Source of the DNA: Amoebophrya sp. A120
Taxonomy: Eukaryota > Protista > Dinoflagellata
Assembly (NCBI GenBank): GCA_905178155.1
Contig: CAJINV010000016.1
Coordinates: 897,386 to 961,385 of the forward strand
Reading direction: 5' to 3'
DNA length: 64,000 bases
The notes beneath the pieces are model-generated. The model saw only the letters and a program-made list of their open reading frames with translations, was not told the DNA's origin and searched no databases. Of this stretch, positions 1 through 64,000 are shown one piece after another (position 1 is the first letter of the stretch; every line of letters starts with the position of its first letter). The position numbers were made by a program, and so were the translations under genes.

Positions 1-251
1 TGACTTGCTCAAACGTTACAATCTCAAACGTTACAATAGAATCTGGAATTTGTGTTGCATGATTAGCATGACAGACTCGCACAGCGTCCCACCTTTTGCA
101 ACACAAATTTCGCCACATTCTAGTGAAGATTGAGACTCCGGATCTTATCATGCGCAGTCCTATGAGAGTTGGCTAGATCATGCACTTCTTGCATCACAGA
201 CTTCCGGATTCTATTGCAACGCTTGAGATTGTAGCACCTGAGCAGGTTATA
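1..251. mobile_element. Introner, family G (left end just outside the window)
   Basis: 1-55 (tgacttgctcaaacgttacaatctcaaacgttacaatagaatc) is an imperfect inverted repeat of ~195-251, which ends in ATA. Shares the ctcaaacgttaca unit with 11111-11345. Confidence 0.75.
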
Positions 252-3200
252 AAAATGATCTTCCTCGACCGGAGAATCGGGGTCGAAGTGTACCCGGTGG
301 ACGGGTGGACCGACCATTTACATGCGTATGCAGTGCAAAAGTATCGTACTCGTACTAATTGCAGTTTATGCATTACAAATCTAGTTCTTAAACGTAAATC
401 CGCATTACAAATTCAAGTCTGTAAGTAATGCTGAGCCAATTTGTATTGCGATTTATACTAGTACGATACAACTTTTGTACAGGATAATGCGCGACTGCAA
501 GCGATCATCCAAACCCGGCACGAGAGTCTGCTCGCAGCAGGTTACAACTGGGGGAACGTGGTGAAGGATGTTGAGCCACTGTACCCAACCGTGAGTTCCC
601 TGGACGAGTTGCAGACGGAGAAGTTACCCGCTTTGCCGGTCAGGAAGTCGAAGCCGGTGTATTGGCAACATCTTCAGGCAATGATGTTAGGTGGGACCAC
701 ATCTTCGCAAAGTACTATGGACAACGACTTGGTGAAATTCCACGACTTCAGTCTCCAATTGCAGACCATCAATGCGAGGTTTGGGATCAAGGACATCGCG
801 TTATCCGACGTGTTTCTTCTCGACAGCTCCGATGGGACGATCGTGAAAATTCTCGATCCCGTCAAGTGCCGGGAAATCTTCGCGCAGGGCTGTCTCAGTT
901 TGAAGGTCGGGGATCGCATTGAAGCATTTTGGAGGAGGCCACTGGATAGCAGCAGTGGTTCTAGTTTGAATCGAAGCGGATCCGCCTCTTTTTCCCGGAA
1001 TCATGGTCGCAGTACTACATCAGGAGCTGCAGGAGCCTCCGCGGCGAGAAGTACAACATCCTCTCCCTCTCACCAGCAAAACCAGTTCCACAAGCACCAA
1101 GCCGACGACTTGCAGCAGATCCAGCAGAGAGGCAGGGAACTTGCCTCGGACAACAACAGCAAAACCACTTGGATCGAGACCCATCCGGTGGAGCGGCGGG
1201 AATTCGTCCGAAGACCGGTTTTCAACTTGCAAAAAGTCCTGATCGTCCGCGACCGGTTCAAAGTTGCAAGGGACCTGACTTCCGTTTTCGACAAAATCAA
1301 AACCGAAAACTTCGACCAGCCGACGGTTGAGAAGATCAAGATGTTCATGCCCGGGTATGATGAGGTCTATCAGAAGGTCCACGGCTTTCCGGTGGGCACG
1401 CGCATCTGGAACAAGATCACCGGCTCCGTGGGCGAAATCGTCGCGGTGGAAAGTAGTTCCATCGGGAACGAACTCTTCGCAACAGTCCGGTTCTGCACTG
1501 ATGTCTGCCGGGAGGTGGAAGTGGCCCAGGCGGTCTTGCAGTTCCCATTGTGGTTTGCGAAACGGGGCTACGCAGTGAACTTTGAGGTCACGTTTGACGA
1601 GTTTGTGTATGTCCGGAATGCGTTTGAATTGGCCATCAGTGACATGGACGAAGAAGCGATTTCGGTGTTACAGGAACCGGTGCAAGAGTACAAGCAGCAG
1701 GAACAAATTGTACAAGCAGCGAATGGACGCGCGAACAATGGCAACCCGAATAATGGTGGTGTACCAGCTAAGAAATCTAAGCCCGCGACCCCGAAATCCA
1801 CTACCTCTGCTTCCAACATCCCTCAAACGGACAAGATCCAGGGCCGGATCCCCGTCGGCGCGGTGGGAATCGTGCGGAACGTCGAGCGGAAATTGGTCAT
1901 GGATAGTGACCACGACGATGGTACTCTGACGGTTGTGTCCGGGAGTACTAACAGTTACCAAATTCTCGACGTGGAATTTCGGTCCCCTCTGCTCGATTTC
2001 GCCTACAGCCGCAAGAAAATTTGGATCGGGGAAGACGCGGACGAGCTGATCAACCGGAACGAGTATAAAGTCGTGAAGAAAATCCGGTTGTTTGACAAGC
2101 ACGGGACCTTCGCTCTCCGCCCGGTGTCGCAAGCCACGCGGTACCAGATTCAGGTGGACGATCCGGTGTGGGGGGAATTAAGCCACTTCAACGCGGAAGC
2201 TGCTTCATCTGAGAGAGGAACTGGACCAGGAGCAGCAGTCGCTGGACATCCTTCTGCTCCACCTGGAGCAGGACCGCAAGGGCCGCACGCTGTGACCACA
2301 CAACCCCCTCTATCGGCTGATGCGATGATGTCAACACCTGTGGTCGTTCCGGCGGCCCGCGCCAAGGAGCCCGCGAAGCCTGCCAACGGGACGATTGCGT
2401 GGCGTCGGGTGCCGTTGGAGTACGTGAACGAAGCCCTGGTGCGTTCGCTGTTCGACGAGGAAACAAAACAAGACTTGATCGACGGTTGGGCGAATAACAG
2501 TCGACAGCTGAAAGAGGATTTGAAGATCATGCGGGCAGTGAGACAGCGACGATTGAGCAACACAGCAAGGACGAAAGCGGAGAACCGAGCGGATGCGGGG
2601 AATTTTTCAGCAGCTGCTGGTAATCGCGGTGGTGGAAATAATAGTAGAAACAACTACCGGGGAAGATCTGTCTCCATCGACCCGTCCTCTGCGACGAGTC
2701 CGAGCATGCATCCCTCATCCTCCGCCAGTCCGTCCCGGGGCACAGAGCCGCACTCCCCAGCGGAGAGTGCCACGTCGCACGGCAGTAGTACGGCGAAAAA
2801 GCGCCGCGACCCCTCTGGTACGAGGCAAAGAGCTGGTGGGCGTGGTGGACCTGAGGCAGCGTCGTCCTCTGGCGCGCGCAGCCATTCCATCGACTCCATG
2901 AGTCCCACAGCAAAAGCACGGACGGAAGCTTACGGAGTGGGCAGTTCTTCTGCCGCGATGAACAGTAAATCTGTTGCATCTCGACCGGTTTCCTCCCCGA
3001 AGCAGGGACCGAGTTCTACTACTCCGAAAGCGCCAGGGGCTGCTGGTGCAACATCATCTCCCGCCGGGTCAACAGCAGCTTCAAAAAGAGTGGCGTCACC
3101 CGCCCCGAAGGCTATGGCGAAACGCGCGGATCATGGGAGTGCTGGCGCGAGGGGGAGAAGCCGGAGTCGGTCGTTCAGCGTGGAGCCGGAGCGGGAGGGT

Positions 3201-5180
3201 GCAGAAGTTGTTATGCAGCCTCCATCGATGACCTCCGCAGCTACTTCGACAACCTACACTGGGACCCCGTTTCCACACACTGGAGGAACAAGTGCAGAAG
3301 TTCCATCTGAACAAGGGCCAAACCAAAGACTCTCGCACCCTACAAGAATTTCTTCCCCACGCGTGGTAGGACCTCATTCTTCAGGCCCTGGTGCCATCCC
3401 GGCCGGGTTCGCCCTCTCTCCCTTGTTGCAAAACGCCCTGGACACCTTTCCGAAGGAATCAATGGAACAAACGAAACCGCCGCATATCACATGTAAAAAT
3501 GTCTGGGTCTGGAAGAGTCATGCTGTTTCTGCATGACACGGAAGGTCTGGCATGGAAGCTCTAGCATCACAGGTTTCGAGAAGCAAGCTTCCGCAATGCC
3601 GAACCCGCATGACAAATCCCCCATTTTCTTTGTGACAGAAAGTGGGCAGCTTTTGCTACCCATGCATGAGAGATTTTTGTGTGTTCTCAAATGCGCATCA
3701 CAAGTTCGGATCCTTCCAGACCCAGACATTTTTGCACTTGATACCGCAGCCGAAGAAGCGACTGACGGCAAAAACGCCGGACCCGGAGTTCATTATGACC
3801 ATCGAGGACCACGGACCAATGGGAGGTGGGTCAACGGCGGTGGATCGTGCGTTGCGTGTTGACAAGTCGGAGGACGAGTTGCTGTTCCTCACCCCCGTGC
3901 CGGAGTCGTCGGAAGCTGGGAAGATGGCGATGCCGGCGACTGTGCCAGAAACGCTTACTTCATCTTCGGACACACCCCCGGCGCAACAGCGCGAGCACCG
4001 CATTGCGTCGAACGTGTTTCAGCAACAGGAACAATTTTCAGCCGGATCCACAGCTGCCTCCTCCAGCACCTGTCCGACGATCGCGGACCAAATCAGGTTC
4101 CAAAAAGCGAAGGAAAAAGCGGAGGAGTTGTTGCGCCGCGTGCCCGTGCAGCCAGTGATGTGGCAACAGGAGAACGCGAAATCGCCACTGGAAATGGTTC
4201 TCTACCCCGCCGAGGAAGATAGCGCTAATTATGCGCAAGATAGAACGAAGATGAAAACCAGCAAAGAGGCCCCCGAAGCAGACGGACAAGTAGAACTGGC
4301 TCGGGCCGCCGTGCCCTTTTCAGTAGAGGACATCGCAGAGGACCTGGACGAGCAGACGAGAACATCAATTGCCGGCGAAGCAGCTGCTGTGCCTAGAACA
4401 ATGACCTCTAGTACAACAACTACAGAGGAACGGACGAAGCGGCGTAGGTTTTCCTCCGGTGAGATTTCCACCGCGTCCACCTCTACCCGAGCGTCCACCT
4501 CCACCCGAGACCCTGCCGGCCGATCTCGATCCGAAGACCCCAATCGCGATGACCACTACGCGCGAAGCCGGTCGGACAGTGAGGATTACGACCGCCCGGC
4601 ATTGGAGTTGCAGCCGAGCAGTCTGCAGTTAGAAAAGGAACAGCGGGAGATCGACATGATTCTGCGACCGGAATTCGAGCGGGTAATGCACATCGAAATG
4701 CCGAAAGATCTTGATGCACCTGTTACCGCCGGAGGAGCAGCGTCGTCCTCGAGTGGGCAGGAAATGAGCACAACTGCAGGAGCACGAGCAGGAGCATCAA
4801 CAGGAAGCAGCAGTGCCAGTTCGTCTCTTGCTGCAAGAGGGAGTGGAACAACAGCAGCAGGTGCTGCTCAGGCGCTGACCTACGCGAGCCCCCCGTCGCC
4901 GAGTGTTGGAGGTAAAATGCTGTGATTGATTTTTGTTGTTGTATAAGCGGTTCGATTCTTTTTCTTTCTCATTGCAGCGAGCTACTTGTTATCGCAATTT
5001 CAAGAATTATATATTATTATTTCGCATTTCCACATCTCAGGTCGCCACCTCCAACCTCCGATGCTGTCGTCTGCTGTCGAAGAAGATTTCCAGCCTGTCT
5101 CCCTTCCGCAGTTAATCGAGCAGAGCTCCCAGGAGTGCGACTCGGTCCCCGCGCTATGCTGGATGAAGTCGCAGAATTGA
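252..5180 (+). CDS. Large low-complexity hypothetical protein, 5'-partial; exons ~252-326, 492-3484, 3749-4911, 5041-5180
   Basis: ORFs 180-428, 558-3536 and 3642-4925 join in frame after removing elements 327-486 and 3485-3743 with one repeat copy each (HLHA|RLQA, KPP|QPKK). A GT-AG intron at 4912-5040 gives a last exon. No recognisable family. Confidence 0.75.
327..486. mobile_element. Introner, family A (TIR tgcaaaagtatcgtact)
   Basis: TAT...ATA ends, inverted repeats, direct repeat ATGCG at 322-326 and 487-491. Confidence 0.9.
3485..3743. mobile_element. Introner, family B (TIR aaaatgtctgggtctggaa)
   Basis: TAT...ATA ends, inverted repeats, direct repeat CCGCA; removal joins two long ORFs in frame. 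Confidence 0.92.
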
Positions 5181-5904
5181 TGACCCGAAGGAAAAAGTGC
5201 ACGAAAATTATGCACGTAGGCGACGCAAGAAGAAGAACGGGATTGATTGATGCTGTTTGATTTTTTTACGTCTTCTGCTCATCCGTTTTCGTTTTCCACA
5301 AGGCGGAGTACACACTTGTAATGAGTAGCATTGTCACCCGTTACCAGAAAATGGATTAGAGCAGTAAAGCTATATTTGTTTTACTATCTGACTGGATTGA
5401 GTTTTTTTATGGAACTTTGAATAAATAATGATTGATGACTTGTTATAGTTCTGTTGGTATCGATTTCGACGTGTGCGGTCGTGCAGGAGAAATTGAAATT
5501 GTAGTATATGACAACAACATCTAATGAGCGATGGATTTGGAGACAATAGAAAAATTGCGCGTAAAAATTTGGACGTCCTTCCACTCCTGCGCGACCGCGA
5601 TTCTTGCTTTCACCACTTTTCATTGCAACTGGAAACAACTACCGCGTTGGTACATGTCGTAGGTTTTTGGAAGTTTTGACGATTTTGGGAATAAAGATCA
5701 GAAAAAGAAATATTGTAGCGGTCTTTTCCCGATCGTGGCAATCTGTGCGTTAGAGTTGTCCTAGCTTGCAACAACAAACGCGCTTGTCATAGATGAAGCT
5801 GAAGAAGTGTCAAAAAGGCATCAAGTCTGTGTTCAAATTTGCTTTCCGGCTTGACGCAGCTATTGGATTGCCTTGGTCCTCTGAGCGTAGTTCGTGCTGC
5901 ATTT

Positions 5905-7270
5905 TTACCGCAGGGGCTCTGTCTGTTAAGCGGCTGCAATCCGCGCGCGGGGGGGACCACGGCGCGCGCGACGCGTCCCGGCTCTGGCGCCATTTGGTTG
6001 AAACAAAAGCCGGCCATGGGGCGCGTGCCCAAGCGGGCGCGGGTTAGGGTGTGAGCGGTCGCAGTGTGCGCGTAGTTTTTGGCGGCACAGAAGGCACGCA
6101 AACCCAGGGCAAAACAGATGGCCGCAGCTGGCACGTACCACGAGAAGGCGGCGGCCTGGGCCGAAGTGGAGCAGCTCAGCAGCCGGGTGCCGTCCGATGA
6201 CGAGGGGCCGAAGGCGCACAACCACACGCACGCAGTCGCTTGGCCGTGATGGGAGACGGAAGAAGGAGCAAGCTCGGGCGCCGGGGGAGGGGAAGGAAGC
6301 GAGGAACCCGAGAAGGGCCCGGGCCCGCCCTCCTGCGACCGTATTGCGTTGGCGCTCGCGGTTGGGGCCTGCCAGGTCGGCCCGGGGCCCTTGCTGGCAG
6401 GCGCCTGCCGCGCATGGTAGTGGCGCCGCGGCCCACGAGCCCCCGGAAGCGGGAGGCCCGGCCCGCTTGGATAGGATGGCGTGGGGCGCCCGCCCGCGTT
6501 CGTAGGGCCTTCCTTCAGTCTATGCAGTGCTTGGCCCCCGTGCCGGGCCGCGGGCGGTCGCGCCCCGCCCCCTCCCTGTGCATGGCGGCGCGCGCAGCCC
6601 CGAGCTTTTTCGAGCTCTAACGGCGCGAACGCCGCCGCCGCCGGGGCCGAGCGGCGTGTTTCTGTGGGGAAGGCGGAAGCACAGCACGCGGGTGCGCTAC
6701 CTATTCGCCCAGTCCTGCACAGGACTGGGCTTCATACACCGCGCGACGAAAATGAACAGGATTTGCGACGAGGGCCGCGCCCATTCCTGTGGTAGAGTGG
6801 TGGCCGCGCGCCGCGGCCCGGGAAATCGCTCCCGCCCCCGTTTTGCAGGCCGGCAGGCGTGGCGCAGGGCCCGCAGGCCCGCCTCCCTCTGCCTTGCTTC
6901 CGGGCGCTGGCTACTCCTACCGGCGAGGGGGAGCGCAGACAGGCCGGCGGATGGCGCCGCTTTGATTGTGTTCGCGCCGCCGCCTCCATAGGCGTGCGAA
7001 AGAAACAAAGAAAGTCGGCAAGGGAAGCAAAGTCGGCGCCGGGCCCGGGTTTTTATCTTTATCCCCATGCGCGCGCCCCTCAGTTTGGGCCGGGAAAGCA
7101 GCTGCTCGAGGCGCTGCTGCATGCAGGGTAGCGGCCGTTTTCCCTTTTTTCGGTCGGGCGGTTCCTCCGGAAATGTCGCGCTTTCCCGGAGTGGGCGCAC
7201 TTTGTGCGGCAACTGGGTGGCCGTGTTGCGCTGGCTTTGATGGAAGACCAGCAGATAGGCCGGCTCATCA
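5905..7270. other. GC-rich island 1 (approximate limits, no credible gene)
   Basis: About 70% GC in a sampled line (6481-6540), visibly higher than flanks; overlapping Arg/Pro/Gly/Ala ORFs on both strands; A and T survive largely as runs. Confidence 0.7.
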
Positions 7271-7713
7271 CCGATTTCATTCTTTAAGAAATGTTGTCGA
7301 GGCGCCAACCCCCCGATCGCCTTTTATTTATGATTTTGGTTTTGTATTTGTTCCGGCGATCGACATCGAGCGATGTCCTGTGTGGTTGACGAGTGTTGTG
7401 AGGTATGTGCAGTGGCTAACTACTTCGGCGCTTCTGCGCGGTGAGCTTGCTCTGGTTGGCCGCGCCGCTTCGGTTGCGTGCCATCATATTGAGATGGACA
7501 CTACCGTTGTAGTTGTTGACTCGTGTGCGGTTGTGTGAAGATTGTCTTCAACGAAAGAGCGGGAGTGCACCCAATGTGACATCTTCTTCTTCAGGCACAG
7601 TATGACTGGTGGATTTTTTTACGCCGAAGAATATGGCGTCAGCAAAAAGTACGCAGCTGATTGGCGCTCTTTGCAACGCCGATATACTTAAGTACTGCTG
7701 CTAGTTGCGCCGG

Positions 7714-8725
7714 ATGGCGACCTTGTCCCGGAACATCATGCTCTCCATATCAATACCAGGCCAACCAAATTATATCCTTCCGGAGCTCATCACGACTGCA
7801 TTGGCAGCAACATCCGGGCGGGCGGAGATGTTTCTGACGATCCCGACGCGGGGGATATGCGACCCCTTGCAGGACAACAGAAGGGGGGTCACATCCTGAT
7901 CTCAAGGTTTCGGGCACGACCCAAGAAGATGACCACAGAAGATGATTCCGGAGGACGGTTTTGTTGATGAAGCGCTCGTGCACATTATCCTATGTAAAAC
8001 CGTCCCCACCCAAAAGTTGTAATGCAAATCTGCATGCTGAAAATGTTTCTCATGCGGAGCCCCATGGTAGCCATTTTCAAATGCTATCTGGTAGTTTGTC
8101 ATGCTGGAATCACGATAAGGTAGCCAATTTGTCATGCCGCTGCACCAGCTAAACAGGATTACACTACGAACCCGATAAACTTGTCATGCTTGACAGCCAA
8201 AACTTGGGGATTTGTGTTGCAGATTTGACAGCTTGACTATACAGAGGGTGGGGACGTTTTTACTCAGGATACACATCGCTTGCGAGCAGAACATTTTCCC
8301 CACTACCTCGCCGAAAACCAAGAGGAAACGCTTCCTGAAGGTGCATGAAACCTTCATGCAAATCTATGAAGAGGCAGAAGGTACAGGGCCTGGAAGAAGT
8401 GCTTCTGCAGTGTCTTTTTGCTTGACAGTAGTTCGTTGCGTCTTCAAGTACAGAAGAAGTGCCAATGATGAATGTCAACGTTGTACATGTTGAGGACAAC
8501 TAATACAGTCGCTTTTGTCGTGTGCATGTTGAGTATACTAGTCTACTCAACATCTTGTCTCATGCTTTTCAAGCGCTCATCATCTAAATCTTTCTCACAA
8601 CTACAGGTGACAGCAGCCAAATCAACAGCGTGCGAGAGACGTACAGTGCGAGTTTATCGAAAGGGAAATCCGTCGGGGGCACACCGCTTCTTCACACCGA
8701 AAATTTATTGCTTCGCTATCATTAG
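7714..8725 (+). CDS. Hypothetical protein exons, possibly the 5' part of the 8811-14138 gene
   Basis: Removing element 7986-8271 gives MIPEDGFVDEALVH|IACEQNIFP. A GT-AG intron is plausible at 8381-8606. Links up- and downstream are unresolved. Confidence 0.4.
7986..8271. mobile_element. Introner, family D (TIR taaaa.cgtccccaccc)
   Basis: TAT...ATA ends, inverted repeats, direct repeat CACAT. Confidence 0.9.
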
Positions 8726-8810
8726 TATCTATGCAGAATCAGTAGCACTAGCTGTGCATGATGCCGCCTATGAGGGACTGCTGGGAGGTATGTTTTGACA
8801 CGCCAAAAGA

Positions 8811-11800
8811 ATGTACTGTGAGTCCAGAGGTGATAAGGAAGTAGCAGGAGGTAAATTAATAAATCGTATATTCTCGCGGTCGCGGTCGTGGTGCGGATGT
8901 AGTCGCTCGCATTTTTCCCTTGCAGACTCTGCACTGCAAAAGCGGTGGGAGCAGCTCCAGGTTATTACCAAGACGGTGCCGGACCAGTTTGTCTGTATTG
9001 GTACGATCCCAGTTGTGACATCGGCGACCACGGCCTCCGTCGCTGCGGCAGGCTCTTCCTCGACTTCTGCCTCTTCCCCGGTGGTCAGCAGCCCCATCAT
9101 TCGCGTCACCACGCCGCCGTTCTACAGCACGAGGAATAACAATTTGAACCCGCAAAATAGTTTTGGCACGACCTCTACCTCGACCTCCAGTCGGGCGCCG
9201 AGCGCAGCGGCTGCGTCCTCGTCCACCTCGCCCCGGAAAAATTCACCACCGGAACAAGGGGGCCGTGTGCGTTTGGGAGCAGGCTCACCAACTTTTCCAA
9301 ACGCGGCAGTTGCACCAGCAGGAGGACCAGCAGCCGCAAATATGACCGCGAAGGAGCAGTACAGCTCGACGGGAGCGGCCCGCGCCAGGGTGGAGCGCGA
9401 AGTGCACGCGGTGGGATGCAGTGGGGGAGGTGGGAGCAGTGGCAGCAGCAGCTCTTCAAGTTCTACTACTACAGCTGGTGGCAAGAAATACAACACCAAT
9501 AATTATCCACCGAACAAACCACCACCGCTCGTTGCCAACAAGGGTGCGGAACCCATGACGCAGGCGGAATTCCTGGACGCGAATGCGTACGATATAACTC
9601 CTGCTCTTGGTTCAGCTAGGTCCTCAAATCCCTCATCTTCGAAAGAGATAGTACACAGATGTACTAGCCCGTCATCCAGCACGACAACGAGAGGACTCGA
9701 CACATCATCATCATCGGCGGCAAGTTCTTCCAGCAGCAGCTCTAGCTCATCCAGTGCTCCTGCGGGCGAGGGAGAAAATATTACAGAGTCAAAAAAAGGA
9801 ACATCATCTTCTTCATCTTCACCCGGAGGTCGTCGGGAAGATGCGTCAACCATCCCAAGGACACCGCCCACGCCCCCGTTGCCTGAAACAAATATTAAAC
9901 TATCGCACCTTGCAAATAATAATATTAACCGAGATCATCGAGACAAGGCACTGCACCAGCAGTCGGCGCAACAGCTAGGGACCACCACGACGAGCAAGAT
10001 CTTGACCAGAAACAAAACGCGGCGACGCAGAAAATCTTCCGCGGCAAGAACACAGCTGCTGCAGCAAAACCCGGGAAGTCATCTGAGCTCCCTGAACAGT
10101 TCCGCAGTGCTGGAAAGCTCGGACGAGGACGGAGAGATAAAGCCGCTGGACATGTCCGAAGTGAAAGCTAGCATCGGAAGGGCCATGAGACACAAACAGG
10201 GCATAGTTGGGGGTTCCTACGGGACAAGCAGTTCGCCCGAGGACGGGGATGATGTACTGACTTTTGAACGTCTGTTTCATCCGTGTTGCAAAATAGAACG
10301 CACGTATTCGTATGAATGTAGGTTTTGGCTTTGATGTTGTAACTAATGGACTGCACGAGGGGAAATTGGCATGATGGAATTTGGATTTTTTGCATGTAAA
10401 AAAAAAACAAACTCTAAAAAACTCAGGGCGACGGGGGCGTCTACAACCACCCTCACGGTGGGGGCCACAGTTCCGTCGGGAGTGAGGACGCGGGATACAC
10501 GAGAGAGGCTGAATCTCCGGACCATTTCAACAGTAGCTCCTCGTCGTCCGCTTCCGGCTCAGAAAGTGTCGACCAAAGAAAACCCGTCTTGTTCCGCCCG
10601 CTGGCGCGAGGAGGGAACAAGTCGCCGGCTTCTGCAGCTGGTGGACCTCCACTTCCAGGGGGGATGGGCACAGCGAACAAACGGGTGAACAATAAACAGG
10701 TGAAGCCGTGTAGAAATGTTGTCCTCTCGACGTAACCTAAATTGTGTGGGTACTCATGAATGAGGTATGATCTTCAAATAAATGATATGCGTTCATCTAC
10801 TTGTGACGCGAGCGCGGAAAAGGAGATGCACATATCTTGCATGAAGAACAAGAAGTGCACAGTATGATTACACAGACCTTCTCGCCTACCCCTTCTCTCT
10901 CTGCACCCAAAACAGGCCGCTACGACGCTCCGCGAGGTTTCGGTCACGACCGTGAAGCCGCAGAAGAGAGCGTCTCTTTCCACCTCAGACGCAACAGACA
11001 CCAGCTACGGTGTCTACCCGGGGCCCTCCCCCGGCGTCGCGTCTTTCCGGACCGGTTGCAATTCGGGTCATTATCTCGGTGGTAAATCTTCCCAAGTGTC
11101 TGTGTCATCCTATGGCGTTCTCAAACGTTACATTCTCAAGTGTTACATGAATTTGTGATGCAAGAATGGCAAAAGTCAAAGCAGGGAGGTTGCACCTGTA
11201 GCATTACAAACTCCGCACAGATTTAGGCGCTGTTTAGCCTTTCCAGATTTGTCATGCGAAGTAGCTTCACCCTGTGGATGTTGATCCTCATTTTGCATGA
11301 CAAATTCATGTAACAGCTGAGAATGTAACAGTTGAGAACGCCATACATCCCGTCGCAGCCAGGCCAGCTCGAGCTTTGTGACTGTGGCATCGCCTGGTGG
11401 TGAGAATTCCTCCTCTCCGCTGCTGAGAACGGCAGGACCTGGTCTTGATGGGAGCAGAAGTAGCGGTGTACTTTCAGAAGTCACGAGGAGTGAAAATGAT
11501 AACGGTGGGACCACAACGACAAAGAACGACGCCGCACTTCTAAGGCCCTCTGGTACTTCTAGTGCCTGCTCGTCAAAGCCGCCGAGACTAACTGGCCGCG
11601 AGTCGATCGAGAGCATGAGCTCTTGCCTCTCGAGGGACGAAGAGATGGACGGGAACGACGAAGACGGGGTGGAGCGGGCTAGTGTAGTAGACATCACCGG
11701 AAGTGCTAAAGCTAATGCAGCGGCGGACGATCATGTTGAACTCGACGCCGACCACTCTGGGGTCACTGGATGTAAAAATACACCAACTACCTCAGGCCCT

Positions 11801-14138
11801 GGCGGTAATACAACTACATCGTTGCAGGTGCAGCAGAGCCCAGCCGCCGGTAGTTCAATATCATCTTCGGCTAGTACTAGAAGTGCACAACTTCCAGGTC
11901 GCCCGCCCACGCTGCCAACGAAGAAGAACTCCTCAGCGGCAACAAAATCCGCTCCCTCTGCAAAACTCAGGACGTCAGAGTCTGCAACTTCAGGCACGCA
12001 AGATGATGAACATCAAGTCTCTCCTATTTTATCCGGAGGAGGTTGCACTAGTAGTGCGAGCAATTCTACCTGTTCCGTTCCGTCCCCTACAGGAGCCACT
12101 GCTTCGAAGCAGCACCAGCAGCAGTTTCGAAAACAAAACGTCCCGACTTTCACTGCACCTGCAGCCGGCGCACGACCCGCCGCGAGCTTGACGAGCTCGC
12201 TGCTTTCTCATGCCGCAAGCAGCAGTGCAAGTATGAGCGCCGGGACCACAGCCGCTGGAAATAAAATAGATTTGGTAAATACGCAGCCGGTAATGTTTCC
12301 AGGAACAACAGCCGGTAATAGTAAATTATCCGGTGCAACGTCTACAGCATCGAGGGGTGCAGCTAGTGGTCACAGCTCCTCCGGGTCGCAGAGCTATTCT
12401 TCCGGTAGGTATGCAAAAAAAACCAAATAAAGTTTCGTACTCGTTGTATGTATTCTTGCAGTACAACAGCATGACAGATCCGGTTATAATTCTTGCCTAG
12501 TTCAGCATTTTTACACGTTCTGTTTTTCTTTGTGGAAAAAGTTGCTGCTAATGCCGCTATTTCTACTCAATAGTACGAAAGCGAATACTTTTGCAATGCA
12601 TGATAGGGAAGACGTGGTGATGCGCGGGAACAACAGCAATCACGGAGCCGGAGGTGGCGGTGTAAACTCTTCCTTTTCCTCTAGGTTTTCATCTGATGGT
12701 GCTCCTCGGGGAGGTGGAACAAAAAGCAACACCAGCAAAGCTTCTTCTTCGTTCAAGAACCGACGGGCGAATTTGCTCGATTCGTTAAACACAAGTGATG
12801 AGGATGATGACGATGATAGTCACCCTGCTTTCTCGAGTTCCAATGAGGGCGGGGGCAACTCAAGCACAACGTCGGGCGCAGCGATGGTCGTTGGTGGCTC
12901 CTCTGGTGCGACGTCCTCGACGGCCCACCAACAACATCCTTTCGCGTGGGTCAAGACAGCAGGTTTGACAGGTGGCTGCAACCATTTGGCTGGAGCTGTG
13001 CCGAGCTCCAAACCGGGCGGGACGAGCAAGAGTCACCAAGTTCATCCTGGAACTAGTGGAAGCTTGAGCAGCAGTGGGCGGGCTGTGAACTACAGCAATT
13101 TTAATCACGCAGTAATGTCGACCGGGACCACGCCGGCCGACAGACTGCACGCGATGCAGAGCCGGCAGAGCCAGACGCACGCCGTGAAGGTGATTTTGGA
13201 GAAGAAAAGCTATCAGGAACAGCTGCTCCGATTAAAGCACAACGTGGACAAGGTTTCGAACGAAGACGACTGGAACGACTTAACCGAGGTAGAGCGGGAC
13301 TTCTCGACGAAGCTCGGCTACCAGTTTCTAAGCGTCACCGGGGGAGCTGCTAGTGCTACAACCGCAGGAGCAGGAGCTACTGCAGCACCCTCCGGAGGAG
13401 CCCCCGCCGGTCCTCAAAGTGGTCAGCAGGGCAACAAGAATCCGATAGGCAAAGCCGTTTTCCACTTGCTCAGTGTGCTGATAACGCAGAGTATCCACAG
13501 TAAAGTTCCCGTACACGTACAAATGCAGTCTCTGCATGACAAAACTTGCCTTCAATCCTAGTCCAGCATGACAAGTTGGACTCTGCAAGGTTGCGAAATT
13601 TGTCATGCATTTTGTACATGTGCAGGAAATTTACATTGCATACAGAGTGACATGTACGCTCGGAATGTGGACCAGGACTGGAATCCGGACCGCTTCAACG
13701 TTATGGTAGTGTCAGGATGGAAATCGACAAAGTTGAAATGATTTGTAATGCATAAAATGCATGACCAGGCGTACGTGTGTTGCAGAGCAGGCAAGTGAGC
13801 CCGATTGTAATCCTGTTTGGGGTTAGAGCTCGAGCTGCTAAAGTAGCATGAGAAAACTAGTCTTCTTTGCCTAAACAGCATGACAAACTGGATTTAGACG
13901 GAGCCGAGAGCTGTCATGCACCGCTTAGAAATTGGGCTTCGAACTGGCATCGATTTCATGCATTACAAGTTATTTGTGTAGTGGTTTCGGTCAGTTTAGC
14001 ATTACAAGTTATTTCAACTTTGGCGATTTCAATCCTGACGCTTCCATAAACGTGCACCGGGCATGCATGAAAGCGCGAATCACGTACTATGACGAGATTA
14101 TTCGCAACTACTTAAATGGAGGTAGTGCAGCTGGGTGA
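8811..14138 (+). CDS. Ser/Thr/Gly-rich hypothetical protein with an ordered C-terminal region; multi-exon, start uncertain
   Basis: ORFs 8811-10334, 11378-12430, 12530-13561 and 13932-14138 are joined by GT-AG introns 10254-10426, 10700-10915, 12409-12606 and by elements 11111-11345, 13492-13642, 13702-14048. Ends ...ITQSDMYARNVDQDWNPDRFNVHRACMKARITYYDEIIRNYLNGGSAAG*. Confidence 0.7.
11111..11345. mobile_element. Introner, family G
   Basis: Perfect 14-bp TIR tatggcgttctcaa / ttgagaacgccata, extending imperfectly; direct repeat CATCC. Confidence 0.92.
12410..12602. mobile_element. Decayed family-A introner inside GT-AG intron 12409-12606
   Basis: Residual tatgca...tttcgtactcgt and tagtacga...atacttttgcaatgcatg; repeat GTAGG/ATAGG. 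Confidence 0.7.
13492..13642. mobile_element. Introner, family H
   Basis: tatccacagtaaagttcccgtacacgtacaaa pairs with tttgtacatgtgcaggaaatttacattgcata; direct repeat CAGAG. Confidence 0.88.
13702..14048. mobile_element. Introner, family I
   Basis: ~50-bp imperfect TIR (tatggtagtgtcaggatggaaatcgacaaagttgaaat...); direct repeat AACGT. Confidence 0.9.
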
Positions 14139-14459
14139 TAATGATATCGATAAATATGTCATCAATATGGAACCGAAAAATTCGAAATTCTTAACATCTC
14201 TCTATGTCTATGTTGCTTCATCCACTTTCATTCTTTCAACTTATTGTGCACAAAAATTTGCTATGCTTGTCGCGTGATGTGTAGCCCCCACATTTTGGTG
14301 TTGGTCCTTCTCTCTACTGTACTCTTGAATAAAAAAATGGCGAGCATGTTTTCATTTGCACTTAAACTTGTCGCTGCTCATAGTCGCACAGTCACGGCAC
14401 TTGATATAGTTGTGGAGCGCACGAATATGTATTCCAATTTCCACCTAGTAGAACTAGTT

Positions 14460-14651
14460 TTTTAGACGGTAATATAATATTTTTCGGTTTAGGTTTAGGT
14501 AGGCCGCCACCGCCGCCGGCACGGGATGGCTGTCGTCGCGACCGTCTCACCTCCGATCTACGCCTTCTCCTGCCGCACAAGTTCGATCCGGAAAGGGTTT
14601 AGTTTAGGTTTCAGGGTTTAGGATATCCACTTTTAGACGGTAATATAATAT
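14460..14651 (+). repeat. 21-bp direct repeat enclosing telomere-like TTTAGG(G) motifs
   Basis: ttttagacggtaatataatat at 14460-14480 and 14631-14651; ggtttaggtttagg at 14486 and gggtttagtttaggtttcagggtttagg at 14595-14622. Confidence 0.75.
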
Positions 14652-15202
14652 CGCGATATTTTATAGTTGGCGCGGAGCATTTGATATATTGGTATTGATT
14701 TTTCGGGTGCGGACTCGATCTCCGAGCACGCATAGAGCGAGAGCCACTTACGAGTCGTGTATCGTTTTTGAATTTTGGTAAACTATGTCGTACAGCAGCC
14801 GAAGGTTTTTTTGAAAAGGCGGACAGTTTATTTTCTTTTATCATGCAGCTGCTGGTGCTGCTGCACCTTTAGCTTTACCACCACTTAGTCCTCAGGTATA
14901 ACGTCGTCTTTGCGAGTTCGTTAGTCGAAGATGTCTTCTTGCAAAGCGGTTGCTCTCTGTCTATTGTCAACTAATTTCTTTTGTCATGATTGTACGCGGC
15001 AAGAACATCAACGGGCACAAAGGGAGTCATCGTGGAACTTGGCTTCGTCTCTTATCAACAGCAGCAAAAGAACAAGAAGAAGACTTGGGAGCAGGAGACC
15101 CCCACTAAAAGCCATATAGTCAGTAAAAAAGGGGCGTGAAGTAGATCCGCTTCCGTGTGGGTCTCTTCCGTTTGCGAGCACCCACCGTAGTGCTGCCTTC
15201 GT

Positions 15203-15293
15203 CATGATGATTGAGAGATCGTATGTTGATCAAAGGTTCCCGTTCCATGATTTTTTGAGAGATCGTATGATCATGATTTTTTGAGAGATCGTA
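15203..15293 (+). repeat. Imperfect repeat catgat(t)n-gagagatcgta, three copies
   Basis: Copies start at ~15203, 15246 and 15272. Confidence 0.8.
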
Positions 15294-15643
15294 CCGAACA
15301 AGATGATTAAAGGTACTTCTACGTAGAGGTTCTACAACTTAAACTCTTGTCGATTTGCGAAGTTGTTTTCTTCTACCCGCGCTTAGAAATTATAGTGCGG
15401 ATAGAAGATGAAAAATAGTGCCGTGAGTAGCATTGGATCATGATGAAAAACAAAAACGGAAGAAAGATCAAATTTGAGAGAGCGAAATGGTCTTCGGTCG
15501 TAACGAAATCTTTAACGATGGAATCTTGTATGCAGTACTTACGTACTCTACAACCTAAATTGCGGCTCACTAAGATTAAGGAAAAAATCGTTCCACTACT
15601 GACTCGGGATGTGGTCTTCTCACTGCCTGCGAATATGTCATGT

Positions 15644-15645
<2 letters not shown>

Positions 15646-15695
<50 letters not shown>
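15646..15695 (+). repeat. (GT)25 microsatellite
   Basis: Direct reading. Confidence 0.97.
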
Positions 15696-15696
<1 letters not shown>

Positions 15697-16278
15697 TTTG
15701 CTGCATCAAGACTCAGATTCGGTCTGGTAACTCGAGCAAGAAAATTATGCTCATTGGTTGTCGGAAAAAAAAATTTGAAAATGTTATAGATATGAGAACC
15801 ATGGCTCCTATGAGGAATGTGGGTCGAAATCTGTATATTAGCTTCTCGAAGATGTCGTGGGAACGAGGTCGGTACTTTGCAAAATGAATAATATTCATGG
15901 CTGGGCTGTGTCGTGTGTGCTTATGCTGTCATCCACCTATCTCATCCGCAGTTACACAGTGAATTGTGGAAGCTCCCCTCTACTAGCGAAAGCCGTAGCT
16001 TACCAATCTTCGCAGTTCGCCCCAGCTACAGTGATCTACCTAAGCTTATATTTCCGGATTTCGCATTCGCATTGCAATATATGTCTTCGCGCTTGCGCCG
16101 GGTTTTCTATCTTCTGAGTCGTGGTATTTTTTAAAGGAGGTTTATATCTTGATTTGCCCTAGTTAGAAGCCTTAGTCTTGATACAAAATTAACTTTTGAC
16201 CCGTCCTCTCACCGGACTATTATTCTATAATTCCTTCCGGTATATCTATATTCGAATTCTCGAAGTAGTACGAAGTTT

Positions 16279-18198
16279 TTGGCGAATTGTAAAAAAATCA
16301 ACATGGCACAACTACAAGTGAATACTGCGTCACGCTCCAGAACTGTTGCCCTATCCATTTTCCCTTTAAAAATGTTGTGGGCCACAATCTTCTTGCAAAT
16401 GCAAGAATGGTCGCGTAGTTTACACTCTAGGACGGATCCTCTTGTAGGCTTTTTTACAACACCGCATGGTTTTATGCCTCCTGGAGGTGTGAGTGCTGCG
16501 CGTCGCGGGAGGGGGAGCAGGAGGAGCAGAAAAAGAAAAAATAAAGACGAAAAGAAGCGTGGCGAAGGCGAAGCAGGCGCGCGAGGGAAACGACAGTGGG
16601 TCCCGGTCGAGACAAGAAGACTGATGGAGGACATTGAGCTTCAAGCGCTAAGAAGCTGGTATGTTAAAACAGTTTTAATACCTGCGGAAGGGGACGATCT
16701 TCAAGGTCAACAACTACACCGCCAGCAACATCAGCCTGGTGTTGTTGAGGAGAGCATCAAGGAGTTTGAGACGCGCGCGTTTTTGGTCTACAAGCGCATG
16801 ATGCCGGCCGCGGTCCTAGTGAGGAAGGGGAACCTCGTCTGGCCGGAGTTAATGAAATCCCCCCGCTCGGACAAGATCGACTTCGACATCGAAGGATCCT
16901 ACTGCCCCCCAAAAGAAATCAAAGCCATGTTAGCAGACGTTAAACGCACGATGTGGCATGAGGAATTCGCGAAAGAACAAGACTTCCGGCGTTTTTTTGT
17001 CGCCCCCCGTAATCCTGCTGAGGAGATGAAATTGAATTTGAAACAAGTGTACCAGGACTTGGTCAAGGTCGTCTTGCTGTCCGCGTGCTCCGAATGGTAT
17101 TATCGGCAGGTTTATGCTGAGCAAGACACTACAGGTGAAGTAGAACACGCGGCGGTCGCACACGACCAGCAGGTCTTTGAATTCTATTCGCAAGCGGACG
17201 TCTACCTGGCAGAAACGGTCCTTTGGGATGCATTGCTGGCTGGAGTTCGACGCACCCCCGTGCTGCAAGGAGTAAGAACACAGGAGGACCTCCAGCAAGA
17301 CGCTCTGGTGATGCTACTTGTGGGCAGCCTCGAGGCAGTAGAGAAATACCTCGCATGGGCGTTGGGTAGAAATCACGACAGCGGCGTCGACGGGCACAGG
17401 CACTGGGCTGCTTCTGCTCCTGGTCCTGCTCCACTTCTGCCGCCGCTGGTCGTGAAACACGAGGGTGAGAAGGTACTTCGAAGGGAACTAGAAGCAAGGG
17501 GTGAAAAGTTGATCAATGAAAAATGGCGGACGGTGCTGTCGCGAAAACTGCCGAGAGAGTATCTCGAGGAGATGGGGAAACTTTTTCAAGAAGCCTTCGA
17601 CGAGTACGACAGCACTATCGATCACTCCGATGCTGCTTTGGAAACGTTTTGGGAAGTTCAATGGCGCGGGTTTGTGCAATCGCAGGTCTTTAGCTTCGTG
17701 GATCCCAAGAAGCTCATTGGATCCGGGCTTCTCAACAAGATTCTGCAGCACGTGCAGAAAACCCAGAACCCAGTGTTGGTGTCCGTTGCCCTGGCACTGA
17801 GCTTGGCTCCCCATGTGCAGCTGGACAGGACGCCACCTGGTTTCGATGTATCTGATCCACCACCTACAATGGCCATTTATAACTGGAACAGAATGCCGAC
17901 GCGAGCCAGCTTTGCGCATATGACCGAAAGGAAATTGAAAACGGAAGTCGTTCCCGCTTTGGAAGGGTATGTTTCCCGCTTTCTCACAGGTGTTGAAAAT
18001 CATGGCATCCATGCGCGGCCGGAGCACGGCGCTAGCAGTGCAGTGCAAAAGTTTGTGAAGAGGATCCTGGAGAAGGTGGACAGGATGATGAAGAAAGACG
18101 AGCTCCGAGCCGAGTTGTTTGAGGCTTTTAAGGCTGGTGGTAATGGTGCTCCGCGCGAGTGGTTAGCACGAGCTGATTTGTTGCGGTTCGCGTTGTAG
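16279..18198 (+). CDS. Hypothetical protein, apparently intronless; true start probably a downstream ATG
   Basis: 639-codon ORF with globular, helical-looking composition; no family recognised. Confidence 0.7.
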   Translation: MANCKKINMAQLQVNTASRSRTVALSIFPLKMLWATIFLQMQEWSRSLHSRTDPLVGFFTTPHGFMPPGGVSAARRGRGSRRSRKRKNKDEKKRGEGEAGARGKRQWVPVETRRLMEDIELQALRSWYVKTVLIPAEGDDLQGQQLHRQQHQPGVVEESIKEFETRAFLVYKRMMPAAVLVRKGNLVWPELMKSPRSDKIDFDIEGSYCPPKEIKAMLADVKRTMWHEEFAKEQDFRRFFVAPRNPAEEMKLNLKQVYQDLVKVVLLSACSEWYYRQVYAEQDTTGEVEHAAVAHDQQVFEFYSQADVYLAETVLWDALLAGVRRTPVLQGVRTQEDLQQDALVMLLVGSLEAVEKYLAWALGRNHDSGVDGHRHWAASAPGPAPLLPPLVVKHEGEKVLRRELEARGEKLINEKWRTVLSRKLPREYLEEMGKLFQEAFDEYDSTIDHSDAALETFWEVQWRGFVQSQVFSFVDPKKLIGSGLLNKILQHVQKTQNPVLVSVALALSLAPHVQLDRTPPGFDVSDPPPTMAIYNWNRMPTRASFAHMTERKLKTEVVPALEGYVSRFLTGVENHGIHARPEHGASSAVQKFVKRILEKVDRMMKKDELRAELFEAFKAGGNGAPREWLARADLLRFAL

Positions 18199-18544
18199 TT
18201 CTCAAAGCTATAAAATCCACGCGCAGCATCGGCCTGCAGCACCTCTATCCCAGTGCGCAATTTTGTGCAGAGCCTGCAAGCGGGAGAACGATCACGCAGA
18301 CGCACTAAAGCAATGCGCACTTCTACAGAGCCCCCCTTTCATGATATGTTTGTATGAGCTTTATTAAGTAATTTATGCGAACGAAAAGACAGCAGGCAGA
18401 ATTATTTCTCATGCGGCGAAGCTCTTACACCGCATTATGCTGTTTTGTGTGCACGGGAGTCACAGTGGCGTTGGCGTACGAAAGAAACAGCCGCAGCTCC
18501 CAACAAGCCACGAGGGCATCGCGAAATTTTATCTGACAGTTTTA

Positions 18545-18806
18545 TATCAAATGCAAAAATGTCTGGGTCAGGAAGATTGCGAGATTTGTCATGCACATTT
18601 TGCATGACTCCTGATGTCTGTGATGCATGCCCTAGGATCAGAAATTTTTTGAGGGCTTTCTGATGCGTATCCTGAATGACAAATGCCCTCTCCGTGTAGC
18701 ACAAAATCGAATCCTCTAGCTAGTCATGCAACACAGATTCTCTTAGAATCCGAAGACAGCATCAGAAGTTGCATCCTTCCAGACCCAGACATTTTTACAA
18801 TCCATA
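18545..18806. mobile_element. Family-B element at an apparently non-coding site
   Basis: TAT...ATA ends, family-B TIRs, direct repeat TTTTA; flanks give no convincing protein. Confidence 0.88.
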
Positions 18807-18823
18807 TTTTAAACGAACTCGAG

Positions 18824-18910
18824 CTCCGAGCTGTAGCTTGAAACTCCGAGCTGGCAACTTGAAACTCCGAGATGCAGCTTGAAACGTAAATGATGATGAT
18901 GATGATGATG
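18824..18910 (+). repeat. ~20-bp tandem repeat (ctccgag...cttgaaa) x3 followed by (GAT)n
   Basis: Direct reading. Confidence 0.8.
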
Positions 18911-19397
18911 ACAACGTACCTCTACCTGGTAGGCACGCAACAGCATCTGCTAGAGGGCAAGATGCGTGATGTGCGGCGCGTTGAGCTCGCAGCTGAGGCT
19001 GCTGCACGTCTAAAGACCGTGGCATAATTTATCAAAATGACGCTAGCAGCTTGAACCGCATTGATGCAGCCATCAGGAACAGGGAATTGAGATTGCCGGA
19101 GCTCACACAGACACCGGCCCCCCTAGGGGACGCATAGGCCCCTCCTGGCTCCGATGTTCACCTGTTGAGATGATTTTGCTTTCTTGTTTCACTTTGATCA
19201 GGTCGAAGTTAGTAGGTGCGAAAATGAAGTAAGAACTGTGAACAGAATTCGGGACACGGGCACTACGTTCGCTTGTCAAATCATGAGATATTAAAATGAA
19301 TGAGTATACCAGAAATCTTCAACAACATACGAGGGCGAGGCTAGCCACTTTCGAAGGCCCGAGGAACTAAACTAGAGAAGTAATATAAAAAAAGATC

Positions 19398-20696
19398 ATG
19401 CTTCGTTCGTCTCTTCCTCGTTTCATTCTGCGTAAATTTGAGTCCCATTTGCCGACCGTCGCGGAGTCAGCGTTTGTGGCGCCGTCGGCTGACGTGATCG
19501 GGAACGTGAAGCTTGGCGAAAATTCCTCGGTCTGGTACAATTGCGTGCTTCGCGGCGACGTGAACTTCATCGAAATTGGGAAAAATTCTAACGTGCAAGA
19601 TGGCACCGTGATCCACGTGCGGTCGGATTCCCTGGGTGGGAACAAGCCAAATCCCACGATCATTGGCGACAACGTGACCATCGGCCACAGTTGCCTTATC
19701 CACGCGTGCACGCTGGAAAGCAACAGTTTATCCAGGAAAAAAAGATTGTAGGTGTAACTTTCTTGGAGGATTAGCATGACAAATATCTCTCACATGACAC
19801 CAAAAACCTGTCATGCGCAGATAGTACGGGAAAACGCCGCTGAATGGACCCTACAATGCAGGCACAGCATGACAGGCTCAATCAGTTTGCATGTTCCGCA
19901 TCACAAATTTACACTAACAACCTTTTTTTTCTTCAATACAGCTTTGTCGGAATGCAGTCCTGTGTGATGGATTTTGCGCGCATCGAGTCCAACGGGTACC
20001 TCGGCGCGGGGTCCTTACTCCTCAGCGGCAAAGTGATACCAGCGAATGAACTATCCTGAGTAAAAATGTCCCCACACCAGAGTTGTCATGCAGATTTGCG
20101 ATTAGAGGAACGGAAGATTTGTAATGCGCATCTCCATGAGAGGCATTTCCAGTCTCGTTTTGGAATTTGTAATGCTGTAAACGGGATCAGAAGATGGATT
20201 TGTGATGCGGCTGCACTTGCTAAACTGCACTACACTACGGACTGCAATTTGCCATGCGTGGCTCCCAAAGCTTCTGGGTCTGTGTTGCTAAGTTCCCAAC
20301 TTGACTATGGGGTGGGGACGTTTTTACATATGATATCAACTGTGGGCCGGGCGGCCGGCAAAGTTTGTGCGGGAGCTGAAGCCAGAGGAGGTGGAGTTCA
20401 TTCAGAAAAGCGCTCGGGAGTATTATGACAGGTGTGCACAACTCCCCCTCCCCCTCATTTGTCATGCAAAACCCCAAATCCAAGTGCGTCCCTGTTGCAC
20501 TATTTGCATAACAGATTTTTCCGGAAGGCCAAACAGTACTACACTAGGCGCATGAATTTGTCATGCACAGGCTCCACCTGTGGTGGTGTTTGTATTGCTG
20601 TTCATGCCATACACATGAGGGGGAGGGGGGGTTGTGCGCTCTCATAAGTATGCGAAATTTGGCAGCAGACACAAAGTGTCGGTGGAAAGTGAATGA
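19398..20696 (+). CDS. Gamma-class carbonic anhydrase-like protein (left-handed beta-helix), 188 aa; exons 19398-19728, 19944-20051, 20341-20423, 20652-20696
   Basis: Motifs VWYNCVLRGDVN, NVQDGTVIH, VTIGHSCLIHAC and ELWAGRPAKFVREL; the frame is continuous only after removing three non-canonical introns. Confidence 0.93.
19729..19938. mobile_element. Introner, family F
   Basis: TAT...ATA ends; repeat CAGTT/CAGCT; near-identical to the reverse complement of 44347-44555. Confidence 0.92.
20052..20335. mobile_element. Introner, family D
   Basis: tatcctgagtaaaaatgtcccca / ggggacgtttttacatatgata; repeat TGAAC/TCAAC. Confidence 0.9.
20424..20646. mobile_element. Introner, family E (TIR tgcacaactccccctccccctcat)
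   Basis: TAT...ATA ends; direct repeat AGTAT. Confidence 0.9.
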
Positions 20697-22162
20697 CAAG
20701 CTTCTACAATTTTTTCGCGAAGAAGCTGTAAGAAAAAGTGTAATCGAATTTATACGAAAAGTTAAAGTAGAACACGACTCGTACTGAAGATGTTGACACG
20801 ATGAAACCACGCTCTGTAGAGTTCTACGAGAATATTGATGCCGTGCGTCGACAAGAAAAGGATCAAGATAGTCTTCACGATTGTCCTATTAGACTGTTCG
20901 AACCCGGCACTTCGATCATATGTAGGCGCAGCTTACTGCGCTGCAGTCGTGTCTGTTCCACTAGGCAGCGTGTGTCTTTCGAGTAAACACTGTAGAGGTA
21001 CAACTGGATGAGTATGAGAAAGGCATAACGCGAGTACGATGAAGATCTACTTGATCTTAGAATAGATAGTACAACATGTGATGCGCCGCCGTCGCAGTCG
21101 TCGCTGAGATCTCGTCTAATTTCGCTTGGTTTGCTGGCCGTGGTGAGCCTTTGTAGCCGCAGCATATAAAAATCAGTAGGTAGTTGTAAACAAAAACAGA
21201 CATTTAGTTTACAGGAACAAGAAGTTTGTCGATCTGGATCTTTATCATCAGCGATTCTTGTGGTTCTTTGAGCAGTCTTCGTTGACGAAGCCACAACATC
21301 ATCGAAGCCACATCTTCACGACGATTGATTCCGAATAGTACAAGAAAGCCTTTTTCTTTTTCTACTTTTCAACATTCCCTATAATTGAAGAATCAATCCA
21401 GCAGTAGTTCCGCTGTCATTGTCAATGTTATCCCGCCTTTGGCGCAGCTTCGTGAAAAGGGGTTTCCGTTTTTGAAAGAAGGATGAAGTTCTTGATCTCG
21501 TCCTTCCGGGTGGTGCGATTTATTTGGTAACAACAACGACGAGGGTCGTGGGCCAGAAGATCTTCATCTGACTTGACAACAGCGAAAAACCTTGTCCCTG
21601 TATAGTCTGTTGTCGTTCAAATTCATCATAAAGGAGGACCACACCGGTGACGAGTTTTCTTTGTGCGGCTCGGCAACCTCCTGCGCACCAGTGGCATGTT
21701 TCGAATAGCATTACGGATGTCGGAGTAGGAGTTCTGCAACTAAGTACACAAAGGCTGCAGCACTATTTCTTGGCGTGCGGCCGGGGAGTCCGAGGACGAG
21801 GAGGACGATCTTGTAATTAAGTACTACAGCCCAGTAGGACCAGAAGCGGAAGCAGAAAATTCCGCGACGGTGTCGCGTGATACTAGCGAGGAAGCATTTC
21901 GAAATTTTGTGTCGAATATTACGGGTTGTTTTTCTGGGGCGTCTGTAGAAGCTCGTTTTATCGCCGACACCTACTACTACTTGGAAGTGGAACTCCAGCA
22001 AGCTAGCGGCGGTGGGAACTTGAGAGCACGACGATAGCGAATTCGAAAGGCCGGCGCCAGAGTGTTAGTTTGCAGCTCAAGTAGAGCAAGCTGAAAGTAA
22101 GTAGCGGACGAGCTGGAAGGAACTTCTCCATCTGCCTCTACTTCTTTCCTCTTAACAACAAG

Positions 22163-25100
22163 ATGGGCGATCACTTTGACCTTGTCCGAGGTCCGTCGCG
22201 AGACCAGGTAAGAACCGTATGTGGAGTGGGTTTTTGTGATGTTAGAATTAGATAGACATAGATGAAACTGAAACATTTAAGTACGAAATAACGTTCAAGT
22301 AGACTGGCTTCCCAACGCGGGTCGTGCGGAAATTTGGACAGCATGAAGATTTTCAATCGATGGTGGGTTGATGACGTGACGAAATGTATATTACTTTCTT
22401 ACGCCTGGCGAAAGGAAACAAATTTTACCAAAGCTAAAGCTAAATCTGTTCCCACTCAACGCAGGACCAACTTTCGCCGGACGATCTGGAATATCGAGCC
22501 GTGCTATGAAATGGAGTCGATAATTCAGCTTTTTGATGAAACAAGTCGCGTCTGGGATAACATTAACAACACAACTTGACGCCGACCTCCCTCGCCATGC
22601 GCTGCGCGCAACTTTTTGTAAAAGTGTATAAATGCTGCAAGTGATCATGCATCACCGACGTCATAGGCATGACCGAGAAAGCAGTTTCTCTTTGCTTGAG
22701 GATACTCCATTGTGAACAAGTTTTCGTACTGGTCCGCGCCATCGACTTTATTGAGGAGGACCCTCCGTAGTTGACTCTGCCTGGCGGAGTTGAGACTTCT
22801 TGTATCAAAAAAGCTTCCGGCTTTTGCCACTCTACATTTTCTCGACGGCCTTATTCCGCTCGTTTCGGAGATCATAGACGCTCAGGGCGGATTGTGCAGT
22901 TTGGGCTTTGTCATGAACGACGACAGGGTGAAGGCACAGCTGGCGCGGGTCCCAACCGGCTTCGACAAAAAAATCACGAAGATACTGAGTATAATTTTGA
23001 TTTTGCGGCCCTCCTCGGGGTTTCATACTATTCGTTCGATGCTGATGTGAATATCGCAATTATCGCAAGGATGAAATAAACTGCTGGGAAGATTTAGATT
23101 GTGCATGTTATGATTTCTGTCAAACCGTAAAACAGGATTTTACAACGAGTATTTTGCCATCATTGACAATGGAATGGTTGCCACGAGTACCGGCTTCGAG
23201 ACGGGGAAAGTCGTGTTTAACAATGCGGGCCAGACGGTCGCAGCCAATGCCGCTTCCGTCTCGGGGGAGAACCTGGGCACTGCCATATTGTGAGGAAAAA
23301 TCACCCCCATATTAAAATGCAACTTTGTGATGCTGTTTTGTGGTCACAAATCAGATTTGTCTTGCCGAAAGTGCTTGGCGGTAGTTTCTAACCTGTTCGT
23401 CGGGTATGCAGAAGGCTAGCGATTAGGCATGGCAAACAGATTCGCAGTAGTCGAAAGCGCATGACAGCCTGGCTGCAGTATGCGCCATAAGCATCCTATT
23501 GCCCTATAGGCAAGACAAAGGCGATTTGTGAGCATTAAGCAGCATCAGAAATTTCCATTTTGATATGGGGCGGGGGCATTTTTCCTCACAATATGCCACA
23601 ACCTCGGGCCTATGAACTGCAAAAGTATCGTACTCGTATAAATGCATCACAAATTTCCTCAGCATGAGAAATAAAATTTGTCATGCTAATTTACCTTAAG
23701 AAAAATATTTGTAATGCAAGACTTGCATTTATACGAATACGATACTTTTGCACAGGATAGGGCCCGTCCGGGTACGGGAAGGGAGCCGGTGGAAAGTATC
23801 GCAAGGAAAAATCCCCCCTCCCCATATTGAAGAGGTGAGGTTTCGAGAATTTGTGTTGCTGATTTAAGGTCACAAATCACGTTTGTGCTGCAAGAAGACA
23901 AAGGCAGCAGCTTCCGTCCCATTATGGAGGCGGTTTGTCATGCTGTTGAGCCAACATCACGGACGCTTCTCATGCTAAGCGCCAAAGTCAAAGCCTCTCT
24001 ACTCAGGCTTGATATGGGTCTGCAGTCCTCTCCAGCAAGACAAATGCGATTTGTGTACTCAAATACAGCAACACAAATTTCGCTTTCGATATGGGGAGGG
24101 GGGATTTTTCCTCACAATAGAAAGGGCAGCGGTGGCGCGGGGAAAGGGGGACGCGCACCCGGTGGCGGGAACGAAACCACGGACCAAAAAGCGATACAGG
24201 ACGCTGCAGACCGGCTTTGGAAGTAGAAGAACTTTAGTTTCGTCAATGAATAAGAACTACGTGGTGAACAATAATAGGAGTCTGACTTCTCGAGATGGAG
24301 GACATAGAGTTGTGGTAGGTCCGTCCCGCGAGTGAGGTCGCCCGCGACCGGGCAAAATGGCAGGCCGGAGGGGAGGCGACTTGGCCCAGGAGCCAGGATG
24401 GCAGCGGGCGCACGCAAATACCTCCCGCTGACCTTACCGCGGCGCCAGTGGGTGCGTCCGTTGGTGTTGTAGGGTATTGCGGCTCTTTGGCGATCGCGGG
24501 CGAAGCAACTCGGGGGCGGGGGCTAAGGCCCCCCCTGCGCTAGCTTTTGACTGGGCCCGGGCTTTGGCCCCTGCGCCACCCCGGGTGGGCCGCGCCGCCC
24601 TTTGGGTGGGTCGTTAGAAGTTGCCCGGGCCAGGCCCCCCCGCCGGTTTTTTGTTGCAGAGTGAAAGAACAGCCGCGCGCCGGGGGCCCGGCGCCCGCTG
24701 GCTTTTGCGCGCGAAGCCCGGAGGCTTCTTGCGGCCGGCCGCAAGCGGCAAGCGTCTCTCTGGCCTCCGCGGCCTTGTGCGCAGCGCCCGGCCCAACCCG
24801 AGCGACCGCCCGCGGTCGCCCCAAGGCCCCGGCGGCTATTTCATTCGGGCGGGCTAGGGGGGCTGGTGGTGTTCCATTCCCGCCCCGGCATAGGCGCGGG
24901 CTTCTTTTGTAGCTATGCTCGCTGGGGATGGGGTCCGGAATGGCTCCGGGCGGCTTTGGCCCGCCGCGGCCCAGCGCAGTGAGTGCTTCCGAAAGAAAGT
25001 ATTTCAAGGGGGCGCCGGGTGTTTTCTGCGTTGGCTTTTCATTCTATTGGCTTTGGAAAATTTTGGGAAGGCTTCGGGGAGATATTCGGGAGGCCCCTGC

Positions 25101-27688
25101 CGTGCTCTTTCCAGTTTTTCCAGAAAAAAGAAGAACGGGGGGGCCCGCCTTGCGGCCTCCGCGTTGGTGCGTCTGCCCGGGCCCGCCGCACGGGAGGCGC
25201 GCCCGCATATTGGAGGCGTTGGCCCGCCCCGGGGAAAGGGTGCGCCGCAGAGCGCGGCCAGGGAGGCGGGCCAGTCTGCCCTTTGCCGTCCGAGCCCGCC
25301 CCGGCGGCTTTCGCTTCTGCCCTGCCCTCCGCGCCGCCCCATGGCAGTCTTTTGGCCGGCCTTGTGCTTCGGGGCAGCCAGGCGGCCTGTTGGCCCGCCT
25401 CCGTCCGCCCCGGCGCGCGCCCGTCCATTTCGCCGGGGGCCCCGGGCCTTCGCTCCTTGTATTGCCCGGCCCGTGCGTGTGTCCCACGCACTCGGCGTGC
25501 GGGTGTACCGCCCGCGCCCTAGCCAGAAACTGCCTGCGTGGCGCGCCCCGCCCGCGCGGGCGGGCACGAAAAAGGGGCCGGCCCCAGGACAGGCGTGCGC
25601 GGGCGAAGGGGCCCGCAGGAAGGGTGGCGCCACTTATTTTGCCCACTGGACTGACTGACTTCGCCCGGTCGGTCGCAATGGCGGTGGGCACGCACCCACG
25701 CAGGCAAACCAGCTCGGCGGCCGAACTGCCGGCGAGGGCCCGAGGAGCGATGGAGCAGAGAAGCTGCATGCCGCCGCCCTAATGAGAATGAAGACTGGCA
25801 AAAAGAGCAGGGGCGGGGCCCGCCAAAAGTTGGGCGGCAGTGGGCCTCGGCCTGGGCATCCACCCCATGTGCGCGCCCATGCTATGGGCACCGTTGTGAC
25901 AGCCGGGCGGGTCGTGCCCGGCCTGCCGCGCGCGGCTTTCTCTGGGCCCTCTCGCGTAGTTCGGGTCCAGAGGGGCCGTGGGTCTTGGTCTTGCTTTTCC
26001 TTTATCGGTCGCCGCGCCGCCGTGTCCTACCTGCAGAACATTACTCAATAGGCATAGCCATTATTTAGTCATGACGGCGTGGCACGGGAGTAAAGACCTT
26101 GGAATTAATGCGGGCAGGGTGCCTAACCCGCGGGGGAGAAAACAGTCCAAAGCCCGGGGCGGTTGGATGTGGATCAGGGGCAAATTTTGTGCATGTGCTG
26201 GAAATTTATTGTTGAAATATTTTTGAAAAGCTTTGCGCGGTCCGTTTGTAGGGTAGCTTTGCCTTTGCCATCGCGTCGCCTTATAGCTTTGTCTTTTGTC
26301 GCCGCATTCCCGACATCGCACTACCATGAGGATTGAGTATATTCCGCATGGAAAACTCGCGCAAATTGTTAAAGAGCACCATACCGCCGCGATTGGGGTT
26401 TTTCTGATTTTTCGGTTTTCGGTTTTGGGTTTTATATAGCAAAATCTCCTCCCTGGTCCTCCCTACCCTGGGACCCGGGATTCTATAAACTCTTCTGATA
26501 TGAGTCTGCCTTCTCGAGATGGAGGACATAGAGTTGTGGTAGCTGTGCTTATTCAATATCGGTACTAAATTTGTCAAATCGGACTTACCACGTGCACGTC
26601 GACAAGATTCTTGTGAAACCCGACAACAGTGCCGTCTTCGACATTGCCGACGAGGACAAATTTGCGGCCGCGATTGGCGAGGTGAATTACGTGCGAAAGA
26701 AGCTCTGGGAAAAGGGCATTCTGCACCTCCCAACCCCCGACTCCCTCGGCGCTGGCGCCTTGGGCGGGGCCGGGGGGACCAACCACGACGGCGGTATCGG
26801 GCACATTCCTTTCGCCGGCAACGTCACCCACCTAGTACCCGGCGCAGCTGGTGGAGGTGCGCCCGCCCCAGGTTGTGGTGGCGGCGGGGGAATAAATAGC
26901 AAGGCCGTCTCCGCCGCCGCCCCCGGCTTTGGAAACCCCACCGCGCCGGGAGGAGCAGGAGCTCCGGGGCTAGGGGGGCCCGCAGCCGCGAACAACAACA
27001 GCTGTACCTACGCCGCGGCGCCCGGATTCGGGCCCGCACCGGGTTTCGCCGCAAACAGCCAGCATAACAGCTACGGGTCGAGTTCCTACAACCATCATGG
27101 CCCGAACACAACCAGTCCGAACGTGGTCAATAACAGTGCTTGTTACGACCAGCACGGGTATAATAACACCTCCACAGCTGCGCATCTTTCCGGTAGTACT
27201 TCGCACCACACCACCACAGCGAGCGCGGCGCACAGCAGCAACAATCCCCCACTGTCGCTCGAGAAAAGAGACGGCCGCATGGCGGTTTTAGGGCAGGCGT
27301 GTGTGGACTTCTTGGCGCAGTGTCCGGAGAAAACGGTACTGATGCAGCACTTGAGCTCTGACCCACAGATCACGGAGCTGAAGCGCGGTGTGGTGGCGAA
27401 GTTTGAAAAATGGATCAAGCAAAACGAGCATGTGTTTCGGCTAAAGGAGGTGCATCAGGGGGGCACGGTAAGTAATATTTGGTGATGTCTACTATAGATA
27501 GTTGTTGATCCTTCCATGTTGAAAGCGAATTTAAGCAGCAGTTCTATACTGTACAATTTTTTTCTTCACATAAAAATCAGGTAAAAACGTACATCAACCT
27601 GCACTTGGAGCCCAATGAGAACGGCGAGATGATATTTCCCTCGGCAGTGAGTGGCCTGCACCCCTGTGCCTCGGTGGCGGGTTGTTAA
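22163..27688 (+). CDS. Gly-rich hypothetical protein with possible winged-helix/LOTUS-like segments; exons 22163-22207, 22465-22504, 22842-22988, 23136-23285, 23599-23610, 23765-23796, 24125-24222, 26579-27467, 27581-27688
   Basis: Reconstructed continuous frame MGDHFDLVRGPSRDQ|DQLSPDDLEYRAVL|DGLIPLVSEIIDAQGG...KIL|RFYNEYFAIIDNG...GTA|TTSG|PSGYGKGAGGK|GSGG...DRLW|NRTYHVHVDK...QGGT|VKTYINL. The domain call is resemblance only. Confidence 0.65.
22505..22841. mobile_element. Decayed IR-bounded non-canonical intron
   Basis: Starts TAT; agctttttgatgaaacaagtc pairs with gacttcttgtatcaaaaaagct; ATA end and direct repeat are lost; removal gives EYRAVL-DGLIPL. Confidence 0.55.
23286..23593. mobile_element. 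Introner, family C (TIR aaaaatcccccctccccatat)
   Basis: tattgtgaggaaaaat / atttttcctcacaata; direct repeat TGCCA. Confidence 0.9.
23611..23759. mobile_element. Introner, family A
   Basis: TAT...ATA ends; direct repeat GGGCC. Confidence 0.92.
23797..24119. mobile_element. Introner, family C
   Basis: TAT...ATA ends; direct repeat GAAAG. Confidence 0.92.
24278..26542. other. GC-rich island 2, bounded by a 41-bp direct repeat
   Basis: gagtctg(a/c)cttctcgagatggaggacatagagttgtggtag at 24278-24318 and 26502-26542 (one mismatch); 75% GC in sampled line 25201-25260. Confidence 0.85.
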
Positions 27689-28603
27689 AAGAACATGTTA
27701 ATATCGTGCTGGTCGACGTCGGTTCTGGATTTATTTTCGGCGCTCCCCGAGGCTGAGGTGCAGGAGTACTTCTTTTAGGCGTTTGGTTTGCGCTAGGATA
27801 CTATTACTATACAAGTTACAGCACCTCCTCCCTGATAGTGCAAGGGAAAAGAGCTACGGGATAGGATTTCCTGGCAGAAAGTAAAGCATAAGCATTCCAA
27901 TGGATGAATCGACATCACGACGACAAGAAAGACGAGAATAAACGCCACGACTGATAGAAGTAAGTACTTATCATCTATTCGCGCTTCCAGATGAACGGCA
28001 TGACTGAGTATGTGAGTTCTTCTCTGTAAACTCGACGACGCAGAGGCAGATTGAATCTGCAATGTAAAAAGCGACATCATCACAACTAATAAGGAAGAAA
28101 ACTGCTGTGGCTGTCACAGCAGCCGCCGGCCGTGACAACGAAGGTCCGAGTTCGTCTCCATCGTTGTGCCCTGGTGAAGGTGGCGACTTTTTTATCGCTA
28201 AGGACTTCCCGCAAGCTACACGCTTCAGTTACAAGGAATTTCGATTTATTTCTTGATGTCGTTCGAATGCGAATCTTTTTTGATCCGCACAGAACAAGCT
28301 GCCAAAATGAGTAGAGAAGTGTAAGTTTTGTCGTGACTGAAGCTTTTTAAACCGATGGGGATGTTGCCGATCTCATCGTCACTCGTTGATCTCCCGCAAG
28401 GCCCAGTTAGCCTCTGACTTTTTGTCCCCCTATTTATCGCACCAATGGAACAAGAACGCAGAAGAAGTACTAAAGTCAAGTTGGATTCCAATTCCTTATA
28501 TTGCAAGACGCACTACCACCTGTTCGTGCATGTATTTTTGAGTACCTCAAGTTTGCGACTAGAACTACCTTTTCCACCTCCGCTCCTTGAAAACGAGAAC
28601 ACC

Positions 28604-29900
28604 ATGGCCCGGGTAAGTGGAGCTGCTCCTTTTGGCCTCGATGTACTTGAAGCAGACCTGCAGCATTGGCGGGGTGAAGAAGCCTATAGCGCGGCGACGT
28701 TTGTGGACCTCAACAACGTGGAATCGCCGCAGAACAACAAGAACCGTGGCTCAGCAGCCAGCCGTAGGTCCCCCTCACCGAGAAGGGGCGCAAAACTGAC
28801 CCTGTCCCGCGAAATTGCCCAATACGAGGTGCTATGCATTGCAAAAGCGTCGTACTAGTATAAAGTGCATGTTGACAAATTTGCTCAAGAACAAAAAAAT
28901 GCAATTTGTAGTGCTGTTTTCCCTTAGAAAGTAGATCTGTCATGCATGGCTGCAATTAGTACGAGTGCGATACTTTTGCACTGGATAGGTGCCGCCGCAC
29001 TTGCGGGTGCAGAGTATGGATGAGCAATTTTTGCTCGAGAAAAAGTACCTCGATCTGTACAAACAGAAGCTGGAAAAAGAGATAAAACGGGAGGAATCTT
29101 TGCAGAAAAAGGTAGTACACATATCAATGCTTTTCAGCCGTTGCGGACGTTTTTCTTTTTGCATTATTGTTTTCCGTCATAGCGATAGGGATAGAAGTAC
29201 TTACAAGTAGTAGAGGACGTGTAGTGTACCAGTGAGGGTGGAACAGGCTGTGCACAATGAATTTGAATACACAATCGACCACACGCCCCAGCCGGCGAAC
29301 GAGAAGCAATCCTCCCTGATGCAAGAGCTTCGCTCCTGGCGGGAGAAGCAGAAGGAGCAGATCCAGAAGGAGACGGAGGAGAGAGACAAAAAATTGTCCG
29401 ACATGCAGGAAATCACACAGGCGACGGAGCATATCGCACGAAAAAACTGTTTCATCACTGTGAACTTGTGATGCATAGAGTTGAAGACTGAAACTAGTTG
29501 TCTTGCTACATCTGCAAGACATCGGATTTTTCATCAGCGTGTTTTCCCCTTGGGAAGCGCGCATAGCAGGTTTTCTGTGTCATGTGTAACGAACTTGTGA
29601 TGCAGATCTTGCAAAATCATCACAGAGAGACAGTTTTTTTGTGGGATAGAGCAGGAATGTCGCAAATTTTTGAAAAAATACGACTGGGACGTCAAAATTG
29701 CGTGTGAACAATATTTATGCATTGCAAAAGTATCGTACTAGTATAAATTGCATCACAAATCTTAGCAAGAAGAAAAGTGGAATTTGTAATGCTGTTTTAC
29801 CTTTAGGAAGGAGATTTGTCATGCATATTTGCAATTAGTACGACTACGATACTTTTGCACAGGATAATATTTCAATGGCGAGGATGTCAGCGGGTCGTGA
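28604..29900 (+). CDS. Coiled-coil protein with a C-terminal UBA-like domain; exons ~28604-28832, 28993-29111, 29238-29431, 29654-29715, 29872-29900
   Basis: Reconstructed C-terminus KLSDMQEITQATEQECRKFLKKYDWDVKIACEQYFNG fits the UBA-like (TAP-C/UBA_4) pattern. Confidence 0.75.
28833..28987. mobile_element. Introner, family A (also readable as GT-AG intron 28829-28988)
   Basis: TAT...ATA ends; direct repeat GGTGC. Confidence 0.92.
29432..29648. mobile_element. Introner, diverged family F
   Basis: tatcgcacgaaaaaactgt / acagtttttttgtgggata; direct repeat GAGCA. Confidence 0.88.
29716..29866. mobile_element. Introner, family A
   Basis: TAT...ATA ends; direct repeat ATATT. Confidence 0.92.
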
Positions 29901-30732
29901 ACAAACTGGTGAACATGATCTTCTTCAAGGACATACTACTTCGCGGTTTAGAAGTTTGCTTTTTTTAGATGAAGCGAACAAGAAACAGAATTGAAGTGAA
30001 AGAATGAAGATGCTCCTGACAGGAAAGTTTTGTTCTGTTCTTTGCCGCAAAAGATGTTTGTCGCGTCTATAGATGGAAAAATGCACTGTCGTAAAGATGT
30101 ATCCACCGCAGGGTGTGTTGCTGCTGCTGATATGTACCGCAATTCGTATATGAAAATGAGTATGAAACGCTAAGGCATCCGTAACTCGTCGTTCCTTTTC
30201 ATCGTGATCCTTCGTACCGTCTTCGTACTCATAGAACGCATCTCGACGACGTCCAAACATTTACAGCTTGTCACCTGGTGCACTTGTGGCAATCGTTGCA
30301 AGAAACTCGCTCAGCATTAACTTGAAACGCACTCCCTATAATCCAGCGAGAAGCACCAATGAACCAAATTTATCTCCATTCAAAAAAACAGCTTGGTGTT
30401 GTGTCTTTTCCACGGTGTCAAGGCGCTTTTTTTTTTGTTCACTATCGGGAAGCTAGAACGTGAGTATATGTAGTTTTGATTTTAGCATTGGGAAACTACC
30501 GACAGCATAGCACTTTTCTACTGGGATATTAATTTGTTCACATATTACTACACGCACTACGACTACCCTACACGTAAAAGTACAATGTTTCTATCGCTTC
30601 TGAAACTCAATAAACGCATCATCACTTCTTACATTCAACATTTTCATCCTGCTCCTCGCATGGTCACAAGTTCCTTCTGCTAGTGCAATTGATTTCAATT
30701 TGTGCACATATATAGCACATTAAATTTCTATC

Positions 30733-32217
30733 ATGTCCCGCGTCCGGTTCCAACAGACGGAGTCCAGCCGACAAAAATCCCGGTCCCCCCTACCGTCCCC
30801 GGATAGACGTGGTCAACAAGGAAATGCCGCAACTTTGTTGGAGGACGACGATGAAAACGAAGAAGGTGGACATCATGTCTCTCGCTCGGTTGTAGATGCC
30901 GGGCCTGCGTCTGCCATAACGGGTAAGAATGATGTCAAATCCCCAACATCAACTACTCCACGGACGAAGATGAACCAGAACAAAGCTTCAAAGACGAAAG
31001 CCAGTATCTCCGACCTCCTCGAAGAAATCTCCGCCGCGAAGCGGCCATCTGCTTTGTCGAAGACAAAATCCACAACGCTCCCAAAACTCGAAGACGCCCT
31101 CCCGCCGAGGGACCCGCTGAAGAATTTCAGCCGGAAAGACTTGCAGAATTTACAGCTACGAATCACCGAAAACGTCAAACAGTCGCAGCTGGAGAAGAAC
31201 TGGAAGCAGAGCGACAAGATCGGGAAGTTTTTTATCGATCCAGCAATTAACAGTCTTTTTCTACCGGTTGGGAGAGAGGAAACCACCTGGGAAATCGAGC
31301 GGAAAATGCACGCGAGAAGGTCAACCCGCTCCTATCGAGAGTTACCCGACGACGGGAGGCGGCGGTTGCGTCTGCACTACTTCGATAAGAAAGAGGAATA
31401 CACGAAGTTGAGACGAGAAAAAACCGTGTCGGAGCACGTGTTCACGAAGGAAGAAGTACGGAGAAGGGCAATACTGGAGAAGGATTTGATGCGGAAGCAA
31501 CACCCCCTCTACGTGAACAAAATGCGACAGTTGACCTACGACAACGCTGTTGCGAAAGAGAAGTATTTGCAGGCGATTGCAGCGGAAGAAGCGGAACAGG
31601 AAGCGAGGTTGCAAGGGGAAGCGGAATTTGAACTGCTACAGGGGGCTAGGAAGGAAGTGCTCGCGAAGCAAGCGACAGCTGCATCGTTGGAGGGTAATGA
31701 GCAACAAGCTCTGGCGGGTAATCCTAATCTTGACGGCCCCGGTGGATCGGCAGCCGGAAGTGGCGTAAAGAAACAAGGAACAGCAGTAGGAACGGGGACT
31801 GGTTCGCAAGTGCACGACGAAAGAACTGAGATGCAGATGAACGAGCGGAAAAGCAACCGATCAAGCGTAACAAATTCCCGGCCAACTTCGCCCAGTCCTG
31901 GTGAAGAGAAGAATAGAAAAACTACGCAGTCGAAAATCAAACCCCCGAAACTGCTCCCCTTACCGAATTCCAGCACGGCCGCTGTTCCGAACACACAGAT
32001 AAAGAACTACTGGAAGACGGTTGACATGTCCACGCGGGGGAATTCGTTCGAGGAAAAATATCCGTGGAAAGCAAAGGAGGAGAAGCGGGACCTTTACCAG
32101 GACGGCTTCTATGAAAAACAAGTGAAGTTGGTCAATAATTTGGACGCAAGGAAACAGGGCGGGTTGCATAAAGACAATCACGCAGCGGCACCAGGGTCGA
32201 ATAAAACGAAACTGTGA
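30733..32217 (+). CDS. Hypothetical charged/coiled-coil protein, intronless, 494 aa
   Basis: Long ATG-initiated ORF flanked by AT-rich sequence. Confidence 0.8.
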   Translation: MSRVRFQQTESSRQKSRSPLPSPDRRGQQGNAATLLEDDDENEEGGHHVSRSVVDAGPASAITGKNDVKSPTSTTPRTKMNQNKASKTKASISDLLEEISAAKRPSALSKTKSTTLPKLEDALPPRDPLKNFSRKDLQNLQLRITENVKQSQLEKNWKQSDKIGKFFIDPAINSLFLPVGREETTWEIERKMHARRSTRSYRELPDDGRRRLRLHYFDKKEEYTKLRREKTVSEHVFTKEEVRRRAILEKDLMRKQHPLYVNKMRQLTYDNAVAKEKYLQAIAAEEAEQEARLQGEAEFELLQGARKEVLAKQATAASLEGNEQQALAGNPNLDGPGGSAAGSGVKKQGTAVGTGTGSQVHDERTEMQMNERKSNRSSVTNSRPTSPSPGEEKNRKTTQSKIKPPKLLPLPNSSTAAVPNTQIKNYWKTVDMSTRGNSFEEKYPWKAKEEKRDLYQDGFYEKQVKLVNNLDARKQGGLHKDNHAAAPGSNKTKL

Positions 32218-33722
32218 TGATGGGAGACAGATTCATTTGTGGTTTCACAGACGAGCATTAGTAGGTTAGTACTACACATTTTTTCTTTAGTTTTCGTTAA
32301 TCATTCACATGGGAATTGTTTTAGGTTTCGCGCATATATATACACAGTTTTCAAACTTCCCTTTGGGATTTTAGTTTTCAATATACACAGTTTTACCAGC
32401 ATGGGAAATAATCATAAAATGGGAAAATACAGTACAACACGGGCAATTACCGAGAGGACCGGAGATCATGCGCATAATGCACCACATTCGTCACAGTTAG
32501 AAGCAGTAGTTTCTATCCGAGACTACTTACAATCTTTCGCTCTGTTTCTGATTGATGAAGCTTCATTTTCTATTACTTGTTTTTTGTCGTCCTCTTTCTC
32601 ACTAGTATCCCTTGTTCGATGTAAGACAGTGAGTTGTACGCAGATGTACCTGTGCACATGAGTATCAGTAAAACTTCTGTCCCGGTGACACGGTAGTTGT
32701 TGTAAATTATTATTTGTCGATGATGATGGAAGGCGAAGGCGTGCCCAGCGAAGGCGTTCTTTAGCCACAGCTGCATTCGGCGGTTAGACCGTCTCGCTAC
32801 ATTTTGATCGTGTTCTCCATGACGATTTGCCTCTTTTTCTTGTTTTCATACCGTTTTAGTAGCTTGTCACACTCTTGACAGCACACATTATGGAGATGGA
32901 GTGGCAGCCGTTTAGTCGTGGCACATGCGTCGTCTTCAGGCGTGAATATTTGTTTACTGCTTCACTTCTGTGCAACGTAAGAACTGCAATTTATCAAATA
33001 ACATCGTTGTGCAACGTGGTTTCTTTGTCTGCATCAACTACATCAGTGTAGTGTTTCTTTCAGGAGTTTGATCGTTCTTCAATCTTTATTTCTCTTGGCG
33101 TGGCTGCAAGAGTGCCGAACTGGTACCCATTGCAACGCATTCGCAAAAAATATCGCATTCAGATTCACCACAACCGAAAGGGGAGGGACTCGGACTACAC
33201 GGACTACAGGCATGGGCGTTACTAACAAAAATTTCTACTTAAGTTTCACAATCGTGACAGGACACTGCTCACAATAAAAAAAAATCATGACGGTGTAAAT
33301 CGAACAAGTCAGAAACGTTTTGGTTCACTGCAAGCAAGGTTGTCTCTCCTATTCTTCGTTTATTTTGCAGTTCGCCTTCTGCTGGTGAACCAGAGACTCA
33401 TCGCGGGAGGTCGTCCACACCACCAGGACTGCTCTTGAAACAGCTGAGCAATAAGAACTTGAGCAACTTCATCCTCGGCAACAAACTTCATCGCGGCAGC
33501 ATTCCGGTGCGAGATTTACCCACGGCATGGAAATCGGATTCTAAACCGCCTATGGAATATGTTTGCAGCGCCGAAGCTGCACACGATTTGTGGATGAGCG
33601 TTGATTTTTTCGATGATGCGATTATAGCGATTCGTATTCTGCTTGTCTTACTTTGAGCTACGTTTTTGAGCAAAAATAACGGCTCGCTAGCTACAAATTC
33701 CCCCTTGCCATAGAATCCGGTT

Positions 33723-36700
33723 TTGCACTTGCATATCCTGTCGACTCCCAACATCCACACGGACCAAACGTCCATTCTGGCGTCGCAAACTCCCACGCCA
33801 AATCTGAACAACGAGGAGGACAATTTGCAGCTGAAAATAAATAACCAGGACGAAACAAGCATGCTGGAACAAACCGGCGGGACCCGGGTCGCGCAGCCGA
33901 TCTACAACCTGGATCCAAACCAGATGAAAAAGATCGAGCAAGCCGTGCATGGGCAGTTGTTGGTGACCAGTGGCGCGGCTAATGCTGGCGGGAACAATGG
34001 AAGCAGTGGCGGCGGTAATAATCTTCAGCAACAAGGCGGCGGTGGATCATCGCAGCCGGGAATGGCGCATTTGCCCCCAGTACGATTTCCGATCATACTT
34101 GGACAATAAATACTTAAATCGATGCTTGCTTATTGGTCATGATTTCCTTTCCAAGTACGTGGTGTTGATGACAAGACATAAAGCAGGAGATGATCATCAG
34201 GGCGTTCTTTGATGTGAGGCGTCCTCATGAGCACAGCTTCCACATAAAATGACCCAGGGCCAATCCATGAGCAGCATGTCGACTGCCAGCGCTCTGGGAA
34301 ACGCGCACCCAAGCAACCATTCTCTGTCCGAGATGCTGATGAGTATCAGCGGCGGTGGTCATCATCTGCAAGTCTCGCAGCAGGGAGGTGGTGGTCAACA
34401 TCTGCAGCATCAAAACGGCACTGTTGTCCCCGGTCAGACGACAAATCCAGGCCTGGTGTCAACCTCGACGTCCATTCAGGACCTGCAGAGCTTGCTGCCC
34501 GGTACTACGATAGTCGCGTTTTCATGCATGCATGATCTCGTTCTCAGCCTTTATTTACTTGTTCGGTTCGTCAAGCAGCATGTGAAATCATGATACGTTT
34601 TGTGACAAATCAGGCTCCACCAACCGGTCTAGTCAGAACTTGCAAGCGCTCCAGCAGCAATCACCCGGGAATCCGGAACAGATGCAGAGGGCGCTCCGGG
34701 ATCTCATGGACAGCGCACAAGGGGGATACAACAACCGACAGGTATTTAATATTTTTGAGAGGCAGTTTCTGTACAAGTACAACCGACGAGAATGTTGTAG
34801 ATGATACGCAAACAGAAGAGTACAACATTGGTAAAGTCATACCATACGAAGAAATCGACAAAATTAAAATCAGAACCTCAACCTCTCCCCCCAACCGCAA
34901 ACCTCGCCGACGACCGCGGATCAGCTGCAATCGAACTCCCAGCTCTTGCAGCAACTGCAGCAAGGCTTGGTGGGACAGCAACTTCGCCTGGCGAACCACG
35001 GCAACATCAATGCAGGCGACAGTCAGCAGCACCAGTTGCAACAGCACTCACTACAGCACCACAACCCGCAGCAATTATTTGTTTTTGACCAGAACTCGCA
35101 GAAAATGATGCCTCTGGTGCGAAACAACGCTGGTGGAGTGGTGCAGATCGGGATATGCATTGCCAATGTGTCTGGGTGGTCTCCTGGAAGGATGTTGCCA
35201 GTTTTTCCATGCTTGTCCTCTGGCATGACTGACGAGTTTGTGATGGTGCGTGTCGTGTCAAAGAAATTCTTCTGCATTCTGATTCTTTTTCTTCCAGACT
35301 TAGACATGTTTCCATTCAATACGGGAATACTCTGTACAATTTATCGGCTTCGGGCAACAATTATGCACTGCAAAAGCATCGTACTCGTATAAATGCATTA
35401 CAAATTTCCTCAGCATGAGAAAGAAAATTTGTAATGCTGATTTGCCTTGACAAAGAAATTTGTATATGCAAGACTTGCATTTGTACGAGTACGATACTTT
35501 TGCACAGGATAACAATCTGTTGAACCAATCGTCCGGCACACCGAGTTATGCATTGCAAAAGCATCGTACTGGGTAGTAATTGCATTACAAATTTGCTTTA
35601 GCATCACAAGTGAAATTTGTAATGCGGTTTTACCTTAGGAAGGAGATTTGTCATGCATAAGTAACTGCAATCACTACGAGTGCGATACTTTTGCAGAGCA
35701 TACGAGTTCCTCCTCCCAGGATCTCGTCGGCTTGGTCCAGCAGCACCAGCAGCATATGCGTTGCAAATATGTCTGCGTCTGGAAGGTTGGAACCTGTCAT
35801 GCTAAATCTGAATCATGTAAAAATCTGTGTTGCGTGATTACCCAAAGCTGCCCACTTGTGACCTAATCGAGATGCAGTTTCTCATGCAGAATAGGCATCG
35901 TAAAACTATCATAGAATCTGTTATGCTATGTCCTACATACCAGACCTCATGGGTCATGGACAACCTGCGTGACAAGTCTGGCACTCTTCCAGACCCAGAC
36001 ATACTGGCAGTTGATACAGCAGAACTCGAATTCCAACCACAATCTGTTGAACCTCTCGCAGCAGAGCGGAGGTACTACTAGCGGGGGGCACCCGCACCAC
36101 CAGCAGCAGTTTCACCTTGGAACCAACGCGCAGGGGCAGCTGACTCTGATGGCGACGACGCCAGGGACGAGTAATTCTCTGCATCACCAGCACAATTCTA
36201 CTTCGGGGAACAACATTTTGAACTCTTCTGGGGGTGGTACTAACACTTCAGCATCCGGGGGTGGTCTTCATCAGCACGCGCAACTCTCTTCTGGCCTGCA
36301 GTCGCTGCAGAACAGTAACGAGAATATGCAAAATTTGCTGTTGCAAAGCGGACCGGACGGACAGCTAGTGTTGCAGCATCAGACGAGCGGATTGAGTTCG
36401 ACTCACCCCGGAAATAACGCGGGTGCGCACCACCAGCATCATCAAGGGACGACCACCACTACTGTGAATAGCCACTGGATTCCCACCTCCAGACCCATCA
36501 TTCTCCGCACCGGGGGGGTCGGGCAGAGCGAGCACGTGGTCCAGAGCACCGCGGGGTTAGGTGGAGGGGGTGGGACAACGACAACAAATCATCACGGGTC
36601 CTCCGCGGGGAATAGTAATCTACTTTCCTATCACTCCAGTTCTTCCCCCGAAGACCAACTGTACAGTAGCTCGTTTCACCATCAACACCAGCACACTTAT

Positions 36701-39700
36701 CAAAAGTAAAAATGTCTGGGTCTGGAAACTTGTGATGCTGGGTGGCGTCTCATGATGAGGCTACAAATGCTGGCTCAGCATGACAAGTTTCTGAGCTCCT
36801 AGGTGTTGCCTATTCTGCATGACAAACTGCGCTTCTGCATCACAGAAAAACGAAGCTCTTGGGTAACTTGCATGACAGATTTAAGAGTCATGCCAGACAA
36901 GAATGACAAACATGAATTCTTCCAGACCCAGACATTTTTACAGTTGATAACACTGCAGCAGCTGCGATTGACCACCAGAACCGGGTGATATTACAGCAAC
37001 AATTCAAGAACAAAGAGTTTATCTATCAAATGCAAAAATGTCTGGGTCTGGAAGATTGCCAGGCTTGTCCTCATGCAGTTTTTCCAAGCTCCCCCACGTC
37101 TGGAATGCAGGGCCTAGCATTACAGGTTCTGCAGCTCCTTGGTGATGCGTATTCTGCATGAGAAATCGACTCACAGCATGGCCAGAAGTGGGCACCTTTT
37201 GCACGTTATGCGTCACAGATCTTTGTAGGATCCGAAACACGCATCACAAGTTCGGAGCCTTCCAGACCCAGACATTTTTGCATTTCATATTATCGGGAAC
37301 GCGACAATTTTACCGCCGGGCGCCATCAGTCGGGCGAACTCGTTGCAGAACAAGGGGAATTACACACCTGGTGCGGGTGGTGGAGCGGCTGCGGTATGGA
37401 ACGAAAAAACTGTGTCAGTGTAGGTGTCTTCGGGTCGTGACAGCATGACAAATTTTTTCTGCATGACACAGAAATCCTGTCATGCAGAATTAGTACGGGA
37501 AAACTAAACACCTGCGCCATAGGACTACTTCATGGCTAGCTAGCATGACCAGTGTAACAGTGTTGCATGCTTTGCATGACAGACTTACACTTACACAGTT
37601 TTTTTCTTGCATATGCGGGGTCTTCGTCGTACCAGCACGCGGGCGCGATCCACTTGGACGACTTGTATCATAGCGGTAGCAAAGGACCGGGCGCTCCTGG
37701 TTCTGCGCAGCATCACATGCACGTCGAGCACTCGTTTCCCCAGCCACCGAGCCCGAAGGGAGCAGCTGCGTATAATAATCTTCGGAAAAGCAGCGGGGGA
37801 GGAAAGCACGCGTATAAAAATGCAAGCGACCCCCGGAACAACGGGGATCAAGTTCAAGATTTCCGAGATGAGTTGTGGGAGAGTCGAAACAGCGATCAAC
37901 AGCAGCCGAACCAGCAAAGTGGTCGAAAGAGCCGAGGAAAGAAGGGGAACAGAAAGGATTCAGGTTCCAAGGGCAATTCGCGGGGCTCTCGCAACGAACC
38001 CCGAAGCTCGGTCGAACAGGACCAGCTGGATTTCGACGTGGACAATGATGCAGACTGGCCGGCAGTAATTCTGCCCGGAAAGCAAGACCCCTCGACGACT
38101 CGGGGATCTTCATCGGGCGGAAAGCAAGGGATGAAGCCCGGTGCGTTTCAGCATCTGGAGCACGATCCGTACTACTTTCACACCAACCCGGTTTTCGAGC
38201 AATTCTATGACTGGGAAAGGCTCGAGCAGATGCGCGCGATACAACAGCAGCAGGGTGCAGCTGGGACGGGCACGGGTGGTACTTCTGCAGGACAGTACCC
38301 AGGTACTAGTTCAGCCGCAGCCGGAGGTAATTTTCAAAATCATGTCGCGCACCACGCGCCGTTACCGCCGGTGCCACCCCCGGCCATGGTTCCGCCGTAT
38401 CACGGTGGTGCTCCTGGAGTAGACCTCGCCTATGGGTTCGCGCCGGGGACAAGAACCACGAGCGGTGGGAGAGGTTACGGAAAGTCCGGCCCGGACCCCC
38501 TGATGGATCGAAAAGGAAGCACGAGTAAGCAGGGAGCTGCTGACGGGGGGAAAAATAACTCTCGTGGAGGTTCCAAAGGTGGTGGTGGGGGGCCGCCGCC
38601 CAATCGGAACCGGAAAGGCAGCGGTGGCGGCAAGCAGGGCGGATCAACATCTTTTGGTGCGAACCAGGACGGTGTCGGTGGAACAAGATCCTCAAGCAGC
38701 TCCTCTTCTTCCGCCCGAAATAGTACAACCGGACCGCTGCCGAAACTAGGAAACAACGAGTTGCTCCACCAACGGAGCAGCGGGTCCAGCAAGGACAACA
38801 AAAGCGATGGACATGGTCGCAATCATTCGAAGAAACAAGGAAGAGTACAACTACATGAAGGCTCGGGTTCCCGCCGGGACAACTCGAAGCGCGAGTCGAA
38901 GATGTCCAGTTTGGACACATATGCATTGCAAATATGTCTGGGTCTGGAAGAATGGAAGTTTGTCATGCTTGTCTCTCATGACTCCTAAGTCTGTGATGCA
39001 TGAGCAGGATGAGAGTCCCTTTCCTGTCATGCAAAAACACAGCTTGCCATGCAGAACTCGCAACACATAGCAGCTCAAGAACTTGTCATGCTTGGCTGCG
39101 TATTGCAGTGTGTCCACCATTCCCAAGCCAGCATCACAAGTTTCCAGACCCAGACATGTTTGTATTTGATAACGCAAACGGTGGTGATCAAGATCATATC
39201 ATCGACGCGGCACAGGGGAATGTGAACGGACGGAGGGTCACACACCATCGGGGCATTGAGTAAATTAATACTTTACTTCTACTGTTTCTCTTTGTCTTTC
39301 TCATGCGACAAACTTTTTCTCTTTCTCATGCGGGATCGGATCGATTGATTCCTATCACAATGACTCAATGTGAAAATCCTAAAAAGGTACAAGCACAACA
39401 AAGTGCCCCGCAACAAGGATCTCCTGGCGGAATACGGCCAGACGCTGTCCGAAAAACCCATCACGACGCTGATGATCCGGAATATTCCCAACCGGTACAC
39501 GCAACCCCAATTTGTTCTATGCATTGCAAATATTTCTGGGTCTGGAAACTTGTGATGCAAGAAAGGGAATAGTGAGCGCACTGTGATGCGCTGCTCAGCA
39601 TGACAAGTTTTTCCGTGGTTCTGAGTTGCGTACTCCGCATGAGAAACTGCGTTTTTGCATGACAGAGAAGAGGAGCTCTTCGCGGCCATGCAATACTTAC

Positions 39701-40839
39701 AGAGTTCAGAGTCATGCCGAACTAGCATGACAAATCTCGTATTCTCCCAGATCCAGACATATTTGCATTTGATATGTTCAGGAACTCGACAACATCGGGT
39801 TTGCGAAACAGTACGATTTCGTGTACCTCCCGATCGACCGGAGCACAGAATCTTCTGTGGGCTACGCATTTGTCAATTTCAAAAAGGCGGCAGACAGTGT
39901 GCGGGCGCTCAGTGTTTTCGGGGAGTACCGGTTTCACAGGTACATAGCTCTTGAGCGTAGTGGTTTTTTGATGTCATGCATGAGTTGTTCGCGCACCGCT
40001 GTCCTATTGGGCTGTAGTTGTGCAGCTTTTGCACGTAATGTTCCAACGGCAAGAGAAAATGATGAACCACCTCTGCAAACAAAAACCCCAGGTATCGCAA
40101 CGTTTCTTCTAAAGTGGGCTCGGTTTCCATCGCGCACATACAAGGCTTGGAGAATAACATCGCGCACTACAAGAAATCGGTGATCAACGATACGAAGAAC
40201 CGGTTTCGCCCGCTGGTCATCCGGGATGCGAAGCAGATGCGGGAGCAGCGGGAAAAGCGGATGTTGAACAATAACAATAATTCTGCGAACAGCAAGAACA
40301 GCTGCAACCAAAACAGTGACCAACTCGAGCGATTGGAGGACCATGTTGATGTGCTGGTTGAGGAGGAGGAGGAGAATGACGTTGGTTCCGGCGGGTCGCG
40401 AAACGCCAGTAGAACACAGAGCAAGGTGGACGACAGCGCGAAAGCAGAAGATACCTTTGCCAACAAAAATGATGAGGACCACTTCCACGCGTCTTCCAAA
40501 AATCCGCCCAAGCAAAAGGTTGCCGGTGAGGCGAAGGAAGACGCAGATGAGAATTCAGCGCCGGTGAAGAACAAGGCCGGCAGTGAGGACATGCTTCTGC
40601 TCGACGAGCCTCCGGAGCCGACCACCGTGTCGACCAAGCCCCAGGACGATTTTCCGGAGCCGAGCGAAGCCGGTCAGCAGGACGAGTTGGCGAGCATGTA
40701 CGAGCACAACGATACCCTCAACAAGAACAGCAAGGGTGAGGACAACACGCAGCGCAGCTTGTCGGAGACCAACGAGCTAGGTGGAGCTCCTACCGCAGAA
40801 ACGGCGACGGCGGGCGAGCCCGTTTCCTGCAACTTTTAG
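33723..40839 (+). CDS. Mei2-like RNA-binding protein (C-terminal RRM_2) with a long Q/G/H/S-rich N-terminus; ~15 exons, start uncertain
   Basis: Reconstructed TTLMIRNIPNRYTQPQFVQELDNIGFAKQYDFVYLPIDRSTESSVGYAFVNF...AHIQGLENNIAHY is the Mei2 RRM3 signature; 9 introners plus GT-AG introns 34080-34236, 34502-34613, 34742-34873, 39260-39386, 39940-40091. Confidence 0.85.
35154..35321. mobile_element. Introner, family B (short, diverged)
   Basis: TAT...ATA ends; direct repeat CGGGA. Confidence 0.85.
35362..35511. mobile_element. Introner, family A
   Basis: TAT...ATA ends; direct repeat ACAAT; interior closely resembles 23611-23759. Confidence 0.92.
35547..35702. mobile_element. Introner, family A
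   Basis: TAT...ATA ends; direct repeat CGAGT. Confidence 0.9.
35755..36016. mobile_element. Introner, family B
   Basis: TAT...ATA ends; direct repeat CAGCA. Confidence 0.9.
36698..36949. mobile_element. Introner, family B
   Basis: TAT...ATA ends; direct repeat ACACT. Confidence 0.92.
37024..37289. mobile_element. Introner, family B
   Basis: Near-perfect ~30-bp TIR; direct repeat TTATC; interior resembles 3485-3743. Confidence 0.93.
37395..37613. mobile_element. Introner, diverged family F
   Basis: tatggaacgaaaaaactgtgt / acacagtttttttcttgcata; direct repeat TGCGG; internal tagtacgggaaaac shared with 19729-19938. Confidence 0.88.
38920..39171. mobile_element. Introner, family B
   Basis: TAT...ATA ends; repeat ACACA/ACGCA. 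Confidence 0.9.
39518..39774. mobile_element. Introner, family B, interrupting the RRM
   Basis: TAT...ATA ends; direct repeat TGTTC; interior is in opposite orientation to 38920-39171. Confidence 0.92.
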
Positions 40840-43800
40840 TAGAGAAAATTGTCACACTCACTACAAGAACTGAAGCTGGACTGAAGTCATCCTTTAATTA
40901 AAGCTGAAGATGTGGAACTCAAAACAAGCATGTTTACTAATAAATACTAATTGCTCAACATGCTCTCTACTCGGTTTCGTAGTATATTTGTACTGTATTT
41001 TATCGATGACGATGGATACAGCTTCACGTATATGATCAGAAAATATATCGTTTCAAGCGCAAGTTTTCAAATTTTTCTTTCTAACGTTCTGAAATCAAGC
41101 GCCCGCACCGGCTAGTGCGGTCTGTTTTCTACCGGTACTATCTATCAGAAGTATGCGAATCATCTGGATCGCAATCGTATTCGTATCTCGGAATTGCTAT
41201 ACTCAAAAAGAAGTGATTGTGATGAGAAAGATTTTGATCATTCTTTCGAGCACCATACCTCGAAAGGAAAACAACAAAAGAACTCCTTTGTTTTTGGTCG
41301 TAAGTATAATTAAGCAGGGACAAGAAGTTATCAAACTTTGTCAAGTTGGAACAATCACTCACTCGACGTGCAGTTGGTTGCTCGAACAAATAAGAATAAA
41401 CCTGGAACTACCTCTAGATACTTAAAAATTTCGTAAATTCTTGGCGCGCGGCCTCCAGCGAGAGGACGGCCGCACTTCATCTCGATAATTCAGTACAGTA
41501 GAAGGCGATTTTTTTTCATCGATCTGCTATTTCGAGCTCGAAGTTCAAGTTGTAGATGAGAGCACTGTATGGAAGTATGCTCAAATAAGATAAGTAGATG
41601 AAATACTCTAAAAATAAGTAGAGCACGATTTTGGAATTTCGCGTTCGCCATTATACGCTACCGACAAGAAAAATAAGGATAAGCTCGTCCGGCCATGTGT
41701 CGCGATTACGAAAAGGAAAAGGGACGCTGTTCTCGTTTCCAGCTGATGTAGGTATAGTATGAGAACAGTCACGGCTTAGACCTGGCCCTGATCCCTTGAG
41801 CCAGTAAAATAGCCAAACCCAAAAACTAAAAAAACAATTGTTGGAACGGCAGTTCAGTTGTTGCGAAGAACACATACTAGACTTGTATCGCTTGTTGTAG
41901 CAAATGGCCTGACGATGTTGACGCACATGAAAGAAGCAGCTATCATCTTCATGGGTGATTTTTTCAACCGGGTATGGAAAGGGCTTAAGGTCGAGCAGCT
42001 CGAGGCACAGCTCGTAGCTCGTGCGGTGAAAGATGAAAGTAAGTGGCACTACAAGTACCGACACCGAGAAGGTGCGCCATGTAGCATGCTTGGGGGCAGT
42101 CCCAGTCCTTCCCGGTACCATCTTCAAGCTGCTAGCTGTGTGCAGCGATACTAGAAGATACTTGATTTCTCATGCTGCCGCTGCCGCCGACACTAGGGCG
42201 GGGCTATGAAGGGAGTAAAATCCTCGCAGTAAGCGGAGGACCGCTGTTGGCGTAGCAAAATGAAAATACTCTAGCAACTGGAGTTTGTTTTGATTTTTGG
42301 CACGAGAAACAAATATATACCGTGAGGACTAATATAATCATGACGCACGCGCACCTAGCTAGTACAGCATATGCTCAAGGCAATTCACTCACATGATACA
42401 CATACTATCATTGCGGACCTCCATTCGCCTGGCCTCAGAGCTCCCTCGCTCCAGGATGAGATTTTCACAAGCGGATGTGCCTCTACACTATGAAAAAGAA
42501 ACGAAAAGCAATGTATAGATACAGTGGGTCGTTGTTGTTTTCCTGCAAAGGACGCCCAACTGAATTCAAGTGCAACATCTTCCGAGTTGCCACTATCGGT
42601 GTGCGATGGTGATTAAACCTTGGCTGCCGGATTTTCAAATTCCTACCACAGGAACATGGACGAGGCACAAAATCAGCAAGGTAGAAAAAGGTTGCACTTC
42701 CGTGCAATCATAGGAGATGCGAAATCACTTAGCCTCTCAGTCCAGAGACGGATCATGCTAGAGGTTGCTTGTTGCCTCGCAAATCTGTGGTCCTGCGACA
42801 AGCGCAGCACCACCATGCTGCTATACGCACCTCGAAGGAAGAACGAAAACATCATCGGGTGTGCAACGGATGAACACAATTTCAAGTCACGTACGAACTA
42901 TGATTATTTTCAGTACTGCAGTCTTTCTCTTTTCTCGTCGACAGACACAGATATCACCTTTTTATGTTTGCGAATTTTCACAATTTTCCTTTTCCTAATT
43001 TTCCGATCTAAGGTGTCGAAAGTTTCTCTGTCTATTGTTGCCTATCTTCATTGTTGATTGACTTCCAAAAAAATGATTTATGTTCGAATTAGAATAAGAA
43101 TTCAAAAGTATTTGTATTTCGAGAATTTTCCGCTCAGTTTTTTCGATGTTTTCCGATAGGAGTCAGAGTCTGTTTCCCAAGAAGTTGTCAATATCTTTTG
43201 CGACGCACCGTAGTGGTCGCTCCTACCTTTTACTCAACAAGCGATAAAAAATATATACGATTGATAGAAATGGAAATAAATTCTAGGCAGTTCGTAGTTG
43301 CTATGAAGGCAAACATCACGTCAGTAAATTAAGCACCGGACAGGAGGTGAAGCGAGAAAATATGAACTCGGCTACAATGATATGTGTATGTCACACACCT
43401 ATAACTACCAAAAAGTTGGTTCGGGGGTTTTATTTTCACCCAACCACTGAAAAAAAATCGTGCCAGGTTGTGCCTGTTGTTGAAAACTTTGCTTTTGGCA
43501 GGTTGGTAGCGCGAGGATGCGCAAAAACGAGTTCGGTGCGCGGAGTATTCTAGAGCGGTACCCGATGATATTCTTGTTCTTCCTCAACATCTGTGGTAAC
43601 TGCAGTTGCACGAAAATAAAATCCTGCTGAGCACGCGCCTCTCCTACATGAAACTGAGTCATGATTGAAGTCACGCACATGAGAAAGCAAGACCGCTTAG
43701 ATAATGGGTCATCTAATTGCGCAACATGGACGAGGGAGCTCCACGAGCAAGGACGATGAATAAAACCCACGGCCAGAAAACTTGGCTACGTTACTGAGCT

Positions 43801-44032
43801 TAATTTTGGTTTTGCAAAGCGTTTACTTTCGTTGAAACGCCCAAGGGTACGGAGGTCAGACTGACAAGGACTAGTGACACAGTAGGTTTTGTGCTAAGTA
43901 TCAAATGCCCTAGTATGAATCGTAGAATGTTGCGCCCTGAGGTGTGGCGTAAAAATGAATCATAGCTGACATCGATCAGGGAACGTCCTTGAACAAGAAG
44001 ACAAGCAGTATCAGTATTCATCAAAAAAGTAA

Positions 44033-47000
44033 ATGACTATGATGTCCTCCTCTTCCTCTTCTTCTGCCCTGCATCAGAACTATAGGGTGATGCAGATGAA
44101 CATGAATGCGATGAACAACAGCAAGCAGCACCCCTCGAGCTCCTCCAGCAGCTCCGCAGCTGCTTCCTCTTTTCTGCAACAGACGCAGCAGGTGCTCCGC
44201 AACAACTTCGGCAACAAGTTTAAGTCGCGGAGAGGACACCAAGGTTTGCTGAAAAACAGCAGCAAGAAAACGACGTATCAAGCGAATTTCGGCTACGACT
44301 ACCTCGCGTCGGCCGAAACGCTCGTGATTGATCCGAATGACCGAGATATGCAAGAAAAAAACGTTGTTGGTGTAAATTTGTGATGCGCAACATGCAAATT
44401 GATTGAGCCTGTCATGCTGTGCCTGCATTGTAGGGCCCATTCAACGGCGTTTTCCCGTACTATCTGCGCATGACAGGTGTTTGCTGTCATGCGAGAGATA
44501 TTTGTCATGCTAATCCTCCAAGAAAGTTACACCTACAATCTTTTTTTCCTGGATACGAGAATTGGCGAAAAATGAAAATCTGAACCACAAAGGTCTCATC
44601 AACGACGGTTGGAGCAGCAGGCCGGTGCCGGACGTGGTAAATATACATGATCAGGTCTGTTTAATGTGTAAGACGCCTGCGACATATTTGTGTAGTATGA
44701 ACGTATGACACACACACAGACACACCAGAGTAGGAACTTGTTCTGTATCAACATCAAAGTCTGTCAGTGTCAAGTCCGCCAGCAACGAACTCTACCCGTC
44801 GAAAATCTACTAACAGGTCCTGCGGAAGGTCTACCAAATGACCACTCCCCCGCGCGATGTACCATTTCCATCGAGCAAGACCAACACATTGCTGGATGAC
44901 GACGATGAGCTCCTTTTTGCTGCCTCCGAAGAACAACAAACACACGGAATAAAACAAGCCACCGCCTCGCACAGCAACCAGTCCACGCCGAACGCGACTA
45001 AAACTAAGCGGAAAATGATGAAACAGACGCCGGGCAGCAAGAGCATGAAGCGAGTTGTTCATGGGTCGACAGCTTCGCAGATGAACAATAGTAAAGCTGC
45101 CCGCATCGATGATGACTTGGAGCTGGATGAGAACGGACAGTTGGTACGAAAAGGAGCTGCTGGCGCAATAGAAGGCGAGGTCGATGCCGAGGAAGACCCC
45201 GATGCGGATGAGACGCTGGTAGGAGACGGAGCAGTGACATCAAAGGGATCAAGAACAGAGAAAATGTCTACTTGTACTGCTACTTCACGAAATGCTCCGA
45301 CAACATCCGTCGACCTATCGCAGCACCTGTTCTGGCGTTCCAGACTGCTCGACGGCGACAACCTCTGCGTGTCTGGCTTGGGGAGCAAGTACGCGATGCT
45401 GCGGAGATTCGGCCGCAGCTGTGTGAAAGAGATCGCGTTTCAGACGGAGGGGGTGGTGGAGCACTTGCTGGTCGATTTCGAAAACGACAACAACACCACG
45501 GGCGATGAGGAATCCAATGCCCACCCCGCGATTCTAAAGCATCTAGGCGAGGACGTGGTGCAGCAATGGGAACGGGAAGAGAGGGACGAGCTGATGATGA
45601 TAGTGGACAATGGTGAAGATGCTGATCACGATGTCGTGATGGGAGAAGAAAATGATAGCGATAATGGACTGCTAAATCCTGGAAGAATAAACACGCACTT
45701 TTTCCAGAAATATAATCATACACGGAAATTTGACTACCTGGTCGAGGTAATCGGCGGTTGGACAACACTGCTTGACTCCCTGGAGCAAGCATTTCAGAAG
45801 ATTGCGAGCCAATTTTTGGACAATCTGGTGGAGCTAGCGGATGTAAACCTGTTGCAAAGCAGGACAAAGGATATCCAGAAAATGTTTCACCGAGCCGTGC
45901 ATGAGGCGAATTTCGACCTGAAACCGGTGCGGAAAGTATCAAATGCAAATATGTCTCGGTCTGGAAAGTTGTGATGCTGAAGTTTGGATAAAGACTGGCG
46001 CTCTCAAGTGCAACCACGCATGACAAGTATAGTACTTGACGCCATGTGCTGTGTAGCACGCATGACAAACAACTGCGTTTTTGCAGGACGAAAAAGTAGT
46101 CCCTTCCTTGCTGGCTGTGCAATACAGATTTCTCAGGAATGCAAGACATGCAACACAAGTTCCACTTTTCCAGACCCAGACACTTTTGCATTTGATAGAA
46201 AGAGTGGCCGAGCGATTACGAGTACGACACGCCGGAGAAGTTGGAGTGCCGGGACTATCTGAAGGAGCAACTGCAGGTAAAGAAATTGTAAATGGGTTTG
46301 ACTTTGTTGTACTTGGAAACAACAAGTACGTACCTAGTTAGCTACCCTCCAGCACGTCGTGACAAAAGCCGCTGGCTGTAATAAACAAGCCGGAACTACT
46401 TGTTTTCTCTAGTCTTGTTGGGAACGCTAACTTTCATGAAGAAAACTCATTTTGTAGATCATGCAAATACAAGAAAAAGAAAAGCACAACATGATCTATT
46501 ATCAGCCTTTCCTCGAGCAAGCCCCGGTTTCCTCCCGCACGCCAACTGCGCCGCTGCACTTCGTTTGCAACTTTTTTCGTGAGTTCGTTGAGTTCGCGGA
46601 GGTGAAAATCTTGCTGGTGGTTCACTGCTACGAGAAACTAGTCTGCCCCAACAGTTTGTACTACCAGCACGCGAATCTGGTTGACGGGTTGATGGAGCTG
46701 GTGAGGCCGGGCGCAGACGAAGAGATTTTTGGCAGTAGTGCCATCGGCGAGGAAGGTAGAAGAGGAGGAGACGGTCACTATCAAAGTGAAAAATCCCCCC
46801 TCCCCATATCGAAAAGGTATGTTTCCGAAAATTTGTGTTGCTGATTTGAGGTCGCAAATCACATTTGTATTGCAAGAAGACAAGGGCAGAAGCTTCTGCC
46901 CCACTATGGAAGCGATTTGTCATGCTGTTGGCCCTAAATGTGACCTGTTTGCCATGCTGAACAACTAGACCCATACGCCCCTCTACCTAGCCTGGGGATC

Positions 47001-48286
47001 TGGCTGCGGTGCCTTTCTGCAATACAGAGCTGATTTGTTTACCCAAATTCAGCATCAGAAATTTCGTTTTGATATGGGGAGGGGGGATTTTTCCTTGCCA
47101 TAGTCACAAGAAAACCAGCGAAGATCTTCCTCTTCCTGAAGATGATCCTGAGCAGAACGATCATACAAACTGCGACAACGTGACGAGGCCAGAAAGCGAC
47201 CTCCAACCCCTCGGCTTTATACGGCTCGTTCTTTCCCTCAACACGCCGCAAAACCCGTTTTCCACCACCGACGTTAATGTGCTAAAACTGATATGGGAGT
47301 CGTGCACAACTCCCCGTCTTCGCCCCAGTTGCATGCACAGTACCAAGAAGTTCGCCCCTTGTATCTTCGCATGACGGGTTGTTCTTCTTGCAGCCCCAGC
47401 CGCACTGCGATTCTCTGTGGATACTTAATTTCATTATTGTCATGCAAAATTCGCATTCATTCTATCTTGCCGACGTGGTTTCTATATATCGCTGTTCTAA
47501 ACTTCACGACTAGAACATGAGGGGAAGAACGAGCAGTTCTGTGCCTTTTCATAACTGAACCACGAAATAGTGAACACGTACCTTCCTCCGGTGCTGGAAA
47601 TCTCCCCGCAGGAGCGCCAGTACGTGGAGCAGGTGAAGAGGTTCGGCCAGGCTGCGCAGAACTCCGGCGGCAGCACTTTGTCCGACTTCTTTCTAAAGTG
47701 CAAAGCCTGCAGTCGGGCCTTCACGAGCAAGCACCGCGCGATTTTGAAGGCGGTGCTGGAGAAGATGAAGCACGCGAACCCTCTGGGCTTCTTGTACAAC
47801 GAATTGCTGTCGGAAATGCAAAAGAACAAGGGGGTCCAACAGAGCGCGCTAGACCGGATCTTGCGGGAGTTGCAGGAGCAGCAGCTGATCATCCAGTCGA
47901 ACCCGGAGCAAACCGGGCAGCGGGTGAAGTTGAATGTATGCATTGCAAATATATATGTCCTCTGAGTCTGGAAAGTAGTGGGAACTAAGTTGTAGTGCTA
48001 GGTTGGCATCCTGGGAAATCTGTATTGCATAACCAACATTTGTCATGCAAAAACGCAGTTTGATGTTCTCATGCGGACTGCCTAGGAGAGAGCGCTCCGG
48101 AAAGTTGTCATGCTGGGCTCCTCCTGCATTTGGAAGCGTCATGCACATTGTAGCATCACAAGTTTCCAGACATCCAGGGATAATATTTGCACCTGATAGA
48201 ACTGCGGAACGGAGTACTTGAAGCAGAAATACGAGGAGATGCTGGAACTTTTCTCGGCCGGAGTAGACGGGGACGACGGTGACTAG
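44033..48286 (+). CDS. ORC2: Origin recognition complex subunit 2-like (divergent)
   Basis: ORC2-like motifs in the expected order: NLCVSGLGSKYAMLRRF, ILLVVHCYE, IRLVLSLN, VNTYLPPVLE, C-terminal LDRILRELQEQQLI; 5 introners plus GT-AG introns 44637-44816 and 46277-46457. Confidence 0.72.
44347..44555. mobile_element. Introner, family F (inverted relative to 19729-19938)
   Basis: TAT...ATA ends; direct repeat CGAGA. Confidence 0.93.
45937..46197. mobile_element. Introner, family B
   Basis: TAT...ATA ends; direct repeat GAAAG. Confidence 0.92.
46779..47102. mobile_element. Introner, family C
   Basis: TAT...ATA ends; direct repeat GTCAC; interior similar to 23797-24119 and 61130-61456. Confidence 0.92.
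47292..47553. mobile_element. Introner, family E (diverged)
   Basis: tatgggagtcgtgcacaactcccc ... catgaggggaag...gtgccttttcata; direct repeat ACTGA. Confidence 0.82.
47937..48198. mobile_element. Introner, family B (diverged)
   Basis: TAT...ATA ends; repeat GAATG/GAACT. Confidence 0.85.
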
Positions 48287-49451
48287 GTGGGTCTCCGGAA
48301 GTAGAAGTTCATTTTTCTTGCTGCCCTCCTGTATCAATTTCAATGCTTATTACTACGACGCCGACCTGCAACCAGTAGTGCACCAGCACCTGAACTATTA
48401 ACTCGCAGACAACATGTAGGTTTTCTGGCGATCATGACAATCACAATGAACTTCTGCCAACATTATCATGTAGAACCGGAGGCGCGACTACTTGTTGTAG
48501 CGAGTACAATCCTCCATTTTCAAAACTTGTTTCTACCAAACATAACGAACAATGAGATCATTCGGCCTACCATTCATTTGTGTGTGTGTTCGCCCGTGGT
48601 CGTGCAGAAATGGAAATCGTCATGTTATGCATGTAGTAGATGTAGACGCATAGCAGGAGTACGAACTGCTTTTGCTTTCTGTTTTTTGTCTCGACGTCTA
48701 GATGTTGGTGTTGCAACTAGAAGGGCGGTATGTCAGCGTCCGAGTGGCAATAAAACAAAAAATGTGCAACAAGAACAACTGGTCCCTCTTCTAGTAGTCA
48801 TCCTTAAGTAGAATCGTTGTCGTGGTGGAAGATCATGGCAAGAAACACGTCTCGTCCCTCTGTTCTTGCTCGTTGCTTTTTTTCTACGGGAAGATGTTGT
48901 ACACTTGGTCCTAGAGAAGTAGATGCTCGTGCTTTATTCCTCTTCCCGTCATCATCCATCGTGCAAAACAAGCAAATCGCTTTGGTGGGCTGCTCTAGGT
49001 TAAAAATAAAAAAGCTTTGTTTCTCATCACTCAGAAGTCCTCGTTCTCGTAAAACTTGATATCCAAACCGTAGCACTTGCACTGATAAAGCTAGTACAAG
49101 TCGTACACCAAGAAAATAACCGTCCACACCACCCTACTTCTCTTCTTCACATTGTGACAAGAGAATGAAAAGGGAAAGGCGTCTTTCGTGAAAGTTGATT
49201 AAGGCTATAATATGCTTCGCTGTGTGAATGTGATGTTACAACTCAAAAATGAAAACCCATGACGGTCGTCTGCAAAGTTTTTTTTTCCAAGAACGGAAAG
49301 GGTCAGTCAGAACTCCAATTCCAGCCCCGGGAGGGATCTGAAGTTGATACTATATACACGAGTTTTAAGTCGTCCTGCTGCTGCTCCTGCACATATTGAT
49401 TAGAAATCAAATTTACGTCCGCAGAAAAAAAACCCACACACAATAAAAACC

Positions 49452-50743
49452 ATGTCTCGCAACCCGGAGCGCACCTGGGTCAGGCGGTCGGAGTCCGCAC
49501 CACGTGCGTTGACGAAGCCACCAGGCGCCACGATGGATGCCGGCATGGGGCAGATAGTGTGGCAGGCCCCGTGTCTCGTGAACTTCCAACCGTGCCAGGG
49601 TGGAGACAGACCGAAGATAGGTACTTATTGAAATGCAGACATTGACATCAACATACACAGAATGCGCAATTTTGGTTTTGCACAATTGCATGCTGTTGCC
49701 ATTTAGTACTTACTGCCTCGCACTGAATGAAGTAGTCCTCATGCCGGTTCACCACGGATCGTCATGTGTGCCTGTGCAACGCTCGCTCCTCCGCCCTCGT
49801 ATCACCAGTTTTGGGATCTTGTTGAATAGGTGAAGTGATCATACAAATCAATGCCAGCAACATCACCAAGTACTTCATGTTAAGTTATAATCAGGTCGTG
49901 ATCTGTTCGGCTCCGTGACGAATCCATACCAGTTTGACAAGACTTTTGTCAACCGAGTGGACAATTTTAAGAAGCGAATTGCGGAAAAAATGGAAATGGA
50001 CGTCGAGACCGAAGCCCCAAGCAGCAGCAGGAGTTCAGGTAGTTACAGAGTTTTCATGCGGGATGTGCAAGCAGCACAGATTTGTCATGCACTTTGTGTG
50101 TCGTAAATGCTAATGCAAAAACCAAAAAGTGTGCATTGTAATACGATGAAATTTCCCACTAAAATCAGGTTCCTCCTCCGTCCCCGAGCGTCAGTACTCC
50201 GTCCGGAGATCACAAAGCTTCGAGTACACCAACCGAACACCCTTTACCGTGCATGCCCAGTCAAGTCCTAACCTGGTGATCAATATCGCCAGAAACAAAC
50301 CGGGATACATGGGGTATAAAATTCAGTATAGGATCATTTCTATTTCTTTCAGTTTCACGCTATTGCTCATGTGAATTCACGCGGCAAGCAGGGAACAGTG
50401 AGTACTAATTACATTTGTAGTTTGCTGGAACTTGAGATAAATGCAGTAGAAGGGGTGCTGGCGTGTCCATGATGCAGCTCTCTCTCCCGTTTTTTTCATG
50501 GTTATCTTTTGCAATCAATAGAATTCGAATTCCAACCTTTACTTATTTATCAGGTATATTCCCGGTGAGAAAGCAGAAAACGTTCACGGTCGCATCTGGG
50601 CGAAGATGGTGTCCGATTGCGCACACCTTCGCGGCCCAGCAAAATCCCAGCCGTGGGACGGAGCGCGGGGTATGCTGCCCCTGCCAACGCCCTACCCGGA
50701 ACTGCGGCACCACCCGACGCACTGGCTCGGGAACGGGTATTAG
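49452..50743 (+). CDS. Probable ciliary microtubule-inner protein, FAM166/CIMIP2-like; exons 49452-49620, 49895-50038, 50169-50313, 50554-50743
   Basis: Three GT-AG introns give one frame containing KPGYMGYIPGEKAENVHG, the PGYxGYxP...ENxxG motif typical of the FAM166 family; largely missed by the ORF track. Confidence 0.7.
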
Positions 50744-51026
50744 GAACCATGTAGGACTTCTGTAGAAAAAAACAAAAAATCCTCGCCGTGGTGCGAAGAC
50801 AAAGAGCTTTTTTCCAAAAAGCATTTATTTTCATCGGGGGCGAAAGCTTTTACCGAAGCGAAGTCAGAAACGTCAGTAGAGATGAAACACAGGGTACGAA
50901 GTATCGGATGAGTGACTGAGTCATTTCCGCGGAGAAAATAACACTACAACCAGTTCAAAAATATTATGTCAAGTAAAACACGGCACTGCGGTGCGATTTC
51001 TTCAATCATGTCAGGTTAATATTTCA

Positions 51027-51093
51027 ATAGGTTCAACAGACAAGTAAATATAGGTTCATAAGGATTCCAATAGGTTCAGACTTTATAGGTTCA
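51027..51093 (+). repeat. ataggttca x4 with 6-14 bp spacers
   Basis: Copies at 51027, 51050, 51070 and 51085. Confidence 0.85.
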
Positions 51094-52189
51094 TCATTGT
51101 GACTTGTCCTTAGGTCGATTTCATGTTCAGACGAGAAGTTTTGTTGCTTTCATGTACGCTATTTTGTAAAATTTGGTTTCGATAAAAACCGCAATTTCAT
51201 GGGCAAAATGTATTGCGAAGCGCAACAAGCGCGTTTCTGGCCGGAACATCGAACACCCGCTACTTTTTTGTTTACTACATGGATAGCTGCTCCCATACTT
51301 TTCCAAAATGTACATTACTTTTGTGCTGCTACTTCTTGAATCATTGCACGCGCGGCCCTCAGCTCGTCGTCGTGTAGAAGTACTTCATAAGTGCTTTACC
51401 CTTGTTACTTATTCAATTTTGCTTTTGCTCGCTTGACGAGGTTTATACAGATGCACTTCACCACCTCGCAGCTGCCACAAGGTCGACAACGCATTTCTCC
51501 TTCCCAGGAGATCGCGTTGACCGCCTGTTGACAGGGATGAATCTGTTATTTCTCAAGCAAGTTTTTGTTTTTTCTACCGGTCAGCGATGAGAAAAAGAAG
51601 CAAGAGCTGGGCACGAAGATCTGGACGATTGTGTACCGCGCATCTTCCGCACGTAGCTTGCGAGCAGCTTTGATCATGTCTGAGTCTGTTTGATGCAGCT
51701 ACAACCGGGTCGTCCTCGTCATCTATCAGCTATAAAGATGGGTATCGTAAGACTAAGAGCGAGTATCGATAGTCAAGAATCAAGTACGTGATATTATCAA
51801 AGAGAGTCGTTCTCTACGTCGTCCTTGAAGTAGGTGGGAATCCGTGCGCAGAACTACTGAAGAATCATGGGTGTGAGAGAAGATTTCGTACTAGCATTTG
51901 TCACCGGAAGTAGATTTTTCTGGGAGGGGATTCTCACGTCGTAAGAAAAACTTCTGGTCGTCCCAATACCGGCGCATTGCTTCTCGTCTAGTGCTTTGAA
52001 TTCTACTATTGCACAGGACCCAACTCCATTTGTACGTAGTATCTGTTACCTGCTTATCCCCCGGAGGGACAACGAGCCAGCCCCTGGAAATACAAAAACA
52101 GGAGGACAGAATTGTACGTTGTTTTTTTGTTGAGCCTGAGAAGTCATCTGTAGTTCATCGTTGCCTAAGGCCACCCTCCTCCGCCCAGG

Positions 52190-53097
52190 ATGCCGAAGGA
52201 GGTGAATATGGTAAACGAGATGAAGCTATGCTGTGCAAAAGTATCGTACTAGTATGAATTGCATTACAAACTGGCTCAGCATTACAAAGGTAATTTGTAA
52301 TGCGGATTTCCCTTGATTATTAGATTTGTAATGCATGACTGCGATTAGTACGAGTGCGATACTTTTGCAGTGCATAGAAGCTCTGGAAAGACAGGGTAGA
52401 CGGTGAGCTCAACTCCGCAGCCGAGTGGGAAGCGAACTGGGGCTTTTTGAAGGCAGAGAAGAAAGTGGAAGCGCCACCAGAAGGTATGATCATCATGATG
52501 TTGATAAGAAGTAGAACCGAAACCGACCTTGTCACGGCCCTGTCTTGGCACCACGACAGCAACTATGAACAGAAGCAAATGTATACCCAAACACTACTAT
52601 CAGGTAAATTTAGTGTCGAAAGACCACCCGCCCCCGCTTCCCCAAAGCCATCGGTAACGGGCGAAGATGCGGTGGAGCTGACCGCGAAACTGAGGTATAC
52701 CATCAATCGCGGAAAAACGCCGAAGGAAATCCAGGCCAGACCATTGACAACATCGCAGGTATGGACTTATTCTACAAACGACCCCCTCTGAATTTCTATG
52801 GTACGGAAACGCATGTTGTTCCCTTCCGTTTTCGTTCATGTTATGGTCAAGCAGGTCATTCTATTTCTATCCCGAAAGGAATTTCCCGGGCACGACATGT
52901 GTATTTGACGTTCATTCGCATCACCTCTTGATCCTGAAGCAAAAAATGATAAAGAAAGTAGGACGCAAATCTGTATCTGCAATGAAAAAAATCGCACCAT
53001 TGCACAAAATCAGGAATTGGGCTGGAGGCCGCCGATCGAACTGTTTGGGCGGGGCGACAATGGTGTCAAGCGGGACCCCGGAATTTGGCCGCAGTAG
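52190..53097 (+). CDS. Small probable ciliary microtubule-inner protein (C20orf85/CIMIP1-like); exons 52190-52226, 52382-52483, 52604-52758, 53014-53097
   Basis: Reconstructed MPKEVNMVNEMKLWKDRVDGELNSAAEWEANWGFLK...PKEIQARPLTTSQELGWR; the WK.R..E...W..NWGFL and P.TT.Q..GW motifs match that family from memory. Confidence 0.68.
52227..52376. mobile_element. Introner, family A
   Basis: TAT...ATA ends; direct repeat GAAGC. Confidence 0.92.
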
Positions 53098-53941
53098 GGT
53101 CTTCCTCTGAGGGGAGCAAGAGAATGTGTCAATGAAAATAATTCTTCACAACAATAAAATCAAGGCCTTCACCGCCACGGTTTCTTCAACTACAACACTG
53201 TTTGTTACAAAGCGAGACTCACTAAAAACATCTGTCAACTGTCACCAAGGTTCAATATTACACGAAATACGTCAACACTTAAAGTTCACTGTTACACTAC
53301 ACTCAGAAATGTCACGGCAGATCTTCTGATGACAGGAAAAAATGCGTTGCGAAAGATTGAGGTTGAATGTCAAATAGCCGGTCCTTGATGGACTTTTGTT
53401 AATGTTTGGGAAAATGTATGCAATGTCGATGTTGAGCTTGCGGAACAGAAGCACTTGTTAAAAAAAAAGTACCATCACCAGACGCTTTTTGCAATTCCAA
53501 TTTGGTCGTCCCATGATCCTGGCGTTCCATTTTTTACCTCGGCATCATGCCTTCTATTGCGCTGCCTCTGTTTCGTCTTCGCTGCGTCGTTGAATATGCT
53601 TTTGCTACGGGAATTATAGTACGTCGCATGCCCCCTTTAAGTGTAGGAGAGAAGCTGGTGCGCCGTTGTCGTGTTTCTTTCTATTCGCATCTCTTTTGAA
53701 TTCGTACGCCAGCAGTTCGTGGTCGTGGAAACAGGGTTCTTTGGGCCAGGGAGTGACCGAGAAGCGAAGACAAGGCCGCCGCGATTTTGAGAGAACAGGA
53801 TTGGTGAACCTATGTCAATGAAGACTTTTCTTTTGCTAGAAGTACGAGTTCTCATGCAGCTACGTACTGTCAGCAGCCGCCGGCGCGACCGCGAGCCCGA
53901 GCGCCTCAACGAACAATCTCACGCTGGAGGCGAAAGAAGAT

Positions 53942-55146
53942 GTGAATCAACCTTGTTTACTTCTGCTTCTCAATACAATTACTTTCGTCTGTAGTAGGGG
54001 AGAGACGCCGTTCCCCGCCAGGGCGGGAGATCTTGTGGTAGTTACCATCGAGGACCGCTGCTGTCCTTGCAGTCGCTACTGTTTTTCCTTCCGCTCGTTT
54101 AAATCTGAAGTATTCGTATCTAAAATGTATGTAATCAGCAGTTTTACCCTCAAGCCTGACTGCATGATGGGCGGTGAACAACTTTGCCCACTAGGAGCGC
54201 TTCGTCGACGGCGTAGGCGATCGAACAACCTTTCCGCGATTTTTTTCCTCTTCGCAAGAAGCGGGCCTGGTTTTTGTAACTTTTTGTGGCTGCAACAAGC
54301 TCGGAGCACCACCACGACAGCATCCAGTTCATCTTCATCGTCTGAAGTTGTACAACCGGCTACTCCGCCGCCGGCGAAGAACTTATTTTTCGAACAGCAA
54401 GAAGTAGAGCTCGAGCACGACGCGCAGCCGGACTTTGTCTCGTCTTCGTTCCTGCGAGAAGAGGACGCCGGCGCAGATGAGCTGCGACAGGTGCCACAAA
54501 AAGCAGTCCAGAAAACAAGCACGACCGCTGCAGGATATGAAACTACTGCTCCCCAGGCAATGGTAGATCACAACGACCTCCCGGAAAGTAGAACGGACAC
54601 TTTTACATTTGATATGAAGGGCGGCGAGCAGGCGGGCATGAAATTCCAGGACAGTGTCAAGATCGCCTCGAACCTGGCCAATGTCGGCGACGCCAAGATA
54701 TCCTGAGTAAAAACGTCCCCACCCCAGAGTCAAGTTGGGATTTTGGCAAGACAAATCGAGCATCTTTGGGACTCACGCATGACAAGTTTGGCTGCGCAGT
54801 GTAGTCGTGCCTAGCTAGTTCAAACGCATCACAGATCCAGTCTGTCATCCTGATTAGCGCATGACAGATTCCCAAACGCCACTAGGTAATTCCTCTCCTG
54901 GAGAGCCGCATGACACACATTCTGAGCCTGCAGATCCGCATGACAGCTATGGGGTGGGGATGTTTTTACATATGATACAAGACCGTGCTGATTCACTCCT
55001 GGTCGACGACGCATTCGCAATTGACGGAAGAGCAGCGGATCTCGGCGGGCGTCAAGCCGGAGTCGATTCGTGTTTCGGTCGGGTTCGAAGATTTGGAAGA
55101 CCTGAAGCAAGACTTCAAGCAGGCCCTGCTCGCGAGTCAGAAGTAA
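53942..55146 (+). CDS. C-terminal ~90 aa of an O-acetylhomoserine sulfhydrylase (MetY/Met17 family) fused to an unrelated N-terminal region; possibly a pseudogene
   Basis: FTFDMKGGEQAGMKFQDSVKIASNLANVGDAK|TVLIHSWSTTHSQLTEEQRISAGVKPESIRVSVGFEDLEDLKQDFKQAL; homology begins ~54601 and no PLP-binding domain is seen upstream. Confidence 0.7.
54699..54977. mobile_element. Introner, family D
   Basis: TAT...ATA ends; direct repeat CAAGA. Confidence 0.92.
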
Positions 55147-57010
55147 AAGTTTTGCTGGTTCTTGTGACCATTTTTCTGTACTACGCTTACGCATAAGATG
55201 AACCGCGTGGAACTACTTACGTGGAGACGAGCTCGAGTGTTTTTAGCTGCACTTGTTTCGATTTGCTACGTTAGAATTAGATTTCCAAGGCGTCTACAGC
55301 ATCTCGAAACCAGGATCCACGAGGATTTCTCGTTGGAAAAGTATTGACTTTTTGTTTTGTAATTGTAAGAACTACTTAGTAGTTTTTGCCACAGCCATCT
55401 TCAGCGATGAAAAGATGAGATAGAGAATGTGAAGCATGAGGTTAAGGGCACGTTATTGGTGCTCTAGATTACATTCTGAATCGATGGCAATTTTCATGAT
55501 ATTCTGTTCTCATTTTTGTCGTAACCTGCACCAGAAAATTAGATAATCGTGACGCAAGGAAGCGGATGCACTTTTTACATTGAAAATCTTCAGAGATCGA
55601 GACATCAACATACATCATGAGTTACACAACGTCTCTACGCGTAGCATGCCAACATAGTAAACATGCGGCTCGCTCTCGCAGCTAGGAGTGTCAAGCCGTT
55701 TTTTTCGAAATCGTGTGTAATTATAGTTTGCCGGCCTGCCGTGTACGTAGTTTATTCAAACTTGCACTTTATTTTCACGTGAATCGAAACCAGCACCGTA
55801 CGACAGTGGTATAATGCATAGTTGTATGGCTGCTCGCGATGTTGATAAATCACAGCCATTTCATCTTGTTGGTTTTGATTCCGAATTATCATTTGTTGCC
55901 GTACCAGCGCACCATGATATTTTACTTCGCTAATACTAGCACTATGTCTCTATTTGATGCACATCAGAAATCCTGAAATCGTTTTTGGAATTTGAAGAAA
56001 AAATGATTTCGAGTTGTTGTATGCACCAGTAGTGATTGGAATTGACAGCCTTCTAAACGACCTCGTCTCGCTGGAATGCCAACATACGAATGTTTTTAAG
56101 TATGTTTACACTAAAGCAAGGCTAAGTGGCGAGGATCATCAGAAATTGAGTATTGCGCCGCACTTTGAAGAATTCATTGCACCTGTACTTGGAGGAGGCT
56201 CGTCTTGCATCTTTTATCTCGAAGACCACAGGAGTAGCACATAGTTTCACGCATAACGGACCGCGCTACACATGTCCAGCACAAACTTTTGGTTTTGCGA
56301 CAAGAAGCATCTATTAAACAGTCTCTGGAAAACGTTGGAAGATGCCATATTTTCTCCCTTTGCCGTCGTTGCATGGCACTTTTTGTTTCGATTCAAGAAC
56401 CGGCCTCAAGAATGTTCTCCGAAAGAGACCACAGACCTCGGTACGACCCTATAATTGGAGAAGCACTCAGCAACACGTCCGCAGCTCGACGTCGGCAAAG
56501 CGTGTTTTTTTGCGATTCCGTTTCATCTGCGTTCCTGCTGCAGCGCCGGAGTTGAGTAAGTTCGCCGGATCACCCTGTGCTTATCTACTTCTCGTGCTCT
56601 TGGTAGTATGGTGTAGAAGGTGTGTTACATTTGGATCATCAAGATCATCGCGCGGCTCCTAAACCTTACGGCTCTACAACTCGTCACGCGCCGTTGATTG
56701 GTAACTTGTGGGCCAATTTCTGGGATCACATATTTAGATTGACGACACATCAAGACTGGTTCTTGCAACTGTCTTCTTCTTGCGGTACTTTTCTGTTGCA
56801 GTGTCCACCGCTGGCGCAGTCGTGCTGGAACGAAAAATCAGAATTAGAAATCTTTGCCGGACATTTATTTTTGTAACGAGAACGCGAAGGAAGATGATGC
56901 ATCTCTTTCTCGTCCTCCAAATTGCAAGTAGGCATTGGAGATGATCATTACAGCGACCTAGCGCAACTTCACCCACTTCTCCTGCTGCGTACTATAGGAA
57001 TCAGGCGAAG

Positions 57011-60000
57011 ATGCAAGAGCAGGACCATCACCAGCAGCAGCGGCGCGACGTGCTGCGCCTTCGCATCCGGCGGTCTCTTTGCCCCCCACCGCAGATGACT
57101 ATTTCTAGTAGTGGTTCATCTGTACTAGCTGCACATCGACCTGGTGCAATAAAGCAGGGTCAACAACATCATGATGCCGCAACTACCTCTGCACCAGATG
57201 ATCCGGAACTCAACTATTACAAGCACTGCGGCACGGTGATTCCTCGGGACACACTGCACGAAGCGTATGTGTCCTACGACAGCATAAGGACACGACCAGA
57301 GGAGCGTCAGTCGTCGTCCGACGACGGCGGCGGTGCCGGTAGTGGTGTTGATAGCACCACAAGCGGCTCGTCAACATCTCCTCTACTTCGGCTGAAGGAC
57401 AACAGTCTCTGGCTTGCGTCAGCACGATCAGGAACAAATTCTTCCCCCAGCTCCTCGTCATCCTCCTCCACCTCGAAAAGAAAACAAAACTCGTTGTCGT
57501 TCTACTTCCGCCTGCGGATTGTGTCCAGCAAGTCAATCCCGAAAAACGAACTGTGGCTCTCCTCCCACTTGGCGCATAATTTCGGGTCGGATATTTGTGG
57601 CTCCTTCATCGCGGAGTTGCGCCTAGTACCTTCGTGGTCTACTTCGCTGGGTGAAGATAGTGTTGTCGGTGTAGAAGGAGCTCCTCCTGCTGCAGCTAAA
57701 CCGTCGGGCCGAGGCGGAACAGGATTAAAATCCGCTTCACAAAGTAGACAAAGTGCGCATGTTGAACGAAGTAGAGCACCACCTCCAGAACAAGTATTGC
57801 AATGCCTCTGCATCGAGGACGGTAGCATGAACATCCTCTCTACTTCCCCTATGCAACAACACCTCGCGCCGCGGCTCTGCTCCAAAGCTCACCTCGAGCT
57901 GCTCGGTGGGACAGCCGCTGGGCTGTTGACGAGGAATTTGCCAGAAGACGTCATGGCGAACGTCGCGGACTTATCAGAATGAAAAATCCCCCCTCCCCAT
58001 ATCAAAATGAAGTCTCTGATGCTGGATTTGCGTACACAAATCAGATTTGTGTTGCTGGCGAGGACTCCAGACCCACGCTAAGCCTGAGTAGACAGGTTTT
58101 GGCCTAGGCGCTTTGCATGACAGACGTCTCCGCTGTGGCTAAAACAACATGACAAACCGCCTGTGGAATGCGGCGGAGCTTGTGGAGTTGCCTTCATGCA
58201 ACACAGAGGCGATTTGTGGTCACAAATCAGCAACGCAAATTTTCGAAAACGCGCCTTGTCAATATGGGGAGGGAGGATTTTTCCTTTTGATAGGACTCCC
58301 TGCGGATTCTTTGCGGCACGGTGCCCCGGCTTATGACAGTGCACAACTCCCCCTCCCCCTCATTTTGTCATGCAGAATCTCAAATCCAGTCGCTCTCGCT
58401 GCCTTGTGGCACTGTTTGCATGACAAGTTCTGGTAGCCCAAATAGCACTACACTCCAGTGTAAATTTGTCATGCAAAACCCGCACTCTTGCTGATGCTTG
58501 TGTTGCCGTTCATGCTAATATACAAATGAGGGGGAGGGGGAGATGTGCAATCTCATACGGCTCGTCGCGGTCAACGAGGTTTTCACCCTGCCGTTGGCTT
58601 TGTGGCCCGCGGGATTTGAGTTCTTGGCCCGGATGGAGCGGAACGGGCAGGTCAGGTTTGAGGCGAGCAGCGTCGCGCCGCAGCAGCCAGCTGGGATAGC
58701 ATTGAACAACTCAGGAGCTATGAGTTCTTACAACGCAACCTCATCGGGCGGCGCACTAGGGGGAACGGAACCAGGGGTCGTGAAGAATCCGTTGACTCTT
58801 CCAGCAGCATCCTCCGCCGCGCACCGGTTTTTGGTTGGACGGCACGTCAAAACCGCAGGAACCGATGCTTATTCCCAACAAGGCGGCACTGAAACAACCG
58901 AAGCTTCATTTGGCGCTGCCACAAGAGCACCAGGGGGGACATCTTCACGAGCAGCACAGGGAAACGACCCGGCCGGGTCCAGCATACTAGAAGCGGGCGC
59001 GGCTGCTGCTAGTAGAAGTGCTGCAAGTAGGACACATCATCTTCCGCCAAAGCCGAAAGCCAAACTGCTGCCTTGGATGTCTCGCCAGAAACCGAGTCCA
59101 GATATCAGCTACCGACAGGCGATTGAGCAGCAGTTTTTGAACGTCACAGACTCGGTGTTCGATCTGTTTATGCCCTTTGGATTTCCCAGTGTTAATATGG
59201 GAACATCAAATGGGGCATCGAAGAACACAGGTGAACAAACATCAACCGGAACTACAACGAGAAACACAGCGACCGAATCCGTGGTCGCAAAGATCGCGAA
59301 GACGGTGACGAAAAAGTGCAACCCGCACCCGCTCTGGGACTACAGCTTTCTGCCAACGTTCACTTTTCGGGTAAAGAAGTTAGAGGTGGCGGGGATGGAA
59401 ATCGGAGCGGACGACGAGATGAAGAACAAAGAGGATTTGCAAACAAATTATGGGATGAAAGCAGAACGAAGAAATGTCGGCGGCTACATTTCCTTCCCGG
59501 AAACAGCGGTGGAGCTGGTGTCGAAGGAAGAGGATTCACCACCAGGTGAGGACACGAGTGGTCCTGGCGGTGGAGGTCGCGCACCTCCAAGTTATAGAAG
59601 CTCCGTATTGATGCTGATGGACCATTACATCGAGGATAGCGAGGACGAGGAAAATTCGCTCGATAATTATCCGCAGCTGCGCGCCAGGGGTCAGAATACA
59701 GAAAATAATGACGGTCGTGCAGATGGTGCGCAACAACTTGACTACTACAAGACAAAAGCCCGCCCTCTGCAGCACCAGCAGACCACTGCTACGCCCTTTT
59801 CCCTGTTTCACTTCGCGAACCACTTACCGGCACCGTGCTTGCCGTGTTTGCGAGAAAATGCAGGGATTCTGAGGAAAGTTATGCACGATATACTATCTAC
59901 ACCGTTTGATGCCGCGAGCGCGGCCACTAGGACCACAACTACAACTAGCACAGTACCCCCCGTGCTTCTCTTCGCCGGCCCGCGCAGCACGGGGAAGCGG

Positions 60001-62591
60001 GGGTTACCCGCGATGCTTTGCCAGATGCTCGGGTTTGAATACAAAGAGATCAACTGCGTCGCGGATCCGGAGTTTACGACCATAGAAGAGTCTTTGCCGA
60101 AGCTGGTTCGCGGAATGTCCATGACGACCGCGGGTGAAGTAGATGGTTCCTCCACCTCCTCCGTTCGCAAGCGTCGTGCTCCTGGCAAGAAACACAACCA
60201 CCACGACCTCCTGCTCCCCACCCTCCTGCACCTGCGTCGGTGCGATTCGCTGTTCAAGGGGAATCCTATGCAAGAAAACCGGGTGGTGTTGCAGCAAAAG
60301 CAAGCGGCGACGGTCAAGCTGGTAGTTGAGAAACAGTTGAGAACTACGTCTAGGAGGGCAAGAATACGTCGAGGAGGACCACGAGCGAGTAGTAGTAGTC
60401 ATCTTCCTTTCATCCTCGTTTTTTCTTGTGAGGAAATGGATTCTGTGGGAAACGTGTTTCTGGAGGAAGTCGTTCAGAAGGTGCTGACCTTCAAATTGCC
60501 CGACGAGGAATCGAGGACAGTGGCGTTGGAGCGGTTCCTGGGTCGTGCGAGGGGAGCGAGCAGTGGCAGCAGTGCTCCTTCTGCCAGTAGTACGGCTCTT
60601 CAAAAGCCGCTTGTTGCAGGAGATGGACAACTCCTGTCGCAAGGACGAGCAGGAGAGGAGCCATCACAGTCTTTACTATCGCAGTTGCCCTCGTCAACAA
60701 GAACTGCAGACCAGACTTTTCAATTCGATTCGAAACCCTTCCAACCCACCGAGTTCCTGCACAAATACTTAGCCTCCAAAACCACCGGATTCTCTTTCAC
60801 CGAGCTGGAACTCCTTGCTTTGCGCTGCAAGGAAAAATGCGAAAAACAAGATCATGCGGATGAAATGCGGGCAGGAACCAATTCTCCCGGCGAGGTTGGT
60901 GCAACAGGAGGAAATAAAATGGAAAGTGTAAAAAACAAGCAGAAAGAACCTCTGCCGGGCCGAAATTATTCTACCAGCGTAAAAACATTATCAGCCAGCG
61001 CAGCGGCAGCTTCCTTTCTTCTTCTCCCCGAAGACGTGGCGGATTCTCTGATTCAGGAAATTAAGCAAGACTGCATGTCCGCGAAAAAGGATCTGACGAA
61101 GCAGGTCAAACTGAGCAAAAAAGACATTTTATCAAAACGAAAAATCCCCCCTCCCCATATCGAAGCGGTATGATTCCGAAAATTTGTGTTGCTGATTTGA
61201 GACCACAAATCGCGCCTGTCTTGCAAGAAGACAAGCGCAGAGGCTGCCGCGCCATTATGGAAGCGATTTGGCATGCTGTTGGGCCTAGGGGGCGCCCGTT
61301 TGTAATGCTAAGCAACGAACTAGACCCAAACGCCCCTGCCTATGCTGAGGATCTGGCTGCGATGCCTTACTGCAAGACAGCGCGCATTTGCGTACGGAAA
61401 TCCCGCATCACAGATTTCCGTTTTGATATGGGGAGGGGGGATGTTTCATTTTGATAGATTTCCTGGGACGACATTGGCGGCATGGAGACCGCGAAAAAAG
61501 AAATTTTGGATCTGATCGAACTACCACTGTCTACGGATCCGAAAACGAAAAAACTTTTTTCTAGTGGAATAAACAAGCAACAACAACAGCAAACGAAACT
61601 CCGGTCCGGCGTCCTGCTTTTCGGCCCGCCGGGGACGGGAAAAACCTTGCTCGCCCGAACGGTGGCCGCGGAGTGCGAAGTTTCGTTTCTCTCTGTCAAG
61701 GGGCCGGAGCTGCTCTCCATGTACATCGGCGAATCGGAAGCGAACGTGCGCAAAGTGTTTCAGTCGGCCAAGGACTGTCTGCCCTCCGTGCTGTTCTTCG
61801 ACGAGCTAGATAGTTTGGCCCCGGCGCGGGGCAAAGGGTCCGATTCCGGCGGCGTCATGGACCGGATTGTGTCGCAATTGTTGACCGAATTGGACCAAGT
61901 GCCGAGCAAAGTCTTCGTCCTGGGCGCGACCAATCGGCCGGACTTGCTGGATTCGTCGCTCTTGCGGCCCGGAAGACTGGACCGGACGATCTACCTCGGG
62001 ATCAGCCAGGACAAGCTGCCGATTTTGAAGGCCGCCACGAGGAAGCTGGCAATCGGGAGAGAGGTGGACTTGGCAAAGATCGCCGCGCAACTGCCGGCGG
62101 CCTTTACGGGCGCGGACACGGCAAACCTGGCCCAGGAGGCGTACCAGCGGGCTTTGCAAGAACGAACGGACTTTATCAAGTTCGAGCTGTGCGAGGGCCA
62201 GGACGTAAAGGTGACGACGTTTTTGCTCGAAGTCGAAAAGATTGCAGAGGAAATTAACGAAAGCGCAACAGCGCAAAATGAAATCAGCTCCTCGGCAGAC
62301 ACACAATCAGGTTTTTCGAAAATCGCGGACGGAGTTTGGGAGAAAATGGCCACCGAGTTAGGTGTCGCTGTAGAAACTACATCAGGCGTAGAAGAGGACG
62401 ACACTGGAGCAGGTGGTGAAGTCGTGCCCAGGAGCAGCAGCAGGCGTCAGATGTTTCTAGCGAAGTCACTGCTAGAAATCCCAGTGAAGGAGAAACATTT
62501 CTTACAAGCACTGGAAGTGTGCCACCCATCTGTGACAAAAAAGGAACTTGAGAAATACGAACTGTTGGCAAAAGAGTACAGAAATGCATAA
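57011..62591 (+). CDS. PEX6: Peroxisomal AAA ATPase PEX6; exons 57011-57971, 58298-58331, 58563-61129, 61462-62591
   Basis: D2 domain ISWDDIGG...SGVLLFGPPGTGKTLLA...SVKGPELLSMYIGESEANVR...FFDELDSLAPARGKGSDSGGVMDRIVSQLLTELD; degenerate D1 Walker A (GPRSTGKR). Confidence 0.92.
57972..58292. mobile_element. Introner, family C (opposite orientation to 61130-61456)
   Basis: TAT...ATA ends; direct repeat GGACT. Confidence 0.92.
58332..58557. mobile_element. Introner, family E
   Basis: TAT...ATA ends; direct repeat CGGCT; interior similar to 20424-20646. Confidence 0.92.
61130..61456. mobile_element. Introner, family C
   Basis: TAT...ATA ends; repeat CATTT/GATTT; removal restores ISWDDIGG. Confidence 0.92.
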
Positions 62592-63337
62592 ATAGCATAC
62601 TAATACAGACGAACGAGGCACGTAAAAACAGAGAATCTTCAGTCTCAGTGGTGACAGCACAATGCGATAAAATTGAAGGCTTAGAGTCGGATGATCTTTG
62701 CGGCCATCATGCCGAAGATCGCAGCGACTTCAGCGGCCTGAGCACTCCTTGCGTTCATCTTCTCTGTGGTTTCTTCCTGTCGCCAGTTGTTGACATCGAT
62801 TAGTTTCTTCCTGTCGCCTGTTGACATCGATGTTCTCGTACCGGGACCGCAAGGCAATCGGGGGTGGGCAGCCACCGGGTGGAAGGGCAGGACCTAGTAG
62901 CAGTTTATTTTGACTGATCGTCTATAATTGGGGAATAGGTCTTCAAAGGGACAGGGCTCAAAACTTTCGGGGGTTATGGTGTTGACAGCCAAGTGATTAA
63001 GTACTTGTCAAGTTCTTGTAGATAAGGATTGCGAAGATGTTTTATGTTGATGAACTCGTCAACAACAGGATACACAGCTGCACGTGCAGCGAGGTAAAGG
63101 TAAAGGTACAGGTATAGTAAAAAAAATACGCCTAGCTTCTCACTGAGTCAACCTGTGCCTCACCGGGGTTGAAGTTGAACTGGAACAAAAGTCGTGGTAG
63201 ACGAGGTATCGGAAGAAAAATTACGCACACCACGCGGTGCGTTCTTCACTACGAAGCAGATCTAGTTCAGTGCAACTCGGAGTTTTTGTTGAAACATTCG
63301 CCACTAAAACCGGATACAAATATATTGAAACACGAAC

Positions 63338-64000
63338 ATGGCAAACGCGATTGACAGCACCACTAAAGTTTCGCCAGAAGTGGAACGCAACTACAACAAC
63401 GTGGCATCTTCACATGATGCACCCGACACCGATAATGGTTATGGCAAAGGCGAACGCGAAGCCGATGCCGACCCGGCGCGCCTGAGTGACCAGGAGGATG
63501 AAAGTGCTGGAACAAAAACTTCGGGCGGGGAGCAGCGGGAGAAGATGAAAGCTTCACATCAGCAGCACCGGAAAACGTCCCGAACTTTCACTGATCTGGA
63601 CATTCCAGATTGGTCACTACGGCCCGCAACGTTCGAGGAGCGGCAGAGGGGCGAGAAGTCGACGGAGACTGCGCTCCCGGTCAATGCGCATTTCTGGATT
63701 CAGGAATGGAAAGTAATCGCCGCCGATGTATGGATTGCACGAAACCAGGGATCGCACTACCCGTGCTAGTAGTGGCAATTATCGCATAATTTTTGCTGCA
63801 TGACCACAAAATTTTGATCTTCTCTGTTATACCTGACTCGGTTGTAGCATTGTGATGAATTGCGCCTTTCATAAATTTTGAAAACAAGACGATTTGCATA
63901 TGGGATTTCCACGGCTAGTATTGCTATTGCGCTAAAAACTTTTGTCTTCCATACAACGGGCACGAGTACAATAAAGTGAAGTTCCGTATGCAGATCAAGT
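63338..64000 (+). CDS. Hypothetical protein, 3'-partial
   Basis: ORF from 63338; removing 63729-63953 plus one repeat continues the frame WKVIAAD|GHEYNKVKFRMQIK to the window end. Confidence 0.55.
63729..63953. mobile_element. Decayed family-A-like introner
   Basis: tatggattgca ... acttttgtcttccata; degenerate repeat CGATG/CAACG. Confidence 0.55.

Follow-up and report, generated by a model that had tools for sequence, protein, structure and literature searches.

TAT...ATA introners of Amoebophrya sp. A120 share a 5-bp repeat and an internal GCATNACA motif, and are probably removed from RNA at a fixed offset

The stretch of the Amoebophrya sp. A120 genome analysed here (64,000 nucleotides, referred to below as the window) contains 35 insertions between positions 327 and 61456, all of which start with TAT, end with ATA and are flanked by a 5-bp direct repeat lying flush with these ends. 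They share an internal motif, GCATNACA, paired at a spacing of 31–33 bp, they occur in both orientations, and in annotated proteins they are removed with a net loss of the element plus 5 nt. They are the published A120 introners, on which two activities probably act: one external cut-and-paste transposase, which moves the DNA, and a separate hairpin-guided step, which removes the element from RNA at a fixed offset.

The elements themselves are largely known. Farhat 2021 (PMC7789003) described in the same genome inverted repeats starting with TAT across 1,954 families, with direct repeats of 3–5 nt and removal supported by RNA. The inverted repeat was given as TAT, seven variable nucleotides and at least three A, with a hairpin, non-canonical borders and, in the accessible text, no transposase. 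A 5-bp repeat appears there in the legend of Fig. S19, and the border position is called unknown in the legend of Fig. 3. The rule of TAT ends shared across families, put forward in the first-pass annotation of the window, is real but was overstated, being already published for this genome. Gozashti 2025 (PMC12130899) lists A120 terminal inverted repeat (TIR) DNA families of about 149, 209, 260 and 305 bp, superfamily unknown, with a 5-bp target-site duplication (TSD) for fam19 (assigned manually), fam183 and fam36, and with both TIRs and integrase-like ORFs for fam38. Its automated TSD calls run from 2 to 6, the families are held to be diverse in origin, and the accessible part gives no shared motif; they are likened to the present families by description. 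What is refined here is the shared motif, the register of the cut, the independence of orientation, and the tolerance of changes in TAT/ATA and in the repeat. In particular, repeat length and position are variable in the accessible account of PMC7789003, whereas the elements of the window all have a 5-bp repeat, and their register narrows to 1–2; the motif and the orientation independence are additions to it.

The elements are 149–347 bp long and sum to 8,323 bp, or 13% of the window, compared with 17% of the assembly in the accessible part of PMC7789003. They form six multi-copy families and three singletons, where about eight families had been noted. The 150-bp family lies at 327..486, 13492..13642 (divergent), 23611..23759 (following an exon of only 12 nt), 28833..28987, 29716..29866, 35362..35511, 35547..35702 and 52227..52376. 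The 260-bp family lies at 3485..3743, 18545..18806, 35755..36016, 36698..36949, 37024..37289, 38920..39171, 39518..39774, 45937..46197 and 47937..48198, and the 168-bp element at 35154..35321 is likely to be a shortened copy of it. The 285-bp family is found at 7986..8271, 20052..20335 and 54699..54977; the 212-bp family at 19729..19938, 29432..29648, 37395..37613 and 44347..44555, the last being an inverted copy of the first with 94–96% identity; the 225-bp family at 20424..20646, 47292..47553 (divergent) and 58332..58557; and the 320-bp family at 23286..23593, 23797..24119, 46779..47102, 57972..58292 and 61130..61456. Singletons of 235 and 347 bp lie at 11111..11345 and 13702..14048, and a 36th element, related to the former, has lost its left end at the window start (1..251).

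The repeat is exact around 30 of the 35 elements. The other five carry one or two mismatches: at position 4 for 19729 (silent), position 2 for 20052, position 3 for 38920, positions 4–5 for 47937 and position 1 for 61130. These counts of exact and mismatched repeats agree with the first-pass annotation, as does the finding of no strong target-site preference at the insertion sites. The first base of the upstream repeat copy is A8/C12/G9/T6; the count previously given (A8/C11/G10/T6) is that of the downstream copy.

Several elements interrupt genes, the first three of which are on the plus strand. A γ-carbonic-anhydrase-like (γ-CA) gene (19389..20693) holds three (19729, 20052 and 20424). A Mei2-like gene (33738..40839, protein P0241) holds the nine from 35154 to 39518, the last of these within the RRM, together with five GT-AG introns, and the gene of P0242 (44033..48286) holds the five from 44347 to 47937 with two GT-AG introns. 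Element 54699 lies in a MetY-like gene and 61130 in an AAA ATPase gene. Three exons in the window are 100% identical to the annotated A120 proteins P0121, P0241 and P0242.

The TAT rule was checked by a control scan of the window for inverted arms with a flanking repeat, in which TAT was not required. At an arm identity of at least 15/20, a repeat length of 5 gave 26 matches, of which 25 were TAT/TAT, and repeat lengths of 6, 7, 8 and 9 gave 0, 1, 0 and 0. At 13/20 or better the window gave 43 matches, 28 of them TAT/TAT, compared with 3–9 in five Markov simulations, none of them TAT/TAT. The TIRs of the different families are not simply dissimilar, as had been thought: all 70 ends begin with TAT, and positions 11, 12 and 13 are A in 58, 64 and 63 of them. 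The elements are MITE-like, being short, non-coding, bounded by TIRs, flanked by a TSD of fixed length, high in copy number and inserted in either orientation. On the plus strand 33 of the 35 fold with z < −2 (12 shuffles each), and end-to-end folding holds for nearly all in either direction, with stem positions 4–7 paired in only 14–21 of the 35. Comparison with Rfam gave no match at gathering score.

The motif GCATNACA is found inside every element, mostly as same-direction pairs 31–33 bp apart, and the families are therefore not independent of each other. There are 171 sites in the 8,323 nt of element sequence, where shuffles give 8.9; the remaining 55,677 nt of the window hold 52. Pairs at 31–33 bp number 38 against 4.3 at random, or 11 against 1.2 when one copy per family is counted. 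Among 290 elements from related metagenome loci, 287 carry at least two sites, and 213 of these 287 have a pair at 30–33 bp (87/128 outside the size class of the bait). The core of the motif changes at 2.4% compared with 10.4% for other inner sites, about half of this extra conservation being an artefact of a definition based on neighbours. In the open-access literature, no paper was found that describes the motif or a newer mechanism.

These observations bear on whether the families have a common origin. PMC12130899, in its accessible part, derives A120 introners from diverse TIR, LTR and non-LTR elements, and the interiors of the present families do not align, with cross-family identity mostly below 60%. 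Several unrelated transposon superfamilies could thus have acquired the motif convergently, as a site for a host protein of, for example, chromatin or splicing. We consider this unlikely: the end consensus, the repeat length and the motif spacing are common to all families here, and either half of an element can carry the motif, in both directions, some copies having it in one direction only, which suits binding to double-stranded DNA. In the arrangement that we propose, one DDE transposase would bind the GCATNACA pairs, three helical turns apart, nick at the terminal TA and attack the target with a 5-bp stagger.

Our first guess for this enzyme, a tentative one, is an integrase-like transposase of the IS3EU/GingerRoot/Ginger2 kind. 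As described in PMC10045372 and PMC2836005, IS3EU and GingerRoot have TA..TA termini and a 6-bp TSD, IS481EU has TNT..AYA termini and a TSD of about 4, 15 or 25 bp, and Ginger2 has a TSD of 4–5 bp. The present elements have the TA..TA termini of IS3EU/GingerRoot, but their TSD is 5 bp and the window holds no 6-bp matches. Among the integrase-like transposons described in the accessible parts of these two papers, no family combines TAT..ATA with a fixed 5-bp TSD. No transposase was found among the 62 ORFs of the window, which supports the earlier description of the elements as non-autonomous. Six longer copies (417–834 bp, with one doubtful pairing of 1,255 bp) gave no Pfam match in 8 ORFs, and no autonomous partner with the same ends was found among 222 bait-family ends with flanks of up to 4 kb. 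Viral contigs searched with two TIR patterns gave no matches, and a 1,088-bp pairing in one metagenome locus (L002) proved to be a chance match.

Turning to removal, the net loss is element plus 5 nt at all 15 annotated junctions tested (nine in P0241, five in P0242 and one in P0121), in agreement with the first-pass expectation of such junctions without GT-AG. Two comparisons are independent of the annotation: γ-CA aligns with its A25 ortholog over 175 aa with no gaps only when all three junctions are joined at +5, and the two halves of MetY line up in order with 7kb0, at its residues 375 and 378. Orthologous proteins, compared at the protein level, lack the insert; the related loci contained no orthologous DNA. 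Of the junctions reported earlier, those in γ-CA, Mei2 and MetY are verified. The name PEX6, given to the AAA ATPase gene, is unconfirmed, because the matches listed for it are one unnamed A120 protein and CDC48/VCP proteins; in this gene only the 61130 junction was tested.

Contigs of two sequencing runs were also compared. Three partial contig pieces of run X2, among eight listed, end exactly at predicted joints, with X2 breaks at 28826 (element 28833), 38917 (element 38920) and 47553 (element 47292). None of the 15 joint rows listed, of 1,291, is from X2. Contigs of run X5 read through the elements at even depth, one of them continuing through 47553. Our guess is that X2 is RNA. The annotation and X2 possibly share data. 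Run X9 was discarded as splicing evidence: it contributed just 43 reads, each of them on an element end, and does not represent the exons of this strain.

A hairpin with a direct repeat is the classic substrate both of IES-like elimination and of reverse-transcriptase jumps. Run X2 has no RNA label on record, as would suit elimination of the DNA at some life stage, or a jump across the hairpin. Either is extremely improbable: the X5 contigs retain the elements, template jumping would not hold to a single register, and retained elements break the reading frame in 35 of 35 cases (34 stops and one frameshift), so that proteins such as γ-CA need real removal.

The first-pass annotation inferred a single machinery for mobilisation and excision, which would recognise TAT/ATA, the terminal stem and the 5-nt duplication. 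Both steps do use the same ends, and in the 287 related copies TAT/ATA is intact in 271, with single changes in 16, and is more conserved than the repeats, which are exact in 235 (changes in TAT/ATA run at 0.9% and those in the repeats at 2.3% or more per copy, so that 16 TAT/ATA changes stand where 39 would be expected). However, the repeat mismatch rate of 4.5% fits neutral decay, and in the annotation 38920, 47937 and 61130 are removed at net +5 despite one or two mismatches, so that a perfect repeat is not needed. Moreover, the RNA cut, given a fixed register, falls within the repeats, while that of a transposase is flush with the element ends, and TAT/ATA changes and the weak pairing of stem positions 4–7 further count against this reading. 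We regard it as very unlikely; a transposase for mobility with a separate step for RNA removal fits better. In this second step the terminal stem would bring the ends together in RNA in either orientation, with the 5' cut about 1 nt ahead of TAT and the 3' cut about 4 nt past ATA. The repeat would not be read, and would only make the removal scarless.

The mismatched repeats allow the register to be bounded at four junctions, assuming one fixed register for all. Element 38920 permits registers 0–2 (Thr in P0241, with the X2 break at 38917), 20052 permits 0–3 (Glu, as in A25), 61130 permits 0–4 (Asp in P0121) and 47937 permits 1–5 (Cys, conserved in A25 and AT5). Given a fixed register, the cut is thus 1–2 nt before TAT and 4–3 nt after ATA. 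Register 1 is the likely one; register 2 is improbable, and a variable register no less so. Codon scores favour the upstream repeat copy as exonic at positions 1–4 (n=29, p=0.03). Flush cuts (registers 0 and 5) are ruled out under a fixed register, as is register 4. GT-AG is possible in one element of the 35 (28833, in register 4 only), and GA-AG only at 57972; these counts had been given correctly, but neither can be the cut under a fixed register, and an AT-AC register at 7986 had been omitted.

What then makes the cut? The GT/GC-AG borders of canonical U2 introns are absent from all but one element. We incline slightly towards a spliceosome lacking U1, for which N|UAU would serve as a relaxed form of the G|UA donor, and AUA as the point from which the 3' cut is measured. 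Register 1 places TA on +2/+3 of a GTA donor, with which all seven canonical donors seen begin; most spliceosomal proteins and U2/U4/U5/U6 are kept in A120; and element introns alternate with GT-AG introns within the same genes. All three points weigh against a spliceosome-independent removal, in which, as has been suggested for the nonconventional introns of euglenids, an endonuclease-ligase would place its cuts a set distance from the hairpin base, releasing the RNA in linear or circular form. There is no excess of G at the donor position (63/215, compared with 30% in flanks) and none of AG at the acceptor was seen, while a U-run near the 3' end is a feature of the elements and not of the canonical introns of the window, so that the likeness to spliceosomal signals comes down to two bases. 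This lack of dinucleotide preference at either cut, the folding of nearly all elements in both directions and the failure to find U1 in A120 favour the spliceosome-independent route, as does the equal use of orientations (57 same and 54 opposite). A 5'/3' asymmetry of TAT variants at p=0.03 was lost (p=0.26) when strand was called in a second way. The Euglena code described in the accessible part of PMC12501133 has a similar short 5' and long 3' offset from a paired triplet. On balance we hold this route to be doubtful.

The accessible parts of PMC12501133 and PMC11282704 show how far the euglenid comparison goes. Those introns are likewise of MITE-like origin, with a TIR stem joining the ends and no GT-AG. 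Their cuts, however, lie 3 nt and 5–6 nt from the paired triplet, compared with 1–2 and 4–3 here, and they have a CAG/CTG triplet, a required purine at the exon start and reported circular products, whereas here the triplet is TAT/ATA and no base preference was seen. The elements depart from the euglenid signature N3CDG ... CH'GN5-6|R, in that their invariant triplet is TAT/ATA and no purine rule was seen. The introns of Fritillaria borealis are also MITE-derived, with TIR and TSD, and are removed by an adapted U2 spliceosome, with AG-AC and AG-AT as their preferred dinucleotides (PMC11282704, accessible part); the analogous A-N acceptor would here fall in register 4, and under a fixed register both 38920 and 20052 speak against it by exclusion.

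A more ambitious reading would unite all TAT families of A120 in one transposon superfamily, moved by a single, hitherto undescribed integrase-like transposase acting on GCATNACA pairs and removed by a ruler blind to dinucleotide and orientation, whose cuts would lie 1 nt ahead of UAU and 4 nt beyond AUA. We offer it as speculative. If true, it would represent a second splicing code, convergent with that of Euglena, by which any insertion is scarless, and which would be legible genome-wide from copies with mismatched repeats. Such repeats occur in about 18% of copies (52/287), so that the A120 RNA-seq already available should settle the register at thousands of junctions, and a fixed, dinucleotide-free register, if true, would correct many annotated borders. 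The motif GCATNACA also offers a means of fishing for the missing transposase, and it speaks for a single origin of families that are now classed as diverse.

Scanning the window identified 35 elements of 149–347 bp with TAT at the start, ATA at the end and a flanking 5-bp direct repeat, which is exact in 30 and has 1–2 mismatches in five (those starting at 19729, 20052, 38920, 47937 and 61130), just as the first-pass annotation had described. They form six multi-copy families and three singletons. A control scan of the window required nothing more than an inverted repeat bordered by an exact repeat, with no demand for TAT. At a repeat length of 5 and arm identity of at least 15/20, TAT/TAT was present in 25 of 26 matches; lengths 6–9 gave 0–1 matches each, the 18 matches at length 4 were inner sub-palindromes, and simulated sequence gave no TAT/TAT matches.

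Every gene scored in the window is on the + strand; 30 of the 35 element sites score as coding, compared to 51% of random sites. Insertions cluster at 23286–24119 and 35154–37613, leaving micro-exons, and after element removal 12 of the 34 neighbour distances in the window do not exceed 108 nt (12, 30, 32, 34, 35 and upwards). Such clusters may be read as local hopping, or as a target preference near earlier copies. The window also contains a (TG)n microsatellite (15641–15702) and two GC-rich stretches (62–67%; 24500–27500 and 5800–7500) in which each strand has long open frames and no element lies; the frames tested there gave no Pfam matches.

Three exons match annotated Amoebophrya sp. A120 proteins at 100% identity, and the elements are already known, in general and from this genome. 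The accessible parts of Farhat et al. (2021; PMC7789003) describe 29,850 inverted-repeat copies in 1,954 A120 families, having TAT followed by seven variable bases and then at least three A, and RNA-supported introns with direct repeats of 3–5 nt (text) or 5 bp (Fig. S19 legend). The core of the finding, namely the TAT rule, the direct repeats and the RNA-supported introns, is thus already published for A120. The accessible parts of Gozashti et al. (2025; PMC12130899) include A120 TIR families whose sizes match, with superfamily entered as unknown, and give a 5-bp target site duplication (TSD) for three of 21 A120 rows.

All 15 annotated junctions tested equal the element plus 5 nt: nine in the Mei2-like protein P0241, five in P0242 and one in the AAA ATPase P0121. 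The gene models concerned were built from transcript alignments. Independently of these models, gamma-CA aligns without gaps to its A25 ortholog only at +5, across three junctions, and the two halves of MetY are colinear with a solved structure. Of the eight contig pieces listed for sequencing run X2, which is guessed to be RNA, the three partial ones stop at the leftmost joints predicted, namely 28826, 38917 and 47553; these are piece ends rather than skipped lengths. Together, these observations give outside support to 20 of the 35 junctions. The remaining 15 rest on frame continuity. Long frames open only when the length removed belongs to the right frame class: at least 60 open codons on each side are then present at 21 of 35 junctions, compared to 6–9 otherwise.

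Some further observations concern the sequencing runs and one gene model. Contigs of run X5 pass through elements 35154 and 47292. RNA reads of run X9 at 37024–37057 and 35790–35841 match element ends only and then continue into other flanks, so the families also occur elsewhere in that sample, in part unspliced or from DNA. An unspliced X2 contig of 3,328 nt (40136–43463), of even depth, extends 2.6 kb past the Mei2-like stop; a long 3' UTR could explain it, as could an unannotated transcript or DNA. In the MetY region (53840–55143), the 286-codon frame preceding element 54699 matches MetY over no more than its last 34 residues, and the gene model upstream therefore needs other introns or a fusion.

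The position of the cut can be expressed as a register r, the number of upstream-repeat bases that leave with the intron. The mismatched repeats allow r of 0–2 at 38920 (Thr in P0241; X2 break at 38917), 1–5 at 47937 (Cys, kept in A25 and AT5), 0–3 at 20052 (the residue is Glu, as in A25; Glu is present in 46 of the 67 homologues scored and Gln in 17) and 0–4 at 61130. If the register is fixed, these sequence limits would leave r = 1 or 2. Codon scores, which among the related metagenome loci listed favour the upstream repeat copy as exonic at positions 1–4 (p = 0.03, n = 29), point weakly to low r. At r = 1 the intron start N-TAT overlays the GTA of canonical donors (7/7 in element-bearing genes), and in one event, at 47937, a change of the intronic base to G has created GT. 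The GT-AG and GA-AG cases noted in the first-pass annotation both have r = 4, and would lie outside this range if the register is fixed. The seven canonical GT-AG introns (34080–46505) have A-rich ends that lack a pyrimidine tract; in one of them TACTAAC stands immediately 5' of AG (44816), as if the branch point were near the acceptor.

Families are inserted both ways in + strand genes of the window, and elements 19729 and 44347 are inverted copies, 94–96% identical. Among 111 classified copies the orientations number 57 and 54, strand being assigned by a codon model that was right in 27/27 window cases. Use of both orientations requires a symmetric removal signal and directs attention to the terminal stem. 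The stem consists of 3 bp, followed by weak pairing at 4–7 and then a long arm; the outer TAT/ATA is paired in part of the folding models only.

No excess of G or AG was seen at the predicted cut places, which counts against a plain spliceosomal reading. On balance, the most likely route of RNA removal would be a U1-less spliceosome guided by the hairpin. Removal by an endonuclease and ligase, as considered for euglenids, is possible but distinctly less probable. A single machinery that both moves and excises the elements by reading the 5-nt duplication, as first suggested, is unlikely; the non-canonical removal of element plus 5 that went with that suggestion agrees with every annotated junction tested.

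All 35 elements contain the motif GCAT(G/C/T)ACA(A/G)(A/G). There are 171 sites in the elements against 8.9 in shuffles, with 52 elsewhere in the window, the matrix having been trained on these same elements. Same-direction pairs 31–33 bp apart number 38 against 4.3 at random and occur in seven of eight families. BLAST of the window found no further full copies, except a 36th element (1–251), cut at its left end by the window start, which carries paired motif sites at 66 and 98 and has relatives in four of the metagenome loci listed.

A metagenome pattern scan, baited with one family, covered at least 158 overlapping loci (483 kb) of an assembly that may or may not be close to A120. Among the matches listed, 234 of 254 unbiased hits have TAT/TAT at length 5, and 287 of 290 elements have at least two motif sites. 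In the loci listed, spacings peak at 31–33 (others being 18–20, 39, 53–54, 59 and 64), and the site nearest the element end is mostly 30–49 bp away. Between nearest neighbours in these loci the motif core changes at 2.4%, close to per-copy repeat decay, against 10.4% for other inner sites; TAT/ATA changes at 0.9%. Selection for jumping probably preserves the motif, and selection for removal probably acts on TAT/ATA as well. For a plant MITE, binding of subterminal repeats by a transposase is reported (PMC1636448).

We propose that the elements move by cut-and-paste transposition with a 5-bp stagger, using an enzyme encoded elsewhere. Their ends and repeats recall the TA-type ends and 4–6-bp TSDs of integrase-like superfamilies in the accessible parts of PMC10045372, and those of PMC12130899 record for A120 a TIR family, fam38, that carries integrase-like ORFs. 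However, IS3EU/GingerRoot has a 6-bp TSD (PMC10045372) and the A120 elements 5 bp, and therefore no membership is claimed. Two longer metagenome copies, L030 632–1465 (834 bp) and L063 3862–4492 (631 bp), are bordered by exact 5-bp repeats and have motif sites only close to their ends; they gave no Pfam matches and are candidate deletion derivatives of an autonomous element.

In the literature searched, no description of the register clue or the internal motif was met; the figures of Farhat et al. and Gozashti et al., Table S4 of the former and two supplement files of the latter lay outside the search and may bear on novelty. Between them, the register clue and the motif allow an outstanding question to be tested on data that already exist.

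Follow-up and report, generated by a model that had tools for sequence, protein, structure and literature searches.

A two-part site with recurring spacing inside the divergent introner families of Amoebophrya sp. A120

Introners in a 64,000-nucleotide stretch of Amoebophrya sp. A120 (GCA_905178155.1, contig CAJINV010000016.1, positions 897,386 to 961,385; hereafter the window) carry, in families whose interiors cannot be aligned, copies of one two-part site of about 22 bp, with a short motif as its conserved core. The complete site, its pairing at 30-33 bp in nine terminal-repeat groups and the stepping of its outermost copies from the element ends, roughly by helical turns, are new here. On balance, we favour the site as a docking place on double-stranded DNA for one integrase-type transposase, or a partner of it, that would mobilise all the families; we infer that the putative binder is a transposase. 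An earlier note on this DNA had read the motif as a sub-terminal binding site, occurring in both orientations in otherwise unrelated families, for a common trans-acting factor, and this interpretation is partly supported.

The motif GCATNACAAA is found 51 times in the window, counting both strands, against a mean of 0.86 and a maximum of 4 in 100 dinucleotide shuffles. Fifty of the 51 copies are inside 36 hand-curated elements, which make up 13.4% of the window (5.83 copies per kb, compared with 0.018 per kb elsewhere in it), while shuffled element sequences contain a mean of 0.27 and a maximum of 3 (200 shuffles). These counts confirm the enrichment over composition-matched background that the earlier note had proposed as a check, and the eight strings it quoted were all found where it had placed them. 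The strict 10-mer is present in 27 of the 36 curated elements and the 8-mer GCATNACA in 35. Considering the window together with public contigs, 433 of 436 elements have at least 2 sites matching a profile trained on the window, with 401 of the 436 held out from training, and most have 2-8 sites. The elements of the window, given without strand, and the sole strict site outside the curated ones are as follows.

1..251, introner G, left TAT cut by the window start, 4 profile sites
327..486, introner A, TSD ATGCG, sites 370 and 402 forming a 32-bp pair
3485..3743, introner B, TSD CCGCA, 5 profile sites, one at 3607
7986..8271, introner D, TSD CACAT, 6 sites in one orientation, pairs 30/33/31 bp
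11111..11345, introner G, TSD CATCC, 4 sites, one at 11295
13492..13642, introner H, kin of A, TSD CAGAG, 3 sites, one at 13599
13702..14048, introner I, TSD AACGT, 8 profile sites
18545..18806, introner B, TSD TTTTA
19729..19938, introner F, in a hexapeptide-repeat gene, 215 nt removed (5 extra nt) in RNA-type contigs
20052..20335, introner D, 6/6 sites reverse in mRNA, exact removal (289 nt)
20424..20646, introner E, TSD AGTAT, exact removal (228 nt)
22505..22836, decayed element beginning with TAT, TIR and TSD both eroded, 2 weak sites without a 32-bp pair
23286..23593, introner C, TSD TGCCA, removed
23611..23759, introner A, TSD GGGCC, removed, 7 nt kept between the preceding element and this one
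23797..24119, introner C, TSD GAAAG, exact removal (328 nt)
28833..28987, introner A, TSD GGTGC
29432..29648, introner F, TSD GAGCA
29716..29866, introner A, TSD ATATT
35154..35321, B-type element, short and decayed, TSD CGGGA, alone in lacking the 8-mer
35362..35511, introner A, TSD ACAAT
35547..35702, introner A, TSD CGAGT
35755..36016, introner B, TSD CAGCA
36698..36949, introner B, TSD ACACT
37024..37289, introner B, TSD TTATC
37395..37613, introner F, TSD TGCGG
38920..39171, introner B, TSD 4/5
39518..39774, introner B, TSD TGTTC, splits an RRM_2 domain
44347..44555, introner F, TSD CGAGA, near copy of the 19729 element in opposite orientation
45937..46197, introner B, TSD GAAAG
46779..47102, introner C, TSD GTCAC
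47292..47553, divergent E-like element, TSD ACTGA
47937..48198, diverged B-like element, TSD 3/5
50081..50090, minus strand, sole strict site outside curated elements, in a GT..AG-type intron that also has two weaker sites
52227..52376, introner A, TSD GAAGC, 4 strict sites
54699..54977, introner D, TSD CAAGA, orientation opposite to the 7986 and 20052 elements
57972..58292, introner C, TSD GGACT
58332..58557, introner E, TSD CGGCT
61130..61456, introner C, upstream of an AAA ATPase domain, variant site at 61183

The intron around 50081..50090 is likely an old element. Among viral contigs, a paired-motif pattern gave 16 matches, none of them within a TAT/ATA element with TSD and all treated as chance, and the B-type TIR pattern gave no match.

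The curated elements are short, with TAT...ATA ends and target duplications of 5 bp, perfect in 30 of 35 window elements. A TAT start, which was a search criterion, is present at 71/71 window ends, followed by a run of A spanning positions 11-14 (A at 11-13 in 58-64 of the 71 ends). With TIRs, a TSD of fixed length, many copies and no coding capacity, they are MITE-like. When the motif is masked, the cross-family alignment score of the interiors is 22.6, against 20.9 for the null; these are not alignable, and the families do not align end to end; such an alignment would have told against the reading in the earlier note. Its description of the families as otherwise unrelated holds for the interiors but is overstated as a whole, since the ends, the A-run and the 5-bp duplication are common to all and group H is kin of group A. 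Weak residual kinship is also seen between C and I, E and G, and D and E (z 6-7), and the groups are not fully independent.

The consensus of the site is W-T-G-C, seven looser bases, and then GCA(T/A)NAC A(A/G)(A/G)T. Except for position 5, the core is roughly twice as conserved as the neighbouring bases: within families, mismatch rates are 0.03-0.07 at positions 1-4, 6 and 8, and 0.12 at -9 and -7, compared with 0.22 at position 5 and about 0.2 in spacers. Altogether 1,438 of 13,271 motif comparisons are mismatches, where trinucleotide-matched spacer predicts 3,093, an excess conservation whose absence would have counted against the earlier reading. Motif columns have fewer gaps than spacer, or as many, in most families, and context-dependent mutation (CpG) was rejected. 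On terminal branches the motif changes at 0.49 of the spacer rate (CI 0.44-0.54), against 0.35 on internal branches, and in close pairs (3-7% divergence) at 0.52. With so sparse a sample, the constraint on terminal branches and in close pairs may reflect selection for jumping or selection acting after insertion, and TSD mismatch was uninformative as an age clock (0.491 vs 0.487). The controlled enrichment, the non-aligning families and the excess conservation of the core together support a common trans-acting factor.

Same-direction (head-to-tail) pairs of sites 30-33 bp apart occur in all nine terminal-repeat groups and in 369 of the 436 elements (AH 58/74, B 173/188, C 39/40, D 27/27, E 11/20, F 35/46, G 3/12, I 12/13, K 5/8, other 6/8). 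When each group is represented by a single element, this range takes in 28% of the same-direction distances, a share that 0 of 2000 random placements reach; random placement gives 4%. These distances are phased at 10.4 bp (P=0.004, or P=0.033 without the 29-34 class), although a period near 16 bp fits them equally well, and convergent pairs show no phasing (P=0.23). Tandem duplication of 32 bp was rejected as the origin of the pairs, their spacers being only 27% identical. The order and orientation of sites vary among families, while the spacing recurs.

The outermost outward sites are at 40-41, 49-52 or 60-63 bp from the element end (end-ladder test P=5e-5, post hoc, with 11 hand-picked modal distances). 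Among 24 offsets, the terminus itself scores best when read as a degenerate outward copy of the site that has G at position 10 (P=0.005 by column permutation); reading it as an inward copy fits A and B only and was rejected for the outward register. Terminal positions 4-10 are hypervariable, at 1.1-1.3 times the spacer rate, and thus the terminal likeness to the site may be vestigial. An apparent lack of TIR constraint in close pairs was dismissed as due to the same positions. The word sub-terminal stands in so far as a site is found no more than 66 bp from each end in 91% of the 436 elements, yet it overstates the case, since the zone of 26-60 bp holds 41% of sites where a uniform distribution would place 38%; the whole interior is therefore tiled by sites. 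In longer elements (834 and 972 bp) the sites cluster near the ends, and one element of 1,104 bp has none near its right end.

The pattern GCAWNACA is found both ways round within one element in 27 of the 36 curated elements, and the claim of both orientations is valid for these, but groups D and K run one way (single-orientation in 21/27 and 7/7 elements). In the 348 elements with a called strand, the motif is forward in the mRNA 912 times and reverse 946 times, without strand bias, and elements with one-way sites are inserted in either mRNA orientation (D 7 vs 12, K 2 vs 3). One-way sites combined with two-way insertion, and the lack of bias by strand or 3' end and of covariation (below), indicate that the site is likely read on double-stranded DNA. 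Between the two binders that had been offered, a transposase agrees with spacing like that of B-DNA, with the symmetry between strands and with the families whose sites run one way, whereas a protein binding single-stranded RNA found no support in the strand, fold, covariation and 3'-end tests. Several protomers would load on one helix face and may help to build an end-pairing complex like those on the ends of Tn7 or Ac. Any lineage losing sites or spacing would stop spreading, so that spacers would have become different enough to look like 'families', with sites and spacing retained. Splicing would rely on the orientation-symmetric ends rather than on the motif.

All 6 curated elements in 19350-24300 are skipped in RNA-type contigs (four runs of one sample, presumed to be RNA). 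The element and one duplication are removed exactly, at non-canonical sites, and in an uncontrolled count the reading frame stays open after excision at 34 of 35 junctions. Only 15 of 348 insertions have GT-AG on offer and the TSD has no base preference, which leaves only the element itself to specify the splice sites. A splicing role of the motif is disfavoured. It is rather unlikely that the site is recognised by a protein of the host, a double-stranded-DNA binder or a chromatin protein, acting as an accessory or bending factor in transposition or marking the element on DNA so as to recruit non-canonical splicing co-transcriptionally. All the DNA-level evidence would fit such a protein equally, and A120 is reported, in the available passages of the genome paper, to have no transposase and no U1 snRNA (PMC7789003). 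Although the element-defined splice sites and the constraint on terminal branches are in agreement with it, the decayed element 22505..22836, which has two weak sites and lacks a pair, is still spliced out precisely, as a non-canonical intron of 337 nt (22504-22840; one case), and site density is equal in the 15 insertions capable of GT-AG (2.14 per 100 bp) and the 333 others (2.20 per 100 bp). Moreover, no relaxation of motif constraint was seen in non-coding insertions, where only 9 changes were available, and in the window the strict site is almost absent outside the elements.

The central T-N-A of the motif reads U-N-A-Y on both strands, which resembles the branch consensus. A role for the motif in RNA, whether as a branch point usable both ways, a site for an RNA-binding protein or a source of hairpins between opposite copies, nevertheless seems improbable. 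The presence of a site just inside both terminal repeats in most elements would suit this role, but mismatch at the outer sites shows no 3'-end bias (0.090 at 3', 0.083 at 5', p=0.43), the putative branch A is not favoured at the 3' end (0.88 vs 0.92) and the 8-mer is in only 3 of 19 roughly bounded ordinary introns. Of the characters of a spliceosomal branch point, the motif shows neither strand specificity, nor 3' preference, nor wide sharing with ordinary introns. Symmetric opposite sites do not covary (916 vs 943 expected) and sense and antisense fold equally (p=0.36), even if motif bases are more often predicted to be paired than spacer bases are (0.77 vs 0.60), the variable bases of convergent pairs at 24 bp, which could form hairpins, match in slight excess (352 vs 333), and G-U is slightly above A-C among TIR mismatches (321 vs 279, p=0.09). 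Action in RNA would also leave the 4-8 copies and the spacing of 31-32 bp unexplained.

We give little credence to a dual role, in which one DNA-binding protein, reading the helically spaced sites, would mobilise tens of thousands of introners and flag them on chromatin, with a U1-less spliceosome cutting either orientation without GT-AG; if true, introns would be defined on DNA rather than RNA. Very improbable is shared ancestry or a mutational by-product without current function, since the common ends and TSD length, the residual similarity among some groups and the end geometries, which could derive from the two ends of one ancestor, are outweighed by the conserved core with its free position 5, the sparse gaps and the recurrence of spacing under differing site order, so that ancestry likely explains the origin of the motif and not its maintenance, the excess conservation largely refuting lack of function.

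Regarding the favoured transposase, neither it nor an autonomous element was found in the approximately 0.8 Mb examined. Four long elements (L013, L017, L023, L067) considered as autonomous are TIR-bounded, with no convincing ORF on inspection, and a 5.5-kb pair (L033) joins two different TIR types, likely by chance. Farhat et al. 2021 argue against general mobilisation of introners by transposase (PMC7789003). A120 family 38 of Gozashti et al. 2025, annotated '5-bp TSD, TA/TA Termini' (PMC12130899), is like the present elements in those characters and in its TIRs, but has about 810 bp with ORF fragments; by its integrase-like homology, it is a candidate relative of the mobiliser.

Published A120 introners share with ours the inverted repeats of TAT, seven looser bases and an A-run, the non-canonical splicing and the short direct repeats (3-5 nt, and 5 bp in the Fig. 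S19 legend; PMC7789003), and the lengths resemble the tabulated 149, 252-260, 278, 305 and 320 bp (PMC12130899). In A25 the ends are TTA. Farhat et al. describe ends and hairpins but, in the passages available, no internal motif or spacing rule (PMC7789003). The motif was not found in print in the text passages searched, those of the preprint in the case of Roy et al. 2023, and its strings are absent from the available text of the Farhat et al. supplement (PMC7789003) and from the 12 of 14 PNAS files searched. Among integrase-related transposons (PMC6839031, PMC10045372, PMC2836005), IS3EU/GingerRoot has TA..TA termini as here, but usually a 6-bp TSD instead of 5; the TNT..AYA termini of IS481EU fit TAT..ATA, with TSDs of about 4, 15 or 25 bp and one copy of 5 bp; Ginger1/Ginger2 have TGTNR where ours have TAT; and TDD-4/5 share the 5-bp TSD. 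In the portions compared, TAT..ATA and a 5-bp TSD occur together in none of IS3EU/GingerRoot, IS481EU and Ginger2/TDD, and passages in two of these papers, searched for the word subterminal, describe no site arrays.

The working model is drawn by analogy from Ac/Ds, Emigrant/Lemi1 (PMC1636448) and Tn7, with several internal sites bound cooperatively. Ac/Ds has hexamer sites, and Ds1 shares with Ac little beyond TIRs and a few repeats (PMC3260210), while Tn7 depends on several weak TnsB sites of 22 bp placed at set spacing (PMC9308760). Our elements likewise have multiple conserved, spacing-constrained sites near both ends; unlike those systems, nine divergent TIR groups share one putative site that tiles the element in varied order and orientation, and the elements double as exact two-way introns. 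In the genome paper, the introners of A120 are split into 1,954 families (PMC7789003), which one conserved site and spacing rule would unite under one mobiliser. The site provides a defined bait for pull-down and a signature for finding the autonomous element, and any roles it has in transposition and splicing would be separable by mutation. A minimal element of 109 bp from group K, with two TIRs and two sites 32 bp apart, is usable for such tests.

The motif GCATNACAAA occurs 51 times in the window against 0.86 expected copies, and all eight strings quoted in the earlier note are present at their positions. Elements were defined without the motif, as TAT...ATA sequences with matching ends (TIRs) flanked by a 5-bp target duplication (TSD). 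The 36 elements curated in the window, 3 of them by eye, match Amoebophrya A120 introners as described in the portions of PMC7789003 consulted. They make up 13.4% of the window, yet hold 50 of the 51 strict sites; shuffling of element sequence gives 0.27. GCATGACA is the top-ranking 8-mer within elements and is present in all nine families (9/9) of the kind distinguished in the earlier note. By scanning metagenome contigs with the B-type TIR pattern, we obtained at least 143 loci (765 kb, overlaps included), in which at least 401 further elements were called, against 3 calls on the reversed control sequence. Since this choice of pattern over-represents group B, comparisons between families were either group-weighted or restricted to one element per group. 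Among the matches listed, strict sites reach 5.37/kb inside called elements vs 0.47/kb outside. At least 207 further TIR-like ends in the loci have no partner, which suggests elements missed by calling.

The motif is under constraint. In 14 alignments, identity to the family consensus is 0.89 for the core, 0.68 for position 5, 0.76 for the spacers between sites and 0.91 for the TIRs. Upstream of the core, the groups share a half-site, W-T-G-C, at positions -10 to -7: of 64 consensus sites, 42 have T at -9, and mismatch at -9 and -7 is 0.12, compared with about 0.2 in spacers. Half-site and core, both conserved, make up a two-part site of about 22 bp. Within the TIRs, positions 11-25 are conserved, unlike positions 4-10, which change at spacer speed or faster, some variants recurring in several families.

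Same-direction pairs at 30-33 bp were found in 369 of 436 elements from the window and public contigs (among the matches listed) and in 9 of 9 groups, being weakest in group G (3 of 12). With one element per group, this class comprises 28% of same-direction distances vs 4% for random placement. Tandem duplication was ruled out as their source, as the spacers are not tandem copies. Phasing of same-direction distances at 10.4 bp has P=0.004 including the main peak and is weak without it (P=0.033), while the fit of a 16-bp period is just as good; phasing is borderline in divergent pairs (P about 0.05) and was not seen at 10.4 bp in convergent ones. Measured from the element end, the outermost outward sites are at 40-41, 49-52 or 60-63 bp. 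The terminus itself looks like an outward site that has G at position 10; read as one, it would place the outermost sites 31, 41 and 52 bp from the terminus site. This ladder is post hoc, and positions 4-10 of the terminus vary freely. Minimal group K elements combine a pair of TIRs with one same-direction site pair at 32 bp.

Minimal group K elements in metagenome loci
L014:5259-5367, 109-bp element
L018:11805-11913, 109-bp element
L063:17188-17296, 109-bp element
L137:380-488, 109-bp element

The earlier note had proposed a common trans-acting factor, either a transposase or a splicing/RNA-binding protein. Enrichment, constraint and spacing favor such a factor, while its identity as a transposase is putative. 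An integrase-type transposase, or its partner protein, is to us the somewhat favored binder; none was seen in the longer TIR-bounded elements of the loci, so we name it only as a candidate. Several transposases recognise ends through repeated, spaced sites, including, in the sections consulted, the hexamer repeats of Ac transposase (PMC3260210), the repeated Lemi1 sites on Emigrant (PMC1636448) and the 22-bp sites of Tn7 TnsB (PMC9308760). The TAT..ATA ends are like the TA..TA termini of GingerRoot and the TNT..AYA termini of IS481EU, and the duplication is like the 5-bp duplications of TDD, as given in parts of PMC6839031, PMC10045372 and PMC2836005. Judged by their sequence, the ends point to an integrase-related class, although the elements are assigned to none of the three because in each a defining feature fails or is undecidable. 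Excerpts of PMC12130899 describe A120 family 38 with integrase-like homology, a 5-bp TSD and TA/TA termini. A host DNA-binding factor could read the same site, which we regard as unlikely. Some longer elements, possibly carrying captured DNA, have a perfect 5-bp TSD and a motif-poor interior.

Longer TIR-bounded elements in metagenome loci
L017:505-1608, motif-poor interior
L023:632-1465, motif-poor interior
L067:11017-11988, motif-poor interior

That the motif acts in RNA is more doubtful still: it is strand-balanced (912 forward and 946 reverse in mRNA orientation), sites at the 3' end of the intron are preserved no better than 5'-end sites, and most ordinary introns lack it. Groups D and K have one-way site arrays, yet are inserted in genes in both orientations. 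Opposite sites show no covariation, save a small excess in convergent pairs at 24 bp, and removal is seen even for a decayed element whose two sites are weak. What speaks against a clean verdict between DNA and RNA is that terminal branches retain constraint (0.49, against 0.35 on internal ones). The conserved TIR part has a similar terminal-branch value (0.53), and sparse sampling could give both, so selection after insertion may or may not be at work. The GT..AG-type introns 12404-12604 and 50035-50168 each carry one strong site, the former also A-type TIR remnants, and are likely old introners that became ordinary introns.

Mere shared ancestry is a very improbable explanation of the motif, whose core has 1,438 mismatches vs 3,093 expected with trinucleotide context matched. 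The description of the families as otherwise unrelated holds for their interiors, which barely align once the motif is masked (score 22.6 across families, null 20.9; 70.5 within families), but not for ends and duplication length, common to all. Masked consensus pairs mostly have z<3, with C-I, E-G and D-E reaching 6-7, and site order and orientation vary from family to family. The best view of the families is that they all belong to one kind and have diverged deeply.

Introner elements themselves and the principle of repeated-site recognition are already known. The shared two-part site and spacing rule, not found in the text (figures aside) of the introner papers and supplements searched, make the open question of introner mobilisation and splicing testable.

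The elements split hexapeptide-repeat, RRM_2, AAA and Cys/Met PLP genes, and 6 of 8 exon pieces beside them have Pfam matches at E<0.01. When the element and one duplication are deleted in silico, the reading frame stays open at 34 of 35 junctions (raw count). In transcript contigs from four runs of one sample, presumed to be RNA, exactly the element plus 5 nt is absent for F, D, E and C copies. One C and one A copy are both skipped; only 17 bp (23594-23610) separate the two introners, and the contig keeps a 7-nt remnant between the duplications. Where duplication copies differ (19729 and 20052), the base of the upstream copy is retained. At the joints 19724-19943, 20047-20340 and 22504-22841, the 5' cut is possible one base ahead of the terminal TAT, with the 3' cut lying four bases beyond ATA, so that the intron would begin N-T-A-T; the upstream duplication copy remains exonic and the downstream one is free to decay. 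No base preference was seen in the duplications, and GT-AG is available to only 15 of 348 insertions.

A transcript contig also joins 24222 to 26630 over a 2.4-kb GT..AG span (24223-26629), which holds a GC-rich segment between 45-bp direct repeats (about 24274-24318 and 26498-26542) with a DNA depth of about 160 vs about 30 in the flanks. BLAST of a second GC-rich segment (71%; 5900-7300) against this one and the loci gave no similarity. At a short repeat (32348-32385), several contigs break and depth rises in both DNA and RNA-type runs.

What the first reader, a model, noticed from the sequence alone, without database searches (positions are those of the whole stretch)
12405..12607. Introner caught converting into a canonical GT-AG intron
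Seen: the target repeat GTAGG/ATAGG plus the first T of the element creates AG|GT...AG|G, i.e. intron 12409-12606 (198 nt, in frame). The family-A TIRs here are heavily eroded and the terminal ATA has become ATG. The copy at 28833-28987 (repeat GGTGC) also has GT-AG ends but intact TIRs, consistent with an earlier stage. Inference: once canonical ends exist, selection on the TIR and TAT/ATA signals is released.
Basis: partly seen in the sequence, partly recalled or inferred. Interest (0 to 1): 0.7.

Follow-up and report, generated by a model that had tools for sequence, protein, structure and literature searches.

The report
Aged mobile intron with GT-AG ends
This is a worn-down copy of an already described mobile intron of the marine parasite Amoebophrya, whose flanking repeat happens to give it ordinary GT-AG ends; its decay likely reflects age rather than a switch to ordinary splicing.

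Summary
12410-12602 is a heavily diverged family-A TAT...ATA introner with a GTAGG/ATAGG repeat, and 12409-12606 is a 198-nt GT-AG intron. The window is Amoebophrya sp. A120 DNA. The deposited protein reads across exactly this removal, and a contig from a probable RNA run breaks at the predicted place.

The GT-AG letters are shared by both repeat copies, so they likely date from insertion. Such ends occur at chance rate: 2 of 37 in the window, 8 of 104 in related contigs. The whole element has decayed, not only its TIRs. Among 151 related copies, GT-AG-compatible ones score no lower at the TIRs (p=0.89) and have 0 of 9 changed termini against 9 of 142. Two similarly eroded window elements are removed in deposited models without any GT-AG option.

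The test was small and biased toward intact copies, so release of selection stays open (about 25%). Farhat 2021 already reports introner-type ends on 15% of canonical A120 introns. No earlier scan finding matched all search words.

The parts
12405..12409 (+). left copy of the 5-nt target-site duplication (GTAGG); its last G is intron base +1 in the GT-AG reading
12410..12602 (-). eroded family-A introner (193 nt against about 150), reversed relative to the family profile; many small insertions throughout
12410..12449 (+). 5' TIR relic: TAT + 7 nt + AAA kept, about 8-nt A-rich insertion behind it
   Evidence: (end score 13.5; most copies score 35-51)
12561..12602 (+). 3' TIR relic with two insertions (7 and 4 nt) and terminal ATG for ATA
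   Evidence: end score 32.0
12603..12607 (+). right copy of the target-site duplication (ATAGG), one mismatch; supplies the AG acceptor
12409..12606 (+). 198-nt phase-2 GT-AG intron = element + one duplication copy
11351..12408 (+). upstream coding exon of the 1355-aa Ser/Gly-rich A120 protein P0001 (no Pfam family)
12607..13491 (+). downstream coding exon of P0001
28833..28987 (+). less diverged family-A copy, repeat GGTGC, GT-AG at 28829-28988 in another register (cut before repeat position 2); no RNA or gene-model check obtained
35154..35321 (+). comparator: heavily diverged introner (21 bits) with no GT-AG option, removed exactly in deposited model P0002
47292..47553 (+). comparator: heavily diverged introner (35 bits) with no GT-AG option, removed exactly in deposited model P0003

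Best explanation
This is a heavily diverged, likely old copy of an Amoebophrya A120 TAT...ATA introner that likely had GT-AG ends from the moment it inserted, because its 5-nt target ended in AGG; it is removed as 198 nt in the deposited gene model, and its decay likely reflects age rather than release by canonical ends. Shown: family membership, duplication geometry, exact removal in the model, element-wide divergence, and chance-level frequency of such ends. Inferred: insertion by DNA transposition with a 5-nt staggered cut; removal by the same machinery that removes the other, non-canonical copies, probably helped by the surviving terminal stem (positions 1-6 and 11-13) and possibly by the GT-AG; slow drift of everything else.
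For: TIRs and interior are equally diverged (ratio 0.93). GT-AG-compatible repeats occur at chance rate: 2 of 37 against 1.7 expected, 8 of 104 against 5.2 (P=0.15), 8 of 108 against 9.1 on either strand. Compatible copies in related contigs have TIR scores of 44.0 (n=8, plus 1 of unresolved strand at 47.3) against 41.3 for the 138 non-compatible copies; p=0.82-0.89 against all 142 others. Changed termini: 0 of 9 against 9 of 142, including the same ATA-to-ATG change in L001, which has no GT-AG. L072 has the identical GTAGG repeat with intact TIRs. Eroded copies without GT-AG exist: L049, L135, L138 and L154 at 32-63 bits, and window 35154 and 47292, which deposited models remove exactly. Deposited models pass over in-frame but inexact GT-AG pairs in 5 of 5 other elements they cover (8655, 35547, 39518, 45937, 47937). 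The focal acceptor is TAG, whereas 10 of 11 ordinary introns checked in the window end in CAG.
Against: This copy has the weakest end-to-end duplex of 37 window elements (-14.4 kcal/mol). With flanks its ends do not pair with each other in the minimum-energy fold (z -1.58, against -3.54 for 28833). Its TIR divergence is 2.8 SD above the regression on interior divergence, and the 9 compatible copies in related contigs lie slightly above it (p=0.055). The two eroded non-canonical window elements keep perfect TAT/ATA and a perfect duplication; this one does not. L050 has lost its left terminus and has a GT-AG pair that leaves an open frame; L035 has an AG only in the intronic repeat copy and 0 predicted end pairs. 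The related sample was ascertained on one intact TIR, so copies as eroded as this one were mostly missed. My arithmetic on Farhat's figures (15% of about 23,300 canonical introns against 29,850 non-canonical elements) gives about 10% canonical, above the roughly 5% chance rate, though the definitions differ.
Confidence: 0.6

Rival explanations
1. Release by canonical ends: copies born with GT-AG are recognised without their TIRs, so TIRs, termini and duplication drift freely and the element fades into an ordinary intron. In its strongest form, the ATA|G to ATG|A change was favoured because it removed a competing TAG just upstream of the acceptor.
For: Weakest end duplex in the window. Residual +2.8 SD and class trend p=0.055. 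Terminus and duplication both changed here but not in the eroded non-canonical 35154 and 47292. The GT-AG register here (cut before repeat position 5) agrees with the register 4-5 implied by two mismatched duplications in deposited models (38920, 47937). L050 and L035 anecdotes. An ancestral ATA+GTAGG would have read TAGTAG (inference).
Against: No class difference on profile score, end pairing or terminal changes. Non-canonical L049 (z 3.45) and L154 (z 2.15) deviate about as much. Models ignore nearby in-frame GT-AG in 5 of 5 cases. The focal copy was chosen for this coincidence, so it is no test. In Fritillaria one spliceosome removes both intron kinds (10.1101/2025.08.15.670264, passage), so there may be no separate pathway to switch to. 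The ancestral repeat letter (G or A) is unknown: no orthologue was found.
Confidence: 0.27
2. GT-AG is only nominal: the intron is cut at another position inside the repeat (for example GG-TA or TA-GG) by the hairpin-associated route, giving the same mRNA.
For: Cut positions 2-6 give identical mRNA (one search lists the ends). The core end motif and 9 of 13 in-register pairs survive. A120 splices 65% of validated introns non-canonically and U1 snRNA was not found (PMC7789003).
Against: Register 5 lies within the register implied by two other elements, and the donor GTA matches 10 of 11 ordinary donors checked in the window.
Confidence: 0.11
3. A pre-existing canonical intron that resembles family A by chance, or into which a fragment inserted.
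For: The low score (32 bits) and the absence of an orthologue to show an empty site.
Against: Alignment over nearly the whole profile, E 2.9e-9, with no such hit on reversed sequence; intron length equals element plus exactly one 5-nt repeat; a 4-of-5 duplication sits at the predicted place.
Confidence: 0.02

Closest known systems
Amoebophrya sp. A120 introner elements (Farhat et al. 2021, PMC7789003; passages, sections 11 and 16, supplement passages seen; figures not seen)
   Same: Same organism. Inverted repeat starting TAT + 7 nt + AAA, direct repeat overlapping the exon/intron boundary. The paper reports this organisation in 15% of canonical A120 introns.
   Different: This copy is far more eroded and ends in ATG. 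In the text I saw, the paper does not compare decay between canonical and non-canonical copies.
Euglenid 'intermediate' introns, for example hsp90 intron 9 of E. agilis ACOI 323 (Milanowski et al. 2016, PMC4770533; abstract and section 9 seen)
   Same: A structured non-conventional intron with canonical-type ends, proposed as a route of type conversion; also not shown there.
   Different: There one strain among homologous introns has the AG end; here the ends come from the target duplication and no homologous sites were available.
Micromonas-type introners that co-opt the TSD as a splice site (as reviewed in PMC11282704, passages seen; the Huff et al. 2016 paper itself not read)
   Same: A splice site supplied by the target-site duplication, with exact restoration of the exon.
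   Different: In the review's Micromonas example the element brings the donor and co-opts the acceptor; here both G+T and AG arise only in the roughly 5% of copies with a suitable target.
Fungal introner-like elements degenerating into regular introns (PMC4457414, abstract only)
   Same: Repeated introns lose family similarity with age.
   Different: That ILEs are canonical from birth and lack TIRs is recalled, not checked; no non-canonical class is involved there.

Membership tests
Amoebophrya A120 introner element | lies in the A120 genome and interrupts a gene as an intron | tested here: met
   P0001 (A120, 100% identity) reads across the 198-nt removal; the X3 contig breaks at 12405
Amoebophrya A120 introner element | repeated: belongs to a multi-copy family | tested here: met
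   family-A profile hit E 2.9e-9 over positions 2-139 of 150
Amoebophrya A120 introner element | terminal motif TAT + 7 nt + AAA at both ends | tested here: inconclusive
   met at the 5' end; the 3' end reads CAT + 7 nt + AAA on the reverse strand, one change
Amoebophrya A120 introner element | 8-20 nt inverted repeat joining the ends | tested here: inconclusive
   6 contiguous in-register pairs (one G.U) plus 3; ends not paired in the flanked minimum-energy fold
Amoebophrya A120 introner element | 3-5 nt direct repeat overlapping the boundaries | tested here: met
   GTAGG/ATAGG, 4 of 5 identical
Canonical U2-type intron | GT-AG ends in a register that restores the frame | tested here: met
   12409-12606
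Canonical U2-type intron | cut is actually made at the GT and the AG | not testable with these tools
   five cut positions give the same mRNA; lariat reads are needed
Canonical U2-type intron | 3' end like ordinary A120 introns (CAG) | tested here: not met
   TAG here; CAG in 10 of 11 ordinary introns checked
Intermediate or converting intron (euglenid sense) | both canonical ends and structure of the non-conventional class | tested here: met
Intermediate or converting intron (euglenid sense) | structure decays faster once canonical ends are present | tested here: inconclusive
   p=0.89, 0.81 and 0.97 against; p=0.055 for; 8-9 copies, biased sample
Intermediate or converting intron (euglenid sense) | homologous site in a relative shows the earlier state | tested here: inconclusive
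   no orthologous protein found and no fetched locus hit this element or its flanks at E 1e-10

The most novel reading that the evidence does not exclude
In Amoebophrya the roughly 5-10% of introners whose target duplication gives GT-AG in the working splice register escape the need for terminal pairing and fade into ordinary introns, making them a standing source of the genome's canonical introns. This copy, and L050, which lost a whole terminus yet keeps a GT-AG pair with an open frame, would be late stages.
Probability: 0.25. Interest if true: 0.55.

Novelty: already known. Interest (0 to 1): 0.24.

Why it matters
The element class, and its occurrence with canonical ends, are published, and this intron is already removed in the deposited gene model. 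One eroded copy adds little. If the release idea held genome-wide, it would show that terminal pairing is what non-canonical Amoebophrya introns are spliced by (an open question in PMC7789003) and give a measurable route from structured non-canonical to ordinary introns, proposed but not shown in euglenids. A useful by-product: mismatched target duplications can map the hidden cut position (two cases here point to position 4-5).

Tried and rejected
No whole genome was available and the fetched loci could not be extended, so there was no genome-wide test. One search listed no holder on record as RNA; this is no evidence either way. The raw-read RNA run X10 laid only 95 reads, 93 of them partly, on repeat ends, so it gave no junction. 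No direct junction table for 12408/12607 was obtained: the joint list was filled by paralogous element ends. Alternative splices: a donor at 12405 with acceptor 12606 (202 nt) breaks the frame; 12405-12611 (207 nt, in frame) fits neither P0001 nor the contig break. An alternative boundary with the element ending at ATA 12605 was rejected because the family end aligns at 12602. Orthologue searches returned only A120's own protein; Pfam found nothing. TIR-like stretches seen by eye in GT-AG introns 10254-10426, 10700-10915 and 8381-8606 gave no hit with 20 family profiles. L125 first looked like a canonical copy that had lost a TIR, but its flank scores as coding on the other strand and the repeat match may be chance. 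Rows dropped: of 213 profile hits, 182 had full extent, 179 after removing duplicates; 19 related-contig copies with under 50 bits or more than 2 repeat mismatches were left out and read by eye. Predicted end-pair counts are noisy (0.6 for 47292 despite 8 in-register pairs). Paper searches showed no test of TIR decay against canonical ends in Amoebophrya; Roy et al. 2023 (Curr Biol) and Henriet et al. 2019 did not come up as papers in these searches and were not read. Look-ups in earlier scan notes gave nothing on this genome.

Full report
What is there. The window holds at least 37 elements of 149-347 nt that begin TAT and end ATA, most with a perfect 5-nt target duplication. Protein searches name the organism: P0001 and P0002 are 'unnamed protein product [Amoebophrya sp. 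A120]', 100% identical to window frames. The elements match the published A120 introners: TAT, seven variable bases, then AAA, with 3-5 nt direct repeats; the same paper finds that organisation in 15% of canonical A120 introns (PMC7789003, section 11).

The observation. GTAGG 12405-12409, element 12410-12602, ATAGG 12603-12607 and a 198-nt GT-AG intron at 12409-12606 are all as described. A profile from 101 clean family-A copies aligns over positions 2-139 of 150, E 2.9e-9, 32 bits against 109-139 for the 7 other window copies. A contig of run X1 covers 11320-12630 with no difference; X1 may be the source of the assembly, so this is not independent.

Splicing. The deposited protein reads SSGR|EDVV, which is the 198-nt removal. 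In run X3 (RNA is the tool's guess) a contig that resumes just after the introner at 11111-11345 leaves the genome at 12405 with 30 letters left. The tool places joints leftmost (3479|3744, 4909|5039), and 12405|12604 is the leftmost form of this skip. The second side was not displayed, so this is strong but indirect. Because four repeat letters are shared, cuts before repeat positions 2 to 6 give the same mRNA: RNA-seq cannot show that GT and AG are the bases used.

Were the ends gained? G12409, A12605 and G12606 lie in the part of the repeat that both copies share, and T12410 is the element's fixed first base. So the ends likely existed at insertion. For TAT...ATA elements, targets GGTNN, AGGTN, NAGGT and NNAGG give GT-AG. 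Observed: 2 of 37 in the window (1.7 expected, P=0.52) and 8 of 104 strand-resolved copies in related contigs (5.2 expected, P=0.15); 8 of 108 on either strand against 9.1. The 28833 copy is therefore a less diverged independent insertion, not a stage of the same process. It also uses a different register. Two mismatched duplications inside deposited models place the cut after position 3 (38920, Thr kept) and before position 5 (47937, Cys kept). If the register is shared, it fits the focal copy (5) but not 28833 (2). That is two gene-model cases, and the paper calls the position variable.

They carry the same families at roughly 70-93% identity, and none hit this element or its flanks at E 1e-10. 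Of 179 distinct profile hits, 151 from these loci had a recognisable duplication and at least 50 bits; the 19 left out were read by eye. Strand was called by a codon model (5 of 9 window controls called, all correctly). Worst-end TIR score: 44.0 for 8 sense-compatible copies and 47.3 for one of unresolved strand, against 41.3 for 138 non-compatible copies; p=0.82-0.89 against all 142 others. Changed terminal triplets: 0 of 9 against 9 of 142; L001 has the same ATG end without GT-AG. End duplex energy and predicted end pairs showed no deficit (8 against 96 copies, p=0.81 and 0.97). Against my reading: measured to the nearest relative and corrected for interior divergence, the 9 compatible copies lie slightly high (p=0.055 against 149), and the focal copy is at +2.8 SD. 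But two non-canonical copies not caught by the search pattern deviate about as much (L049 +3.45, L154 +2.15), which suggests that much of the apparent TIR conservation in the rest comes from how they were found. The sample required one intact TIR, so it is weak exactly where the hypothesis predicts most.

Within the window, which has no such bias, three elements score lowest against their family profiles: this one (35 bits), 35154-35321 (21) and 47292-47553 (35) (different profiles, so only roughly comparable). The latter two have no in-frame GT-AG within 9 nt of their ends, and deposited models remove them exactly. Heavy erosion therefore does not need canonical ends. In 5 of 5 other elements covered by models where an in-frame but inexact GT-AG pair is on offer, the model uses the duplication-exact removal instead. 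These are annotations that the paper says were built from transcripts; I did not see the reads.

State of this copy. It has the weakest end duplex in the window (-14.4 kcal/mol), and with flanks its two ends fold with internal partners, unlike 28833. Yet divergence is even along it (0.23 and 0.33 at the ends, 0.30 inside), positions 1-6 and 11-13 still pair, and ATG still pairs U.G. Its donor GTA is typical; its TAG acceptor is not (CAG in 10 of 11 ordinary introns checked). If the ancestral target was GTAGG, the end read TAGTAG and the upstream AG has been lost; if it was ATAGG, it never had one. No orthologue settles this.

Mechanism and comparison. Most likely an old non-autonomous DNA-transposon-like insertion, born with GT-AG by luck of target, still removed exactly and drifting with age. 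Splice sites taken from target duplications are known for introners (review PMC11282704, passages). Conversion of a structured non-conventional intron was proposed for euglenids (PMC4770533, section 9). In Fritillaria the U2 spliceosome handles both kinds (10.1101/2025.08.15.670264, passages), and A120 lacks detectable U1 snRNA, so two separate pathways are themselves unproven. Seven searches showed no published class comparison for Amoebophrya; subscription papers and the supplementary figures of PMC7789003 were not seen and may bear on this.

Verdict. A real feature of a known kind, already treated as an intron in the deposited model. The conversion reading is unproven (about 25%) but cheaply testable on the full genome. 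Interest 0.24.

Noticed in passing
window 38915-39176 and 47932-48203: Mismatched target duplications inside deposited models keep the left letter at position 3 (38920) and the right letter at position 5 (47937), pointing to a cut before position 4 or 5; a genome-wide way to map the hidden splice register.
   Followed up: partly
window 8655-8926: Eroded TAT...AGA element with no recognisable duplication; in-frame GT-AG options exist (274 and 280 nt), but model P0001 removes 277 nt non-canonically.
   Followed up: partly
window 45932-46202, 23792-24124: GAAAG targets offer an in-frame GT...TAG intron 3 nt shorter than the exact removal; P0003 uses the exact removal at 45937; 23797 was not checked.
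   Followed up: partly
L050:390-533: Family-A copy whose left terminus and duplication are gone; it now starts with a GT from inside the TIR and has two in-frame AG acceptors leaving an open frame. Best candidate seen for a real conversion, but the true frame is uncertain.
   Followed up: partly
L035, L112, L140: Single-mismatch duplications where the letter that makes GT or AG sits only in the copy that would be intronic (3 of 29 strand-resolved single-mismatch cases in related contigs); significance not tested.
   Followed up: no
window 19729-19938 and 44347-44555: Two copies 96% identical over 201 nt; 19729 has an altered end and a duplication mismatch (CAGTT/CAGCT).
   Followed up: no
window 12405-12410: A consensus-like donor (GTAGGT) 4 nt upstream of the used one is not used in the model.
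   Followed up: partly
window 12547-12573: An insertion has created a CTAAT branch-point-like motif followed by an in-frame TAG at 12571-12573; use not tested.
   Followed up: no
window 24500-26300: GC-rich (0.67) gene-poor stretch unlike the rest of the window; not examined.
   Followed up: no
window 58519-62591: AAA-ATPase-like gene (Walker motifs in the translation) split by the introner at 61130-61456 with a CATTT/GATTT duplication.
   Followed up: no
L059, L098: The same unrelated insert interrupts family-A copies at about the same position in two loci.
   Followed up: no

Follow-up and report, generated by a model that had tools for sequence, protein, structure and literature searches.

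Introner elements of Amoebophrya sp. A120 were reported by Farhat et al. in 2021 (PMC7789003), and their families are given in the Dataset of PMC12130899. As far as the available text of these sources goes, they have non-canonical ends, are removed from RNA, fall into families of about 150-330 nt, lie in co-oriented gene blocks, are flanked by direct repeats of 3-5 nt, and start with an inverted repeat running from TAT through seven freer bases into an A run (at least three A). The splice sites of A120 were called variable, without clear signature, in the text of the 2021 report, and its Table S4 shows nine top A120 non-canonical motifs that are all N-T at the 5' end. That text did not settle how tens of thousands of Amoebophrya non-GT-AG introns are removed when no U1 can be detected. 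Bidirectional introners as such are already published elsewhere, in Polarella glacialis (classes 6, 8 and 10) and Aureococcus anophagefferens (10.1101/2020.10.14.339549); the portions of that account used here describe inverted-end DNA transposons that form introns in either orientation, with an 8-nt duplication (GHN6), a GH donor, an element-borne 3' splice site, AG and a one-orientation bias. The nonconventional introns of Euglena (PMC12501133; reviewed in PMC11282704) are MITE-like, with paired ends, short end triplets (CDG/CH'G), fixed cut spacers of 3 and 5-6 nt, a next exon that opens with a purine and release of circles; they lack GT-AG borders, yet coexist with GT-AG introns. The non-canonical introns of Fritillaria borealis (PMC11282704, PMC13326754) are transposon-derived, with inverted ends, duplications and AG-AC/AG-AT borders, and are handled by a modified U2-type spliceosome with conserved U1 and extra U2AF2 copies.

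The window analysed here, a stretch of 64,000 nt of the A120 assembly, held a series of TAT...ATA elements (Table 1). On sequence grounds they almost certainly belong to the same class as the published A120 introners, sharing with them all the traits listed above, with direct repeats of 5 bp. They resemble the Polarella and Aureococcus introners in anatomy and in acting as introns either way round, but differ from them as described in the available text in that the duplication is 5 nt long and there is neither a target requirement, nor an orientation bias, nor GT/AG. Likewise, they share with Euglena the MITE-like build, short end triplets, fixed cut spacers, ends that pair in a predicted stem and the coexistence with GT-AG introns, but the triplets are TAT/ATA, the spacers are 1 and 4, and the N3-CDG...CH'G-N5-6 signature is absent. 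Unlike in Fritillaria, the first and last intron bases are free and U1 is undetected. The available text and supplement of Farhat et al. give no host-relative orientation or U+2/A-7 rule, and neither an N1/N4 cut register nor constrained U+2/A-7 positions were found in the literature searches made; the figures of the 2021 report (Fig. 3 logos, Figs S19-S25) may show the register.

Table 1. Coordinates of elements, target duplications and host genes in the 64,000-nt window.
Feature	Position	Strand	Remarks
TAT...ATA elements, n=35	327..61456		whole window; 31 with exact duplication, 3 with one mismatch, 1 with two
Gamma-carbonic anhydrase gene	19398..20696	+	three TAT...ATA elements: 19729, 20052, 20424
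Left 5-bp target duplication CAGTT	19724..19728	+	flanks 19729 element; CAGCT on its right, 19939-19943
Family A element core, TAT...ATA, 210 nt	19729..19938	+	in gamma-carbonic anhydrase gene; inferred intron 19728-19942
Third family A copy, diverged	37395..37613	+	orientation as 19729
Family B element	38920..39171	+	duplication ACACA/ACGCA; joint 38917>39175; transcript retains left position 3
Family B element	39518..39774	-	opposite to 38920, same RRM_2 gene; joint 39512>39775, same contig as 38920 removal
ORC2-like gene (tentative)	44033..48286	+	five TAT...ATA elements; two GT-AG introns, 44637-44816 and 46277-46505
Duplication CGAGA	44342-44346 and 44556-44560		flanks 44347 element
Family A core, 209 nt	44347..44555	-	in + strand ORC2-like gene; inferred intron 44346-44559
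Family B element	47937..48198	+	duplication GAATG/GAACT; joint 47935>48203, 4/4 runs, unambiguous; intron 47936-48202
Family C element	57972..58292	-	opposite to 61130, 46779, 23797; putative intron, removal gives 1585-codon frame
Family C element	61130..61456	+	same AAA-ATPase gene as 57972; from alignment and frame

Two family A copies in different genes face opposite ways. In a global alignment, 19729-19938 and the reverse complement of 44347-44555 shared 198 identities, with 11 mismatches and one gap, in agreement with the approximately 12 differences in 210 bp counted in the initial annotation (BLAST: 95.5% identity, 201 nt, E 4e-88). Their relative orientation was unambiguous (local score 358 reverse vs 36 forward, or 243 vs 22 with the end repeats trimmed) and, as had been observed, the 5-bp target repeats differed between the two sites (CAGTT/CAGCT, one mismatch, vs CGAGA/CGAGA). 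The near-identity fits the recent movement then proposed, in a relative sense only: there are 12 differences in 210 positions and no empty site was seen. Placement of both hosts on the + strand was also confirmed, since the gamma-carbonic anhydrase frame (PDB match, E 8e-33) contains stops if unspliced and gives a 188-aa protein once spliced, and the host of the 44347 copy carries GT-AG introns reading on + that are removed in the same contigs. The label ORC2 could be kept for this host only tentatively, as ORC2-like: its Pfam match (PF04084, E 0.0013, 18.6 bits) lies under the 25.1 cut-off, and searches of PDB and Atlas gave no support. Opposite copies within single genes, also annotated earlier, were borne out by alignment scores of 176 reverse vs 55 forward for family B in the RRM_2 gene and 198 vs 55 for family C in the AAA-ATPase gene.

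Contigs of RNA type joined across seven of seven elements within 38500-48400. Joined forms retain one copy of the duplication and restore frames of 876-1585 codons. The contigs came from four runs (at most two samples, one study) that were taken as RNA by guess, and reveal neither strand nor efficiency; two raw RNA runs under the same species label contributed just 5 and 1 aligned reads. The 44347 copy was removed in three of the four runs (joint 44341>44556, 214 nt) and the family B pair in one run only. Evidence for the gamma-carbonic anhydrase copy was indirect: an 801-nt contig departs from the genome at 19727 and its other 396 letters map elsewhere. Excision in both orientations, as previously claimed, is thus seen in the contig joints, including those of the 44347 copy and the family B pair, and we hold with high confidence that these elements are transposon-derived introns, present in both orientations and removed from transcripts.

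Of 251 strong TAT...ATA inverted-repeat elements in 167 fetched loci, 221 were flanked by 5-bp duplications, exact in 191 and with one mismatch in the others; this superseded a description as four duplicated bases and a further variable one. When TAT was not required in the scan, TAT...ATA still ended 26 of 27 matches in the window and 187 of 208 over window and loci. Elements had a median length of 261 nt (range 112-631), and A occupied arm positions 11-13 in 170-180 of 189 elements at each end. Short size, terminal inverted repeats, a fixed-length target duplication and insertion in either orientation are all features of MITEs; this DNA-transposon anatomy agrees with the earlier view that the element moves as DNA, and spread as non-autonomous DNA transposons is likely. 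Neither a cognate transposase nor empty sites were found, which was counted against the best explanation; the family B end pattern had no match in viral contigs and Rfam none across the window. Orientation was scored in 189 strand-called elements, after setting aside 91 of 245 locus elements whose host strand was uncertain or flank too short. Eleven families held 175 of them (14 fitted none), with orientation ratios relative to the host strand of 55:48, 13:12, 6:7, 5:4, 5:3, 3:2, 2:2, 2:0, 1:1, 2:0 and 1:1. Together with the 28 of 51 pairs of at least 90% identity that face opposite ways, these ratios come near the even split that the initial annotation had suggested looking for.

One exact junction and two bounds placed the cuts 1 nt outside TAT on the 5' side and 4 nt beyond ATA on the 3' side. 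The junction at 47937 is exact because its duplication copies, GAATG and GAACT, differ at positions 4 and 5; the bounds put the cut after position 3 or later at 38920 and after position 4 or later at 19729. The intron, as is partly shown, reads N-TAT...ATA-NNNN, its first base and last four coming from the target that was hit. G stood at +1 in 60 of 189 elements (p 0.58), indicating no target-sequence demand. U at +2, a canonical U2-type feature, was present in every element examined, including 16 end variants, if this register holds.

These end variants suggested a directional constraint. An altered end triplet was found in 16 of about 275 elements, with neither U+2 nor A-7 changed in any: outer-base changes numbered nine at the host 3' end (-5) and none at the 5' end (+2), third-base changes three at the 5' end (+4) and none at the 3' end (-7). 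The asymmetry gave a Fisher p of 0.0045 (0.028 with strong strand calls alone), for a pattern noticed post hoc among variants of a separate assembly, with the host strand taken from a codon model and splicing presumed. Duplication mismatches ran at 3% per site, about eight per position, so free drift is seen at -5 but neither at +2 nor at -7. Rare variants at arm positions 4-30 showed no strand asymmetry (188 at 5' vs 218 at 3'). The element is thus symmetric, but its reading is directional, since U+2 and A-7 stay constant while their pairing partners drift. The symmetric or structure-based recognition first proposed therefore has to be amended: the terminal inverted repeat places one and the same linear signal at both ends, the end variants show a directional constraint, and RNA pairing on the transcribed strand shows no sign of selection.

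Two alternative explanations are both very improbable. One is ordinary splicing, with a canonical donor, branch point and acceptor present separately in either orientation. The gamma-carbonic anhydrase copy does show CTAAC, a T run and YAG at about 19913-19941, and 22 of 189 elements have AG where the intron is inferred to end, against a 6.9% background (p 0.02, uncorrected). However, a GY-AG reading in any register was possible in just one of the 35 window elements; in the inferred register six had GT, four AG and none both. CTRAC occurred in five of 189 elements in sense and nine in antisense. The transcript, whose contig leaves the genome at 19727, apparently keeps the left duplication base at position 4, so that the intron probably does not end at the AG of 19940-19941, and the 47937 intron, the sole exact-register junction, happens to start with GT and ends in AC. 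This junction and the GY-AG count largely refute ordinary splicing; no canonical GT, AG or strand-biased branch motif was seen, whereas the initial annotation had named a canonical branch point and splice sites in each orientation as what would overturn its proposal. The other explanation is that one orientation is unspliced, that its host lies on the opposite strand, or that the joined contigs are element-free DNA alleles. The guessed RNA nature of the runs, the absence of strand or efficiency from the contigs and the lack of a gamma-carbonic anhydrase joint among the joints listed speak in its favour. Against it, GT-AG introns reading on + are missing from these contigs too, one contig drops both family B orientations, and the joined forms have a single duplication copy and restored frames.

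A non-spliceosomal pathway of Euglena type, in which the inverted-repeat hairpin and a short end motif would direct cuts at 1-nt and 4-nt spacers with release of a circle, is harder to set aside, even if we consider it unlikely. The architecture matches the Euglena code with its fixed spacers, a stem over arm positions 8-28 is predicted on the sense strand in 33 of 35 window elements, GT, AG and U2-type context are absent, U1 is undetected, and two of five families showed slightly more complementarity within an element's own arms than across arms (p 0.002 and 0.022), as structure reading requires. On the other hand, terminal pairs are not kept (the partner of U+2 drifts nine times, twice to C, and that of A-7 three times), and arm positions 4-7 are paired in just 65-138 of 189 elements. 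G-U did not exceed A-C on the transcribed strand (203 vs 186, p 0.42), which gives no sign of RNA-pairing selection, and sense and antisense folding were equal (p 0.39). Transposition requires inverted repeats anyway.

The reading preferred here, that TAT...ATA transposon introns working both ways are removed by a relaxed spliceosome, is given a probability of about 0.58. Excision by such a spliceosome with a branch A at -7 has, taken alone, slightly better than even odds. It would read solely two bases, the U of the 5' TAT as the second donor-site base and, as the branch nucleotide, the leading A in the 3' ATA, with the 3' cut placed by distance from A-7; a long stem between the arms may help to join the intron ends. 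Because the inverted repeat is identical on either strand, these signals would be present in both orientations, and excision either way would follow from mirror-image ends, whose letters are identical whichever way they are read. The factors listed for A120 include SF1, U2AF65 and U2AF35, and in Entamoeba invadens the branch point is fixed at -8; the undetected U1 snRNA counts against this model. Also against it, the bases around A-7, itself unchanged, give no sign of selection for U2 pairing: YTRAY occurred equally on the two strands (90 of 189 elements each), and the 3' side did not carry the better-matching end more often (38 vs 45). TATG was not preferred at the donor side (38 vs 45). Predicted GT-AG introns had A at -7 in five of 20, without branch consensus, in a rough and noisy set from codon scores (20 of 56 kept).

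More tentatively, at a little under even odds, the splice code may have shrunk to N-U...A-N6, the palindromic transposon end supplying both U+2 and the branch A-7, with no need for U1, GT, AG or a given target. If true, any TAT...ATA insertion, wherever it lands and whichever way it faces, would instantly become a seamless intron. If the Euglena-like pathway were correct instead, it would mean independent convergence on a Euglena-type code. With its register defined and two of its bases under constraint, the element would make the Amoebophrya splicing problem directly testable; these features would explain insertion without a site or orientation filter, unlike in other introners, and a fixed cut rule could correct ambiguous intron borders in such genomes.

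Thirty-five elements starting with TAT and ending with ATA, with imperfect inverted arms of about 28 nt and a 5-bp target duplication, were found in the window, the scan returning 0-1 matches per block-shuffled window. Their removal in silico gave + strand frames of 876, 1439 and 1585 codons. A pattern scan of metagenome contigs yielded 167 loci (the 80 listed of these 167 were all in one assembly) with the same element families at identities of at most 96%, and 221 of 251 strong elements at these loci had the duplication with no more than one mismatch. The elements are real, and their class is already known, since TAT-N7-AAA is the end motif printed for Amoebophrya A120 introners in the part of PMC7789003 available. 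GTAT was also a common start among predicted GT-AG introns (metagenome loci L055, L038, L043, L067 and L020, and one window gene), some reading GTATGC as at element ends; on sequence grounds, either the common donor of the host is similar to the ends of the elements, or canonical introns may have arisen from old elements.

Coordinates of elements, host genes and other repeats in the window
Position	Feature	Remarks
3-247	Inverted-repeat element resembling family 11111	Lacks TAT/ATA ends; right arm overlaps start of 1439-codon open frame
~5800-7500	Second GC-rich stretch	GC content 0.62 across 6001-8000; no self-BLAST match to 24274-26542
19729-19938	Family A element	gamma-CA gene (firm)
24274-26542	GC-rich 2.2-kb segment between 45-bp direct repeats (95.6%)	DNA depth ~300-350 vs 45; apparently inside intron ending at AG 26629
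34868-40839	RRM_2 gene, presumably Mei2-like	Carries nine TAT...ATA elements
37024-37057	Family B end	Matched by 4-5 X10 reads, flanks foreign
38920, 39518	Family B elements	RRM_2 gene
44347-44555	Family A element	Host label ORC2: Pfam match below threshold, nothing else
47937	Family B element	
57972, 61130	Family C elements	

The segment at 24274-26542 is another kind of repeat than the TAT...ATA elements. X10, a raw RNA run with the same species label, was otherwise unmapped; a related strain may share the family B end, though such families are described as strain-specific.

The near-identity claimed by the initial annotation between the 19729 copy and the flipped 44347 copy was borne out by alignment (198 identities, 11 mismatches, 1 gap), and the reverse orientation persisted once end repeats were trimmed (score 243 reverse vs 22). 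Members of the B pair (38920/39518) and of the C pair (57972/61130) likewise faced opposite ways on alignment, as proposed. Host strands came from a codon model for which the window frames served as training set; it placed 35/35 window elements on + (two weakly) and, among 154 of 245 locus elements, 91 on minus and 63 on plus. Orientations per family (55:48, the largest, 13:12, 6:7, 5:4 for C, 5:3 for A, others alike) nowhere differed from even, so that the expected ratio of about 50:50 relative to host transcription holds in this sample. The introner method of PMC12130899, as far as its accessible text describes it, demanded same-orientation similarity.

Excision was read from contigs of four runs, guessed to be RNA, from at most two samples of one study; strand and efficiency are not readable from such contigs. 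Between 38500 and 48400, 7/7 elements were joined across, as were four GT-AG introns reading on +. The 44347 copy was joined across in three of the four runs, and both opposite-facing B copies were removed in one contig from one run. One contig at the RRM_2 gene continued without break to 43378, 2.5 kb beyond the stop. For gamma-CA, the genome match of an 801-nt contig ended at 19727, with 396 letters placed elsewhere, whose length fits three spliced downstream exons.

Six cuts are equivalent under a perfect duplication, and mismatched copies narrow the choice. At 47937, positions 4 and 5 distinguish the two copies of the duplication. Left 4 plus right 5 were kept in 4/4 runs, which places the cut after position 4; lower bounds from 38920 and 19729 were compatible with this register. 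From this one exact junction and the two bounds, the intron is inferred to be N-TAT...ATA-NNNN (TAT at +2 to +4, ATA at -7 to -5). Among the 189 strand-called elements, GT and G+1 showed no enrichment at the 5' end, and the 3' end was modestly enriched in AG (22/189, p 0.02 uncorrected) and in A at -2 (68 vs 53 expected with phase control, z 2.5). In Table S4 of Farhat et al. (PMC7789003, seen in part), T is second in 9/9 of the commonest non-canonical A120 motifs and A second to last in 8/9. Intron phase in this register was biased (92 phase 0, 40 phase 1 and 50 phase 2 among 182 window and locus elements, p 4e-6), although the duplication shows almost no sequence preference; an S-W-S target preference is perhaps responsible. 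The elements at L005 2120-2341 and L026 279-591 have three additional bases between duplication and TAT, and are natural spacer variants of use for a register test.

Arm pairing was predicted for 33 and 32 of the 35 window elements (one figure per strand); arm positions 4-7, adjoining the cut, were frequently mismatched, and the 189 elements gave no sign that selection favours RNA pairing on the strand that is transcribed. Two scans of about 275 elements gave 16 copies (13 + 3, strands rechecked) with an altered end triplet, all in open frames once excised and most with internal stops. The outer base was altered nine times at -5 and never at +2, the middle base once at +3 and four times at -6 (one copy shared with the -5 count), and the third base three times at +4 and never at -7. 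This asymmetry (Fisher p 0.0045; 0.028 without three weak strand calls) is post hoc and concerns a small set of copies read from DNA. A DNA-level or pairing constraint on the triplets would produce a symmetric pattern, and plain mutational strand bias does not fit either, because sense T>C occurred at +4 and not at +2, and A>G at -5 and not at -7.

The favoured reading is excision of the elements by a relaxed spliceosome, in which U+2 would be the conserved second donor base and A-7 the branch nucleotide, while distance would set the 3' cut and the arm stem would assist. To our knowledge, U+2 is nearly universal among spliceosomal introns. Branch points at a fixed position are published for Entamoeba invadens (-8) and further reduced systems, in the portions of the literature available, and A120 lists SF1 and U2AF in the consulted part of PMC7789003. 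Against a spliceosome count the non-detection of U1 in A120 in that same part, the lack of any sign of selection on U2-pairing context around A-7 among the 189 elements, and the lack of a fixed A at -7 in roughly predicted GT-AG introns. A hairpin pathway with fixed spacers, by analogy with that of Euglena (PMC12501133, seen in part), could instead excise the elements. Under the relaxed spliceosome and the hairpin pathway alike, orientation independence would follow from the palindromic element ends. Of what was initially put forward, excision in both orientations stands, and a direction-free machine is dispensable.

Intron creation in both orientations was already known (10.1101/2020.10.14.339549, in the part seen) and is not new in itself. 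The literature searched, with subscription journals mostly outside its coverage, held no report of Amoebophrya orientation counts, the 1/4 register or the U+2/A-7 constraint; figures in PMC7789003 could affect how new the register is. What appears to be unreported so far is a site-free, orientation-unbiased, non-GT-AG form with a candidate two-base code, and both this form and the code are testable.
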